From NCBI GenBank assembly GCA_028826165.1, contig JAPDFW010000061.1, positions 486,775-550,774 of the forward strand: a stretch of 64,000 nucleotides of DNA, given 5' to 3'. Both the position numbers and the translations under genes were made by a program. Origin of the DNA: Anaeramoeba ignava BMAN. Its lineage: Eukaryota; Protista; Anaeramoebae. Under the pieces are notes generated by a model, which had not been told where the DNA came from, did not search any database, and saw only the letters and a list, made by a program, of their open reading frames with translations. Positions 1 through 64,000 of this stretch are shown here, piece after piece. Position 1 is the first letter of the stretch; each line of letters starts with the position of its first letter.

Positions 1-1434
1 GATAAAGTCATTGGATATGGTGTTTTTTTGTCGCAATGAGAACATTTTGGAAAAAGTGCTTCAATTGTTTTGGATTTATACTATTTGAAAAAAAAATAAA
101 TATTGAAAATAAATATTAAAATAAATATTAAAATAAATATTGAAAATAAATATTAAAATTAAATATTAAAATAAATATTAAATATTAAATAAATAAAAAA
201 ATAAATATAAAATAAATATTAAAAAATATAAATATTAAAATAAAAATTAAAATATTAAATATTAAAATTAAATATTAAAATAAATATTAAAATAAATATT
301 AAATAAAAATAAATATTAAATTAAATATTAAATTAAATATTAAAATAAATATTAAAATAAATATTAAAATAAATATTAAAATAAATATTAAAAATAATAT
401 TAAAATAAATAATAAAATAAAAAATAAATAAAATAAATATTAAAATAAAATATTAAAATAAATATTAAAAATAAATATTAAAATAAAATATTAAAAAATA
501 AATATTAAAATTAAATATTAAAATAAAATATTAAAAATAAAAATATAAATATTAAAAATAAATATTAAAAATAAAATAAAAAAAAAAAATAAATATTTAA
601 ATAAAATATTAAAAATAAATAAAAATAAAAAATAAATATTAAAAATAAATATTAAAATAAATATTAAAATAAAAAAATAAAAACTGTATAAAATAAATAT
701 TAAAAATAAATTAAATATTAAAAATAAAATATTAAAATAAAAATTAAATATTAAAAATAAATATTAAAAATTAAATAAATTAAAAATAAATATTAAAATA
801 AAAATATTAAAAATAAATATTAAAAAAATAAATAACAAAATAAATATTAAATATTAAATTAAATATTAAAATAAAAATTAAAATAAATATTAAAATAAAT
901 ATTAAATTAAAATAATTATTAAATTAAATATTATAAATATTAAAATTAAAATTAAATTAAATATTAAAATAAATATTAAAATAAATATTAAATATTAAAT
1001 TAAATATTAAATTAAATATTAAAATAAATATTAAAATAAATATTAAAATAAATATTAAAAATTAAAATAAATATTAAAATAAATATTAAAATAAATATTA
1101 AATATAAAATAAATATTAAAATAAATATTAATTAAATTAAATATTAAATTAAATATTAAAATAAAATACATTTTTAAGTTTTTTGATTTTTTTAGAATCA
1201 ACTTTTCTGTGAAAAACAATAATTGCTAAAGTTGTTTCTGAAAAATTAAACACTTCAACTTTTGGGTTTTGATTTAATGTTTCAAAATCTTTTGTAATTT
1301 GTTCTTTTGTAACCTTTTCAAAAATAAAAAAAAAGAACAAAAAAAATTTTTTTAAATTTTTTAATAAATTATTATTTATTTATTAATTTTACTTTTGGTT
1401 TTGTTTCAATAAATATCTTTTTTTTCCTTCCCAT
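1..1434 (-). CDS. RRM-like/RING/CCCH family paralog 1, 5' part only (exons 1434-1393, 1313-1170, 80-<1); runs off the window
   Basis: GT-AG splicing gives MGRKKKIFIETKPK|VTKEQITKDF...LAIIVF...KLKN|YKSKTIEALFPKCSHCDKKTPYPMTL, colinear with paralogs 2 and 3 and with the same intron positions. Confidence 0.8.
90..1165. repeat. Intronic ~12-bp tandem repeat (AAATATTAAAAT)n
   Basis: Visible tandem repeat filling intron 2 of paralog 1. Confidence 0.9.
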
Positions 1435-1615
1435 TCTGTTTTTTTTTTTAAAATAAAGCAAATTGAAAAATGAAAAAAAAAATGAAAAAAAAATGAATTA
1501 AAAAAATTCCACTTTTTTTATTAATTTTTGTTTTTATTTTTCCGAATTTTTTTTAAAAAAAAAGAAAAAGAAAAATAAAGAGAAAATCAAAATAAAATAA
1601 AGGAAAAATTGTGTT

Positions 1616-4600
1616 TCATTTCCTTTTGTGAATATGCTCGAAAGGACAATTCAAATCTCCACAAAATCCATAAGCAAAAAAATTTTCACAAACTAAAAAG
1701 AAAAATAATTTAAAATTTTGAATTTAATTTTGGATTTGATATTTATAATTATAATTATATTGATATTTATATTTATATTTATATTTATATTTATATTTAT
1801 ATTTATATTTATATATTTATATTGATTTTGATATTTATATTTATATTGATTTTGATTTTAATATTGATTTTGATTTTGATTTTAATATTGATTTTGATTT
1901 TGATTTTGATTTTGATTTTGATTTTGATTTTGATTTTGATTTTGATTTTAATTTTGATTTTGATTTTGATTTTGATTTTGATTTTGATTTTTATATTTAT
2001 ATTTATATTGATTTTGATTTTGATTTTGATTTTGATTTTGATTTTAATTTTGATTTTGATTTTGATTTTGATTTTTATATTTATATTTATATTGATTTTG
2101 ATTTTGATTTTGATTTTGATTTTGATATTTATATTTATATTGATTTTGATTTTTATTTTGATTTTTATATTTATATTTATATTGATTTTGATTTTAATTT
2201 TGATTTTGATTTTGATTTTGATATTGATTTTGATTTTGATATTGATTTTGAATTTGATTTTGAATTTTGATTTTGATTTTTAAATACGTTGTTTGGCTTT
2301 TTTGTGTCGAGTATCACGATAAAAAGAGTTCTTTTTCTTTTTTTCAAGAGTTTGCTTATCACCACTATAATTATTCCAAACTTTTTCAATATCACCCCTT
2401 TTTGGATTTGGATGATTATAAGGACATTTAAGATTTGAACATGAATATAATCTTGGACAAATACATTCATTAAAAGGATGGCGCTCTGGATTTTCTTTTC
2501 TAGCTTTCCAATGTTCCCATTTATGACACCAATTTATTTTGTCATTATGAAAATATTTACAATGTGTTTTCTTTGATGTTCCAAACAATGAAGACCAAAA
2601 AGATTGTTTCGGTTTTTCTTTTTCTGGTTTCTTTTTCTTTATATTATTTTTTGGAATAAATTGTGATTTATTCATTTGATTCATTTGCTTTGTATTCATT
2701 TGCTTCATTTGCTTTTTATTAATTTGATTTTGATTAAATTGATTTGGATTCATTTGCTTTGTATTCATTTGATTTGTGTTAAATTGATTTTGATTCATTT
2801 GATTTGGATTAAGTTGATTTGGATTCAATTGATTTTGATTAAATTTATTTTGATTAAATTGATTTGGATTAATTTGATTTGTATTCATTTGATTTGTGTT
2901 AAATTGATTTGGATTCATTTGATTTGTATTCATTTGATTTGGATTAATTTGATTTTTATTAATTTGATTTGGATTCAATTGATTTGGATTAATTTGATTT
3001 GGATTAAATTGATTTGGATTAAATTGATTTGGATTCATTTGATTTTGATTAAATTTATTTGGATTAAATTGATTTGGATTAATTTGATTTGGATTCATTT
3101 GATTTGGATTAATTTGATTTGGATTAATTTGATTTGGATTAATTTGATTTGGATTCATTTGATTTGTATTCATTTGATTTGGATTCATTTGATTTGGATT
3201 AATTTGATTTGGATTCATTTGATTTGGATTCATTTGATTTGGATTCATTTTCTTTGGATTAAATTGATTTGGATTCATTTGATTTGGATTCATTTGATTT
3301 GGATTAAATTGATTTGGATTCATTTGATTTGGATTAAATTGATTTGGATTCATTTGATTTGGATTAATTTGACTTAGAATCATTTGATTTGTATTTAATT
3401 TTTCTTTTTGGAAAGATTTATATAATTCTTTAATTCTTTTTTGCATTTTCTTCACTTCTTTTTTGAATTGTTTGGGATCCAAATCTTCAGGATTCCCGTT
3501 TCTTCCCCTTTTTATTAGATCATCTTTTTCGTAAATCATTTTATTTGAAAGTATATTTAAATCTGATCTGATTTTGATTTTTTTTGAGCATGAAGGACAA
3601 ATTGAATTCCTTTTTTCTACAATTTCAAATCCACATTTTCCACATATTTGAGATGAGCATTTGGGGCAATTTATTATTAATGGATATGGTGTTTTTTCTT
3701 GGCAGATATTGCATTTTGGAAATAATTTATCCACAGTTTTTGATTTGTACTTTTATTATTTTATAAATAAATATTATTTTGGAATTAAATATTATTTTAT
3801 AAATAAATATTATTTTGGAATTAAATATTATTTTGTAATTAAATATTATTTTGTAAATAAATATTATTTTGGGATTAAATATTATTTTGTAAATAAATAT
3901 TATTTTATAAATAAATATTATTTTATAAATAAATATTATTTTATAAATAAATATTATTTTGGAATTAAATATTATTTTGGAATTAAATATTATTTTATAA
4001 ATAAATATTATTTTATAAATAAATATTATTTTATAAATAAATATTATTTTGTAAATAAATATTATTTTGTAAATAAATATTATTTTATAAATAAATATTA
4101 TTTTATAAATAAATATTATTTTGTAAATAAATATTATTTTATAAATATTATTATTTTATAAATAAATATTATTTTGTAATTAAATATTATTTTATAAATA
4201 AATATTATTTTATAATTAAATATTATTTTTATAATTAAATATTATTTTATAATTAAATATTATTTTGTAAATAAATATTATTTTATAAATAAATATTATT
4301 TTGTAAATAAATATTATTTTATAAATAAATATTATTTTATAAATAAATATTATTTTATAAATAAATATTATTTTATAAATAAATATTATTTTATAAATAA
4401 ATATTATTTTGAATTAAATATTATTTTATAAATAAATATTATTTTATAAATAAATATTATTTTGGAAATAAATATTATTTTATAATTAAATATTATTTTA
4501 TAAATAAATATTATTTTATAAATAAATATTATTTTGTAAATAAATATTATTTTTATAAATAAATATTATTTTGTAAATAAATATTATTTTATAAATAAAT

Positions 4601-6058
4601 ATTATTTTGTAAATAAATATTATTTTTATAAATAAATATTATTTTGTAAATAAATATTATTTTATAAATAAATATTATTTTATAAATAAATATTATTTTA
4701 TAAATAAATATTATTTTTGGATTAAATATTATTTTATAATTAAATATTATTTTATAATTAAATATTATTTTTGGGATTAAATATTATTTTGGATTAAATA
4801 TTATTTTATAAATAAATATTATTTTGGAATTAAATATTATTTTATAATTAAATATTATTTTATAAATAAATATTATTTTATAAATAAATATTATTTTATA
4901 AATAAATATTATTTTATAATTAAATATTATTTTATGATTAAATATTATTTTATAATTAAATATTATTTTTGTAAATAAATATTATTTTGTAAATAAATAT
5001 TATTTTGTAAATAAATATTAATTTATAAATAAATATTATTTTTATAATTAAATATTATTTTGGGATTAAATATTATTTTATAATTAAATATTATTTCATA
5101 ATTAAATATTATTTTGGAATTAAATATTATTTTTGGATTAAATATTATTTTGGAATTAAATATTATTTTATAATTAAATATTATTTTGTAATTAAATATT
5201 ATTTTGTAAATAAATATTATTTTTATAAATAAATATTATTTTATAAATAAATATTATTTTTTGGATTAAATATTATTTTTGGATTAAATATTATTTTTGG
5301 AATTAAATATTATTTTATAAATAAATATTATTTTGTAATTAAATATTATTTTATAAATAAATATTATTTTATAAATAAATATTATTTTTGGATTAAATAT
5401 TATTTTATAATTAAATATTATTTTATAATTAAATATTATTTTATAATTAAATATTATTTTATAATTAAATATTATTTTATAATTAAATATTATTTTATAA
5501 TTAAATATTATTTTGTAAATAAATATTATTTTATAAATAAATATTATTTTATAAATAAATATTATTTTTGGATTAAATATTATTTTATAATTAAATATTA
5601 TTTTATAAATAAATATTATTTTATAAATAAATATTATTTTTGGATTAAATATTATTTTGTAAATAAATATTATTTTGGAATTAAATATTATTTTGGAATT
5701 AAATATTATTTTGTAATTAAATATTATTTTATAAATAAATATTATTTCATAATTAAATATTATTTTGTAATTAAATATTATTTTTGGATTTATATTTTAT
5801 TATTAAATACATTTTTAATCCTTTCTGTTTTAACTTTTTCAGTAAAAATTATAATTGCTAATGTTTTTTCTTCAAAAGTAAACACTTCAATTTTTGAAAT
5901 TTTACCAAAATCTTGAAATTTTCTTTTAAATTTCCTTTTTGAAACCTTTTTTTTTTTAAATAAAAAAAATTTAAATAAAAAAAGGAAAAAAAGGAAAAAA
6001 AAGGAAAACAAATTACTTTTTCTTTTTTAACTTCAATAAAAAGTTTACTTCTTGGCAT
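1616..6058 (-). CDS. RRM-like + RING + NPNQ(M/F/I) repeat + CCCH zinc-finger protein, paralog 2 (exons 6058-6017, 5945-5811, 3749-2288, 1692-1616)
   Basis: RING-like CNIC..CPKC..CGKC..CPSC; 15-bp coding repeats; CICPRLYSCSNLKCPYNH; last exon encodes CENFFAYGFCGDLNCPFEH then TGA; splice phases are consistent. Confidence 0.85.
1745..2282. repeat. Intronic hexamer microsatellite (ATTTTG/ATATTT)n
   Basis: Lies in the last intron of paralog 2 and produces the spurious ILILIL ORF. Confidence 0.9.
3760..5795. repeat. Intronic ~18-bp minisatellite (TAAATATTATTTTATAAA)n
   Basis: About 2 kb of tandem repeat in intron 2 of paralog 2. Confidence 0.9.
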
Positions 6059-6226
6059 AATTAATAATAATAATAATAATAAATTAATAAAAAAAGGAAA
6101 AAAAAAGAAAAAAAATGAATTTTAAAAAAATATTTTTTATTCCAAATTTTCCTTTTTTTTCCAAAATTTGTTGTTCTTTTAAAAATAAAAAAGAAGAAGA
6201 AATTAAAAGGAATTCAAAGAAGAAAT

Positions 6227-9200
6227 TCAATTCAAAGAGGAGATAATTTGAAAAAGAATGAGAAGAAAAACAACAATTAAGATAAAATAGAAAAATTTCC
6301 ATTCTAAAGATAAAGAACTTTTTGATTGATTTTTCTTTTGATTTTGATTTTGGTTTAATTGTTTTATTTGATTTGGATTTCGCTTTTGATTCATTTGATT
6401 TCGCTTTTGATTTGGATTTAATTGTTTTATTTGATTTGGATTTGGATTTCGTTTTTGATTTAATTGTTTCATTTGATTTGGATTTGGATTTCGTTTTTGA
6501 TTTTGATTTCGTTTTTTATTTAATTGTTTCATTGGATTTTGATTTCGTTTTTTATTTAATTGTTTCATTGGATTTTGATTTCGTTTTTGATTTATTTGTT
6601 TCATTGGATTTGGATTTAATTGTTTTATTTGATTTGGATTTGGATTTGGATTTGGATTTCGTTTTTGATTTAATTGTTTCATTGGATTTGGATTTGGATT
6701 TAATTGTTTCATTGGATTTGGATTTGAATTTGGATTTGGATTTGGATTTGAATTTGGATTTGGATTTGAATTTGGATTTGAATTTGGATTTGGATTTGAA
6801 TTTGGATTTGGATTTCGATTTAATTGTTTCTTTTGGTTTTTTTTTGGTTGATTTACTTTTTTTAATTTAAATTCAAATTTTTTTAGTTTTAAATTTTAAT
6901 TTATTTTTTGATTTTTTGATTTAATTTTTTTTTAACTATTAATTTTCTTACCTTTTTTTACGGGAATTCTTTGATTGTTTATTCTAACATGTTCAAAAGG
7001 ACAATTAAGATCTTTACATTTTCCATATTTTACAAAATTTTGACAAACTAAAATCAAGAATAAAAAAAAAAGTGGAATAAATTTTTTTTGGATTAAATTT
7101 AAATTAATTTCCGTTATTTTTTTATAATAGAAAAAAAAAGTTCTCACTTGTTTTTATTCTTTCGTTTCGAGTATCTCGATAAAAAGAGTTGCGTTTTTTG
7201 ATATCAAAGCTTTTTTCATCGCCTTGATATGTATTCCAAGCTTTTTGGAAATCTTTTCTAAGTGGATTAGGATGATTATATCTGCAATTGGGATAATCCT
7301 TACATTTGCTTAACATAATGCAAATGCTTTCTTCTTGCGGATGAAGTTGTGGTTGTGATTCTCTGTTTTTCCAATGTTGATATGCATGACACCAAGCAGT
7401 ATTAGGATCAGCAAAAAAATTACAAATAGTTTGATTTTGATTGAATTGATCTTGATTAAATTGATTTTGATTGAATTGATTCTGATTAAATTGATTCTGA
7501 TTGAATTGATTTTGATTAAATTGATTTTCTTGATTAAATTGATTTTGATTGAATTGATCTTGATTGAATTGATCTTGATTGAATTGATCTTGATTGAATT
7601 GATCTTGATTAAATTGATCTTGATTGAATTGATCTTGATTAAATTGATCTTGATTGAATTGATCTTGATTAAATTGATCTTGTTGATTAAAATCATTTTC
7701 TTGATTGAATTGATTTTGATTAAATTGATTTTCTTGATTAAATTGATTTTGTTGATTAAAATCATTTTCTTGATTAAATTCATTTTGTTGATTAAATTGA
7801 TTTTGTTGATTAAAATCATTTTCTTGGTTAAAATCATTTTCTTGATTAAATTGATTTTGTTGATTAAAATCATTTTCTTGATTAAATTGATTTTGATTAA
7901 AATCATTTTCTTGATTAAATTGATTTTGATTGAATTGATCTTGATTGAATTGATCTTGATTGAATTGATCTTGATTGAATTGATTTTGATTGAATTGATT
8001 TTGTTGATTAAAATCATTTTCTTGATTAAATTGATTTTGATTAAATTGATTTTCTTGATTAAATTGATTTTGTTGATTAAAATCATTTTCTTGATTAAAT
8101 TCATTTTGTTGATTAAATTCATTTTGTTGATTAAATTGATTTTGATTAAATTGATTTTCTTGATTTTGTTCATTTTCATTTCTAATATTGTGTAAATGAA
8201 TTTTTTTTGTTTGAAGTTCTGCTAGTAAAATTTCAATTTTTTGTTGCATTTTTCCAACTTCATTTGTTAGTAAATTTTTGGTTTCCAAAAATTTTGATGA
8301 ATCCATTTGTTTAGTTGAGTTTTGGAAATTAATTATTTCTTGATCATTTTGTAAATATTCTAAAATGTTGATTTCATTCTGACAAGAAGGACAAATTGAT
8401 TGATTTTCATTAAATATTTTAATTAAGCAAGAACAACAAAATATATCTGAACAAAATGGACATTTCATTGTCATTGGTATTGGTGTTTTTTTATTGCATA
8501 GGATACATTGGGGAAATATTTCATCAATTTCTTTTTCTAAAATCTAATAAAATCAAAAAAAAAATTAATTTACAATTTTTAATATTCAATTTAATTTAAT
8601 ATTCAATTCAATTCAATATTCAATTCAATTCAATTCAATTCAATTCAATTCAATTCAATTCAATTCAATTCAATTCAATTCAATATTCAATTCAATTTAA
8701 TTCAATATTTAATATTCAATTCAATTCAATTTAATATTCAATTCAATTCAATTCAATTCAATTCAATATTCAATTCAATTCAATTCAATTCAATTCAATT
8801 TAATTTAATATTCAATTCAATTCAATTCAATTCAATTCAATTCAATTCAATTTAATATTCAATATTTAATTCAATTTAATATTTAATATTTAATATTCAA
8901 TTCAATATTTAATTCAATTTAATATTTAATATTTAATATTCAATTCAATATTTAATTCAATATTTATTCAATTTATTCAATATTCAATTCAATTCAATAT
9001 TTAATATTTAATATTCAATATTCAATTCAATTCAATTCAATTCAATTCCATTCAATTCAATTCAATTCAATTATTCAATTCAATTTAATTCCAATTCAAT
9101 TCAATTTCAAATTCAATTTCAATTCAATTCAAATTCAATTCCATTTAATTCAATTCCATTCCAATTCAATTCAATTCAATCAATTTCCAATTTTTCAATT

Positions 9201-10502
9201 CAATTTCCCAATATTCAATTTAAATTCAATTTTAATTATTCAAATTCAATATTCAATTCAATTTAATATTCAATTCAATTCAATTCAATTATTCAATTCC
9301 AATTCAATTCCCAATTTTAATATTATTCAATTTAAATTCATTAAATTATTCAATTCAATATTCAATTCAATTCATATTCAATTCCAAATATTCATTCAAT
9401 TTCAATTCAATTAATTCAATATTCAATATTCAATATTTAATTTCAATTAATATTTAATATTTATTATTTAATATTCAATTTTATTTAATATTTAATATTT
9501 CAATATTTTAATTCAATTCAATATTCAATTATTCAATTTCAATTCCAATATTTATTATTCAATTCAATATTTAAATTTATTTAATATTCAATTTCAATTA
9601 TTTAATTCCATATTTAATTCAATAATATTCAATTCAATTCAATTCAATTCAATATTTAATATTTTTTTAATATTCAATTATTCAATTCATTATTTCAATA
9701 TTTAATATTTTAATATTTTATTCAATATTATTCAATATTTCAATTCAATTCAATTATTCAATTCAATATTCAATTCAATTTCAATTCAATTCAATATTTA
9801 ATATTTTAATATTTAATATTCAATATTATTCAATTCATTATTAAAATAATTCAATTCCAATTCAATTCAATATTCAATTCAATATATTTAATTCAATATT
9901 CTAATTCACTTTTAATATTATTCAATTCTAATATTCAATTCAATATTCAATTCAATTCAATTCAATTCAATTCAATTCAATTCAATTCAATTCAATTCAA
10001 TTCAATATTCAATTTAATATTCAATTCAATTCAATTCAATTCAATTCAATTCAATTCAATTCAATTCAATTCAATTCAATTCAATTCAATTCAATTCAAT
10101 TCAATTCAATTCAATTCAATTCAATTCAATTCAATTCAATATTTAATTCAATATTCAATATTCAATTCAATTCAATATTTAATATTCAATTAAAAATTTG
10201 GAAAAAAAATCAATTTAATCGCAAATTGTTTTTTTGTTACATTTTCCAAATTTTTTATACTTTTTGTACTGATTCTCTTCTTGAAAACAACTATTGCAAG
10301 AAGCATTTCTTTAAAAGAGAATATTTCTAATTTGGTTACTTTCCCAATTTTATTAAATTCTGTTCTAATTTCTTCTTCAGAAAGCTAAAAAAAAAAAGGA
10401 AAAAAAAATTATTAAAAAAAAAAACTTTTTATTTTAATTTTTATAATAAATTTTTATTACATTTTCTAAAATTTGAACAAATATTTTCTTTTTGTAAACC
10501 AT
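6227..10502 (-). CDS. RRM-like + RING + NQDQF/NQENDF repeat + CCCH protein with KQLN-repeat tail and C-terminal transmembrane helix, paralog 3 (exons 10502-10461, 10384-10241, 8543-7148, 7047-6952, 6855-6227)
   Basis: LSEEEIRTEFNKIGKVTKLEIF (RRM-like); CILC..CPFC..CCSC..CPSC; CQNFVKYGKCKDLNCPFEH; a phase-1 splice joins the 6227-6712 ORF, which ends WKFFYFILIVVFLLILFQIISSLN. Confidence 0.8.
8580..10190. repeat. Intronic pentamer microsatellite (ATTCA)n
   Basis: Near-perfect at both ends and degenerate in the middle; fills intron 2 of paralog 3. Confidence 0.9.
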
Positions 10503-10589
10503 TCTAAAAAGAAAAAAAAGAAAAATGAAAATTTAAAAAATGAAAAAAAAAATAAAAAAAATAAAAAATCCACTTTTCATTTTTAAAAG

Positions 10590-11232
10590 AAAAATTTCAA
10601 CAAAATTTTATTCAAAGTCGAGCAGGTATTTCTTATAAGCAATATAACTCTGCTGCATGGCATCCAGTTTTAGATACAGGAAGAATTGAAAGACAAGATT
10701 TAACTGGATTTAGTTTGACTTTTATCAGGATTCAAAATTTCGAATTTATTGATTGTTTATTTGGACCTTCAACTTATTTTAATACTAATTTTGAAAATTG
10801 TAAATTTGATGGTTCAAGATTTGAACAAGTTATTTTTATTGCACCTTCAATGATGAGACCAAAACTTGAAAATTGTTCATTTGAAAATGTTGAATTTGTT
10901 AATGTTGATTTTCCTAATAATGTTCCTTTTAAAAATCAAAATTTTAAAGGAAGTATTTTCAAATTATGTAAACTTATCAAATCAAATTTTTCCAAATCAA
11001 ATTTTGATAATTCGAGTTTTATTGATTGTAAAATTGATGGATGTAATTTTCAGGATGTGAAATTAATAATATTTGTATTCCTGAAGAACAATTTAAATCT
11101 AATTTCAAAGGAGCAAAAGTTACAAATTTAATTGATATTTCAAAAGATAAAACAAAAATCAAAGAAATTAAAGAATGGAATGAAGTTCAATCAGATATTG
11201 ATAAATGGAAACAATATAAAGATCAAAAATAA
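10590..11232 (+). pseudogene. 5'-truncated BTB-pentapeptide paralog lacking the BTB domain
   Basis: Begins in the variable linker (FIQSRAGISYKQYNSAAWHPVLDTGRIERQD); no start codon or BTB upstream; 1-nt frameshift near 11050; ends KDQK-TAA like the intact copies. Confidence 0.8.
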
Positions 11233-11435
11233 TTCAATTTAATTTCATTTCCAAATTCTTTTTTTATTTTCCAAATTAATTTTCCAAAATTTTTTTTTCA
11301 TTTTTTTTAATTTCAAATTTTCCAAAATTTAATAATAAAAAAAGCAAAAAAAGTAATTTAATTAATTAAATTTTTTAATAAATAAAATATTTACCTATTC
11401 AAATTAAGAATAAAAAATTTAAAAATAAAAAGAAA

Positions 11436-12452
11436 ATGGAAGATGAAAAACCTAAAAATATTGAACAAGAAAATACAAATTTAAACATAAAACCAATTAA
11501 AATTAATGTAGGAGGGAAAATATTTGAAACATTAACAACAACTTTATCAAAATGGAAAAACTCAAAATTTGAAGAAATTATTACAAATCAAAAACAATTT
11601 CCAATAACAAATGATGGAATAATATTTTTTGATAGAAATCCAAAATATTTTGAAATCATTTTAGATTATTTAAGAACTTCAAAAATTACAATTCCAACAA
11701 AATTTGAAAACAAAAAAGGATTAGAAATTTTAATAGAAGAATCAAAATATTATTCAATTCATTCATTAACACAATTATTAAATGAAAAACTTCAACTTTT
11801 ACAAAGACAAACAATTACTCCAAAAGAATTTAAAAGGTGGAATCAAAATTATGAGATTCACCACTACACACAATACATGCAAGGAGTCAGGAGCGTTGGA
11901 TTTGGACGTGAAAGAATGGAAAGACAAGATTTAACTGGATTTAGTTTCTGGTGGACTGTAATTCAAGATTTTGAATTTATTGATTGTTTATTTGGACCTT
12001 CAACTTATTTTGATACTAATTTTAAAAATTGTAAATTTGATGGTTCAAGATTTGAACAAGTTATTTTTCAAGAACCAAAACTTGAAAATTGTTCATTTGA
12101 AAATGTTGAATTTGTTAATGTTGATTTTCCTAATAATGTTCCTTTTAAAAATCAAAATTTTAAAGGAAGTATTTTCAAATTATGTAAACTTATCAAATCA
12201 AATTTTTCCAAATCAAATTTTGATAATTCAAGTTTTATTGATTGTAAATTTGATAAATGTGATTTTTCAGGATGTGAAATGAATAATATTTGTATTCCTG
12301 AAGAACAATTTAAAACTTGCAATACAAAAGGAGCAAAAGTTAAAAATTTGATTGATATTTCAAAAGATAAAACAAAAATTAAAGAAATTAAAGAATGGAA
12401 TGAAGTTCTATTAGATATTGATAAATGGAAACAACATAAAGATCAAAAATAA
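11436..12452 (+). CDS. KCTD9-like BTB/POZ + pentapeptide-repeat protein
   Basis: IKINVGGKIFET, FFDRNPKYFEIILDYLR and ESKYYSI (T1-type BTB); F-x4 periodic repeats; intronless. Confidence 0.9.
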   Translation: MEDEKPKNIEQENTNLNIKPIKINVGGKIFETLTTTLSKWKNSKFEEIITNQKQFPITNDGIIFFDRNPKYFEIILDYLRTSKITIPTKFENKKGLEILIEESKYYSIHSLTQLLNEKLQLLQRQTITPKEFKRWNQNYEIHHYTQYMQGVRSVGFGRERMERQDLTGFSFWWTVIQDFEFIDCLFGPSTYFDTNFKNCKFDGSRFEQVIFQEPKLENCSFENVEFVNVDFPNNVPFKNQNFKGSIFKLCKLIKSNFSKSNFDNSSFIDCKFDKCDFSGCEMNNICIPEEQFKTCNTKGAKVKNLIDISKDKTKIKEIKEWNEVLLDIDKWKQHKDQK

Positions 12453-12672
12453 TTCAATTTAATTTCATTTTCATCAATTCTTTTTTTATTTTCCAAATTA
12501 ATTTTCCAAAATTTTTTTTTTCATTTCCAAATTCATTTTTTTAATTTCAATTTTCCAAAATTTAATAATAAAAAAAGCAAAAAAAGTAATTAATTAATTA
12601 AATTTTTTAATAAATAAAATATTTACCTATTCAAATTATAAATAAAAAATTTAAAAATAAAAAGAAACAAAA

Positions 12673-13692
12673 ATGGAAGATGAAAAACCTAAAAATATTG
12701 AACAAGAAAATACAAATTTAAACACAAAACCAATCAAAATTAATGTAGGAGGGAAAATATTTGAAACATTAACAACAACTTTATCAAAATGGAAAAATTC
12801 AAAATTTGAAGAAATTATTACAAATCAAAAACAATTTCCAATAATAAATGATGGAATAATATTTTTTGATAGAAATCCAAAATATTTTGAAATCATTTTA
12901 GATTATTTAAGAACTTCAGAAGTTACAATTCCAAAAAAATTAAACAACAAAGAAGGATTAAGCCGTTTAATAAAAGAATCAAAATATTATTCAATTCATT
13001 CATTAACACAATTATTAAATGAAAAAATTCAAGTTTTACAAAGACAATCATTTACAATGAAAGAATTCCAAAGCCAAGCTTATTTGTTTCAAGCAAATAC
13101 ACCAAGAGAACCTTCACATATAAGCCAACCATATATCCCAATTATGGATGCAGGAAGAATAGAAAGACAAGATTTAACTGGATTGAGTTTGACTTTTATC
13201 AGGATTCAAAATTTCGAATTTATTGATTGTTTATTTGGACCTTCAACTTATTTTAATACTAATTTTGAAAATTGTAAATTTGATGGTTCAAGATTTGAAG
13301 GAGTTAATTTCCATAATTCCAAATTCATTGATTGCTCCTTTCAAAATGTTGAATTTGTTAATGTTGAACTTTGGGAATCTTTGTTCAAAACAAAACAAAA
13401 TTTTAAAGGAAGTGTTTTCAAATTATGCACACTTAACAAAACTAATTTTTCCAAATCAATTCTTGATAATTCAAGTTTTATTGATTGCAAAATCATTAAA
13501 TGTAAATTTTCAGGATGTGAAATTAATAATATTTGTATTCCTGAAAAACAATTCAAATCTAATTTCAAAGGAGCAAAAGTTACAAATTTAATTGATATTT
13601 CAAAATATAAAACAAAAATTAAAGAAGTTCAAGAATGGAATGAAGTTCTATTAGATATTGATAAATGGAAACAACATAAAGATCAAAAATAA
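12673..13692 (+). CDS. KCTD9-like BTB/POZ + pentapeptide-repeat protein
   Basis: Tandem paralog with the same motifs. Confidence 0.9.
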   Translation: MEDEKPKNIEQENTNLNTKPIKINVGGKIFETLTTTLSKWKNSKFEEIITNQKQFPIINDGIIFFDRNPKYFEIILDYLRTSEVTIPKKLNNKEGLSRLIKESKYYSIHSLTQLLNEKIQVLQRQSFTMKEFQSQAYLFQANTPREPSHISQPYIPIMDAGRIERQDLTGLSLTFIRIQNFEFIDCLFGPSTYFNTNFENCKFDGSRFEGVNFHNSKFIDCSFQNVEFVNVELWESLFKTKQNFKGSVFKLCTLNKTNFSKSILDNSSFIDCKIIKCKFSGCEINNICIPEKQFKSNFKGAKVTNLIDISKYKTKIKEVQEWNEVLLDIDKWKQHKDQK

Positions 13693-13904
13693 TTCAATTT
13701 AATTTCATTTCCAAATTCTTTTTTTATTTTCCAAATTAATTTTCCAAAATTTTTTTTTTCATTTCCAAATTCATTTTTTAATTTCAATTTTCCAAAATTT
13801 AATAATAAAAAAAGCAAAAAAAGTAATTTAATTAATTAAATTTTTTAATAAATAAAATATTTACCTATTCAAATTTTAATTTAAAAAAAAAAAAAGAAAC
13901 AAAA

Positions 13905-14945
13905 ATGGAAGATGAAAAACCTAAAAATATTGAACAAGAAAATTCAAATTTAAACATAAAACCAATTAGAATTAATGTAGGAGGGAAAATATTTGAAACA
14001 TTAACAACAACTTTATTAAAATGGAAAAATTCAAAATTTGAAGAAATTATTAAAAATCAAAAACAATTTCCAATAATAAATGATGGAATAATATTTTTTG
14101 ATAGAAATCCAAAATATTTTGAAATCATTTTAGATTATTTAAGAACTTCAAAAATTACAATTCCAACAAAATTTGAAAACAAAAAAGGATTAGAGATTTT
14201 GATAAAAGAATCAAAATATTATTCAATTCATTCATTAACACAATTATTAAATGAAAAACTTGAACTTTTTAAAAGACAATCATTTACTCCAAAAGAATTC
14301 AGAAAATGTATTAAAAAAACTTACACAAATAGCGCCATTCCTTTATATCTTTCATTTACGAATAAAACTAATCCTTCTTTTGAATGTGGAAGAATAGAAA
14401 GACATGATTTATCTGGATTGAGTTTAAATAGAGTAGTATTTACTAATTTTGAATTTATTGATTGTTTATTTGGACCTTCAACTTATATTAATACTAATTT
14501 TACAAATTGTAAATTTGATGGTTCAAGATTTGAACAAGTTACTTTTATAGAACCAAAACTGAGTGATCCAAAATTCGAAAATTGTTCATTTGAAAATGTT
14601 GAATTTGTTAATATTCTTTTTCCTAATAATTTTTTCTTTTCAATGCAAAATTTTAAAGGAAGTATTTTCAAATTATGCACATTTAACAAAACTAATTTTT
14701 TCAAATCAAATTTTGATAATTCGAGTTTTATTGATTGTAAAATGACTTTATGTAATTTTTCAGGATGTGAAATGAATAATATTTGTATTCCTGAAGAACA
14801 ATTCAAATCTTGCAATACAAAAGGAACAAAAGTTAAAAATTTGATTGATATTTCAAAATATAAAACAAAAATTAAAGAAGTTCAAGAATGGAATGAAGTT
14901 CTATCAGATATTGATAAATGGAAACAATATAAAGATCAAAAATAA
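13905..14945 (+). CDS. KCTD9-like BTB/POZ + pentapeptide-repeat protein
   Basis: Tandem paralog with the same motifs. Confidence 0.9.
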   Translation: MEDEKPKNIEQENSNLNIKPIRINVGGKIFETLTTTLLKWKNSKFEEIIKNQKQFPIINDGIIFFDRNPKYFEIILDYLRTSKITIPTKFENKKGLEILIKESKYYSIHSLTQLLNEKLELFKRQSFTPKEFRKCIKKTYTNSAIPLYLSFTNKTNPSFECGRIERHDLSGLSLNRVVFTNFEFIDCLFGPSTYINTNFTNCKFDGSRFEQVTFIEPKLSDPKFENCSFENVEFVNILFPNNFFFSMQNFKGSIFKLCTFNKTNFFKSNFDNSSFIDCKMTLCNFSGCEMNNICIPEEQFKSCNTKGTKVKNLIDISKYKTKIKEVQEWNEVLSDIDKWKQYKDQK

Positions 14946-15157
14946 TTCAATTTAATTTCATTTTCATCAATTCTTTTTAAAAAAAAAGCAAATATTTTTT
15001 TTGTTTTTTTTTTATTTACTTTTAAAAAAAAGAATCCAAATTTATTCAAGAAAAAAAAATTTTTTTTCTTCTTCTTTTTCTTTTTCTTCTTCTTTTTTTA
15101 AAAAAAGGATAATTTGTTTTGTTTTCTTTTTTTTTGAGGAGCAAAAGAAAAATTGAA

Positions 15158-18100
15158 TTAAAGATATAAATCGCGTTGACCTTTTTTGATTTTCTCGATA
15201 TTTTTCCTAGTCAATTCCCTTGTTGAAGGATTAGGGATATTTGGCAATTCTTTAGAAATAGTTTCCCAACCGATTTTAGCGGTTTCTTTTGGGGCGTAAT
15301 CAATCAAGTATTCAGCAGTAGTAGTTAAAGCATTTGGAAGACACATATTAGCGATATCACCTTTTTTGGCAATTTTCATAAAGTTTTCGCCAGTTCTTCC
15401 TAGTCTGTAGCATCCAGTACAAAAAGATGGAACAAATCCATCTTTGAGTAAGTCTTGAATTACTTGGTCAGTGTTTCTTTGATCCGAAATTGAAAATTGT
15501 CCTTTGCTTTCGCTGTTTTGTTTCTCCTTTGAATATGACCCAACGCTTGTTATGCTTCCTGCTGATATCTGGCTTACCCCAAGTTTCATTACTTCTTTTC
15601 GCATCTCTGTTGTTTCTCGTGTTGATAATATCATCCCTGTGTAAGGTACAGAACATCGAAGTATCGCAACTATTTTTTTAAATGTTATGTCGTCAATTGC
15701 ATAAGGTGGATTGTATGCTAATGGTGTGTTTTTGGCTGGTCGGATTCTTGGAACACCTTTTTAATTTTTAATTTAAATTAATTTTTAATTTTTAATTTTA
15801 AATTAATTTTTAAATTCATTTTTAAATTCATTTTTAAATTAATTTTTAAATTTATTTGTAAATTCTAAATTAATTTTTAAATTCATTTCTAAATTTATTT
15901 TTAAATTCATTTTTAAATTCATTTTTAAATTCATTTTTAAATTCATTTTTAAATTCATTTTTAAATTCATTTTTAAATTCATTTCTAAATTAATTTTTAA
16001 ATTCATTTTTAAATTCATTTTTAAATTCATTTTTAAATTCATTTTTAAATTCATTTTTAAATTCATTTTTAATTTCATTTTTAAATTCATTTTTAATTTT
16101 TAAATTCATTCTTAAATTCATTTTTAATTTCATTTTTAAATTCATTTTTAAATTCATTTTTAAATCCATTTTTAAATTCTAAATTAATTTTTAAATTAAT
16201 TTTTAATTTCATTTTTAAATCCATTTTTAAATTCATTTTTAAATTAATTTCTAAATTCATTTCTAAATTCATTTCTAAATTCATTTTTAAATTCATTTTT
16301 AAATTAATTTTTAAATTTATTTGTAAATTCTAAATTCATTTTTAAATTAAATTCTAAATTAATTTTTAAATTCATTTTTAATTTCATTTTTAAATTCATT
16401 TTTAATTTTTAAATTCATTTCTAAATTCATTTTTAAATTAATTTTTAAATTAATTTTTAAATCCATTTTTAAATTCATTTTTAAATTCATTTTTAAATTC
16501 ATTTTTAAATTCATTTCTAAATTCATTTTTAAATTCATTTTTAAATTCATTTCTAAATTCATTTTTAAATTCATTTTTAAATTCATTCTTAAATTCATTT
16601 TTAAATTCATTTTTAAATTCTAAATTGTTAAATTGTAAATCTATCTTTAAATAAGATTTTTACTAATTGTATGTGGTCCTGCATGATATGCTTTATCTAA
16701 ATGTTGCGCATGTTGTAATAAACTAAGAACTTCAAATCTATAATCAAAAAGACCATAAAGAGCACCAATACCTAAATAAATTAAATAAATCAATGAAATC
16801 AATTAAATCAAATAAATCAATCAAATTAAATCAAATAATAAAATAAATACCAATATCATCCATTCCTCCAATTTGTGCTCTATCCATAGTAAGTAATCGA
16901 TATTCATAATCAGATTTTGCTCCATTTGGATGCATTTTATTGAAAGAATCTCTGTGATAAGTTTCTTGAAAAAGTGTATAAGTTCCAACACAATTAGTTG
17001 CTTTTAATCTTTTGAAATCAGAAACACTTAAAGCTGGAATTTCAACATTTATTCTTCTTATTTCACCATGAGGAGGTGATTTAACAGCATATGCAGTTTT
17101 AAGAGCATCAAGAAATTCATCAAAAGGATAAATAGGATGTTCTCCAGTTAACATAAGTATTCTTTTGTGTCCTTGATTTTCAAGTGCAATAACTTCATTA
17201 ATAAGTTCTTGTTTTGTTAATTTTGATCTTGGAATATCAGTATTTGAACCACGATATCCACAATAAAGACATCCTCCAGTACAATAATTTGATACATATA
17301 AAGGTGCAAATAAAACAATTCGATTTCCATATATTCTTTGTTTAATAAATAATGCTGTATTGAAAAGTTCATCTAATAAATCTTTGTTTTTTGTATCCAT
17401 ATTTAAAAGTGTTGCTGTTTCTTCTAATGTTAATCCTTGTACAAATTCATCTTTTAAATCTTCTTTTATATTCTTTAATAATGCATGATCTTTCGCTTTT
17501 TCAAGTATTTCTTTTATTGCATATTTATCTTTTGCTTTTTTTTTCGTTTTTTCAAGTGCTTCAAATATTTTATCTTCTTGAATAATATCTCTAACATCAG
17601 GAAGTTTATAATTTGTATCTCTTTCAGGAGACCAAGAAGTTCCTTTCATTTTCAATTTTTGATTTTGATTTTAATTTTGATTTTAATTTTAATTTTAATT
17701 TTAATTTTAATTTTGATTTTGATTTTAATTTTAATTTTGATTTTGATTTTGATTTTAATTTTGATTTTAATTTTAATTTTGATTTTAATTTTGATTTTGA
17801 TTTTTAATTTTGATTTTGATTTTAATTTTGATTTTGATTTTAATTTTGATTTTGATTTTGATTTTGATTTTAATTTTAATTTTAATTTTAATTTTAATTT
17901 TAATTTTGATTTTGATTTTGATTTTGATTTTGATTTTAATTTTAATTTTAATTTTAATTTTAATTTTGATTTTGATTTTGATTTTGATTTTAATTTTAAT
18001 TTTAATTTTAATTTTAATTTTAATTTTGATTTTGATTTTTGATTTTGAATTTGATTTTGATTTTAATTTTAATTTTAATTTTGATTTTAATTTTAATTTT

Positions 18101-18411
18101 AATTTTGATTTTAATTTTAAATTTTAATTTTATTTTTATTTTAATTTTATAAATGAATTTTGATTTTAATTTTAATTTTGATTTTGATTTTGATTTAAAT
18201 TTTGATTTTAATTTTAATTTTAATTTTAATTTTGATTTTAATTTAAATTTTAATTTTAATTTTGATTTTAATTTTAATTTTAATTTTGATTTTAATTTTG
18301 ATTTTAATTTTTACCTTTGTAATGTAATCTAGATGAAAATTTTGAAACTAATTTTTGTGTTAAAAATGATCTTTTTGGTTTTTGAATTGATTTTAATAAA
18401 ATTAAACTCAT
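15158..18411 (-). CDS. hydG: [FeFe]-hydrogenase maturase HydG (radical SAM) with organellar presequence (exons 18411-18315, 17642-16851, 16771-16664, 15756-15158)
   Basis: YGNRIVLFAPLYVSNYCTGGCLYC (Cx3Cx2C), LFQETYH, GPHTISVPR, C-terminal FCTGCYR...MCLPN; exon 1 MSLILLKSIQKPKRSFLTQKLVSKFSSRLHYK is basic, Ser/Leu-rich and has no acidic residues. Confidence 0.93.
15770..16620. repeat. Intronic 12-bp tandem repeat (AAATTCATTTTT)n
   Basis: Fills hydG intron 3. Confidence 0.9.
17655..18310. repeat. Intronic hexamer microsatellite (ATTTTA/ATTTTG)n
   Basis: Fills hydG intron 1. Confidence 0.9.
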
Positions 18412-19061
18412 TTTTTTAAATGTTTTTAATTTTTGAAATTAAATTGAATTTTTGATTTGTAATGTAAACTAAAATTTGTTTGTTTTTAAAAAAAATAAAA
18501 ATAAAAACAAAAACAAAAACAAGATGAAAGGAAAAAAATGAAGAAAATGAAAAAAGAAAAAAAATTTTTTTAAAAAAAAAAAACCAACAAAGCAAAAAAA
18601 AAAAACCAACTGGAATTTAATTAATTTTTTTAAAAGAAAATTTAATTGATTAGAATTTAAATTTAATTTAGATTATTTTCATTTTAATTTTTTTTTGAAT
18701 TATTTTTTGTAATTTGGATACATTTGGGGGATTCAAAACAAAAACAATCTTTAAAAGAAATTGATCTTAAATTTTTTTGTGTTGATTTTCTTTTTCCTTT
18801 TATTTTTTCTATTGATCAATTAATTTGATCCAAAAGAAAATAATTGAAAATAAATGAAAAATAATTGAAAAATAATTGAAAAATAAATGAAAATAAAAAA
18901 CACCCCTTTTTAAATAAATAAATAAAAAAATAAATAAAAAAGGGGTTTTGATCAATTTAAAATAAAAAAATTTTAGATCTTATTTTAATTTTTAATTTTT
19001 TTTGGAAAAGAAATTTAATTCTATTTCTTATCCCAATTTCCATTCCTTTTTTAACAGAAAA

Positions 19062-19280
19062 TTTTGAATTTGATTTTAATTTTGATTTTAATTTTGATTT
19101 TAATTTTAATTTTGATTTTGATTTTGATTTTGATTTTTATTTTAATTTTAATTTTAATTTTAATTTTAATTTTAATTTCAATTTTTGATTTTGATTTTAA
19201 TTTTAATTTTGATTTTAATTTTATTTTTAATTTTGATTTTGATTTTTATTTTAATTTTGATTTTGATTTTGATTTTGATT
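19062..19280. repeat. Hexamer microsatellite (ATTTTR)n at the 3' border of the actin array
   Basis: Visible tandem repeat. Confidence 0.8.
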
Positions 19281-19352
19281 AAAAGAAAGATTAAAAGAAA
19301 GATTAAAAGAAAGATTAAAATTAAAGAAATTAAAATTTGGAATTTGATTCTT

Positions 19353-20480
19353 TCAAAAACATTTTTTGTGAACTATTGAAGGTCCAGATTCTTTATATTC
19401 TTCTTTTGAAATCCACATATTTTGGAAAGTAGAAAGAGAAGCTAAAATAGATCCTCCAATCCAAGTTAAATATTTTCTTTCAGGAGGTGCAATTACTTTA
19501 ACTTCCATATTAAGAGGAGCTAATTGATTAATTTCTTTTTGAAATCTATCAGAAATTCCTGGAAACATTGTTGAACCTCCTGATAAAATAATATTTCCAT
19601 AAAGATCTTTTCTACAAAAAACATCATAGTTCATAATTGAATTATAAGTTAGCTCATGAATTCCTGGTTGTGACATTTCAATAAAAAAAGGTTGAAATAA
19701 AACTTCTGGACATCTAAATCTTTCATTTCCGATTGTAATAATTTCTCCATCAGGTAATTCATAATTCTTTTCAATAGAATTAGATTCAGCAGCATTATCC
19801 ATTTCTTGATCAAAATCTAAAGCAACATAACAAAGTTTTTCTTTGATATCCTTAACAATTTCTCTTTCAGCAACTGTGGAAAATGAATATCCTCTTTCAG
19901 TCAAGATTTTCATTAAGTAATCAGTTAAACCTCTTCCTCCTAAATCCAGTCTTTTTATTGCATGAGGTGAAGCATATCCTTCATAAATTGGAACAGTATG
20001 AGAAACACCATCTCCAATTTCAACAACAATTCCTGTTGTTTTTCCTGAAGTATAAAGTGATAAAACTGATGAAATAGCAATATACATTGCTGGAGTATTA
20101 AATGTTTCAAACATAATTTCTGTCATTTTCTCTTTGTTTGCTTTTGGATTGAATGGAACTTCAGTTAATAAGACTGGATGTTCTTCAGGAGCAACTTTTA
20201 ATTCATTATAAAAAATATGATTCCAAATTTTTTCCATATCATCCCAATTTGTTACTATTCCATATTCTATTGGATATTTCAATGTTAATATCCCTCTTTT
20301 GGATTGTGCTTCATCTCCAACATATGAATCTTTTTGTCCCATTCCAACCATAACTCCTAAATGTCTTGGTCTTCCTACTATTGATGGAAAAACTGCTTTT
20401 GGTGCATCATCTCCTGCATATCCTGCTTTCATTATTCCTGAACCATTATCAATAACTATTGCTGCAGTATCATCACCCAT
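19353..20480 (-). CDS. Divergent actin, copy 1 (intact, 375 aa)
   Basis: [48 protein letters not shown]; intronless. Confidence 0.95.
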
Positions 20481-20886
20481 TTTTATTTTTTTAATAATAA
20501 AAAAAGAGGAAAATTGTTATTCTTTTTTATTTTTAAATTTATATTTTTTTGGAAAATAAAAAAATGAAAAAAAGGAAAAAAAGGAAAAAAAAGCAAAAAA
20601 AAAATAATTAAAAAGTGGAATTTTATTATTTTTTGTTTTTTGATTTAAATAATAAATAAAATAAATTAATCTAAAAAAAATAAAGTGGAATAAAAATCTA
20701 AAATTCTTTTTCTTTTTTTTTATTGAATCAAAATTCAAATTGAAAAAATAAATTTTTAAATTAAAAATAATTGAGAAAATAATTGATTTAAATAATTTTA
20801 AATCTTTTTTTTTTGATTAAATGAAAGAAAGATTAAAAGAAAGAAAGATTAAAATTAAAGAAATTAAAATTTGGAATTTGATTCTT

Positions 20887-22022
20887 TCAAAAACATTTTT
20901 GTGAACTATTGAAGGTCCAGATTCTTCATATTCTTCTTTTGAAATCCACATATTTTGGAAAGTAGAAAGAGAAGCTAAAATAGATCCTCCAATCCAAGTT
21001 GAATATTTTCTTTCAGGAGGTGCAATAATTTTAACTTTCATATTAGGAGGAGCTAATTGATTAATTTCTTTTTGAAATCTATCAGAAATTCCTGGAAACA
21101 TTGTTGAACCTCCTGATAAAACAATATTTCCATAAAGATCTTTTCTTATATCATCATCACATTTCATAATTGAATTATAAGTCAGTTCATGAATTCCTGG
21201 TTTATCAATTCCAATAAAAGAAGGATTGAATAAAAGTTCTGGATATCTAAATCTTTCATTTCCGATTGTAATAACTTGACCATCAGGTAATTCATAATTC
21301 TTTTCAATAGAATTAGATTTAGCAGCAATATCCATTTCTTGATCAAAATCTAAAGCAACATAACAAAGTTTTTCTTTGATATCGGAATAAATTCTCATTT
21401 TAGAGAATTGTGAAATTGTTTTAATCGAGTAATTTCCGAAAACTCTTTCTTGATTAAAATATTCAGTTAAATCTCTTCCTCCTAAATCAATTCTTTGTAT
21501 TGAAGAAACAAAACCAAAATCTTCATAGATGGAAAAAATATGAGTAACACCATCTCCAATTTCAACAACAGTTCCTGTTGTTCTTCCTAAAGCATAAAGT
21601 GATAAAGTTGGTGAAATAGCAACATACATTGCTGGTGTATTAAATGTTTCAAACATAATTTGTGTCATTTTCTCTCTGTTTGTTTTTGGATTCAATGGAA
21701 CTTCAGTTAATAAGACTGGATGTTCTTCAGGAGCAACTCTTAATTCATTATAAAAAGTATGATTCCAAATTTTTTCCATATCATCCCAATTTGTTACTAT
21801 TCCATATTCTATTGGATATTCCAATGTTAATATCCTTTTGGATTGAGCTTCATCTCCAACATATGAATCTTTTTGTCCCATTCCTAGATGTACTAAATTT
21901 CTTGGTCTTCCTACTATTGATGGGAAAACTGTTCTTGGTGCATCATTTCCTGCAAATCCTGCTTTAATCATTGATGAACCATTATCAATAACTATTGCTG
22001 CAATATCATCATCATCACCCAT
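20887..22022 (-). CDS. Divergent actin, copy 2 (1-nt homopolymer loss at the C-terminus, likely an error)
   Basis: Full actin motif set; the TGA homologous to copy 1 is at 20887-20889, while the ORF track reads through to 20817. Confidence 0.88.
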
Positions 22023-22432
22023 TTTTATTTTTTTAATAATAAAAAAAAAGGAAAATTGTTATTCTTTTTTATTTTTAAATTTATATTTTTTGGAAAATAA
22101 AAAAATGAAAAAAATGGAAAAAAAGGAAAAAAAGGAAAAAAAAAAAATTAATTAAAAAGTGGAATTTTATTATTTTTTGTTTTTTGATTTAAATAATAAA
22201 TAAAATAAATTAATCTAAAAAAAATAAAGTGGAATAAAAATCAAAATTCTTTTTCTTTTTTTTTATTGAATAAAAATTCAAATTGAAAAAATAAATTTTT
22301 AAATTAAAAATAATTGAGAAAATAATTGAGAAAATAATTGAGAAAATAATTGATTTAATTGATTTTAAATCTTTTTTTTTTGATTAAAAGAAAGATTAAA
22401 TTAAAGAAATTAAAATTTGGAATTTGATTCTT

Positions 22433-23550
22433 TCAAAAACATTTTCTGTGAACTATTGAAGGTCCAGATTCTTCATATTCTTCTTTTGAAATCCACATAT
22501 TTTGGAAAGTAGAAAGAGAAGCTAACTTAGATCCTCCAATCCAAGTTGAATATTTTCTTTCAGGAGGTGCAATAATTTTAACTTCCATATTAGGAGGAGC
22601 TAATTGAGTAATTTCTTTTTGAAGTCTATCAGAAATTCCTGGAAACATTGTTGAACCTCCTGATAAAACAATATTTCCATAAAGATCTTTTCTTATATCA
22701 TCATCACATTTCATAATTGATTTATAAGTCATTTCATGAATTCCTAGTTCATCGAATTCAATAAAAGAAGGTTGAAATAAAAGTTCTGGACATCTAAATC
22801 TTTCATTTCCGATTGTAATAATTTCTCCATTATCTAATTCATAATCCTTTTCAATAGAAGAAGATTCAGCAGCAATATCCATTTCTTCATCAAAATTCAA
22901 AGCAACATAACAAAGTTTTTCTTTGATATTCTTAGCAATTTCTCTTTCAGCAGTTGTTACAAATGAATTTCCTCTTTCATTCAAGATTTTCATTAAGTAA
23001 TCAGTTAAATCTCTTCCTCCTAAATCCATTCTTTTTATTGCATGAGGTAAAGCATATCCATCATAAATTGGAACAACAAAAGAAACACCATCTCCAATTT
23101 CAACAACAGTTCCTGTTAATCTTCCTGAAGCATAAAGTGATAAAGTTGGTGAAATAGCAACATGCATTGCTGGAGTATTAAATGTTTCAAACATAATTTG
23201 TGTCATTTTCTCTTTGTTTTTGGATTGAATGGAACTTCAGTTAAAAAGACTGAATGTTCTTCAGGAGATACTCTTAATTCATTATAAAAAGTATGATGCC
23301 AAATTTTTTCCATATCATCCCAATTTGTTACTATTCCATATTCTATTGGATATTTCAATGTTAATTTTCCTCTTTTGGATTGAACTTCATCTCCAACATA
23401 TGAATCTTTTTGTCCTAGATATACTAATTTTCTTACTCTTCCTACTATTGTTGGGAAAACTGCTTTTGGTGCATCATCTCCTGCAAATCCTGCTTTAATC
23501 ATTCCTGAACCATTATCAATAACTAATGCTCCAATATCATCATCATCCAT
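22433..23550 (-). CDS. Divergent actin, copy 3, frameshifted near 23215 (pseudogene or error)
   Basis: Two abutting ORFs cover the N- and C-terminal parts; about 4 nt missing relative to paralogs at NPKTN. Confidence 0.8.
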
Positions 23551-23962
23551 TTTTATTTTTTTAATAAAAAAAAAGGAAAATTGTTATTCTTTTTTATTTT
23601 TAAATTTATATTTTTTGGAAAATAAAAAAATGAAAAAGGAAAAAAAAAAAAGGAAAAAAAAAATTAATTAAAAAGTGGAATTTTATTATTTTTTGTTTTT
23701 TGATTTAAATAATAAATAAAATAAAATAAATTAATCTAAAAAAAATAAAGTGGAATAAAAATCAAAATTCTTTTTCTTTTTTTTTATTGAATAAAAATTC
23801 AAATTGAAAAAATAAATTTTTAAATTAAAATAATTGAGAAAATAATTGATTTAAATAATTGATTTAAATAATTGATTTAATTGATTTTAAATCTTTTTTT
23901 TTTGAAAAAAAAATTAAAAGAAAGAATAAATTAAAGAAATTAAAATTTGGAATTTGATTCTT

Positions 23963-25093
23963 TCAAAAACATTTTTTTGTGAACTATTGAAACTCCTGAT
24001 TCTTCATATTCTTCTTTTGAAATCCACATATTTTGGAAAGTAGAAAGAGAAGCTAACTAGATCCTCCAATCCAAGTTGAATATTTTCTTTCAGGAGGTGC
24101 AATAATTTTAACTTCCATATTAGGAGGAGCTAATTGAGTAATTTCTTTTTGAAGTCTATCAGAAATTCCTGGAAACATTGTTGAACCTCCTGATAAAACA
24201 ATATTTTCATAAAGATCTTTTCTTATATCAACATTACATTTCATAATTGAATTATAAGTTAGCTCATGAATTCCTGATTTTTCCATTCCAATAAAAGAAG
24301 GTTGAAATAAAAGTTCTGAACATCTAAATCTTTCATTTCCAATTGTAATAATTTCTCCATTAGATAATTCATAATTCTTTTCAATAGAATTAGATTCAGC
24401 AGCAATATCCATTTCTTGATCAAAATCCAAAGCAACATAACAAAGTTTTTCTTTGATATCTCTAACAATTTCTCTTTCATAAGTTTTTACAAATGAATAT
24501 CCTCTTTCAGTCATGATTTTCATTAAGTATTCAGTTAAATCTCTTCCTGCTAAATACATTCTTTGAATTGAAGAAAAAATGCGGAAGGATTCATTAAATC
24601 CAACAACAGAAGTAACACCATCTCCAATTTCAACAACAGTTCCTATTGTTCTTCCTGAAGCATAAAGTGATAAAGTTGGTGAAATAGCAACATACATTGC
24701 TGGAGTATTAAATGTTTCAAACATAATTTCTGTCATTTTCTCTTTGTTTGATTTTGGATTTAATGGAGCTTCAGTTAATAAGACTGGATGTTCTTCAGGA
24801 GCTATTCTTAATTCATTATAAAAAGTATGATTCCAAATTTTTTCCATATCATCCCAATTTGTTACTATTCCATTTCTTATTGGATATTTCAATGTTAATA
24901 TCCCTCTTTTGGATTGTGCTTCATCTCCAACATATGAATCTTTTTGTCCCATTCCAAACATAAATCCTAAATGTCTTACTCTTCCTACTATTGATGAGAA
25001 AACTGCTATTGGTGCATCATATCCTGCAAATCCTGCTTTAATCATTCCTGAACCATTATCAATAACTAATGCTGCAATATCATCACTATCCAT
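23963..25093 (-). CDS. Divergent actin, copy 4, 1-nt frameshift near 24057 (pseudogene or error)
   Basis: Actin ORF to WIGGS; [17 protein letters not shown] continues in another frame. Confidence 0.8.
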
Positions 25094-25319
25094 TTTTATT
25101 TTTTTTTAATAAAAAAAAAAAAAGGAAATTTGTTATTCTTTTTTATTTTTAAATTTATATTTTTTGGAAAATAAAAAAATGAAAAACAAAAATGAAAAAG
25201 GAAAAAAAGGAAAAAATTAATTAAAAAGTGGAATTTTATTATTTTTGTTTTTGATTTAAATAATTAATAAAATAAAATAAATTAAAAAAAATAAAGTGGA
25301 ATAAAAATCAAAATTCTGA

Positions 25320-26505
25320 AATTCATTTTTAAATAAGATTTTTACTAATTGTATGTGGTCCTGCATGATATGCTTTATCTAAATGTTGTGCATGTTGTAA
25401 TAAACTAAGAACTTCAAATCTATAATCAAAAAGACCATAAAGAGCACCAATACCTAAATAAATCAAATAAATTAAATCAAATAAATAAATTAAATCAAAT
25501 AAATCAAATAAATTAAATCAAATAATAAAATAAATACCAATATCATCCATTCCTCCAATTTGTGCTCTATCCATAGTAAGTAATCGATATTCATAATCAG
25601 ATTTTGCTCCATTTGGATGCATTTTATTGAAAGAATCTCTATGATAAGTTTCTTGAAAAAGTGTATAAGTTCCAACACAATTAGTTGCTTTTAATCTTTT
25701 GAAATCAGAAACACTTAAAGCTGGAATTTCAACATTTATTCTTCTTATTTCACCATGTGGAGGTGATTTAACAGCATATGCAGTTTTAAGAGCATCAAGA
25801 AATTCATCAAAAGGATAAATAGGATGTTCTCCAGTTAACATAAGTATTCTTTTATGTCCTTGATTTTCAAGTGCAATAACTTCATTAATAAGTTCTTGTT
25901 TTGTTAATTTTGATCTTGGAATATCAGTATTTGAACCACGATATCCACAATAAAGACATCCTCCAGTACAATAATTTGATACATATAAAGGTGCAAATAA
26001 AACAATTCGATTTCCATATATTCTTTGTTTGATAAATAATGCTGTATTGAAAAGTTCATCTAATAAATCTTTGTTTTTTGTATCCATATTTAAAAGTGTT
26101 GCTGTTTCTTCTAATGTTAATCCTTGTACAAATTCATCTTTTAAATCTTCTTTTATATTCTTTAATAATGCATGATCTTTCGCTTTTTCAAGTATTTCTT
26201 TTATTGCATATTTATCTTTTGCTTTTTTTTTCGTTTTTTCAAGTGCTTCAAATATTTTATCTTCTTGAATAATATCTCTAACATCAGGAAGTTTATAATT
26301 TGTATCTCTTTCAGGAGACCAAGAAGTTCCTTTCATTTTCAATTTTTGATTTTGATTTTAATTTTAATTTTAATTTTAATTTTAATTTTAATTTTGATTT
26401 TGATTTTAATTTTGATTTTAATTTTAATTTTAATTTTGATTTTAATTTTGATTTTAATTTTAATTTTGATTTTGATTTTGATTTTGATTTTGATTTTGAT
26501 TTTTT
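25320..26505 (-). pseudogene. hydG: Partial duplicate of hydG (exons 2 and 3 only, with intron stubs)
   Basis: The 274-aa ORF is identical to 16831-17655; neither the presequence exon nor the last exon is adjacent. Confidence 0.8.
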
Positions 26506-26545
26506 AAAATTTCATTTTTTTTCTTCTTTTGAAATTTTTTTTTTA

Positions 26546-28830
26546 ATGAATGAAATATTTTTAATCAATCAAAGGGATATTAATAAAAAAACAACAATCC
26601 AACTAAATATTGAAGGGGAAATAAAAGAAATATCATCCGGTACAATAGGGACATTAATATTAACAACAACGGGAAAAGTATATGAATATCACGAAAAAAA
26701 AGTCAAACTCAAATTTGATGAAGCAAAAAAAGCAAGAGTTGCATTTTCGCATTTTTTAATACTAAAAGAAGACGGAAATGTTTATGGATATGGAAGAAAT
26801 CGGTCGGCTTATTTGCCCCCGAAAAATGGGGACACAAAGGAGTTTACCGAGCCAATTAAATTGCCATTTTTTGAGGAAAATGGAATTGAAATTATTGATA
26901 TTTGTGTTGGATGCTGTCAATGTTATTATCTTTCCAAAAACTACACTTTATATGCAAGTGGGCATAATTCAAGAAGTGAACTTGGTTTGGAAGAAAGAAA
27001 AAGCGAGGTTTATCCGCCTCAAGTTGTTGCTTTAAATGTTAAAAGACTTTTTAGTGATGATTATTCTTTTTTCTTTTTTTATGAAGATTTTAATCAGAAT
27101 TTTTTTGCTTCTGGTGAAAATGGAACAGGTCAATTGGGTATTGGTTCTCCTGATTCTCCTAAAATACCTCAGATTGTCCCTGATTTATGCAATAAAAAAG
27201 TGATTACTATTTCTTGTGGTTATCAACATTCAATTGCTATTATTGAAGAAGAAAATGGGAATCAAGATGTAAACAATTGATATAAAATTGATATAAAATT
27301 GATATAAAATTGATATAAAATTGATATAAAATTGATATAAAATTGATATAAAATTAATATAAAATAGATTTAAAATTGATTTAAAATTGATTTAAAATTG
27401 ATTTAAAATTGATTTAAAATTAATATAAAATTAATATAAAATTGATTTAAAATTGATTTAAAATTGATTTAAAATTGATTTAAAATTGATTTAAAATTGA
27501 TTTAAAATTGATTTAAAATTGATATAAAATTGATTTAAAATTGATTTAAAATTGATTTAAAATTGATATAAAATTGATTTAAAATTAATATAAAATTAAT
27601 ATAAAATTGATTTAAAATTGATATAAAATTGATTTAAAATTGATATAAAATTGATATAAAATTGATATAAAATTGATTTAAAATTGATATAAAATTGATA
27701 TAAAATTGATATAAAATTGATATAAAATTGATATAAAATTGATTTAAAATTAATTTAAAATTAATATAAAATTAATATAAAATTGATTTAAAATTGATTT
27801 AAAATTAATTTAAAATTGATATAAAATTGATTTAAAATTAATATAAAATTAATGATTTCTCTTTTTATTTTAGAAACCTTTCCATCAAATATGGATAGCA
27901 GGTGGGCCATTTAAAACAGATTACAAATTCCGGAAAATTGAAAGATTTGAAGAAAGAAGAGTGATTTCAGTTACATCACATTGTTGGGATGGTTGCCTAT
28001 TAACAGACAGAGGAGAAATCTATGATTACAATAAAAACAGGGATTTTGAAAATGAAATCAAACCAGAATATCTCAATCCAATTTCTTACATAAATAACTA
28101 TCGGATTGAATTTGGAATCTCATCATTGATTTATCAAGCTGCAGAAGATTTCATCTTAATAGAAGATCTTCAGAAATTACTTGAAAATCAAGAAATGACA
28201 GATTTTCAAATTCAAGGAATTGATGGATCAATCCATAAAGCACATCAACTTATTGTTCAAACAAGATTTTGTCGATCCAAAAAAACTTCGATTGAAAAAA
28301 TCACACAGTGTTTATCTCAAAAAACAAAAAAGGAGATCCAGTCTTTTTTACAGTTTGTTTATACTGGAAAAACTTTATATTTCAAGGAAATTTCAGAAAT
28401 TGGAAAAGAATTGGGAATTGAAAATATTAATGAAAAATTTGGAGGATCAAGGAAAGTTAGAAAATCAATTATAAAACTATTTAGTGATGAGGAAACAAAA
28501 GATTTTGCAATAGTTGTTAAAGACAAAGAAATTCGTGTTCACAAAATCATTTTACTTGCAAGAAGTGATTTATTTCGAGGAATGTTTTTGAGTGTTGTTG
28601 ATGATTTCTCAAATAAAGTTAGTGATTATAGTCAAAGAAGTTTCAAACAAATTTATTCTATTATTCGCATCCTTTATTTTGATCAAATTGATTCTCAAAC
28701 AGATTCAAAAACTATTAATGATTTTCAAGATGTGATTGATTATTATCAATTAAATCCAAGAATGAGAGAATTAATTAAGAATCGAAATGAAAAAATGAAT
28801 AGAAGAAAATTTAAACAAAAAGAAAAATAA
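26546..28830 (+). CDS. RCC1-like repeat + tandem BTB domain protein (exons 26546-27268, 27874-28830)
   Basis: SGHNSRSELG, GENGTGQLG, ISCGYQHSIA; TDFQI..HKAHQLIV and KDFAIV..IRVHKIILLARSDLFRGMF; the phase-0 intron restores the frame. Confidence 0.88.
27276..27852. repeat. Intronic 11-bp tandem repeat (TGATWTAAAAT)n
   Basis: Visible tandem repeat inside the GT-AG intron. Confidence 0.9.
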
Positions 28831-28849
28831 AATCCATTATTAATTTATA

Positions 28850-30810
28850 AATCTATTTCTGATTTAAATTTAAAATTTTAATTATAAGATCTATTTATAT
28901 TTTTCAAATTAAATATAATTATAAGATCTATTTATATTTTTAAATTAATTATTTTGGATTTAAATTAAAATATAATTATAAGATTTATTTATATTTTCAA
29001 ATTAAATATTGTTTTGGATTTAAATTAAAATTTAATTATAAGATTTATTTATATTTTCAAATTGAAATATTATTTTGGATTTGAATTGAAATATAATTAT
29101 AAGATTTATTTATATTTTTAAATTAAATATTAATTTGGATTTAAATTGAAATATAATTATAAGATCTATTTATATTTTCAAATTAAATATTGTTTTGGAT
29201 TTAAATTAAAATTTAATTATAAGATCTATTTATATTTTTAAATTAAATATTATTTTTGGATTTAAATTGAAATATAATTATAAGATTTATTTATATTTTT
29301 AAATTAAATATTAATTTTGGATTTAAATTGAAATATAATTATAAGATCTATTTATATTTTTAAATTAAATATTAATTTGGATTTAAATTAAAATTTAATT
29401 ATAAGATCTATTTATATTTTCAAATTAAAATATTATTTTGAATTTAAATTAAAATATAATTATAAGATCTATTTATATTTTTAAATTAAATATTATTTTG
29501 GATTTGAATTGAAATTTAATTATAAAGATCTATTTATATTTTTAAATTGAAATATTATTTTGAATTTAAATTGAAATATAATTATAAGATCTATTTATAT
29601 TTTTAAATTAATTATTTTGGATTTAAATTGAAATTTAATTATAAGATTTATTTATATTTTTAAATTGAAATATTTTGGATTTGAATTAAAAATATAATTA
29701 TAAGATCTATTTATATTTTTAAATTAATTATTATTTTGGATTTAAATTGAAATATTATAAGATTTATTTATATTTTTAAATTGAAATATTAATTTGGATT
29801 TAAATTGAAATATAATTATAAGATCTATTTATATTTTTAAATTGAAATATTATTTTGGATTTAAATTGAAATATAATTATAAGATCTATTTATATTTTTA
29901 AATTAAATATTAATTTGGATTTAAATTGAAATATAATTATAAGATCTATTTATATTTTTAAATTAAATATTAATTTGGATTTAAATTGAAATATTATAAG
30001 ATCTATTTATATTTTTAAATTAAATATTAATTTGGATTTAAATTAAAATATAATTATAAGATCTATTTATATTTTCAAATTAAATATTATTTTGGATTTA
30101 AATTGAAATATAATTATAAAATTTATTTATATTTTTAAATTAATTATTTTGGATTTAAATTGAAATATAATTATAAAATTTATTTATATTTTTAAATTAA
30201 ATATTATTTTGGATTTAAATTGAAATATTATAAGATTTATTTATATTTTTAAATTAAATATTGTTTTGGATTTAAATTAAAATTTTAATTATAAGATCTA
30301 TTTATATTTTTAAATTGAAATATTATTTTGGATTTAAATTAAAATTTTAATTATAAGATCTATTTATATTTTTAAATTGAAATATTATTTTTGGATTTAA
30401 ATTAAAATATAATTATAAGATCTATTTATATTTTTAAATTAAATATTTTTGGATTTGAATTAAAATTTAATTATAAGATTTATTTATATTTTTAAATTAA
30501 ATATTGTTTTGGATTTAAATTGAAATATAATTATAAGATCTATTTATATTTTTAAATTGAATATTGTTTTGGATTTAAATTAAAATATAATTATAAGATC
30601 TATTTATATTTTTAAATTAAATATTATTTTGGATTTAAATTAAAATATAATTATAAGATCTATTTATATTTTTGAATTGAATTATTGATTTGGATTTGAA
30701 TTAAAATATAATTATAAGATCTATTTATATTTTTAAATTAAATATTATTTTGGATTTGAATTGAAATATAATTATAAGATCTATTTATATTTTTAAATTA
30801 AAATATTAAA
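28850..30810. repeat. ~60-bp minisatellite array, roughly 32 copies
   Basis: Unit ~AATTATAAGATCTATTTATATTTTTAAATTAAATATTATTTTGGATTTAAATTGAAATAT; no unique spacers. Confidence 0.92.
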
Positions 30811-31812
30811 TGAGTAAGATCAATTTTTATTGTTAATTTAGATGAGTAAGATCTTTTTATTATTGTTTTTTTTTTTTTGTGAATTGAATTTTTTTAATAG
30901 AAAATTTAAATCTATTTTGAGGATTTTTTTGAAAAGAAATTTAATTTGAAAAATTTGGGTTTTTGTTAAAAAGAAAAAGAAAAAGAAAAATCCAAAAAAA
31001 AGAAAAAGAAAAAATTTTTTTTTAAAATAGATTATTTAATCAAAATTAAAATAAAAAAAAAAATAAATAAAAAAGATCAAATTTTTTTTTAATTAAAAAT
31101 AAAAATAAAAAAATTTAAATAAAAAAAAAAATTGCAAACAAGACAAATTTAAATAAATATAAATAAAGAGTTTTTTTAATTAAATTTTTTTAATTAAATT
31201 TTTTTAATTAAAATAAATAAAAGATCAAAAAAAAAAAAAAATAAATAAAAAAAAAAATTAAAAAAAAAAAAATTTAAATAAAAATAAATTATGTTGTGTC
31301 AGCAATTCTAACGACAAATATAACGTATCAAAAAGAATCGTTAAAAATTTTTAAATTATATTTTAAATAAAAATTAAATTAAATTAAATTAAAAAATGGT
31401 AAATAAAAATTAATTAAAAAATAAAAAATTAAAAAAATAAATTAAAAAAAAATTTTTTTTGATCGAAAAGATTTTAAAGGAAATTAAAAAATACATTTTC
31501 TGTTTCATTTTAATTTCTACACAAAATTTTTAAAGTAATTATTTAATTAATTCTTTTTTTTTTAAATTATTTTCTTTATTAAAAAAAAAGAATAAAAAAA
31601 AAAAGACTAAATTTATAAATAAACACAAAAAACAACAAGAATTATAAACACAAAGACATAAATAAACAATAAAATTAAAATCAAAAACAAAAAAAACACA
31701 CAAAAAAACAAAAAAACAATTTCAATTTCTAATTAATTAAAAAAAAAACAAACAAAAATTTTTTTTTTTATTTTTATTTTTTTATTTAGTTTTTTTTTTT
31801 TAACAAACAAAA

Positions 31813-33241
31813 ATGGGTTCAAAAAAAAAGAATACAAAAGATAAAAAAGAAAGTGCTCCAAAAAAACCAAGAAATGCTTATTTTCTTTTTGCAGCTGATA
31901 TTCGAGAAGAAATAACTCAAGCAAATCCAGGAATTAAAGTTGGTGAAATTTCTAAAATTACAGGTCAAAGATGGAAAGGAGTTGATGAAGAAACAAAGAA
32001 AGTAATTGTTATTTTTTGAAAGGAAAGAAAAAATTTTTCCTTTTAGAATTTTGATGAAAAAAAAAATTTATTTTGATCAATTCAGATAAAAATAAAAAAA
32101 TCATTTGATTATTTAATTTGATTATTTAACGGAAACTTGATTAAAATTTAAATTGATTAAGATTTAATTTGATTATTTAATTTGATTAAGATTTAATTTG
32201 ATTAAAATTTAAATTGATTAAGATTTAATTTGATTATTTAATTTGATTAAGATTTAATTTGATTAAAATTTAATTTGATTAAAATTTAAATTGATTAAGA
32301 TTTAATTTGATTAAGATTTAATTTGATTAAGATTTAATTTGATTAAGATTTAATTTGATTAAAATTTAATTTGATTAAAATTTAATTTGATTAAAATTAA
32401 AATTAAAATTAAAATTAAAATTAAAATTGATTAAAATTTAATTTGATTAAAATTTAATTTGATTAAAATTTAATTTGATTAAGATTTAATTTGATTAAGA
32501 TTTAATTTGATTAAGATTTAATTTGATTAAAATTTAATTTGATTAAAATTTAATTTGATTAAAATTAAAATTAAAATTAAAATTAAAATTAAAATTAAAA
32601 TTTAAATTAAAATTAAAATTAAAATTAAAATTTAATTAAATCTAGAAATACCAAAAACAAGCTGAAGAAGAAAAAGGTAAATATGAAAAATTAATGGAAG
32701 AATATCGAAAAGCACATCCAGAACCATCAGAAAGTTCTGATAGTGACAGTAACAAAAAGAAAAGAAAAGGAAAAAGAAAAGGAAAGAAAAAGGGAAAGAA
32801 AAAGAAATCAAAAAAAGATCCTAATGCACCAAAAGGACCTCAAAATGCTTATATGCTTTATGCTGCTGATGTTCGTCCTAAATTAATTCAAGATAACAAA
32901 GGAATGAGAGTTGGAGAAATTTCCAAAATAATCGGAAAACAATGGAAAGAACTTGATGAAGATGTTAAAAGAGTAAATTTAATTTTGATTTTATTTCCTT
33001 TCAAATTTTGGGAAATTTTTTTGATTATTTTTCTTCCTTTCAAATTTTTATTTAATTTTTAATTTTTTAATTTTTAAATTTTAAATAGAAATATCAAGAT
33101 CAAGCCAAAAAAGATCGAGAAGAATACAACAAAAAAATGGAAGAATATAAGAAGAATAAAAAGGAAACTTCTGAAAGTTCTGATACATCTGATTCATCTG
33201 ATACATCTTCAGATTCCGACAGTTCAACTTCAACTGATTAG
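31813..33241 (+). CDS. HMGB-type protein with two HMG boxes and a Ser/Asp-rich tail (exons 31813-32001, 32646-32972, 33089-33241)
   Basis: APKKPRNAYFLF...GEISKITGQRWK and KKDPNAPKGPQNAYMLY...GEISKIIGKQWK; phase-0 introns. Confidence 0.92.
32140..32640. repeat. Intronic 16-bp repeat (GATTAARATTTAATTT)n plus (AAAATT)n
   Basis: Fills HMG intron 1. Confidence 0.85.
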
Positions 33242-33483
33242 AAAATTCATTTCTTTCGTTGTAAATTCATTAGCTTTCGAAGCTAGATTGAGTTTTCAAA
33301 AATTGATTTTCTTTTCTTTTTACTTTTTACTTTTTTGACTTTTTTACTTTTTTGATTTTTTTACTTTTTTGATTTTTCAAATCAAATCTTTTTTTTTTTG
33401 ATGAAAGGTGATTAAAAAACAAATCACAACAAAATTTCCTTTCTTTTTTTATTTGGGAATTGAAATTAAAAAATTAAATTAAA

Positions 33484-34521
33484 TTATTTTTGATCTTTAT
33501 GTTGTTTCCATTTATCAATATTTGATAGAATTTCATTCCATTCTTTAATTTCTTTGATTTTTGTTTTATCTTTTGAAATATCAATCAAATTTTTAACTTT
33601 TGCTCCTTTTGTATTACAAGATTTAAATTGCTTTTCAGGAATACAAATATTATTCATTTCACATCCTGAAAAATCACATTTATCAAATTTACAATCAATA
33701 AAACTTGAATTATCAAAATTTGATTTGGAAAAATTTGATTTGATAAGTTTGCAAAATTTGAAAACACTTCCTTTAAAATTATGATTTTGAAAAGAAACAT
33801 TATTAGGAAAATTAACATTAACAAATTCAACATTTTGAAATGAACATTTTTCAAATTTTGGTCTCATCATTGAAGGTGCAGTAAAAATAACTTGTTCAAA
33901 TCTTGAACCATCAAATTTACAATTTTCAAAATTAGTATCAAAATAAGTTGAAGGTCCAAATAAACAATCAATAAATTCAAAATTCTTGAAACGAATTGTA
34001 CTGAAACTAAATCCAGTTAAATCTTGTCTTTCAATTCTTTTGGTATCTAAAATTGGATAAAGAGCAGTATTACTTCCATAATGTTGAATAGGAGTATTTG
34101 ATTCACTATGTTGAATACATTTTCTGAATTCTTTTGGAGTAAATGTTTGTCTTTTAAAAACTTCAAATTTTTCATTTAATAATTGTGTTAATGAATGAAT
34201 TGAATAATATTTTGATTCTTTTATTAAAATCTCTAATCCTTTTTTGTTTTCAAGTTTTGTTGGAATTGTAATTTCTGAAGTTCTTAAATAATCTAAAATG
34301 ATTTCAAAATATTTTGGATTTCTATCAAAAAATATTATTCCATCATTTATTATTGGAAATTGTTTCTGATTTGTAATAATTTCTTCAAATTTTGAATTTT
34401 TCCATTTTAATAAAGTTGTTGTTAATGTTTCAAATATTTTCCCTCCTACATTAATTTTGATTGGTTTTATGTTTAAATTTGTATTTTCTTGTTCAATATT
34501 TTTAGGTTTTTCATCTTCCAT
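33484..34521 (-). CDS. KCTD9-like BTB + pentapeptide-repeat protein
   Basis: Same motifs as the first array. Confidence 0.9.
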   Translation of the reverse strand: MEDEKPKNIEQENTNLNIKPIKINVGGKIFETLTTTLLKWKNSKFEEIITNQKQFPIINDGIIFFDRNPKYFEIILDYLRTSEITIPTKLENKKGLEILIKESKYYSIHSLTQLLNEKFEVFKRQTFTPKEFRKCIQHSESNTPIQHYGSNTALYPILDTKRIERQDLTGFSFSTIRFKNFEFIDCLFGPSTYFDTNFENCKFDGSRFEQVIFTAPSMMRPKFEKCSFQNVEFVNVNFPNNVSFQNHNFKGSVFKFCKLIKSNFSKSNFDNSSFIDCKFDKCDFSGCEMNNICIPEKQFKSCNTKGAKVKNLIDISKDKTKIKEIKEWNEILSNIDKWKQHKDQK

Positions 34522-34753
34522 TTCTTTTTTTTTTAAATTAAAATTTTTATTCTTAATTTGAATAAGTAAATATTTTATTTATTAAAAAATTACTTTTTTG
34601 CTTTTTTTTCTCTTTTTTTATTATTAAATTTGAAAATTTGAAATTAAAAAAATGAAATTAAGAAAATAAAAATAAAATTAATTTGAGAATTAGGATTAAA
34701 TTTTTTTTTGAAAATTGAAAAAATAAAGAATTTGGAAATTAAATTAAATTAAA

Positions 34754-35791
34754 TTATTTTTGATCTTTATGTTGTTTCCATTTATCAATATTTGATAGAA
34801 TTTCATTCCATTCTTTGATTTCTTTGATTTTTGTTTTATCTTTTGAAATATCAATTAAATTTTTAACTTTTGCTCCTTTTGTATTACAAGATTTAAATTG
34901 TTCTTCAGGAATACAAATATTATTCATTTCACATCCTGAAAAATTACATCCATCAATTTTACAATCAATAAAACTTGAATTATCAAAATTTGATTTGGAA
35001 AAATTAGATTTGATAAGTTTGCAAAATTTGAAAACACTTCCTTTAAAATTATGATGTTTAAAAGGAACATTATTAGGAAAATTAACATTAACAAATTCAA
35101 CATTTTGAAATGAACATTTTTCCAACTTTGGTCCACGAAATATTGGCTCAGTAAAAATAACTTGTTCAAATCTTGAACCATCAAATTTACAATTTTCAAA
35201 ATTAGTATCAAAATAAGTTGAAGGTCCAAATAAACAATCAATAAATTCAAAATTCTTGAATATAACTGTACTGAAACTAAATCCAGTTAAATCTTGTCTT
35301 TCAACTCTTCCTGTATCTAAAATTGGATAACGAGTACCATTAGGTCCATAAGGTTGAATAGGAATATTTGATTCACTATGATGAATACATTTTCTGAATT
35401 CTTTTGGAGTAAATGTTTGTCTTTTAAAAACTTCAAGTTTTTCATTTAATAATTGTGTTAATGAATGAATTGAATAATATTTTGATTCTTTTATTAAAAT
35501 CTCTAATCCTTTTTTGTTTTCAAGTTTTGTTGGAATTGTAATTTCTGAAGTTCTTAAATAATCTAAAATGATTTCAAAATATTTTGGATTTCTATCAAAA
35601 AATATTATTCCATCATTTATTATTGGAAATTGTTTCTGATTTGTAATAATTTCTTCAAATTTTGAATTTTTCCATTTTGATAAAGTTGTTGTTAATGTTT
35701 CAAATATTTTCCCTCCTACATTAATTTTGATTGGTTTTATGTTTAAATTTGTATTTTCTTGTTCAATATTTTTAGGTTTTTCATCTTCCAT
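34754..35791 (-). CDS. KCTD9-like BTB + pentapeptide-repeat protein
   Basis: Tandem paralog. Confidence 0.9.
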   Translation of the reverse strand: MEDEKPKNIEQENTNLNIKPIKINVGGKIFETLTTTLSKWKNSKFEEIITNQKQFPIINDGIIFFDRNPKYFEIILDYLRTSEITIPTKLENKKGLEILIKESKYYSIHSLTQLLNEKLEVFKRQTFTPKEFRKCIHHSESNIPIQPYGPNGTRYPILDTGRVERQDLTGFSFSTVIFKNFEFIDCLFGPSTYFDTNFENCKFDGSRFEQVIFTEPIFRGPKLEKCSFQNVEFVNVNFPNNVPFKHHNFKGSVFKFCKLIKSNFSKSNFDNSSFIDCKIDGCNFSGCEMNNICIPEEQFKSCNTKGAKVKNLIDISKDKTKIKEIKEWNEILSNIDKWKQHKDQK

Positions 35792-36025
35792 TTCTTTTTT
35801 TTTTTTAAATTAAAATTTTTGTTCTTAATTTGAATAAGTAAATATTTTATTTATTAAAAAATTACTTTTTTGCTTTTTTTTCTCTTTTTTTATTATTAAA
35901 TTTGAAAAAATGAAATTAAAAAAATGAAATTAAAAAAATAAAAATAAAATTAATTTGAGAATTAGGATTAAATTTTTTTTTGAAAATTGAAAAAATAAAG
36001 AATATGGAAATTAAATTAAATTAAA

Positions 36026-37063
36026 TTATTTTTGATCTTTATGTTGTTTCCATTTATCAATATTTGATAGAATTTCATTCCATTCTTGAACTGCTTCTAT
36101 TTTTACTTTATCTTTTGAAATATCAATCAAATTTGTAAATTTTGCTCCTTTTGTATTACAAGATTTAAATTGTTCTTCAGGAATACGAATATTATTCATT
36201 TCACATCCTGAAAAATCACATCCATCAATTTTACAATCAATAAAACTTGAATTATCAAAATTTGATTTGGAAAAATTAGATTTGATAAGTTTGCAAAATT
36301 TGAAAACACTTCCTTTAAAATTATGATGTTTAAAAGGAACATTATTAGGAAAATTAACTTTAACAAATTCAACATTTTGAAATGAACATTTTTCAAATTT
36401 TGGTCTCTTCATTGAAGGTGCAATAAAAATAACTTGTTCAAATCTTGAACCATCAAATTTACAATTTTTAAAATTAGTATCAAAATAAGTTGAAGGTCCA
36501 AATAAACAATCAATAAATTCAAAATTCTTGAATAGAATAGTTCTGAAAGTAAATCCAGTTAAATCTTGTCTTTCCATTCTTCCTATATTAAATATTGAAT
36601 AAGGAATACCATTAGGTCCATAAGGTTGAGTATGAAAAGTTGATTCACTATGAAGAATACATTTCCTGAATTCTTTTAGAGTAAATGTTTGTCTTTTAAA
36701 AAGTTGAACTTTTTCATTTAATAATTCTGTTAATGAATGAATTGAATAATATTTTGATTCTTTTATTAAAATTTCTAATCCTTCTTTGTTGTTTAGTTTT
36801 GTTGGAATTGTAATTTCTGAAGTTCTTAAATAATCTAAAATAATTTCGAAATATTTTGGATTTCTATCAAAAAATATTATTCCATCATTTATTATTGGAA
36901 ATTGTTTTTGATTTGTAATAATTTCTTCAAATTTTGAATTTTTCCATTTTAATAAAGTTGTTGTTAATGTTTCAAATATTTTCCCTCCTACATTAATTTT
37001 AATTGGTTTTATGTTTAAATTTGTATTTTCTTGTTCAATATTTTTGGGTTTTTCATCTTCCAT
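36026..37063 (-). CDS. KCTD9-like BTB + pentapeptide-repeat protein
   Basis: Tandem paralog. Confidence 0.9.
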   Translation of the reverse strand: MEDEKPKNIEQENTNLNIKPIKINVGGKIFETLTTTLLKWKNSKFEEIITNQKQFPIINDGIIFFDRNPKYFEIILDYLRTSEITIPTKLNNKEGLEILIKESKYYSIHSLTELLNEKVQLFKRQTFTLKEFRKCILHSESTFHTQPYGPNGIPYSIFNIGRMERQDLTGFTFRTILFKNFEFIDCLFGPSTYFDTNFKNCKFDGSRFEQVIFIAPSMKRPKFEKCSFQNVEFVKVNFPNNVPFKHHNFKGSVFKFCKLIKSNFSKSNFDNSSFIDCKIDGCDFSGCEMNNIRIPEEQFKSCNTKGAKFTNLIDISKDKVKIEAVQEWNEILSNIDKWKQHKDQK

Positions 37064-37284
37064 TTCTTTTTATTTAAATTAAATTTTTTGTTCTTAATTT
37101 GAATAAGTAAATATTTTATTTATTAAAAAATTACTTTTTTGCTTTTTTTTATTATTAAATTTGAAAATTTGAAATTAAAAAAATGAAATTAAGAAAATAA
37201 AAATAAAATTAATTTGAGAATTAGGATTAAATTTTTTTTTGAAAATTGAAAAAATAAAGAATTTGGAAATTAAATTAAATTAAA

Positions 37285-38322
37285 TTATTTTTGATCTTTA
37301 TGTTGTTTCCATTTATCAATATTTGATCGAATTTCATTCCATTCTTTGATTTCTTTGATTTTTGTTTTATCTTTTGAAATATCAATCAAATTTGTAAATT
37401 TTGCTCCTTTTGTATTACAAGATTTAAATTGTTCTTCAGGAATACGAATATTATTCATTTCACATCCTGAAAAATTACATCCATCAATTTTACAATCAAT
37501 AAAACTTGAATTATCAAAATTTGATTTGGAAAAATTAGATTTGATAAGTTTGCATAATTTGAAAATACTTCCTTTAAAATTTTGATTGGAAAATGGAACA
37601 TTACTAGGAAAATTAACTTTAACAAATTCAACATTTTGAAATGAACATTTTTCAAATTTTGGTTTCATCATTGAAGGTGCAATAAAAATAACTTGTTCAA
37701 ATCTTGAACCATTAAACCAACAATTTTCAAAATTAGTATTAAAATAAGTTGAAGGTCCAAATAAACAATCAATAAATTCAAAATTCTTGAATAGAATAGA
37801 TCTGAAACTAAATCCAGTTAAATCTTGTCTTTCAATTCTTCCTGTATCCATAACTGGATGTGGAGTACTATGAGTTCCATAAGGCTCAACAGGAAAACTT
37901 GTTTCACTATGAAGAATACATTTCCTGAATTCTTTTGGAGTAAATGTTTGTCTTTTAAAAAGTTGAACTTTTTCATTTAATAATTGTGTTAATGAATGAA
38001 TTGAATAATATTTTGATTCTTCTAGCAAAATTTCTAATCCTTCTTTGTTGTTTAGTTTTGTTGGAATTGTAATTTTTGAAGTTCTTAAATAATCTAAAAT
38101 GATTTCAAAATATTTTGGATTTCTATCAAAAAATATTATTCCATCATTTATTATTGGAAATTGTTTTTGGTTTGTAATAATTTCTTCAAATTTTGAATTT
38201 TTCCATTTTGATAAAGTTGTTGTTAATGTTTCAAATATTTTCCCTCCTACATTAATTTTAATTGGTTTTATGTTTAAATTTGTATTTTCTTGCTCAATAT
38301 TTTTAGGTTTTTCATCTTCCAT
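37285..38322 (-). CDS. KCTD9-like BTB + pentapeptide-repeat protein
   Basis: Tandem paralog. Confidence 0.9.
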   Translation of the reverse strand: MEDEKPKNIEQENTNLNIKPIKINVGGKIFETLTTTLSKWKNSKFEEIITNQKQFPIINDGIIFFDRNPKYFEIILDYLRTSKITIPTKLNNKEGLEILLEESKYYSIHSLTQLLNEKVQLFKRQTFTPKEFRKCILHSETSFPVEPYGTHSTPHPVMDTGRIERQDLTGFSFRSILFKNFEFIDCLFGPSTYFNTNFENCWFNGSRFEQVIFIAPSMMKPKFEKCSFQNVEFVKVNFPSNVPFSNQNFKGSIFKLCKLIKSNFSKSNFDNSSFIDCKIDGCNFSGCEMNNIRIPEEQFKSCNTKGAKFTNLIDISKDKTKIKEIKEWNEIRSNIDKWKQHKDQK

Positions 38323-38487
38323 TTTCTTTTTATTTTTTAAATTAAATTTTTTATTTATATTCTTAATTTGAATAGGTAAATATTTTATTTATTAAAAAAA
38401 AAATGAAAAAAAAAATTAATTTTTTGCTTTGGATTTTATTATTATTAAATTTTGGAAAATTGAAATTAAGAAAAAGAAAAAGAAGAA

Positions 38488-39257
38488 TCAATTATTTTTG
38501 ATTAATTCATCCAAAATTTTAGTAACATCATCAACACTATCAACGTAAGTAAACAACGGAATTTTATTATCATTTTCATCAACATAAAAATCATCAATAG
38601 AAACATTTTCCTTAAGAAAATTAATAATATTTTCCCAAAAACGAAAAACAAGACAAAGTTTTGGTTTTTTTAAGTGGAATTTAAAAAGCAAAAAAAATTG
38701 AGTCCAAACAAGAATTAATTCATTAAGAGATCCAATATTTCCTTCAAAAATAATAAAAGCATCAAAAAGTTGAGGATCTGTTAAAAATCGAAATCTTTCA
38801 AAAATATCTTTTGATTCTGTTCTTTTTGTTAAAAAGGAATTATCAGTTGATTTTCTTATTGTTTCAAAAAGTGATGGCACAGTTACTCCTTCGATTGATG
38901 GATTTTCATTCTCGCTTTGCTCATGCGCTCCCATTGCTGCTCCTTTCATCGTTCTTTTGGGTTGTGTTTATTTTACCGGTTTTTATCCCAGTTTTATTGT
39001 TAAATTATACTTTGAAAAAATTTTTTATTTAAAAATCATATAATTTACCCGCCATATCTAAGAATATGTAAATAATATTTCAAATGTTTATTTTTTAATA
39101 TGAAATTTGGTTTTTTTATTTTGATTATTTTTTTTTACCCGCCGTTAGCAATTTCAATATTTCTTTTTGCTAATTCTTTTCCTAATTCTCTTGCTCTTTC
39201 AAAAAGTTCAGATCCTTCTTTTGGACTTGAACTTCCAAAAATACAAATTCTTTTCAT
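38488..39257 (-). CDS. LOG/SLOG-family (lysine-decarboxylase-like) nucleotide phosphoribohydrolase (exons 39257-39139, 39057-39049, 38953-38488)
   Basis: MKRICIFGSS...ARELGKELAKRNIEIANGGYGGTMKGAAMGA; DAFIIFEGNIGSLNEL resembles the PGGxGTxxE motif. Confidence 0.82.
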
Positions 39258-39356
39258 CTATTTTTTTATATTTAAAAAAAATGAAAAAATGAAAAAATGA
39301 AAAAATGAAAATTAAAAAAATTTTTTTTCATTTTTTTTTTTTTAAAATTATTTTTA

Positions 39357-42300
39357 ATGGGAAATAATAAAAGAAGAAGAAGAGGAAAGAAAAAACAGAA
39401 TAAAAATTCAAATTTCAAATCATTTTTAGATTTAAAATCAAAATTCAATTTAAAATCAAAATCTAAATCTAAATCAAATTCAAAATCAAATTCAAAATCA
39501 AAATCATTTTTAAAATCAAATTCAAAATCAAATTCAAATTCAAATTCAAAATCAAAATCAAAATCAAATTCAAATTCAAATTCAAATTCAAAATCATTTT
39601 TAAATTCAAATTCAAAATCAAAATCAAAATCAAATTCAAATTCAAATTCAAAATCATTTTTAAAATCAAATTCAAAATCAAATTCATTTTCAAAATCAAA
39701 ATCATTTTTAAAATCAAATTCAAAATCAAAATCATTTTTAAAATCAAATTCAAATTCCAAAAAAATAAAATTATTTGAAAAGGAAAAACTTTATCCGTTA
39801 ATTAAATGGACAAAAAAAAAAGAAATTAAAATTGGATTTCCAAATTTTGGAAACACTTGTTTTGCAAATTCAGTCTTACAATGTCTTGTTTATACACCAC
39901 CATTTGCACAATTTCTTGTTAATGGATCTCATCATAAAGATTGTCCCATTCGTTTGCAAAATGCAAATTCAAATCAAAATCGTTTTTGTTTATTGTGCAG
40001 TTTTGCATATTTAATTCAGAACATCTTTAATCACAAAAAAAATTTTTAAAAAAATTCTTGTTTTGATAATCAAAAGTTTCCACAAATTTTTTACTCTTGG
40101 ATTCCAACAAGATGCACATGAATTTTTACTACATGTTTTAGATAAAATGGTTGATGATAGTTTATTTTCACAACCAAAGTATATGATTTCAATTTAAAAT
40201 TTAAAATTTAAAATTTAAAATTCAAAATTCAAAATTCAAAATTCATTTTATAATAATTAGAAATTTGGATCAAAATATAAAAGAAACAACATTTATTCAT
40301 GCTGTTTTTGGAGGATATTTAAATAATAGAATTACTTGTCCAAAATGTCATTTTGTTTCAACAAAAAAAGAAATATTTACAGATATTTCATTGAATCTTA
40401 GTAAAAATACAACTGTAATTCGATCATTAAAATCATTTATTCTTCCAGAAATTCTTGATGAAAAAAACAAGTAAAATTGATGAAAAAAAAAATATTCAAA
40501 AATTTGATTTAAAAAAAAAACAAATTGATTTATTTTAAAAAAAAAAACAACAAGATATTTTTGTGAAAATTGCAAAAATTCTGTTCAAGCAGAAAAACAA
40601 ATTATTTTTGATAAACTACCTTTAATATTAATTCTTCATTTGAAAAGATTTACAACAACAATCCGAAGAAATCGATTATTCACACAAAAAAATAATTCTT
40701 TTGTTAGTTTTCCTGAAAAAATCGAAATGAATCAATTCACTTTGAATTCCTCAAAAAAAATTGATGATATTTATAATTTATTTGCTGTTGTTGTTCACAG
40801 TGGAAATTCAACAAGATCCGGTCATTATTATTCTTTTATAAAATCTTCTAATGATAAATGGTATCTTGCTGATGATGAATTTACTACTCTGGTCGCTAAA
40901 AAAAATGTTTTTTCTCAAAAGGCTTATATTTTATTTTATCAAAAAGATAAACCTGTTTTAAATTCAAATCCGAAAAAAAGAAAATTTCCAATTCAAGAAA
41001 ATCCAAAAATGAAAGATCAAGAGTATATTTATGTTAAAAGTACATTTAAATTAGAATCAGATGATAGTGATGATAATGATGATAGATATATTTTTAGTGG
41101 AAATGAGAATTCAAATAAGAAAATTAAAAATGAAACTGAAAATGAATATGAAAATAAAAATGAAAAATTAAATCAAAGCAATAATAAAAATATGAAATTT
41201 GATGAAAATGAATATAAAAGTGAATATGAAAATGAAAATGAAAATGAAACTGAAAATGAAAATGAAACTGAAAAATTAAATTCTAATCTCAAAAGAACAA
41301 ATAGTATGAAATTTGATGAAATTGAATATAAAAGTGAATATGAAAATGAAACTGAAAATGAATATAAAAGTGAATATGAAAATGAAAATGAAAATGAAAA
41401 TGAAACTGAAAATGAAACTGAAACTGAAAATGAAAAATTAAATCAAAACAATAATAAAAATATGAAAATGAGTGAAAATGAAACTGAAAATGAAACTGAA
41501 AATGAAAATGAAAATGAAAAATTAAATTCTAATCTCAAAAGAACAAATAGTATGAAATTTGATGAAATTGAATATAAAAGTGAATATGAAACTGAAAATG
41601 AAAATGAAAATGAAACTGAAAATGAAAAATTAAATCAAAACAATAATAAAAATATGAAAATGAGTGAAACTGAAAATGAAAATGAAAATGAAAATGAAAA
41701 TGAAAATGAAAATGAAAATGAAAATGAAAATGAAAATGAAAATGAAAAATTAAATTCTAATCTCAAAAGAACAAATAGTATGAAATTTGATGAAATTGAA
41801 TATAAAAGTGAATATGAAAATGAAACTGAAAATGAATATAAAAGTGAATATGAAAATGAAACTGAAAATGAAAATGAAAATGAAAATGAAAATGAAAATG
41901 AAAATGAAAATGAAAATGAAAAATTAAATTCTAATCTCAAAAGAACAAATAGTATGAAATTTGATGAAATTGAATATAAAAGTGAATATGAATATGAAAC
42001 TGAAAATGAATATAAAAGTGAATATGAAATTGAATATAAAAGTGAATATGAAAATGAAACTGAAAATGAAAATGAAACTGAAACTGAAAATGAAAATGAA
42101 AAATTAAATTCTAATTTAAAAAGAACAAATGAAGTATGAAAATGAAAATGAAAATGAATATAAAAGTGAATATGAAACTGAAAATGAATATGAATATAAA
42201 ACAGAAAGTGAATATCAAATTAAAAGTGATACAGACTCTGAAAATCAATTTGAAGTTATTACTGTAAATAAAAATATAAATATAAATGAAAATGAAAATA

Positions 42301-43520
42301 AAAATGAGAAGAAAACAAAATTGGATGAAATTCAACAAAAAGTCTCAGAAATTCCCTTTGATTTAACAAAAAATTCTCCAAAAATTAAAAGAACTAAATC
42401 TTTTCAACAAAAGAAACTATTAACAGAATTTTTAGCAGATAAAAGTGTAAATCCTACTTTACATAAACATCTTTCTAAAAAGCAAAGATATACGAAAAAA
42501 TTCGCTTATCAACTTACTAAATCTATTTATAATTCAAATTCAAATTCAAATTCAAATTCAAATTCAAAATCAAATTCAAATTCAAATTCTAAATTAAAAT
42601 CAAAATCATTATCTATTTCAAAACTAAATTCAGATTCAAAATTAAATTCAAAATCTAAATCAAAATTAAATTCAAATTCAGATTCAAAATCAAATTCAGA
42701 TTCAAAATCAGATTCAAAATCAAATTCAAATTCAAAATCTAAATCAAATTCAAAATCATTATCTATTTCAAAACTAAATTCAGATTCAAAATTAAATTCA
42801 AAATCTAAATCAAAATCAAAATTAAATTCAAAATCTAAATCAAATTCAAAATCATTATCTATTTCAAAATTAAATTCAGATTCAAAATTAAATTCAAAAT
42901 CAAAATCTAAATCAAAATCAAAATCAAATTCAAAATCAAAATCTAAATCAAATTCAAAATTGTTATCAAATTCAGATTCAAAACCAAATTCAAAATCAAA
43001 TTCAAAATCTAAATCAAATTCAAAATCAAATTCAAAATCAAATTCAAAATCAAAATCTAAATCAAAATCAAATTCAAAATTAAATTCAAATTCAAAATCA
43101 AATTCAAAATCAAATTCAAAATTAAATTCAAAATTAAATTCAAAATCATTATCTATTTCAAAATTAAATTCAAATTCAAATTCAAAATCAAATTCAAAAT
43201 TAAATTCAGATTCAAAATTGTTATCAAATTCAAATTCAAATTCAAAATTAAATTCAAAATCATTATCTATTTCAAAACTAAATTCAGATTCAAAATCAAA
43301 TTCAAAATCAAATTCAAAATCAAATTCAAAATTATTATCTATTTCAAAATTAAATTCAAATTCAGATTCAAAATTAAATTCAAATTCAAATTCAAAATTA
43401 AATCCAAAATTGAAATCAAATTTGAAATTAAAATTCGAATCATTTTCTAAATCCAAATCATTTTTAAGTTTCAATCCAAAACAAAAATCAAAACCAGATA
43501 TAAATCTAATAGAAAAATAA
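39357..43520 (+). CDS. USP36/USP42-like ubiquitin-specific protease with long ENE and SKSN low-complexity tails (introns ~40179-40260 and ~40471-40554; frameshifts near 40045 and 42130)
   Basis: Cys box GFPNFGNTCFANSVLQCL, QQDAHEFL, LILHLKRF, His box VVHSG..SGHYYSFIK...WYLADD, QKAYILFY. Confidence 0.85.
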
Positions 43521-43598
43521 AAACTGAAAAAGATTTTAATTTTTAATTTTTAATTTTTAATTTTTCATTTTTCATTTTTTTCTTTGTTTTTTTTTAAA

Positions 43599-43958
43599 AT
43601 GGAAAAAGAAAATTCAACAAGTTTTTCAGTTTGGGATACAATTTTTGATACAGTTTCAAAAATTCAAGAAAAAACACAAAAACAAATTGAAGTAATTGAT
43701 AAAATAACTCAAAAAACAGTTTCAGTTGCAAAACCAGTTATTCATTATGGGTAAATTTGATTTAAATTTAATTTTAATTTTAATTTTAATTTTAATTTTA
43801 ATTTTAATTTTAATTTTAATTTTAATTTTAATTTTAATTTTGATTTTAATTTTAATTTTAATTTTGAAAATAGTTTTATTCCTTTTGTGATTTATTTAGG
43901 TTCTAAATCAAATCCTCCTCCAAATTGGTTTTCTTTATTTCCTTCTGAAAATAATTGA
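43599..43958 (+). CDS. tom7: Tom7-like small subunit of the outer-membrane translocase, 78 aa (exons 43599-43750, 43874-43958)
   Basis: The spliced product contains AKPVIHYGFIPFVIYLGSKSNPPPNWFSLFP, matching the Tom7 H(Y/W)GFIPxxIYLG signature. Confidence 0.85.
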
Positions 43959-44074
43959 TTTTTTTTTGATTTAAAATCAATTACTTTTTTTTTTTAAATT
44001 TCAAAAATAAAAAAAATTTTTTTTTTCATTTTTTCATTTTTTCATTTTTTTTTAAACAATGTAATTTAATTTAT

Positions 44075-44400
44075 AAAAATATAAAAATATTAAATCAAAC
44101 ATAAATTATTTATCTAAATTATTTAAATAATAAAAATATTTATAAATTATTAATATAAATTTAATCAAAAAATTAAATAATAAAAATATAAAAATATTAA
44201 ATCAAACATAAATTATTTATCTAAATTATTTAAATAATAAAAATATTTATAAATTATTTATTTAAACTTAATCAAAAAATTAAATAATAAAAATATAAAA
44301 ATATTAAATCAAACATAAATTATTTATCTAAATTATTTATTAAAATGATTTAAAAAATTATTTAAATAATAAAAATATTTATAAATTATTTATTTAAATT
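44075..44400. repeat. ~105-bp tandem repeat, about 3 copies
   Basis: AAATCAAACATAAATTATTTATCTAAATT recurs near 44090, 44200 and 44305. Confidence 0.75.
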
Positions 44401-45004
44401 ATTTAAAAAATTATTTAAAATTTTAAAATTATTTAAATTTTATTTATTTCATAATAGAAAAAAATGATTCAATTTTGAAATCACTGAGTTGGATCCAAAA
44501 ATCAAATGAAATAATTGAATTTCGAAAGAAGAAGCCAAAAAAAATCTTGTTCCAAAAAATAATTCTTGGGATAATAAAAGAACGATTATTTTGTTCTAAT
44601 TATATTATCTTGGGTTGTTTTATAAATTTCCCATAGACGAGATATAGTGAGAGGGGTTTAAAAACTCAAAATTTCTTTCTTGAATGGAAATCTGTGTAGC
44701 AAAATAGCAAAAGGAAATTGTCAAGATCCTCAAAATATTAAATGTTTCTTCTTTTAGATAATTTTTGAGGGTATCTGTGAATTGGAAATTAATAACTCTG
44801 TGATCATTTTTCTATGATTTTCTGTTTGTAGATGATCATTTTCAAAGAAAAGAATTTGTGATTAATAAAGGAAATAAATTAAAGAAATTAATTAAAATAT
44901 TATTTTGTTTATTATTTTGTTTAATTTTTAATTAATAAATCGTTTACAATTTGGAAATAAAATGAATTAAAAAATGATTTTAAAACTTTTTTTCATTTTT
45001 TTTA

Positions 45005-47125
45005 AATTAAAATTATTAAAAATAAAGAAATAAACTTGAAACAAAAATCAAATCAAAATTTTAATTTATTTTTTATTAATAATTAATAAAAATAAATTAA
45101 TAAAATTAATTAAGAAATTATTTTAAAAAAGTATTTATTATTAATATTAATTCAAAATTATTAAAAATAAAGAAATAAATTTGAAACAAAAATCAAATCA
45201 AATTTTTAATTTAATTTTAATAATAATTTATAAAAATAAATTAATAAAATTAATTAAGAAATGATTTTAAAAAGGATTTATTAAATAAAAATAAAGAAAT
45301 AAATTTGAAACAAAAATCAAATCAAAATTTTAATTTAATTTTTAATAATAATTTATAAAAATAAATTAATAAAATTAATTAAGAAATTATTAATAATAAG
45401 TTAAAATTATTAAAAATAAAAGAAATAAATTCAAAAACAAAAATCAAATCAAAATTTTAATTTATTTTTAATAATAATTTATAAAAATAAATTAATAAAA
45501 TTAATTAAGAAATTATTTTTAAAAAAGTATTTATTATTAATATTAATTCAAAATTATTAAAAATCAAATTTATCAAATTTTTAATTTATTTTTATTAATA
45601 ATTAATAAAAATAAATTAATAAAATTAATTAAGAAATTATTTTAAAAAGTATTTATTATTAATATTAATTCAAAATTATTAAAAATAAAGAAATAAATTT
45701 GAAACAAAAATCAAATCAAATTTTAATTTAAGTTTTAATAATAATTTATAAAAATAAATTAATAAAATTAATTAAGAAATGATTTTAAAACTTTTTTATT
45801 ATTAATAATAAGTTAAAATTATTAAAAATAAAGAAATAAATTCAAAAACAAAAATCAAATCAAAATTTTAATTTATTTTTAATAATAATTTATAAAAATA
45901 AATTAATAAAATTAATTAAGAAATGATTTTAAAAAGTATTTATTATTAATATTAATTCAAAATTATTAAAATTATAAAAATAAATTCAAAAACAAAAATC
46001 AAATCAAAATTTTTATTTAATTTTTATTGATAATTAATAAAAATAAATTAATAAAATTAATTAAGAAATGATTTTAAAAAGTATTTATTATTAATATTAA
46101 TTCAATATTATTAAAAATAAAGAAATAAATTTGAAACAAAAATCAAATCAAAATTTTAATTTAATTTTTATTAATAATCAATAAAAATAAATTAATAAAA
46201 TTAATTAAGAAATGATTTTAAAACTTTTTATTATTAATATTAATTCAATATTATTAAAAATAAAGAAATAAACTTTAGAGAAAATCAAATCAAATTTTTA
46301 ATTTAATTTTTATTAATAATTAATAAAAATAAATTAATAAAATTAATTAAGAAATGATTTTAAAAAGTATTTATTATTAATAATAAATTAATATTATTAA
46401 AAATAAAGAAATAAACTTTAGAGAAAATCAAATCAAATTTTAATTTAATTTTTAATAATAATTAATAAAAATAAATTAATAAAATTAATTAAGAAATAAT
46501 TTTAAAAAGTATTTATTATTAATAATAAATTAAAATTATTAAAAATAAAGAAATAAACTTTTAGAGAAAATTAAATCAAAATTTTAATTTAATTTTTAAT
46601 AATAATTAATAAAAATAAATTAATAAAATTAATTAAGAAATGATTTTAAAAAGTATTTATTATTAATAATAAATTAAAATTATTAAAAATAAAGAAATAA
46701 ACTTTAGAGAAAATTAAATCAAAATTTTAATTTATTTTTAATAATAATTAATAAAAATAAATTAATAAAAATTAATTAAGAAATAATTTTAAAAAGTATT
46801 TATTATTAATAATAAATTAAAATTATTAAAAATAAAGAAATAAACTTTAGAGAAAATTAAATCAAATTTTTAATTTAATTTTTAATAATAAATAATAAAA
46901 ATAAATTAATAAAATTAATTAAGAAATAATTTTAAAAAGTATTTATTATTAATAATAAATTAAAATTATTAAAAATAAAGAAATAAACTTTAGAGAAAAT
47001 CAAATCAAATTTTTAATTTATTTTTTAATAATAATTAATAAAAATAAATTAATAAAATTAATTAAGAAATGATTTTAAAAAAGTATTTATTATTAATAAT
47101 AAATTAATATTATTAAAAATAATCA
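45005..47125. repeat. ~143-bp satellite array, about 15 copies
   Basis: TAAAGAAATAAAC landmark at about 46261, 46404, 46546, 46690, 46833 and 46976. Confidence 0.9.
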
Positions 47126-47200
47126 AATATTATTTAAGAAAATTTGATCAAATTTTCATTTTTCATTTTTCAAATTTTTTTTTGATTTAAAACTAAATTT

Positions 47201-49042
47201 ATGGAAAATAAATTTGAAAAAAATAATCAACAAAATCAAATAAATCAATTTAAAAATGAAAAAAATCAATTTAAAAATGAAAAAATTACACAAATTAATA
47301 TTTTGGAACATATTAAAAAGAAAAATAGAAATAAAGTTGTATTAATTGATCAAAACAGATTTACAATGTTTCCTCGTGTTTTTTCTGATTCTGAAAAAGA
47401 AGAAAATTTATTTCCAATTTTGATAAGACAACAAACTCAAATATTAATCAAAAAAATCAAGAATAATGGACGAGGAGAATCAATATTGATTGGATCATCA
47501 GGAGCTGGAAAATCATTCATTCTTTTTCATTCTGCAATTTTTTTCTCATATTTAAAAAATTGGATAGTATTATATATTCCAAATACTGAAGAACTTTTAA
47601 AAATGGAAGAATTTGAAGCTGCAAAACAAATTCTGAAAGATATATGGAATAGATATGGAACATGGTTTTTTGATTCACTTTCTGAAAAGGAAAGAAATGA
47701 TCTTAATATTAGTTTATCAACAAATTTACTCACAGAAGATCAAAAGAAATTTCTTATTAAGGAATGTAAACAAGTGATTTATGCTTTAAAGATTGGTTCA
47801 TTTAAAGAATATCATAAATTAATTATTGTTGATGAATGGAATGCTTTATGGAATGAAAAACCTCCAAAACAACATTTTTTAAATAAGTTCAAAAATTTTT
47901 ACACAACTTCAAATGTATTTTTACTTATGGCTATAAGTTCTAAATTCCAAACTTTCGGGAAATTTGATGTATTGAAGTTTCTCACTATTTCTAGAGAAGT
48001 TTACGTTTATAATGAAGAAGAATTTGAATCTATTTTAGAAAATTACAAATCATTAAAGAAATTACCCAATGATTTTCCTAAACAAGATCTTGAAAAAATT
48101 ACTGGAAGAGTTCCAAGAGTTCTTTTTTTTATCAGTATTGCTTTTCAAAACAGAAATGAACAAATTAATTGGCTTGAAGATGCAAAACAAAAAACAAAGA
48201 ATCATTATCAAGAAATTGTTTGGAAAGTGTTTCAAAAAATAGAACAAAGAAAATCACAAAAATTATATAAAGATCGTAATGCATTGGCTTTCATCAAAAG
48301 AGTATTTTTAAACAAATCTTTTGGTGATTTACCAAAATTTTGGGAAGTTGCTGGATTATTTCAAGGATATTCTAAAATTGGATTTTCACCAATTTGTGAA
48401 TGGGTATTTGAAGCAATTTCAGAATATATATATCGAGAATTTCCACAAATTGTTGAACTTCTCGCTTTATTTTATGAAATAAGATTCTATTCACTTGAAT
48501 TATATGTTAGTAGTATCTTTTATTCTGGTTTTTTAACTTTTATTGATTTGCCAAATGTTGATTTAGCAGGAAATCTTAGATCTCACAACTCATTTCATAT
48601 TGGAGTTTCTTCTCAAATTTTACAAAACAAAAATGAGAAAATCAAACAATTAAATCCAGGAACTTTGATTCGATGTTTTGAAAATCATCCTGTTGTTGAT
48701 TTTATCATTTATTCATTAAACAAACAGTTGTTTTATATCCAAATTTCTAACGAATATTATCCAAGTCATTCTCCTAAAATAGATCCATTATTTACAAAAA
48801 CAATTGAAGAATATGGAAACCAAACAATTATTGAATATTATTCTAATTTAACTAATATGAAACTTTTAACAGAAAAAGACAAACTTCCAGAAAATCAATT
48901 TTATGTTTATATCACCAATCATCAAATTTATTTTCCAAAAAAGGAATTTATCAATCAACCTGTTATTCTTGTTAATAAAGAGAGATTATCTCATCTTAAT
49001 CCAGAACTTTGGAATTATATTTCGGGTAATTTTGATAATTAG
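47201..49042 (+). CDS. P-loop NTPase + C-terminal restriction-endonuclease-like domain (Crinkler/RHS-type architecture), copy 1
   Basis: Walker A GSSGAGKS, Walker B LIIVDEWN, helical ITGRVPR, C-terminal NHPVVDFIIY...LFYIQIS..Y..H..K; intronless. Confidence 0.7.
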   Translation: MENKFEKNNQQNQINQFKNEKNQFKNEKITQINILEHIKKKNRNKVVLIDQNRFTMFPRVFSDSEKEENLFPILIRQQTQILIKKIKNNGRGESILIGSSGAGKSFILFHSAIFFSYLKNWIVLYIPNTEELLKMEEFEAAKQILKDIWNRYGTWFFDSLSEKERNDLNISLSTNLLTEDQKKFLIKECKQVIYALKIGSFKEYHKLIIVDEWNALWNEKPPKQHFLNKFKNFYTTSNVFLLMAISSKFQTFGKFDVLKFLTISREVYVYNEEEFESILENYKSLKKLPNDFPKQDLEKITGRVPRVLFFISIAFQNRNEQINWLEDAKQKTKNHYQEIVWKVFQKIEQRKSQKLYKDRNALAFIKRVFLNKSFGDLPKFWEVAGLFQGYSKIGFSPICEWVFEAISEYIYREFPQIVELLALFYEIRFYSLELYVSSIFYSGFLTFIDLPNVDLAGNLRSHNSFHIGVSSQILQNKNEKIKQLNPGTLIRCFENHPVVDFIIYSLNKQLFYIQISNEYYPSHSPKIDPLFTKTIEEYGNQTIIEYYSNLTNMKLLTEKDKLPENQFYVYITNHQIYFPKKEFINQPVILVNKERLSHLNPELWNYISGNFDN

Positions 49043-49152
49043 AATCAAATTCAAATTCAAATTCAAAATCAAATTCAAAATCAAAATCAAAATCAAATTC
49101 AAAATCAAATTCAAAATCAAATTCAAATTCAAATTCAAAATCAAATTCAAAA
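49043..49152. repeat. Hexamer microsatellite (AAAWTC)n directly after the stop codon
   Basis: Visible tandem repeat. Confidence 0.8.
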
Positions 49153-49498
49153 ATGAATATAACTTTTCTCGGGTTTGCACAAATTGAGATGAAGAAATTT
49201 CCTCTTTGATTTGATTTTTTTTACTTTCCATTTTCTTTCTCCTTTTTTATTTAAAAACAATAAAAATAATTTATTTTTCCTCTTTTTTATTTAAAAAATA
49301 AACAAGAATTAAAATTTATTTTTTCATTTTTTCATTTATTCAAAATTAAAACAAAAATAAACAAAAGTAATTTATTTAATATTATTAAATTAAACATGAT
49401 TTATTTAACGACATTACCCAAATCATAAAAATATTCATAAATTATTTATCTAATTTAGATTTTTTTTACTTTTTTGATAGGTTACCTTTTTTTAAAAA

Positions 49499-52400
49499 AT
49501 GGATCCAGAAGTGTGCTCAATGTGTTTTGAAATTTATTCTCAAGAGAGAAAACCAATGATTATTTGTCAAGATGGGCATTCAATTTGCGAAGATTGTTTG
49601 AAAAAAGTTGATGGGTGTCCTTTTTGTAGAACTTATTTTGATGATTTCAAACCAATTTTAAATCGTTCTTTGTTACAAATTGTTGAGAAAACCCAAAAAG
49701 AATCAAAGAAAAAAAATATTCCTTTTATTCCTTTAACAGAATTAGATGTTGAACCAAAACCATTTGCTGTTGGAGGATCTGCTGTCCTTTTTCGAGCTAA
49801 GTGGAAAGGAAAAGATGTTGTTATCAAAAGGATGATGTTTCTGAATGATGAAAAATCAGATCAATTTGAAAATGAATTAAAACTTGCAATGAAAGTTGAA
49901 CATCCTTTAATTATTAAGATGTATGGAAAAACTGAAATGGATCAAATGATTGGACTTGTAATAGAATTTGCTGAGCAAGGAGATTTAACTAAGCAAATTC
50001 CAAAGTTAAGATTTGAAGAACAAATTGATTATTCATTACAAATTATTGAAGGGATAAGAGTTTTACATTCAAATTCAATTATTCACCGAGATTTGAAACC
50101 TGAAAATATCCTCATTTCAAATAATAAACCAAAAATTTCTGATTTTGGTATTTCAAAAGTCAGAGAACACACGATGAAAGTTACTTCAGCTATTATTTCA
50201 TTTCGTTATTCAGCTCCAGAACTTTTGCAAGAAGGAAATTTTTATGATACTTCTTGTGATATTTTCAGTTTATCAATGATCTTATATGAAATTTTCTCAA
50301 AGAAACAACCTTTTGAAAAATTGAGTCCTATCATGATTCCAGCAAAAGTGTTACAAGGTGAAAGACCTGAATTCCCAAATGATTTCCCCAAAGATTTAGC
50401 TGAATTGATTAAGAAAGGATGGAATCTAAACCCAAAAGAAAGATGTACGCTGAATGAATTTCAACAATATTTGAATCGAAGAAAAAAAGAAAGTAATTTT
50501 TTTCAATTAAAAATTGTTTTCTGTTTAAATCAAATTTCATTTTCATTATTAATCAAATAGCTCAACAAAAGAATGAGGATATTTGGAACAATTCACTGAA
50601 GATGAATAACAATCTTCCAAAAATACCATCAAAGACCACGACTACGATCCCTCCTGTAATTCACAACAAATCTTAATATTCTTCAACACAAAAAATAATT
50701 TCAATCAAAACCAAAATCAAAATCAAAATCAAAATCAAAATCAAAATCAAATTCAAATTCAAATTCAAAACCAAAATTAATGGAAATAGACTGTTAAATT
50801 TGTGAAGAAAACTTTTGGAATTGCTCAATATGAATTCCAAGCATCAAACCCAACAGAATTGTCATTTTCATTAGGTGATGAACTTGAAATTTTATCACAA
50901 GGTCAAGATGGATGGGGAGATGCAAAATTAAAAGGAAAAGCAGGATTTGTACCTCTTAATTACTTAGATATAATTGAAAAAATAGTAGAAATAATACCAC
51001 CATCAACACCCAAACCACGAATTCCACAAAAGCAAATGGATGAAACAAATCAATTTAAACTAGATATTCAATCAAACAACCAAGAAAATGAGATGAATCA
51101 AATTCAAGGAGAATTAGAAATAAATGTGCGCGAAAAAGAACAGCAAACTTTCCCAAATTTTATTTTTGAAATTTCAAATGTTGATGAAAGTAAATTCTTC
51201 TAAATTTAAATTTCCTTTTTCTTTCGTTTGATTATTTAATTTAAATTGACTACACATTATTTTTCATTCAAAATCAAAATCAAAACACAAACTCAAAAGA
51301 TAAATCGCCTCAAATAGAAACACTCAAAAAAGAAATTGAAGAAGTTATTTCTTGGCCTCCTTCTCGGGGATATCCTGAAATTCCCGACGAAATCTTTGAA
51401 AACAAACAGTATAATTTAATTGAATTTGCTCAAAAATTTTTTACTCCTCCTAGAAAAAATCGGCCTGTTGATGGTCGTGATCTCATTCAATATGAACCAA
51501 AAGAAATTAATAAACCTGTTCTTTTAGCTGTTTCTGAATCAAAGAATTTCAAGCAGAAAAGTGCTGCCATTGAAATTTTTAAGAGTAATTCGTTTTCTTT
51601 TTTTGGATTGGTGTTTTATTGATATTTATTATTCTTTTTCAAAAACAAAAAGATATTTTATGTTATATTGGTGCAAAAGGAAAAAGAACAATTGAAGAAC
51701 CTAAGTTTGCAAAAAGAATACTTTCAAAAGGAATTGAATTTCCTGAAATTCGTGATGAAATTTACTTTCAGCTTATGAAACAATTACAAGCACCTGACAT
51801 GTAAATTAAAATTAAAATTAAAATTAAAATTCATTTATAAAATTAAAATTAAAATTAAAATTTAGTGAAATCCAACGAAGATGCTGGCAATTATTAATTT
51901 TAATTTGTTCAACTTTTCCACCTTCTGAAGAAAGTGAAAATTATTTGAAAAGTCATATTGCATCTCATTTAAAAAAATCAAAAAGAATAATATCACAACT
52001 TTCACAATATTGCATGTTAAAATTCATAACAATTTGTAATTTAAGAGCAAATAAAGATGATTTTCAAATGCCTTTAGATGAATTAATTGAAAATATTTCT
52101 GTAAGTTTTGGAATTATTTTATTATTTTTTTTTCTTTTTTTAATGTTTTTCTTTTTTTTTAGACTGCTCCTTCAAAATCTGTTGCTTTATTTGGTGTTTC
52201 TGTTGAAGAAGTAATGTGGTTTCAAAGAACAACTGATCCAGATACTTTAATTCCGAAAATTATACCATTTTTATGCCAAGCAATTAAAGATAAAGGAGGT
52301 AAAATTAAAATTAATATTAAAATTAATATTAAAATTAAATTTAAAATTAAATTTAATAATTATTTTTTCAGGAATGAAAACTCAAGGAATATTTAGAGTA

Positions 52401-52948
52401 CCTGGAAGAACTGATGAAGTGACACAAGCAAAATCACAATTTGATCATGGAATTTATACATATTCTTTTAAAAGCCCAAATGATGCAGCTTCACTTTTAA
52501 AACAATTTTTCAGAGATCTCCCTGAACCATTAATTCCTCTTAAATTTTAGTACATTTTAGGAAATAATTTGAATAAAATTAAATATTAAAATTAAAATTA
52601 TAATTAAAATTAAAATTAAAATTAAAATTAAAATTAAAATTAAAATTTAGTCAACAATGCCTTACTTCTGCTGGAAAAATTGAAGAAGAAGAAAAAGTTT
52701 TAAAGCAATTAACACCAGTCCAATTAACAACATTAATTTATATTATCAAATTTTTAAGAGAATTTAATGAACCTGAAGTAATGAACCAAACAGGAACAAA
52801 TCTTGCTAATTTAGCATTAGTTTTTGCTCCTAATTTATTGCGCTCTGGTTCAGTTACATTTAAAAAAGTTACACTAAATCAACCTAAAGAACAACTTTTC
52901 TTATTGATTTTACTTAAATCTTTGGAAATTTCAAAATTCGAAAAATGA
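49499..52948 (+). CDS. Multi-exon RING + TKL-type kinase + SH3 + MyTH4-like + RhoGAP protein
   Basis: CSMC..CQDGHSICEDC..CPFCR; HRDLKPEN/DFG/APE; AQYEF..ELSF..GW..GFVPLNY; RDEIYFQLMKQL and RCWQLL..FPPS; GIFRVPG, AASLLKQFFRDLPEPLIP, NLALVFAPNLLR; the segments are joined by short GT-AG introns. Confidence 0.8.
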
Positions 52949-53211
52949 TCTCCTTTGATTTAATTTTTTTTCTTTCTAAAACAATCCAGAATAAAGAATT
53001 CCAAACAAGAAACAAATCAAAATTTTATTTAATTTTTAATAATAATTAATAAAAATAAATTAATAAAATTAATTAAGAAATGATTTTAAAAAAGTATTTA
53101 TTATTAATATTAAATTAAAATTATTAAAAATAATCAAATATTATTTAAGAAAATTTGATCAAATTTTCATTTTTCATTTTTCAAATTTTTTTTTGATTTA
53201 AAACTAAATTT

Positions 53212-55068
53212 ATGGAAAATAAATTTGAAAAAAATAATCAACAAAATCAAATAAATAAATTTGAAAAAAATAATCAAATAAATCAAATAAATCAATTTAA
53301 AAATGAAAAAATTACACAAATTAATATTTTGGAACATATTAAAAAGAAAAATAGAAATAAAGTTGTATTAATTGATCAAAACAGATTTACAATGTTTCCT
53401 CATGTTTTTTCTGATTGTGAAAAAGAAGAAAATTTATTTCCAATTTTGATAAGACACCAAACTCAAATATTAATCAAAAAAATCAAGAATAATGGACGAG
53501 GAGAATCAATATTGATTGGATCATCAGGAGCTGGAAAATCATTCATTCTTTTTCATTCTGCAATTTTTTTCTCATATTTAAAAAATTGGATAGTATTATA
53601 TATTCCAAATACTGAAGAACTTTTAAAAATGGAAGAATTTGAAGCTGCAAAACAAATTCTGAAAGATATATGGAATAGATATGGAACATGGTTTTTTGAT
53701 TCACTTTCTGAAAAGGAAAGAAATGATCTTAATATTAGTTTATCAACAAATTTACTCACAGAAGATCAAAAGAAATTTCTTATTAAGGAATGTAAACAAG
53801 TGATTTATGCTTTAAAGATTGGTTCATTTAAAGAATATCATAAATTAATTATTGTTGATGAATGGAATGCTTTATGGAATGAAAAACCTCCAAAACAACA
53901 TTTTTTAAATAAGTTCAAAAATTTTTACTCAACTTCAAATGTATTTTTACTTATGGCTATAAGTTCTAAATTCCAAACTTTCGGGAAATTTGATGTATTG
54001 AAGTTTCTCACTATTTCTAGAGAAGTTTACATTTATAATGAAGAAGAATTTGAATCTATTTTAGAAAATTACAAATCATTAAAGAAATTACCCAATGATT
54101 TTCCTAAACAAGATCTTGAAAAAATTACTGGAAGAGTTCCAAGAGTTCTTTTTTTTATCAGTATTGCTTTTCAAAACAAAAAGGATCAATTTAATTGGCT
54201 TGAAGATGCAAAACAAAAAACAAAGAATCATTATCAAGAAATTGTTTGGAAAGTGTTCCAAAAAATAGAACAAAGAAAATCACAAAAATTATATAAAGAT
54301 CGTAATGCATTACTTTTCATAATAAGAGTATTTTTAAACAAATCTTTTGGTGATTTACCAAAATTTTGGGAAGTTGCTGGATTATTTCAAGGATATTCTA
54401 AAATTGGATTTTCACCAATTTGTGAATGGGTATTTGAAGCAATTTCAGAATATATATATCGAGAATTTCCACAAATTGTTGAACTTCTCGCTTTATTTTA
54501 TGAAATAAGATTCTATTCACTTGAATTATATGTTAGTAGTATCTTTTATTCTGGTTTTTTAACTTTTATTGATTTGCCAAATGTTGATTTAGCAGGAAAT
54601 ATTAGATCTCACAACTCATTTCATATTGGAGTTTCTTCTCAAATTTTACAAAACAAAAATGAGAAAATCAAACAATTAAATCCAGGAACTTTGATTCGAT
54701 GTTTTGAAAATCATCCTGTTGTTGATTTTATCATTTATTCATTAAACAAACAGTTGTTTTATATCCAAATTTCTCCAGAATATTATCCAAATCATTCTCC
54801 TAAAATAGATCCATTATTTACAAAAACAATTGAAGAATATGAAAACCAAACAATTATTGAATATTATTCTAATTTAACTAATATGAAACTTTTAACAGAA
54901 AAAGACAAACTTCCAGAAAATCAATTTTATGTTTATATCACCAATCATCAAATTTATTTTCCAAAAAAGGAATTTATCAATCAACCTGTTGTTCTTGTTA
55001 ATAAAGAGAGATTATCTCATCTTAATCCAGAACTTTGGAATTATATTTCGGGTAATTTTGATAAATAG
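53212..55068 (+). CDS. P-loop NTPase + restriction-endonuclease-like domain, copy 2
   Basis: Near-identical to 47201-49042. Confidence 0.7.
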   Translation: MENKFEKNNQQNQINKFEKNNQINQINQFKNEKITQINILEHIKKKNRNKVVLIDQNRFTMFPHVFSDCEKEENLFPILIRHQTQILIKKIKNNGRGESILIGSSGAGKSFILFHSAIFFSYLKNWIVLYIPNTEELLKMEEFEAAKQILKDIWNRYGTWFFDSLSEKERNDLNISLSTNLLTEDQKKFLIKECKQVIYALKIGSFKEYHKLIIVDEWNALWNEKPPKQHFLNKFKNFYSTSNVFLLMAISSKFQTFGKFDVLKFLTISREVYIYNEEEFESILENYKSLKKLPNDFPKQDLEKITGRVPRVLFFISIAFQNKKDQFNWLEDAKQKTKNHYQEIVWKVFQKIEQRKSQKLYKDRNALLFIIRVFLNKSFGDLPKFWEVAGLFQGYSKIGFSPICEWVFEAISEYIYREFPQIVELLALFYEIRFYSLELYVSSIFYSGFLTFIDLPNVDLAGNIRSHNSFHIGVSSQILQNKNEKIKQLNPGTLIRCFENHPVVDFIIYSLNKQLFYIQISPEYYPNHSPKIDPLFTKTIEEYENQTIIEYYSNLTNMKLLTEKDKLPENQFYVYITNHQIYFPKKEFINQPVVLVNKERLSHLNPELWNYISGNFDK

Positions 55069-55409
55069 AATCAAATTCAAAATCAAATTCAGAAAAAAGA
55101 AATGAAAAGAAATGATTGAGAAAATGATTCTTTTCTTTCTTTCTCTTTTTCTTTTCCATTTTTTTTCTTTCTAAAACAATTAAAACAAATTAATCATTTT
55201 TGACAGTTTTTTAATTATCAATAAATTGAAAACTAATTTATTTGTTGAAAAGAAAGAAAGAAAGAAAGAAAAAAAAAAGAGGAAGAAAAAGAAAATTCCA
55301 CTTTTTTTTTTCAAAATCAAAAATCAAAAAACAAAAAACAAACAATAAAAAACAAAACAATAAAACAACAAGTTTTCAATTAAAAATTGATTATAAAAAA
55401 GAAAATAAT

Positions 55410-58070
55410 TCAAAATTTTTTATCATTTGATAAATCATTTGATAAATCATCAAAATCACTAAAAATTTCATCACCAGTTGTTAAATTATCTTCTGAATAA
55501 TTTGGTAATAAAGATTGTTTTTGTTTTTAAATTTTCTTTTAAAATATCTTTTGATGAGAATATTGTTTTTCTTTTTGAAATATTCCAATGAATCATTGAA
55601 ATTAAAAACTATCATTAAAATTTCAAAAAGAAATAAAAAGAAGATGAATCAATAAAAATCTTTTATCATTATCCATTATCCAATTTGGAATTGAATTATC
55701 AACAGCATTTGCAATATCATAAATAGAGCGAATTATAAACAAAGAACTAATAACAATAACTAAATTCATGAATGTTTTTGCTCTAAGTCTTGTTTTTGAT
55801 TTTAAATTGAATTGAATTAAAATTCTGTAAATTTTCGTTCCAAAAAAAGTTAAAAGAATAACTAATAAAGTAAAAGTTGAACCATGAAAAACAAAATTAA
55901 AAACTTGATTTTCTGGATCAATAACACATGCTACTAAATTAAGTATAAATGTTATAACAATTAAAACTGTGAATAAAGGTGTAACTAATTTACTTAAACG
56001 TTGATCTTGTTCGTAATATGAATATAAAAGAGCTGACATAAACCAAATACACAGAACCAAACTATTTTAATTTTGAATTTGATTTTAAATTTTAATTTTA
56101 ATTTGATTTTGATTTAATTTTAATTTAATTTTGATTTAAATTGATTTGATTTAATTTAATTTTAATTTTGATTTAATTTTGATTTAATTTTAATTTGATT
56201 TGATTTGATTTGATTTGATTTAATTTTGATTTAATTTTGATTTTGATTTTAATTTTGATTTAATTTTGATTTGATTTAATTTAATTTTGATTTGATTTCG
56301 AATTTGATTTAATTTTGATTGAATTTTAATTGAATTTTGATTTGATTTGATTTAATTTAATTTAATTTAATTTTAATTTTGATTTGATTTGATTTAAATT
56401 TTGATTTAATTTTGATTTAATTTTAATTTGATTTTGATTTGATTTTGATTTGATTTAATTTTGATTTTGATTTGATTTTGAATTGAATTTGAATTTAATT
56501 TTGATTTGATTTTGATTTAATTTGATTTTGATTTGATTTGATTTTGATTTGATTTTAATTTAAATTGATTTAATTGATTTTGATTTAAATTTGATTTTGA
56601 TTTTGATTTAATTTAATTGAATTTAATTTGATTTAATTTAATTGAATTTAATTTTAATTTAATTTTGATTTAATTTGATTTAATTTGATTTGATTTGATT
56701 TGATTTGATTTTGATTTAAATTTGATTTAATTTTGATTTGATTTAAATTGATTTAATTGATTTTAATTTAAATTTGATTTAATTTTGATTTAATTTGGAT
56801 TTTGATTTAATTTTATTTTGATTTGATTTAATTTTAATTGAATTTAATTTTAATTGAATTTTGATTTAATTTGATTTAATTTTAATTTTGATTTGATTTA
56901 ATTTAATTTTGATTTAAATTAAATTTGATTTTGATTTGATTAATTTTAATTTTGATTTGAATTTAATTTTAATTGAATTTTAATTGAATTTGAATTTTAA
57001 TTTAATTTAGATTAAATTTTGATTTTGATTTAATTTGATTTAATTTTAATTTGATTTAATTTAATTTGATTTTAATTTAGATTAAATTTTGATTTTGATT
57101 TAATTTGATTTAATTTTAATTTAATTTTGATTTAATTGATTTTGATTTAATTTTGATTTAATTTGATTTAATTTAATTTAATTTAATTTGATTTAAATTT
57201 AATTTTAATTGAATTTTGATTTAATTTTAATTGAATTTTAATTGAATTTTGATTTTGATTTAATTTTGATTTGATTTAATTTTGATTTGATTTTGATTTG
57301 ATTTGATTTTGATTTAATTTTGATTTGATTTAATTTTGATTTGATTGATTTGATTTTGATTTAATTAATTTTGATTTAAATTTGATTTAAATTGAATTTG
57401 ATTTGATTTGATTTGATTTAATTTTGATTGAATTTTGATTGAATTTTATTGAATTTAAATTGAATTTGATTTGATTTAATTTTTGATTTAATTTTGATTT
57501 AATTTTAATTTTGATTTGATTTGAATTTTGATTTAATTTTGATTTAAATTTGATTTAATTGAATTTTAATTGAATTTTGATTTTAATTTGATTTAATTTA
57601 ATTGAATTTTGATTTTGATTTTTGATTCGTCACTCTAAAAATTGTAAATATAAAGGTAATCTGAGATAAAATAAATTGATTAAATAATTGCTTTTATAAA
57701 TAAAATTTGTTGGTTGAATAAGATTTAATAAAGCTCTTTGTAAAGATAACCAAAAAGTAACTGAAATTATTGAAACTCGAAAAAAGAAAATTTTTGAGTT
57801 TAATTTTTTACTATTTTTGCTTTTTATTTTGCTTTAAATTTAAAAAATAAATAAATATTTATTACTTTCATTCATTTTAAATTAATTAAATTTCTTTTAC
57901 TTTTTATAAGATGTTTTAAAAATTCGATATAATTCAAAAAAACCAAAAATACAACATAAAAAATAAAGAGAACTTAAAAGAAATAATTGCCAAGAATTTG
58001 AACTTAAAGCTGAAACAGTTCCAAGAACTTTATCTTTATGAGAAATTTGAGCAATAGAACCAAATCTCAT
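55410..58070 (-). CDS. Multi-pass (about 7 TM) membrane protein, possibly GPR137/THH1-TOM1-like; exon boundaries approximate
   Basis: ATG at 58070 with hydrophobic exons at 57630-58070; ORF 55623-56060 has several TM helices (ISSLFIIRSIYDI); acidic C-terminal tail. Confidence 0.5.
56065..57625. repeat. Intronic degenerate (ATTTG/ATTTTA) microsatellite
   Basis: About 1.5 kb of low-complexity sequence between coding exons. Confidence 0.85.
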
Positions 58071-58639
58071 TCAAATTGAAAAATGAAAAATTTTTGATTT
58101 TTCTTTTTCTTTGATTTTTCTTTTTCTTTTTGATTTTTCTCTCAGATTTCCATTCTATCATTTTGTTATCTTTAATTTTTATTTTTTTATTTGAAATAAT
58201 TTTTATTCCACTTTTTATTCCACTTTTTTTTTCTTTTTTTTAAATAATTTTAATCAAAAAGAAAAACTCAACTTTCTTTTTGATTTTTTCCTCATTTATA
58301 AAAATAAACTCAAAATCAATGAAAGAAGAAATAAAAGAAAAGAAATAAAAAAAGTGGAATTAAATAAAAAATTATTTCTAAAAAATAAAAAATTTCAAAT
58401 CAACTTTTTTCTTCATTGAGAAAAAGAAAGAAAAGAAAATTTGAAAAAGAATGATTTTTAAAGAAGTTTTGTTTTGTTTTGTTTTTGTAATTAATTAAAA
58501 TTGATTAATTTTTAATTTTGAAATTATTTTTGTAATTGATTTTTGTATGTTTTTGTTTTTAAAGAATGATTTTAATTCATTTAAAAAAATGATAAAAAGA
58601 AGAAAATTGAAAGAAAGATAAAATGTATTTTTTTTTTAA

Positions 58640-61600
58640 TCAACAACATCCTGTTTTTTGATTTTTTTTTTCATTTTTTTGATCAGTTAAACTTGTATCT
58701 TGAATTTGGATTGTATCTTTTTCTTTTGGTTTTCTTGCTTCAATTGAAAGTTCAATTAATTTATCAACAAGAGAATTCATTGCATTATCTTTATAATTTT
58801 ATAATTAATTTTATAAATAATTTTATAATTAATTTTATAAATAATTTTATAAATAATTTTATTAATAATTTTATAAATAATTTTATAAATAATTTTATAT
58901 TTAATTTTATAAATAATTTTATAAATAATTTTATAATTAATTTTATAAATAATTTTATAAATAATTTTATAATAATTTTATAAATAATTTTATAAATAAT
59001 TTCATCTTGAATTTACCAATTCCAATATTATCTTTTGCTGAAGTTTTAAACCTTTTTGTAAAAAAAATAATAAAAGAAAATTTTTTGATAAATTTGTTGT
59101 TTTTTTTTGGAAAAAGAAATTTAATTTATAAACCATTTAAAAAATCCTTCAGTTTCAGCAAATTCATTAATTTGTTCATCTTCAATTTGTTGATTTTCAA
59201 GATCACACTATTAAATATTGTTTTAAAAAAATTTTTGGATCATGTTTTAATTAAAATTAAAAAATTAAAAGAGGAATAAGAGATATAACTTTATTTGCTA
59301 ATAAAATCATTGGAACATGTTCATTATTTGGTAATAAAACTTTATCCATAACATCATCTCTCCACTAAATAAATTAATAATTAAAATTAAATCAATCAAA
59401 ATAAATATTAAAATTATATTTGAATATTTTTTTTGGAAAAATTAAAAAGAAAATTAAACTTTTTTTGCTTCATGAAGTGTCATTTCTCGAGTTAAATCAA
59501 ATACTATAATTGCTGCTGAAGATTCTTTATAATATGTTCTAGTCATTGCTCCAAATCTTTCATGACCTGCAATATCCCATAATTGAAGTGTAATTTCTTT
59601 TCCATTTTTTGTAAGTTGTGCTTCTGCAAAATCAACACCAATTGTCTTTTCAATTTAATAATTAAATTTATATTTAATTTAATAAATAATTTTATAAATA
59701 ATTTTATATTTAATTTTATAATTAATTTTATAATTAATTTTATAAATAATTTTATAAATAATTTTATAAATAATTTTATATTTAATTTTATAATTAATTT
59801 TATAATTAATTTTATAAATAATTTTATAAATAATTTTATAAATAATTTTATAATTAATTTTATAAATAATTTTATAATTAATTTAATAAATAATTTTATA
59901 AATAATTTTATAAATAATTTTATAAATAATTTTATAATTAATTTAATAAATAATTTTATAAATAATTTTATAAATAATTTTATAAATAATTTAATAAATA
60001 ATTTTATAAATAATTTTATAAATAATTTTATAAATAATTTTATAAATAATTTTATAAATAATTTTATAATTAATTTTATAAATAATTTTATATATAATTT
60101 TATAAATAATTTTATAAATAATTTTATAAATATTTTTATAATTAATTTTATATATAATTTTATAAATAATTTAATAAATAATTTAATAAATAATTTTATA
60201 AATAATTTTATATTTAATTATATAAATAATTTTATAAATAATTTTATAAATAATTTTATAAATAATTTTATATTTAATTTTATATTTAATTATATAAATA
60301 ATTTAATAAATAATTTTATAAATAATTTTATAATTAATTTTATAAATAATTTTATATTTAATTTTATAAATATTTTTATAATTAATTTTATAAATAATTT
60401 TATAAATAATTTTATAAATAATTTTATAAATAATTTTATATTTAATTATATAAATAATTTTATAAATAATTTTATAAATAATTTTATAAATAATTTTATA
60501 TTTAATTTTATAAATAATTTTATAAATAATTTTTATAAATAATTTTATAAATAATTTAAATAATTTTATAAATAATTTTATAAATAATTTTATAAAATAA
60601 TTTTATATTTAATTTTATAAATAATTTTATAAATAATTTTATATTTAATTTTATATTTAATTTTTATAAATAATTTTATAAAATAATTTTATATTTAATT
60701 TTATAAATAATTTTATAAATAATTTTATAAATAATTTTATAAATAATTTTATATTTAATTTTATAAATAATTTTATATTTAATTTTATATTTAATTTTAT
60801 AAATAATTTTATAAATAATTTTATATTTAATTTTTATAAATAATTTTTATATTTAATTTTATATTTAATTTTTTTTATATTTAATTTTATATTTAATTTT
60901 ATAAAATAATTTTTATAAATAATTTTATATATAATTTTATATTTAATTTTTATAAAATAATTTTATAAATAATTTTATAAATAATTTTATAAATAATTTT
61001 ATAATTAATTTTTATAAATAATTTTATAATTAATTTTTATAATTAATTTTATAATTAATTTTTATAAAATAATTTTTTATAATTTTTTTTATAAAATAAT
61101 TTTATAAATAATTTTATAAATAATTTTATAATTAATTTTATAAATAAATTTTATAAATAATTTTATAAATAATTTAATATTTAATTTTATAATTAATTTT
61201 ATAAATAATTTTATAAATAATTTTATATTTAATTTTATATTTAATTTTATATTTAATTTTTATATTTAATTTTATTAATAATTTTATAAATAATTTTATA
61301 AATAATTTTATAAATAATTTTATAATAATTAATTTTATAATTAATTTTATAAATAATTTTATAAATAATTTTTATATTTAATTTTATAAATAATTTTATA
61401 ATTAATTTTATAAATAATTTTTATATTTAATTTTATATTTAATTTTATAAAATAATTTTATAAATAATTTTATAAATAATTTTATAAAATAATTTTTTTA
61501 TAAATAATTTTATAAATAATTTTTATAAATAATTTTATAAATAATTTTATAAATAATTTTATAAATAATTTTATAAATAATTTTTATAAATAATTTTATA

Positions 61601-62075
61601 TTTAATTTTTATATTTAATTTTATAAATAATTTTATAAATAATTTTATAAATAATTTTATAATTAATTTTATAATAAATTTAATAAATAATTTTATAAAA
61701 TAATTTTTTATAATTAATTTTATAAATAATTTTATAATTAATTTTATAAATAATTTTATAAATAATTTAATAAATAATTTTATAAATAATTTTATATTTA
61801 ATTTTATATTTAATTTTATAAATAATTTTATAATTAATTTTATAAATAATTTTCTATTTAATTTTATATTTAATTTTATAATTAATTTTATAAATAATTT
61901 TATAAATAATTTTATAAATAATTTTATATTTAATTTTCTTAATTACAATTTTATAATTTGGTGTAAAAACTCCTTCAGTAAATCTTTTTATAATACTTGT
62001 TTTTCCACAAGCAAACGAGCCAATAACAATAACTTTATAAAGTTGACCATCTTTATCAATTTTTTCTGCACACAT
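58640..62075 (-). CDS. Rab32/38/29-family small GTPase (about 6 exons)
   Basis: GSFACGKTS, TIGVDF, LQLWDIAGHERFGAMTRTYYK, WRDDVMDKVLLPN, LLANK|CDL, KTSAKDN, C-terminal GCC-stop. Confidence 0.9.
59655..61935. repeat. Intronic 12-bp tandem repeat (AATTTTATAAAT)n; the same unit also occurs at 58792-59002
   Basis: About 2.3 kb of repeat in Rab intron 1 and a short tract in the last intron. Confidence 0.9.
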
Positions 62076-62164
62076 TTTTAATAGAAAATAAATTGAAATA
62101 TTTTTAAAAAAAAAAAGAAAGGAAAAAAAATGAAAAAAAAAAAAAAATTTTTTCGTTTTATTTA

Positions 62165-63082
<918 letters not shown>

Positions 63083-63164
63083 TTTTATAAATAATTTTTA
63101 AAAAGGAAAAATGAAATTTCATTTTTCATTTTTATTTATATTTTTATTTTTATTTTTAGTCAAA

Positions 63165-64000
63165 ATGGAAAATTCAAAAATTAAATTATTATTATGGAAA
63201 AATTTAAATTCTTTTTCTTATTCAATCTCTTCTTTATTATTATCTAAAAATTCTATTCATCTTATTACAGGAGATTTAAATGGAAATGTTATTTTATGGA
63301 AATTTTTAAAATCAATTTATTAAAAATGTTTTTATTAGCTCATAATTCAAAAATAACTTCAATTATAGAAATTATTTATTTTCTGAAAATCATTTATTAC
63401 TGGTACTTTTTTTTATTTATATAATTATTTATTTATATAAAATTTATATAAAATTATTTATGTGTGTTTTTAAAAATTTTTCAAGTTTCAATTGATGGAT
63501 TTGTTGCAATTTGGAAATTTAAAGATGGATTATGCTTGAAATTATTCCCAAATTTACTTTCTTGTTCTCCTAAAATAATAAAACAAATCCCAAATCATTT
63601 ATTCAAATTTGTTGCTGTTGGAAAAGTAATATAATTGAAATTTTTGATATTGAAAAATCTCAAATTATTCAAGTTTTATATGGTCATGATACATGGATTT
63701 CAAGTGTTTATTTATCTTCATTTCAAGTTAATGAATGTAAACAAAAACAAAATGATTGTTTTTATATTTTAAAAATATTTAAATTTTTAATACAAAAACA
63801 AAAAGATACTTTAATGATTTCTTTAGGAAATGATGGAAAATTATGTTTTTGGAAATTTGATCCAAATTCAAATGATAATCAAAATCAAAAATTCAGATCA
63901 ATTTCTATTAAGAAGAGTTACAATTTCTATTGAAAATATAATTTCATCAACTTTTTCTCCAAATGAAGAATTGTTTTTAGTTGTTAGTGATTTATTTATT
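63165..64000 (+). CDS. WD40-repeat protein, WDR7/WDR72-like N-terminus, partial
   Basis: LLLW..ISSLLL..LITGDLNGNVILWKF, LLAHNSKITSI, SIDGFVAIWKFKDGLCL, LYGHDTWISS, GNDGKLCFW; contains introns and frameshifts. Confidence 0.7.

Follow-up and report, generated by a model that had tools for sequence, protein, structure and literature searches.

A seven-gene family of KCTD9/FIP2-type BTB-pentapeptide proteins in Anaeramoeba ignava with divergence islands in a conversion-homogenised scaffold

Proteins that join a BTB domain to pentapeptide repeats, such as KCTD9 in animals and FIP2 in plants, are usually encoded by single-copy genes. We know of no report of tandem multiplication or of a variable connector among FIP2 or dictyostelid BTB-pentapeptide proteins and, to our knowledge, it is not known to anyone which part of the BTB-pentapeptide solenoid binds partners. 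The bacterial proteins MfpA, Qnr and AlbG share the solenoid fold but lack a BTB domain; Qnr proteins also have loops that bulge from the solenoid. The BTB domain of KCTD9-type proteins is predicted or known to be pentameric (PMC9658877), and FIP2 has been described as a BTB domain plus pentapeptide repeats (PMC6429439). Here we describe BTB-pentapeptide genes from Anaeramoeba ignava, an anaerobic amoeba, in a window of 64,000 nucleotides (the whole stretch of DNA that was analysed, to which all coordinates refer).

Domain architecture and closest relatives

Pfam placed BTB_2 at residues 21–111 in five of five intact genes scanned (E 3e-18 to 3e-17), and Pentapeptide, Pentapeptide_3 and Pentapeptide_4 scored above cut-offs C-terminal to the BTB in every one of them. 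The closest solved relatives of the BTB were the KCTD and BACURD BTB domains; Foldseek aligned it with the BTBs of KCTD5, KCTD16 and KCTD17 (TM 0.80–0.87 by target length), while the solenoid half, modelled by AF2 at pLDDT 86–96 in g1 and g4, best matched MfpA, AlbG and Qnr (E 2e-7 to 1e-5). An earlier note on this DNA had proposed a KCTD-type BTB followed by a pentapeptide beta-helix, and Pfam, the AF2 models and Foldseek all bear this out. The architecture is of the KCTD9/FIP2 type: a T1/KCTD-type BTB is joined by a short connector of helical form to a pentapeptide beta-solenoid with a right-handed twist, and the chain ends in a further helix.

The nearest BTB plus pentapeptide proteins were 22–32% identical (E 1e-14 to 1e-16). 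Exhaustive searching returned the group of plant FIP2 and dictyostelid BTB/POZ-pentapeptide proteins as the best full-length matches (E ~1e-15 to 1e-16), each in one stretch spanning both domains, and KCTD9 clusters ranked second and sixth in an Atlas feature search. Like KCTD9 and the dictyostelid KHA-BTB-pentapeptide proteins, for example that of D. purpureum (XP_003288545.1), the A. ignava proteins have BTB_2 followed by a pentapeptide beta-solenoid, with a conserved T-x-K-E/D-F/V connector motif right behind the BTB. In alignment A2, their motif between the BTB and the first solenoid coil (T-R/P-K-E/D-F/V in this class of proteins) aligned with TRKEF/TRKDV of the relatives, and the first coil itself with NLxGxDLS. 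Identity to KCTD9-type proteins was only 22–29%, however, and the connector is ~12 residues longer and copy-specific; moreover, KCTD9-type proteins come from a single gene, whereas those of A. ignava form a seven-copy tandem family and have an extra C-terminal helix. They also lack the KHA/ubiquitin-like N-terminal domain, as the stretch ahead of the BTB is only ~20 residues long and has no Pfam match; thus, the genes resemble the FIP2/dictyostelid form and not KCTD9 itself. Plant FIP2 and the proteins of Cavenderia fasciculata (XP_004360299.1) and Polysphondylium violaceum (KAF2076351.1) likewise carry a BTB and then pentapeptide repeats without KHA, but were 25–32% identical and differ in having either a UBA domain or a long N-terminus of low complexity.

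Two inverted arrays and concerted evolution

The ORF listing and alignment A1 confirmed seven intact intronless genes in the window, as first proposed, encoding 338–346 aa and laid out as two inverted tandem arrays, g1–g3 at 11436–14945 (+) and g4–g7 at 33484–38322 (−) (Table 1). The range given in the earlier note began at 10590, which falls inside a headless, frameshifted pseudogene and not in an intact gene; this copy has its own cassette variant, nearest to the g7 type. Its GenBank model is KAJ5076447.1, ‘antibiotic resistance protein mcbg’, a name that reflects the repeat type only. A search of the 42.8-Mb A. ignava genome found no copies elsewhere, which leaves the total at seven intact genes and one pseudogene, and this locus accounts for seven of the ten BTB_2 matches in the genome. 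The cassette is exonic, as the public A. ignava transcript P0005 carries that of g3 in frame. P0005 is chimeric (each segment exactly identical to g2, g1 or g3), and the evidence for expression is this single public transcript, covering array 1 only.

Table 1. Features of the BTB-pentapeptide locus (positions within the window)
Feature	Position	Strand	Cassette	Description
g1	11436..12452	+	11832-11912	338 aa, BTB_2 + pentapeptide solenoid; solenoid 11925-12302
g2	12673..13692	+	13069-13155	339 aa
g3	13905..14945	+	14301-14390	346 aa; cassette found in transcript P0005
g4	33484..34521	-	34039-34125	345 aa; structure model mcdc9483353db
g5	34754..35791	-	35309-35395	345 aa
g6	36026..37063	-	36581-36667	345 aa
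g7	37285..38322	-	37840-37926	345 aa
Pseudogene (headless 8th copy)	10577..11230	+		without BTB; begins just upstream of cassette; 1-base frameshift near 11050
Array 1 repeat units, ~1.23 kb	11231..13904	+		spacers 11231-11435, 12453-12672, 13693-13904; mutual difference 2.4-8%
Array 2 repeat units, ~1.27 kb	34522..37284	-		spacers 34522-34753, 35792-36025, 37064-37284; mutual difference 1.4-2.7%

The flanks of the genes, described before as nearly identical, are so within each array (1.4–8% mismatch) but not between arrays, where the spacers differ by 17–21%. Silent divergence of the BTB, in contrast, was equal within and between arrays (0.12–0.16 of saturation; 0.13 between arrays, compared to 0.33 for between-array spacers). 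Half (50%) of informative site pairs were incompatible, PHI permutation gave p<0.0005 with the cassette included or excluded, and variants were common to both arrays (for example, g2 matches g6 and g7 at codons 90–94). These mosaic variants shared across arrays indicate concerted evolution. Gene conversion within and between arrays evidently homogenises the BTB and the C-terminus, two solenoid faces out of four and the spacers inside each array, silent sites included. The red/green opsins and RHD/RHCE are similar in that conversion homogenises the paralogues save for short divergent stretches and the phylogenetic signal is mosaic, and such divergence islands under gene conversion have been reviewed (PMC3449122). 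Unlike those systems, the A. ignava family has seven copies in two inverted arrays, and its islands occupy the linker between two domains and a single side of a repeat solenoid.

Apparent homogeneity could also arise during assembly or polishing, if multi-mapping short reads homogenised the repeats and only the uniquely mappable cassette appeared divergent. The genome was built from Nanopore and Illumina data (PMC11550330), 1.2-kb tandem units are prone to such error, and the conserved parts may look more uniform than they are if short reads were used to polish the array. However, an independent transcriptome contig exactly matches g2, g1 and g3 in conserved and variable segments alike, and the conserved parts retain 78 informative sites with structured shared patterns. 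The spacers also differ by ~20% between arrays, so polishing did not merge the two arrays, and we regard an artefact as very improbable.

Divergence islands in the connector and on two solenoid faces

The cassette, a 27–30-codon segment behind the KEF motif, was 14–69% diverged between copies (nucleotide distance 0.14–0.69), compared to 1–7% for the BTB (0.01–0.07) and 1.4–8% for within-array spacers (0.014–0.08). Nucleotide identity fell from 0.97–1.0 across the BTB to 0.44–0.52 in the cassette; the edges of the variable segment are sharp, the cassette carries indels, and its tree length was 4.6–8.9 times that of the remaining gene. All seven cassette peptides quoted in the earlier note are present, between a BTB and a C-terminus that are near constant, as it had stated. 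The smaller variable patches that it placed behind DLTG and EQVIF are real, and two more lie at alignment columns 238–249 and 281–285. Along the solenoid, divergence islands of ~30 nt recur every 60 nt, and the variation is carried by the adjacent faces 2 and 3 (36 and 32 extra states, respectively, vs 7 each on faces 1 and 4; permutation p=0.005), the faces being assigned from our own sequence register, which has one bulge of 5 residues and one unit of 6 and was checked by DSSP strand spacing only. Thus, of the suggestion that the variable patches make one binding face, the clustering on two adjacent solenoid faces stood, but the cassette was modelled with low confidence and in shapes that differ between models.

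Synonymous pairs, in which the amino acid is shared but the codon differs, made up 17.5% in the cassette, 7.1% in faces 2+3, 3.9% in the BTB and 1.9% in faces 1+4. Silent and replacement divergence were therefore raised in the same places, which indicates old divergence that escaped gene conversion and not fast adaptive change. Both kinds of difference are retained in the islands, which comprise the cassette in the connector, faces 2 and 3 of the solenoid and the 5-residue bulge, and this marks the cassette as old, copy-specific sequence.

Cassette omega was 0.98, 0.71 and 0.50 under MG94 (own ML; remaining gene 0.39–0.51), 0.88–1.45 under NG86 and 0.27–0.41 under GY+F3X4, the alignment of the g1 and g2 cassettes to the other cassettes being near saturation; in a likelihood-ratio test under MG94, the alignable cassette sets did not differ significantly from omega 1. 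Faces 2+3 gave 0.68, not significantly above 1, and faces 1+4 gave 0.51; tree-based omega assumes no recombination, an assumption violated outside the cassette. A diversifying cassette, as originally proposed, was thus not upheld by dN/dS, which lay at or below ~1 by three methods and was never significantly above it; this is one half of the outcome that the earlier note had named as counting against its proposal. There is no measurable sign of positive selection on the cassette or the variable solenoid side; the cassette is neither hypermutating nor demonstrably positively selected (omega ~0.5–1), and it has no consistent predicted fold.

The sharp edges of the variable segment would suit targeted hypermutation of the cassette, for instance by a retroelement-guided, template-driven diversifier. 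Yet the variation lies between germline paralogues and not inside one copy, the g1 cassette occurs just once in the A. ignava genome and so lacks a template copy, variation affects each of the four bases to a similar extent (28–53%) without favouring adenine, and no reverse transcriptase was found among the eight neighbouring ORFs scanned with Pfam. Targeted hypermutation is close to refuted, and we give it virtually no credence.

A neutral origin of the islands deserves more weight. A tolerant connector and exposed faces would accumulate indels and substitutions that block mismatch-sensitive conversion and then drift, in paralogues that are redundant. The concept of sequence-dependent conversion with ‘terminator’ heterologies is well established (Walsh 1987, via the review PMC3449122), and the omega of 0.98 among alignable cassettes (MG94), the cassette indels, the low model confidence there and the joint climb of replacement and silent divergence are all consistent with such an escape. 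It is harder to reconcile with the spacers, which as non-coding DNA ought to vary no less freely but are only 1.4–8% diverged within arrays, and with composition: GC12 was 0.33–0.52 in the cassettes vs 0.27–0.29 in the remaining gene, and every cassette keeps a Pro/Tyr/His/Gly/Ser/Thr-rich make-up against the AT pressure of the genome, in which the spacers have a GC content of 10%. Islands of ~30 nt every 60 nt would also be difficult for ordinary conversion tracts to leave unless something favoured them. We consider neutral escape possible, if rather unlikely, as a full account of the locus. The islands themselves may be kept either by selection for different partners or by mere escape from conversion through excess divergence.

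Modelled BTB ring and possible partner surfaces

In the AF2 models, the cassette forms the connector between BTB and solenoid, with the lowest internal confidence (pLDDT 46–73) and a predicted shape that differs between g1 and g4. Oligomerisation, which the earlier note had stated for KCTD-type BTBs, was reproduced in a complex model of four g4 BTBs and one g2 BTB that formed a closed ring accepting a second paralogue (score 0.82, best control 0.00; among solved complexes, 51 of 78 attained this level, as against 2 of 108 mismatched pairs). The g2 partner contacted two neighbours at pLDDT of at least 84, and runs agreed in at least 89% of contacts; the model is of BTB domains alone, in silico, and may reflect the program’s memory of solved KCTD pentamers. 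The A. ignava genome also holds a Cullin-3-like exon, whose best PDB match is Cullin-3 (401 bits vs 343 for Cullin-4B). Near-identical BTBs would, on this modelling, form rings that are probably pentameric and probably also combine different paralogues; such rings would dock on the Cullin-3-like cullin, and the copy-specific connector and solenoid side would provide a distinct partner surface for every paralogue.

It had been proposed that the cassette and patches are positively selected loops on one binding face, forming an immune-like ubiquitination repertoire against symbiont or viral proteins. Variation is indeed limited to two neighbouring faces of the solenoid and to the connector, the patches are reassorted between copies, the cassettes are Tyr/His/Pro/Gly/Ser-rich despite AT mutation pressure, and cassette replacement divergence in array 2 (pN 0.22) is ~10 times the spacer divergence (0.02). 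The modelled ring and the Cul3-like gene fit as well, and viral members occur in the Atlas cluster of BTB-pentapeptide proteins that lies nearest. Set against these points, omega did not significantly exceed 1 in the cassette or faces 2+3, silent divergence is up in the same places, and the cassettes of g1 and g4, at the pLDDT given above, do not share a shape. Instead of a large repertoire we found a small germline family of seven intact copies at a single locus in the genome, and we found no link to symbiont or viral proteins. We therefore consider the selected repertoire unlikely. A combinatorial germline recognition set is similarly doubtful: here, BTBs kept near-identical by conversion would let the paralogues share pentamers on a Cullin-3 ligase, the Tyr/His/Pro-rich connector and faces 2/3 would be kept distinct by selection against conversion, and mixed rings would show many surface combinations, for example against proteins of the sulfate-reducing symbionts, prey or viruses.

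We favour, as the probable reading, a lineage-specific seven-gene family of the KCTD9/FIP2 type, with a conversion-homogenised scaffold and old copy-specific islands, whose products probably act as cullin-RING adaptors. A variable connector and two variable faces on an otherwise constant protein are evolution’s mark of a candidate binding surface, and thus offer a direct hypothesis for the binding site of BTB-pentapeptide proteins. The locus is a clean, small example of local differences surviving where gene conversion is strong, and it comes from a symbiont-bearing lineage of eukaryotes that has been little studied. Should its paralogues turn out to differ in their partners, it would represent a new kind of cullin-adaptor diversification; otherwise, it would be an ordinary concerted-evolution family.

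Gene copies and surroundings of the locus

The window (C62:486775-550774) lies in a 42.8-Mb assembly of 147 contigs from Anaeramoeba ignava, for which a protein model from the same contig (GenBank KAJ5076447.1) and a public transcript (EukProt EP01156) are available. Its GC content of ~20% agrees with the 80.65% A+T reported for the A. ignava genome (PMC11550330). ORF listing and alignment identified seven intact genes of 338–346 aa, three on the forward strand (g1–g3, array 1) and four on the reverse strand (g4–g7, array 2), with a repeat unit spacing of 1.22–1.27 kb and the two arrays mutually inverted. All seven encode a Pfam BTB_2 domain (residues 21–111) and a solenoid of pentapeptide repeats (residues ~165 to 300), joined by a copy-variable connector after a KEF motif, here termed the cassette; together they account for 7 of the 10 BTB_2 matches in the genome.

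Coordinates of features within the window
Feature	Position	Remarks
Headless eighth copy	10577-11230	without BTB; starts just upstream of cassette; frameshift near 11050
Array 1 (g1–g3)	11436-14945	forward strand
g1 cassette	11832-11912	27 codons
BATS-domain piece	15158-15634	probably part of first radical-SAM ORF
Microsatellite arrays	15676-16340, 17650-18040, 39272-39760	long; 12-nt and 6-nt units
First radical-SAM ORF	16831-17655	274 aa
Actin array	19353-25093	four paralogues in tandem, ~1.53-kb spacing
Truncated actin paralogue	22433-23206	
Second radical-SAM ORF	25518-26342	274 aa
Ubiquitin-system neighbours	26300-28830, 39357-40049	
HMG-box ORF	32694-33062	
Array 2 (g4–g7)	33484-38322	reverse strand
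LOG/lysine-decarboxylase-like ORF	38488-38949	

A genome search returned no further family copies beyond g1–g7 and the headless copy. The cassette of the headless copy was nearest to the g7 type, i.e. that of the other array, and in its solenoid the first patch was identical to the one in g2, whereas one further on was identical to the one in g1. KAJ5076447.1 is a spliced model of this copy, and its name, 'antibiotic resistance protein mcbg', reflects only the pentapeptide repeats. A metagenome scan with the family alignment gave 600 pattern matches and no relatives. Outside the A. ignava genome, word-indexed protein searches and exhaustive searches of representatives placed the closest relative at ~35% identity at most, in collections that may lack other Anaeramoeba proteomes.

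Between the two BTB-solenoid arrays lies the actin array, in which one paralogue is truncated and one carries a C-terminal extension. The FIP2 protein of plants, which is related to the BTB-solenoid genes, binds formin, and the position of actins beside FIP2-related genes may or may not be coincidental. The actin array is flanked on both sides by two identical radical-SAM ORFs (same strand, 8687 bp apart; HydG/ThiH-like, with a CxxxCxxC motif), a pattern that suggests either a segmental duplication of very recent date or a multi-exon gene that has been split. The ubiquitin-system neighbours comprised two successive ORFs that are probably a single gene, the first with RCC1 repeats and the second with a classical BTB (PF00651), and the start of a UCH-type deubiquitinase just past array 2. 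The microsatellite arrays, which in open frames read as N-F-D-F, L-I or K-S repeats, are intergenic low-complexity DNA that gives rise to spurious long ORFs.

Divergence of the cassette and tests of selection

All of the variable peptides quoted in the earlier note were present. Mean pairwise nucleotide identity was 0.97–1.0 in the BTB domain versus 0.44–0.52 in the cassette, and the arms of the inverted repeat between the arrays were interrupted exactly at the cassette. Codon-level alignment retained homology among all copies (e.g. N-x-x-I-x-H-Y and Y-x-P-I-x-D elements), which ruled out the g1, g2 and g3 cassettes being frameshifted or unrelated insertions. The g3 cassette was found in frame inside EukProt contig P0005 (EP01156_P021310), a mosaic of g2 (1–82), g1 (83–118), g3 (119–196) and g2 (197–340) with an exact match in each segment. 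This contig is most likely an assembler (Trinity) chimera of co-expressed paralogues and should not be taken for an additional gene; for array 1 it gives independent confirmation of the variants in the genome. An intron was ruled out, as the cassette was in frame in all copies and carried by this transcript. In the g1 cassette, 11 of 27 codons ended in G or C, compared to 6% elsewhere in g1 (binomial p = 2e-7), an excess without explanation; a genome search found no donor or second copy of this cassette. DGR-like mutagenesis was rejected on that ground and because all four bases varied at similar rates (28–53%). We regard artefact or hypermutation as a highly improbable account of the pattern.

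The earlier note had raised a possible diversifying receptor system with a hypervariable cassette, read here as an adaptive, immune-like repertoire under positive selection. By the Nei-Gojobori method (NG86), the cassette had pS 0.49 and pN 0.45 across all seven genes (ratio 0.88) and pS 0.16 and pN 0.22 in the well-aligned g4–g7 (ratio 1.45), while the rest of the gene had pS 0.10 and pN 0.08. Our own implementation of an MG94xHKY codon fit gave cassette omegas of 0.98 (g4–g7), 0.71 (g3–g7) and 0.50 (all seven), none of the three above 1 and the first two indistinguishable from 1; in the rest of the gene omega was 0.39–0.51, significantly below 1. IQ-TREE (GY+F3X4) omegas of 0.27–0.41 in the cassette and 0.28–0.33 elsewhere are reported only beside the MG94 and NG86 values, since they are probably too low in a genome of 80% A+T. 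Tree length was 4.6–8.9 times greater in the cassette than in the rest of the gene, which together with the omegas indicates accelerated evolution of the cassette at both silent and replacement sites. With dN/dS at about 1 or below and never significantly above it, which is half of the outcome that the earlier note had named as its refutation, the positively selected cassette was not borne out, and the adaptive repertoire, unsupported by the tests that had been proposed for it, is an improbable reading.

Homogenisation outside the cassette

Outside the cassette there were 78 parsimony-informative sites, half of the pairs of which were incompatible with a single tree (PHI permutation test, p < 0.0005), and some variants were shared across arrays, for example g2 matching g6 and g7 at codons 90–94 and g1 and g3 matching g7 at codon 83. 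The non-coding spacers between genes differed by 1.4–2.7% within array 2, 2.4–8% within array 1 and 17–21% between arrays. With silent differences expressed as a fraction of saturation for the codon usage of these genes, divergence in the BTB domain was 0.12–0.16 within arrays and 0.13 between them, in the spacers 0.04 within and 0.33 between, and in the cassette 0.32 within array 2 and ~0.9 in any pair involving g1, g2 or g3. Thus, homogenisation reached across the arrays in the BTB domain and stayed inside each array in the spacers, and the cassette was exempt from both. Flank distances averaged over all pairs had suggested a merely neutral rate for the cassette, a result reversed by the spacer-only analysis; the average had misled by pooling flanks at the array edges with those compared between arrays. 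Among pairs encoding the same amino acid, a different codon was used in 17.5% of cases in the cassette, 7.1% on solenoid faces 2 and 3, 5.8% in the C-terminus, 3.9% in the BTB domain and 1.9% on faces 1 and 4. The family fits the known concepts of sequence-dependent conversion and selection against conversion (reviewed in PMC3449122).

Under a purely neutral escape of the cassette from conversion, the paralogues would be functionally redundant, a reading that we consider unlikely. All seven cassettes kept a GC-richer composition (first- and second-position GC of 0.33–0.52, versus 0.27–0.29 in the rest of the gene), rich in Pro, Tyr, His, Gly, Arg, Ser and Thr and poor in Lys, Phe, Glu and Asn, and the spacers had a GC content of only 10%. 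The composition of the cassette is kept while its sequence is not. Because differences are kept in the cassette whereas the non-coding spacers are homogenised, and because its composition is conserved, we argue that the retained differences matter.

Predicted structure and putative cullin-adaptor scaffold

Models of g4 (mean pLDDT 79.5, pTM 0.70) and g1 (mean pLDDT 80.6, pTM 0.70), each built from a 21-sequence alignment, were confident in the BTB domain and solenoid (pLDDT 84–96), and the cassette was the lowest-confidence internal stretch of both. Residues 131–160 of g4 (pLDDT 67, 53 and 68 per ten-residue block) were modelled as a short helix then two strands, and the g1 cassette (73, 46 and 64 per block; residues 142–151 below 50) as a long helix then coil; as modelled, the cassette has no consistent fold across the two. 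Foldseek matched the solenoid to MfpA, AlbG and Qnr and the BTB domain to KCTD5, KCTD16 and KCTD17. The solenoid was read in a register that places the central F or L third in every pentapeptide and includes one 6-residue unit and one 5-residue bulge, the bulge being absent from g1 and g2; this register agreed with the spacing of strands in the two models. Extra residue states numbered 36 on face 2 and 32 on face 3, compared to 7 on each of faces 1 and 4 (permutation p = 0.005), so that for the solenoid the earlier suggestion that variation lies to one side of an otherwise constant scaffold gained support. Tree length was about six-fold greater on faces 2 and 3, where omega was 0.68, than on faces 1 and 4 (0.51), neither value being above 1.

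KCTD9, FIP2 and dictyostelid BTB-pentapeptide proteins share this architecture, but g1–g7 lack the KHA domain and are only 22–32% identical to them; the connector at the cassette position is shorter in these relatives and consists of a TRKEF-type helix and ~20 further residues before the first coil. For KCTD9, pentamers driven by the BTB and reaching into the solenoid have been predicted (PMC9658877). A modelled ring in which one g2 BTB joins four g4 BTBs scored 0.82 (best control 0.00), a mark that 51 of 78 solved complexes attained, as did 2 of 108 mismatched pairs, with contact agreement of at least 89% between runs and partner pLDDT of at least 84. At the level of prediction, the model speaks for ring assembly and for a possible mixing of paralogues, and it may derive from solved KCTD pentamers learnt by the predictor. 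Among the few variable BTB positions, several (residues 83, 88, 94, 98 and 101) are Lys/Glu switches in the modelled interface and could bias which paralogues co-assemble. The genome contains at least eight cullin loci; of the six typed by best solved relative, five were Cul4-like or Cul1/2-like and one, a multi-exon gene typed from its largest exon only, was Cul3-like.

Overall, the locus holds a tandem family that evolves in concert and has divergence islands with sharp borders, and the architecture of its proteins fits a type already known. Leaving the maintaining force undecided, we consider it reasonably probable that the family carries old paralogue-specific surfaces on a homogenised, putative cullin-adaptor scaffold.
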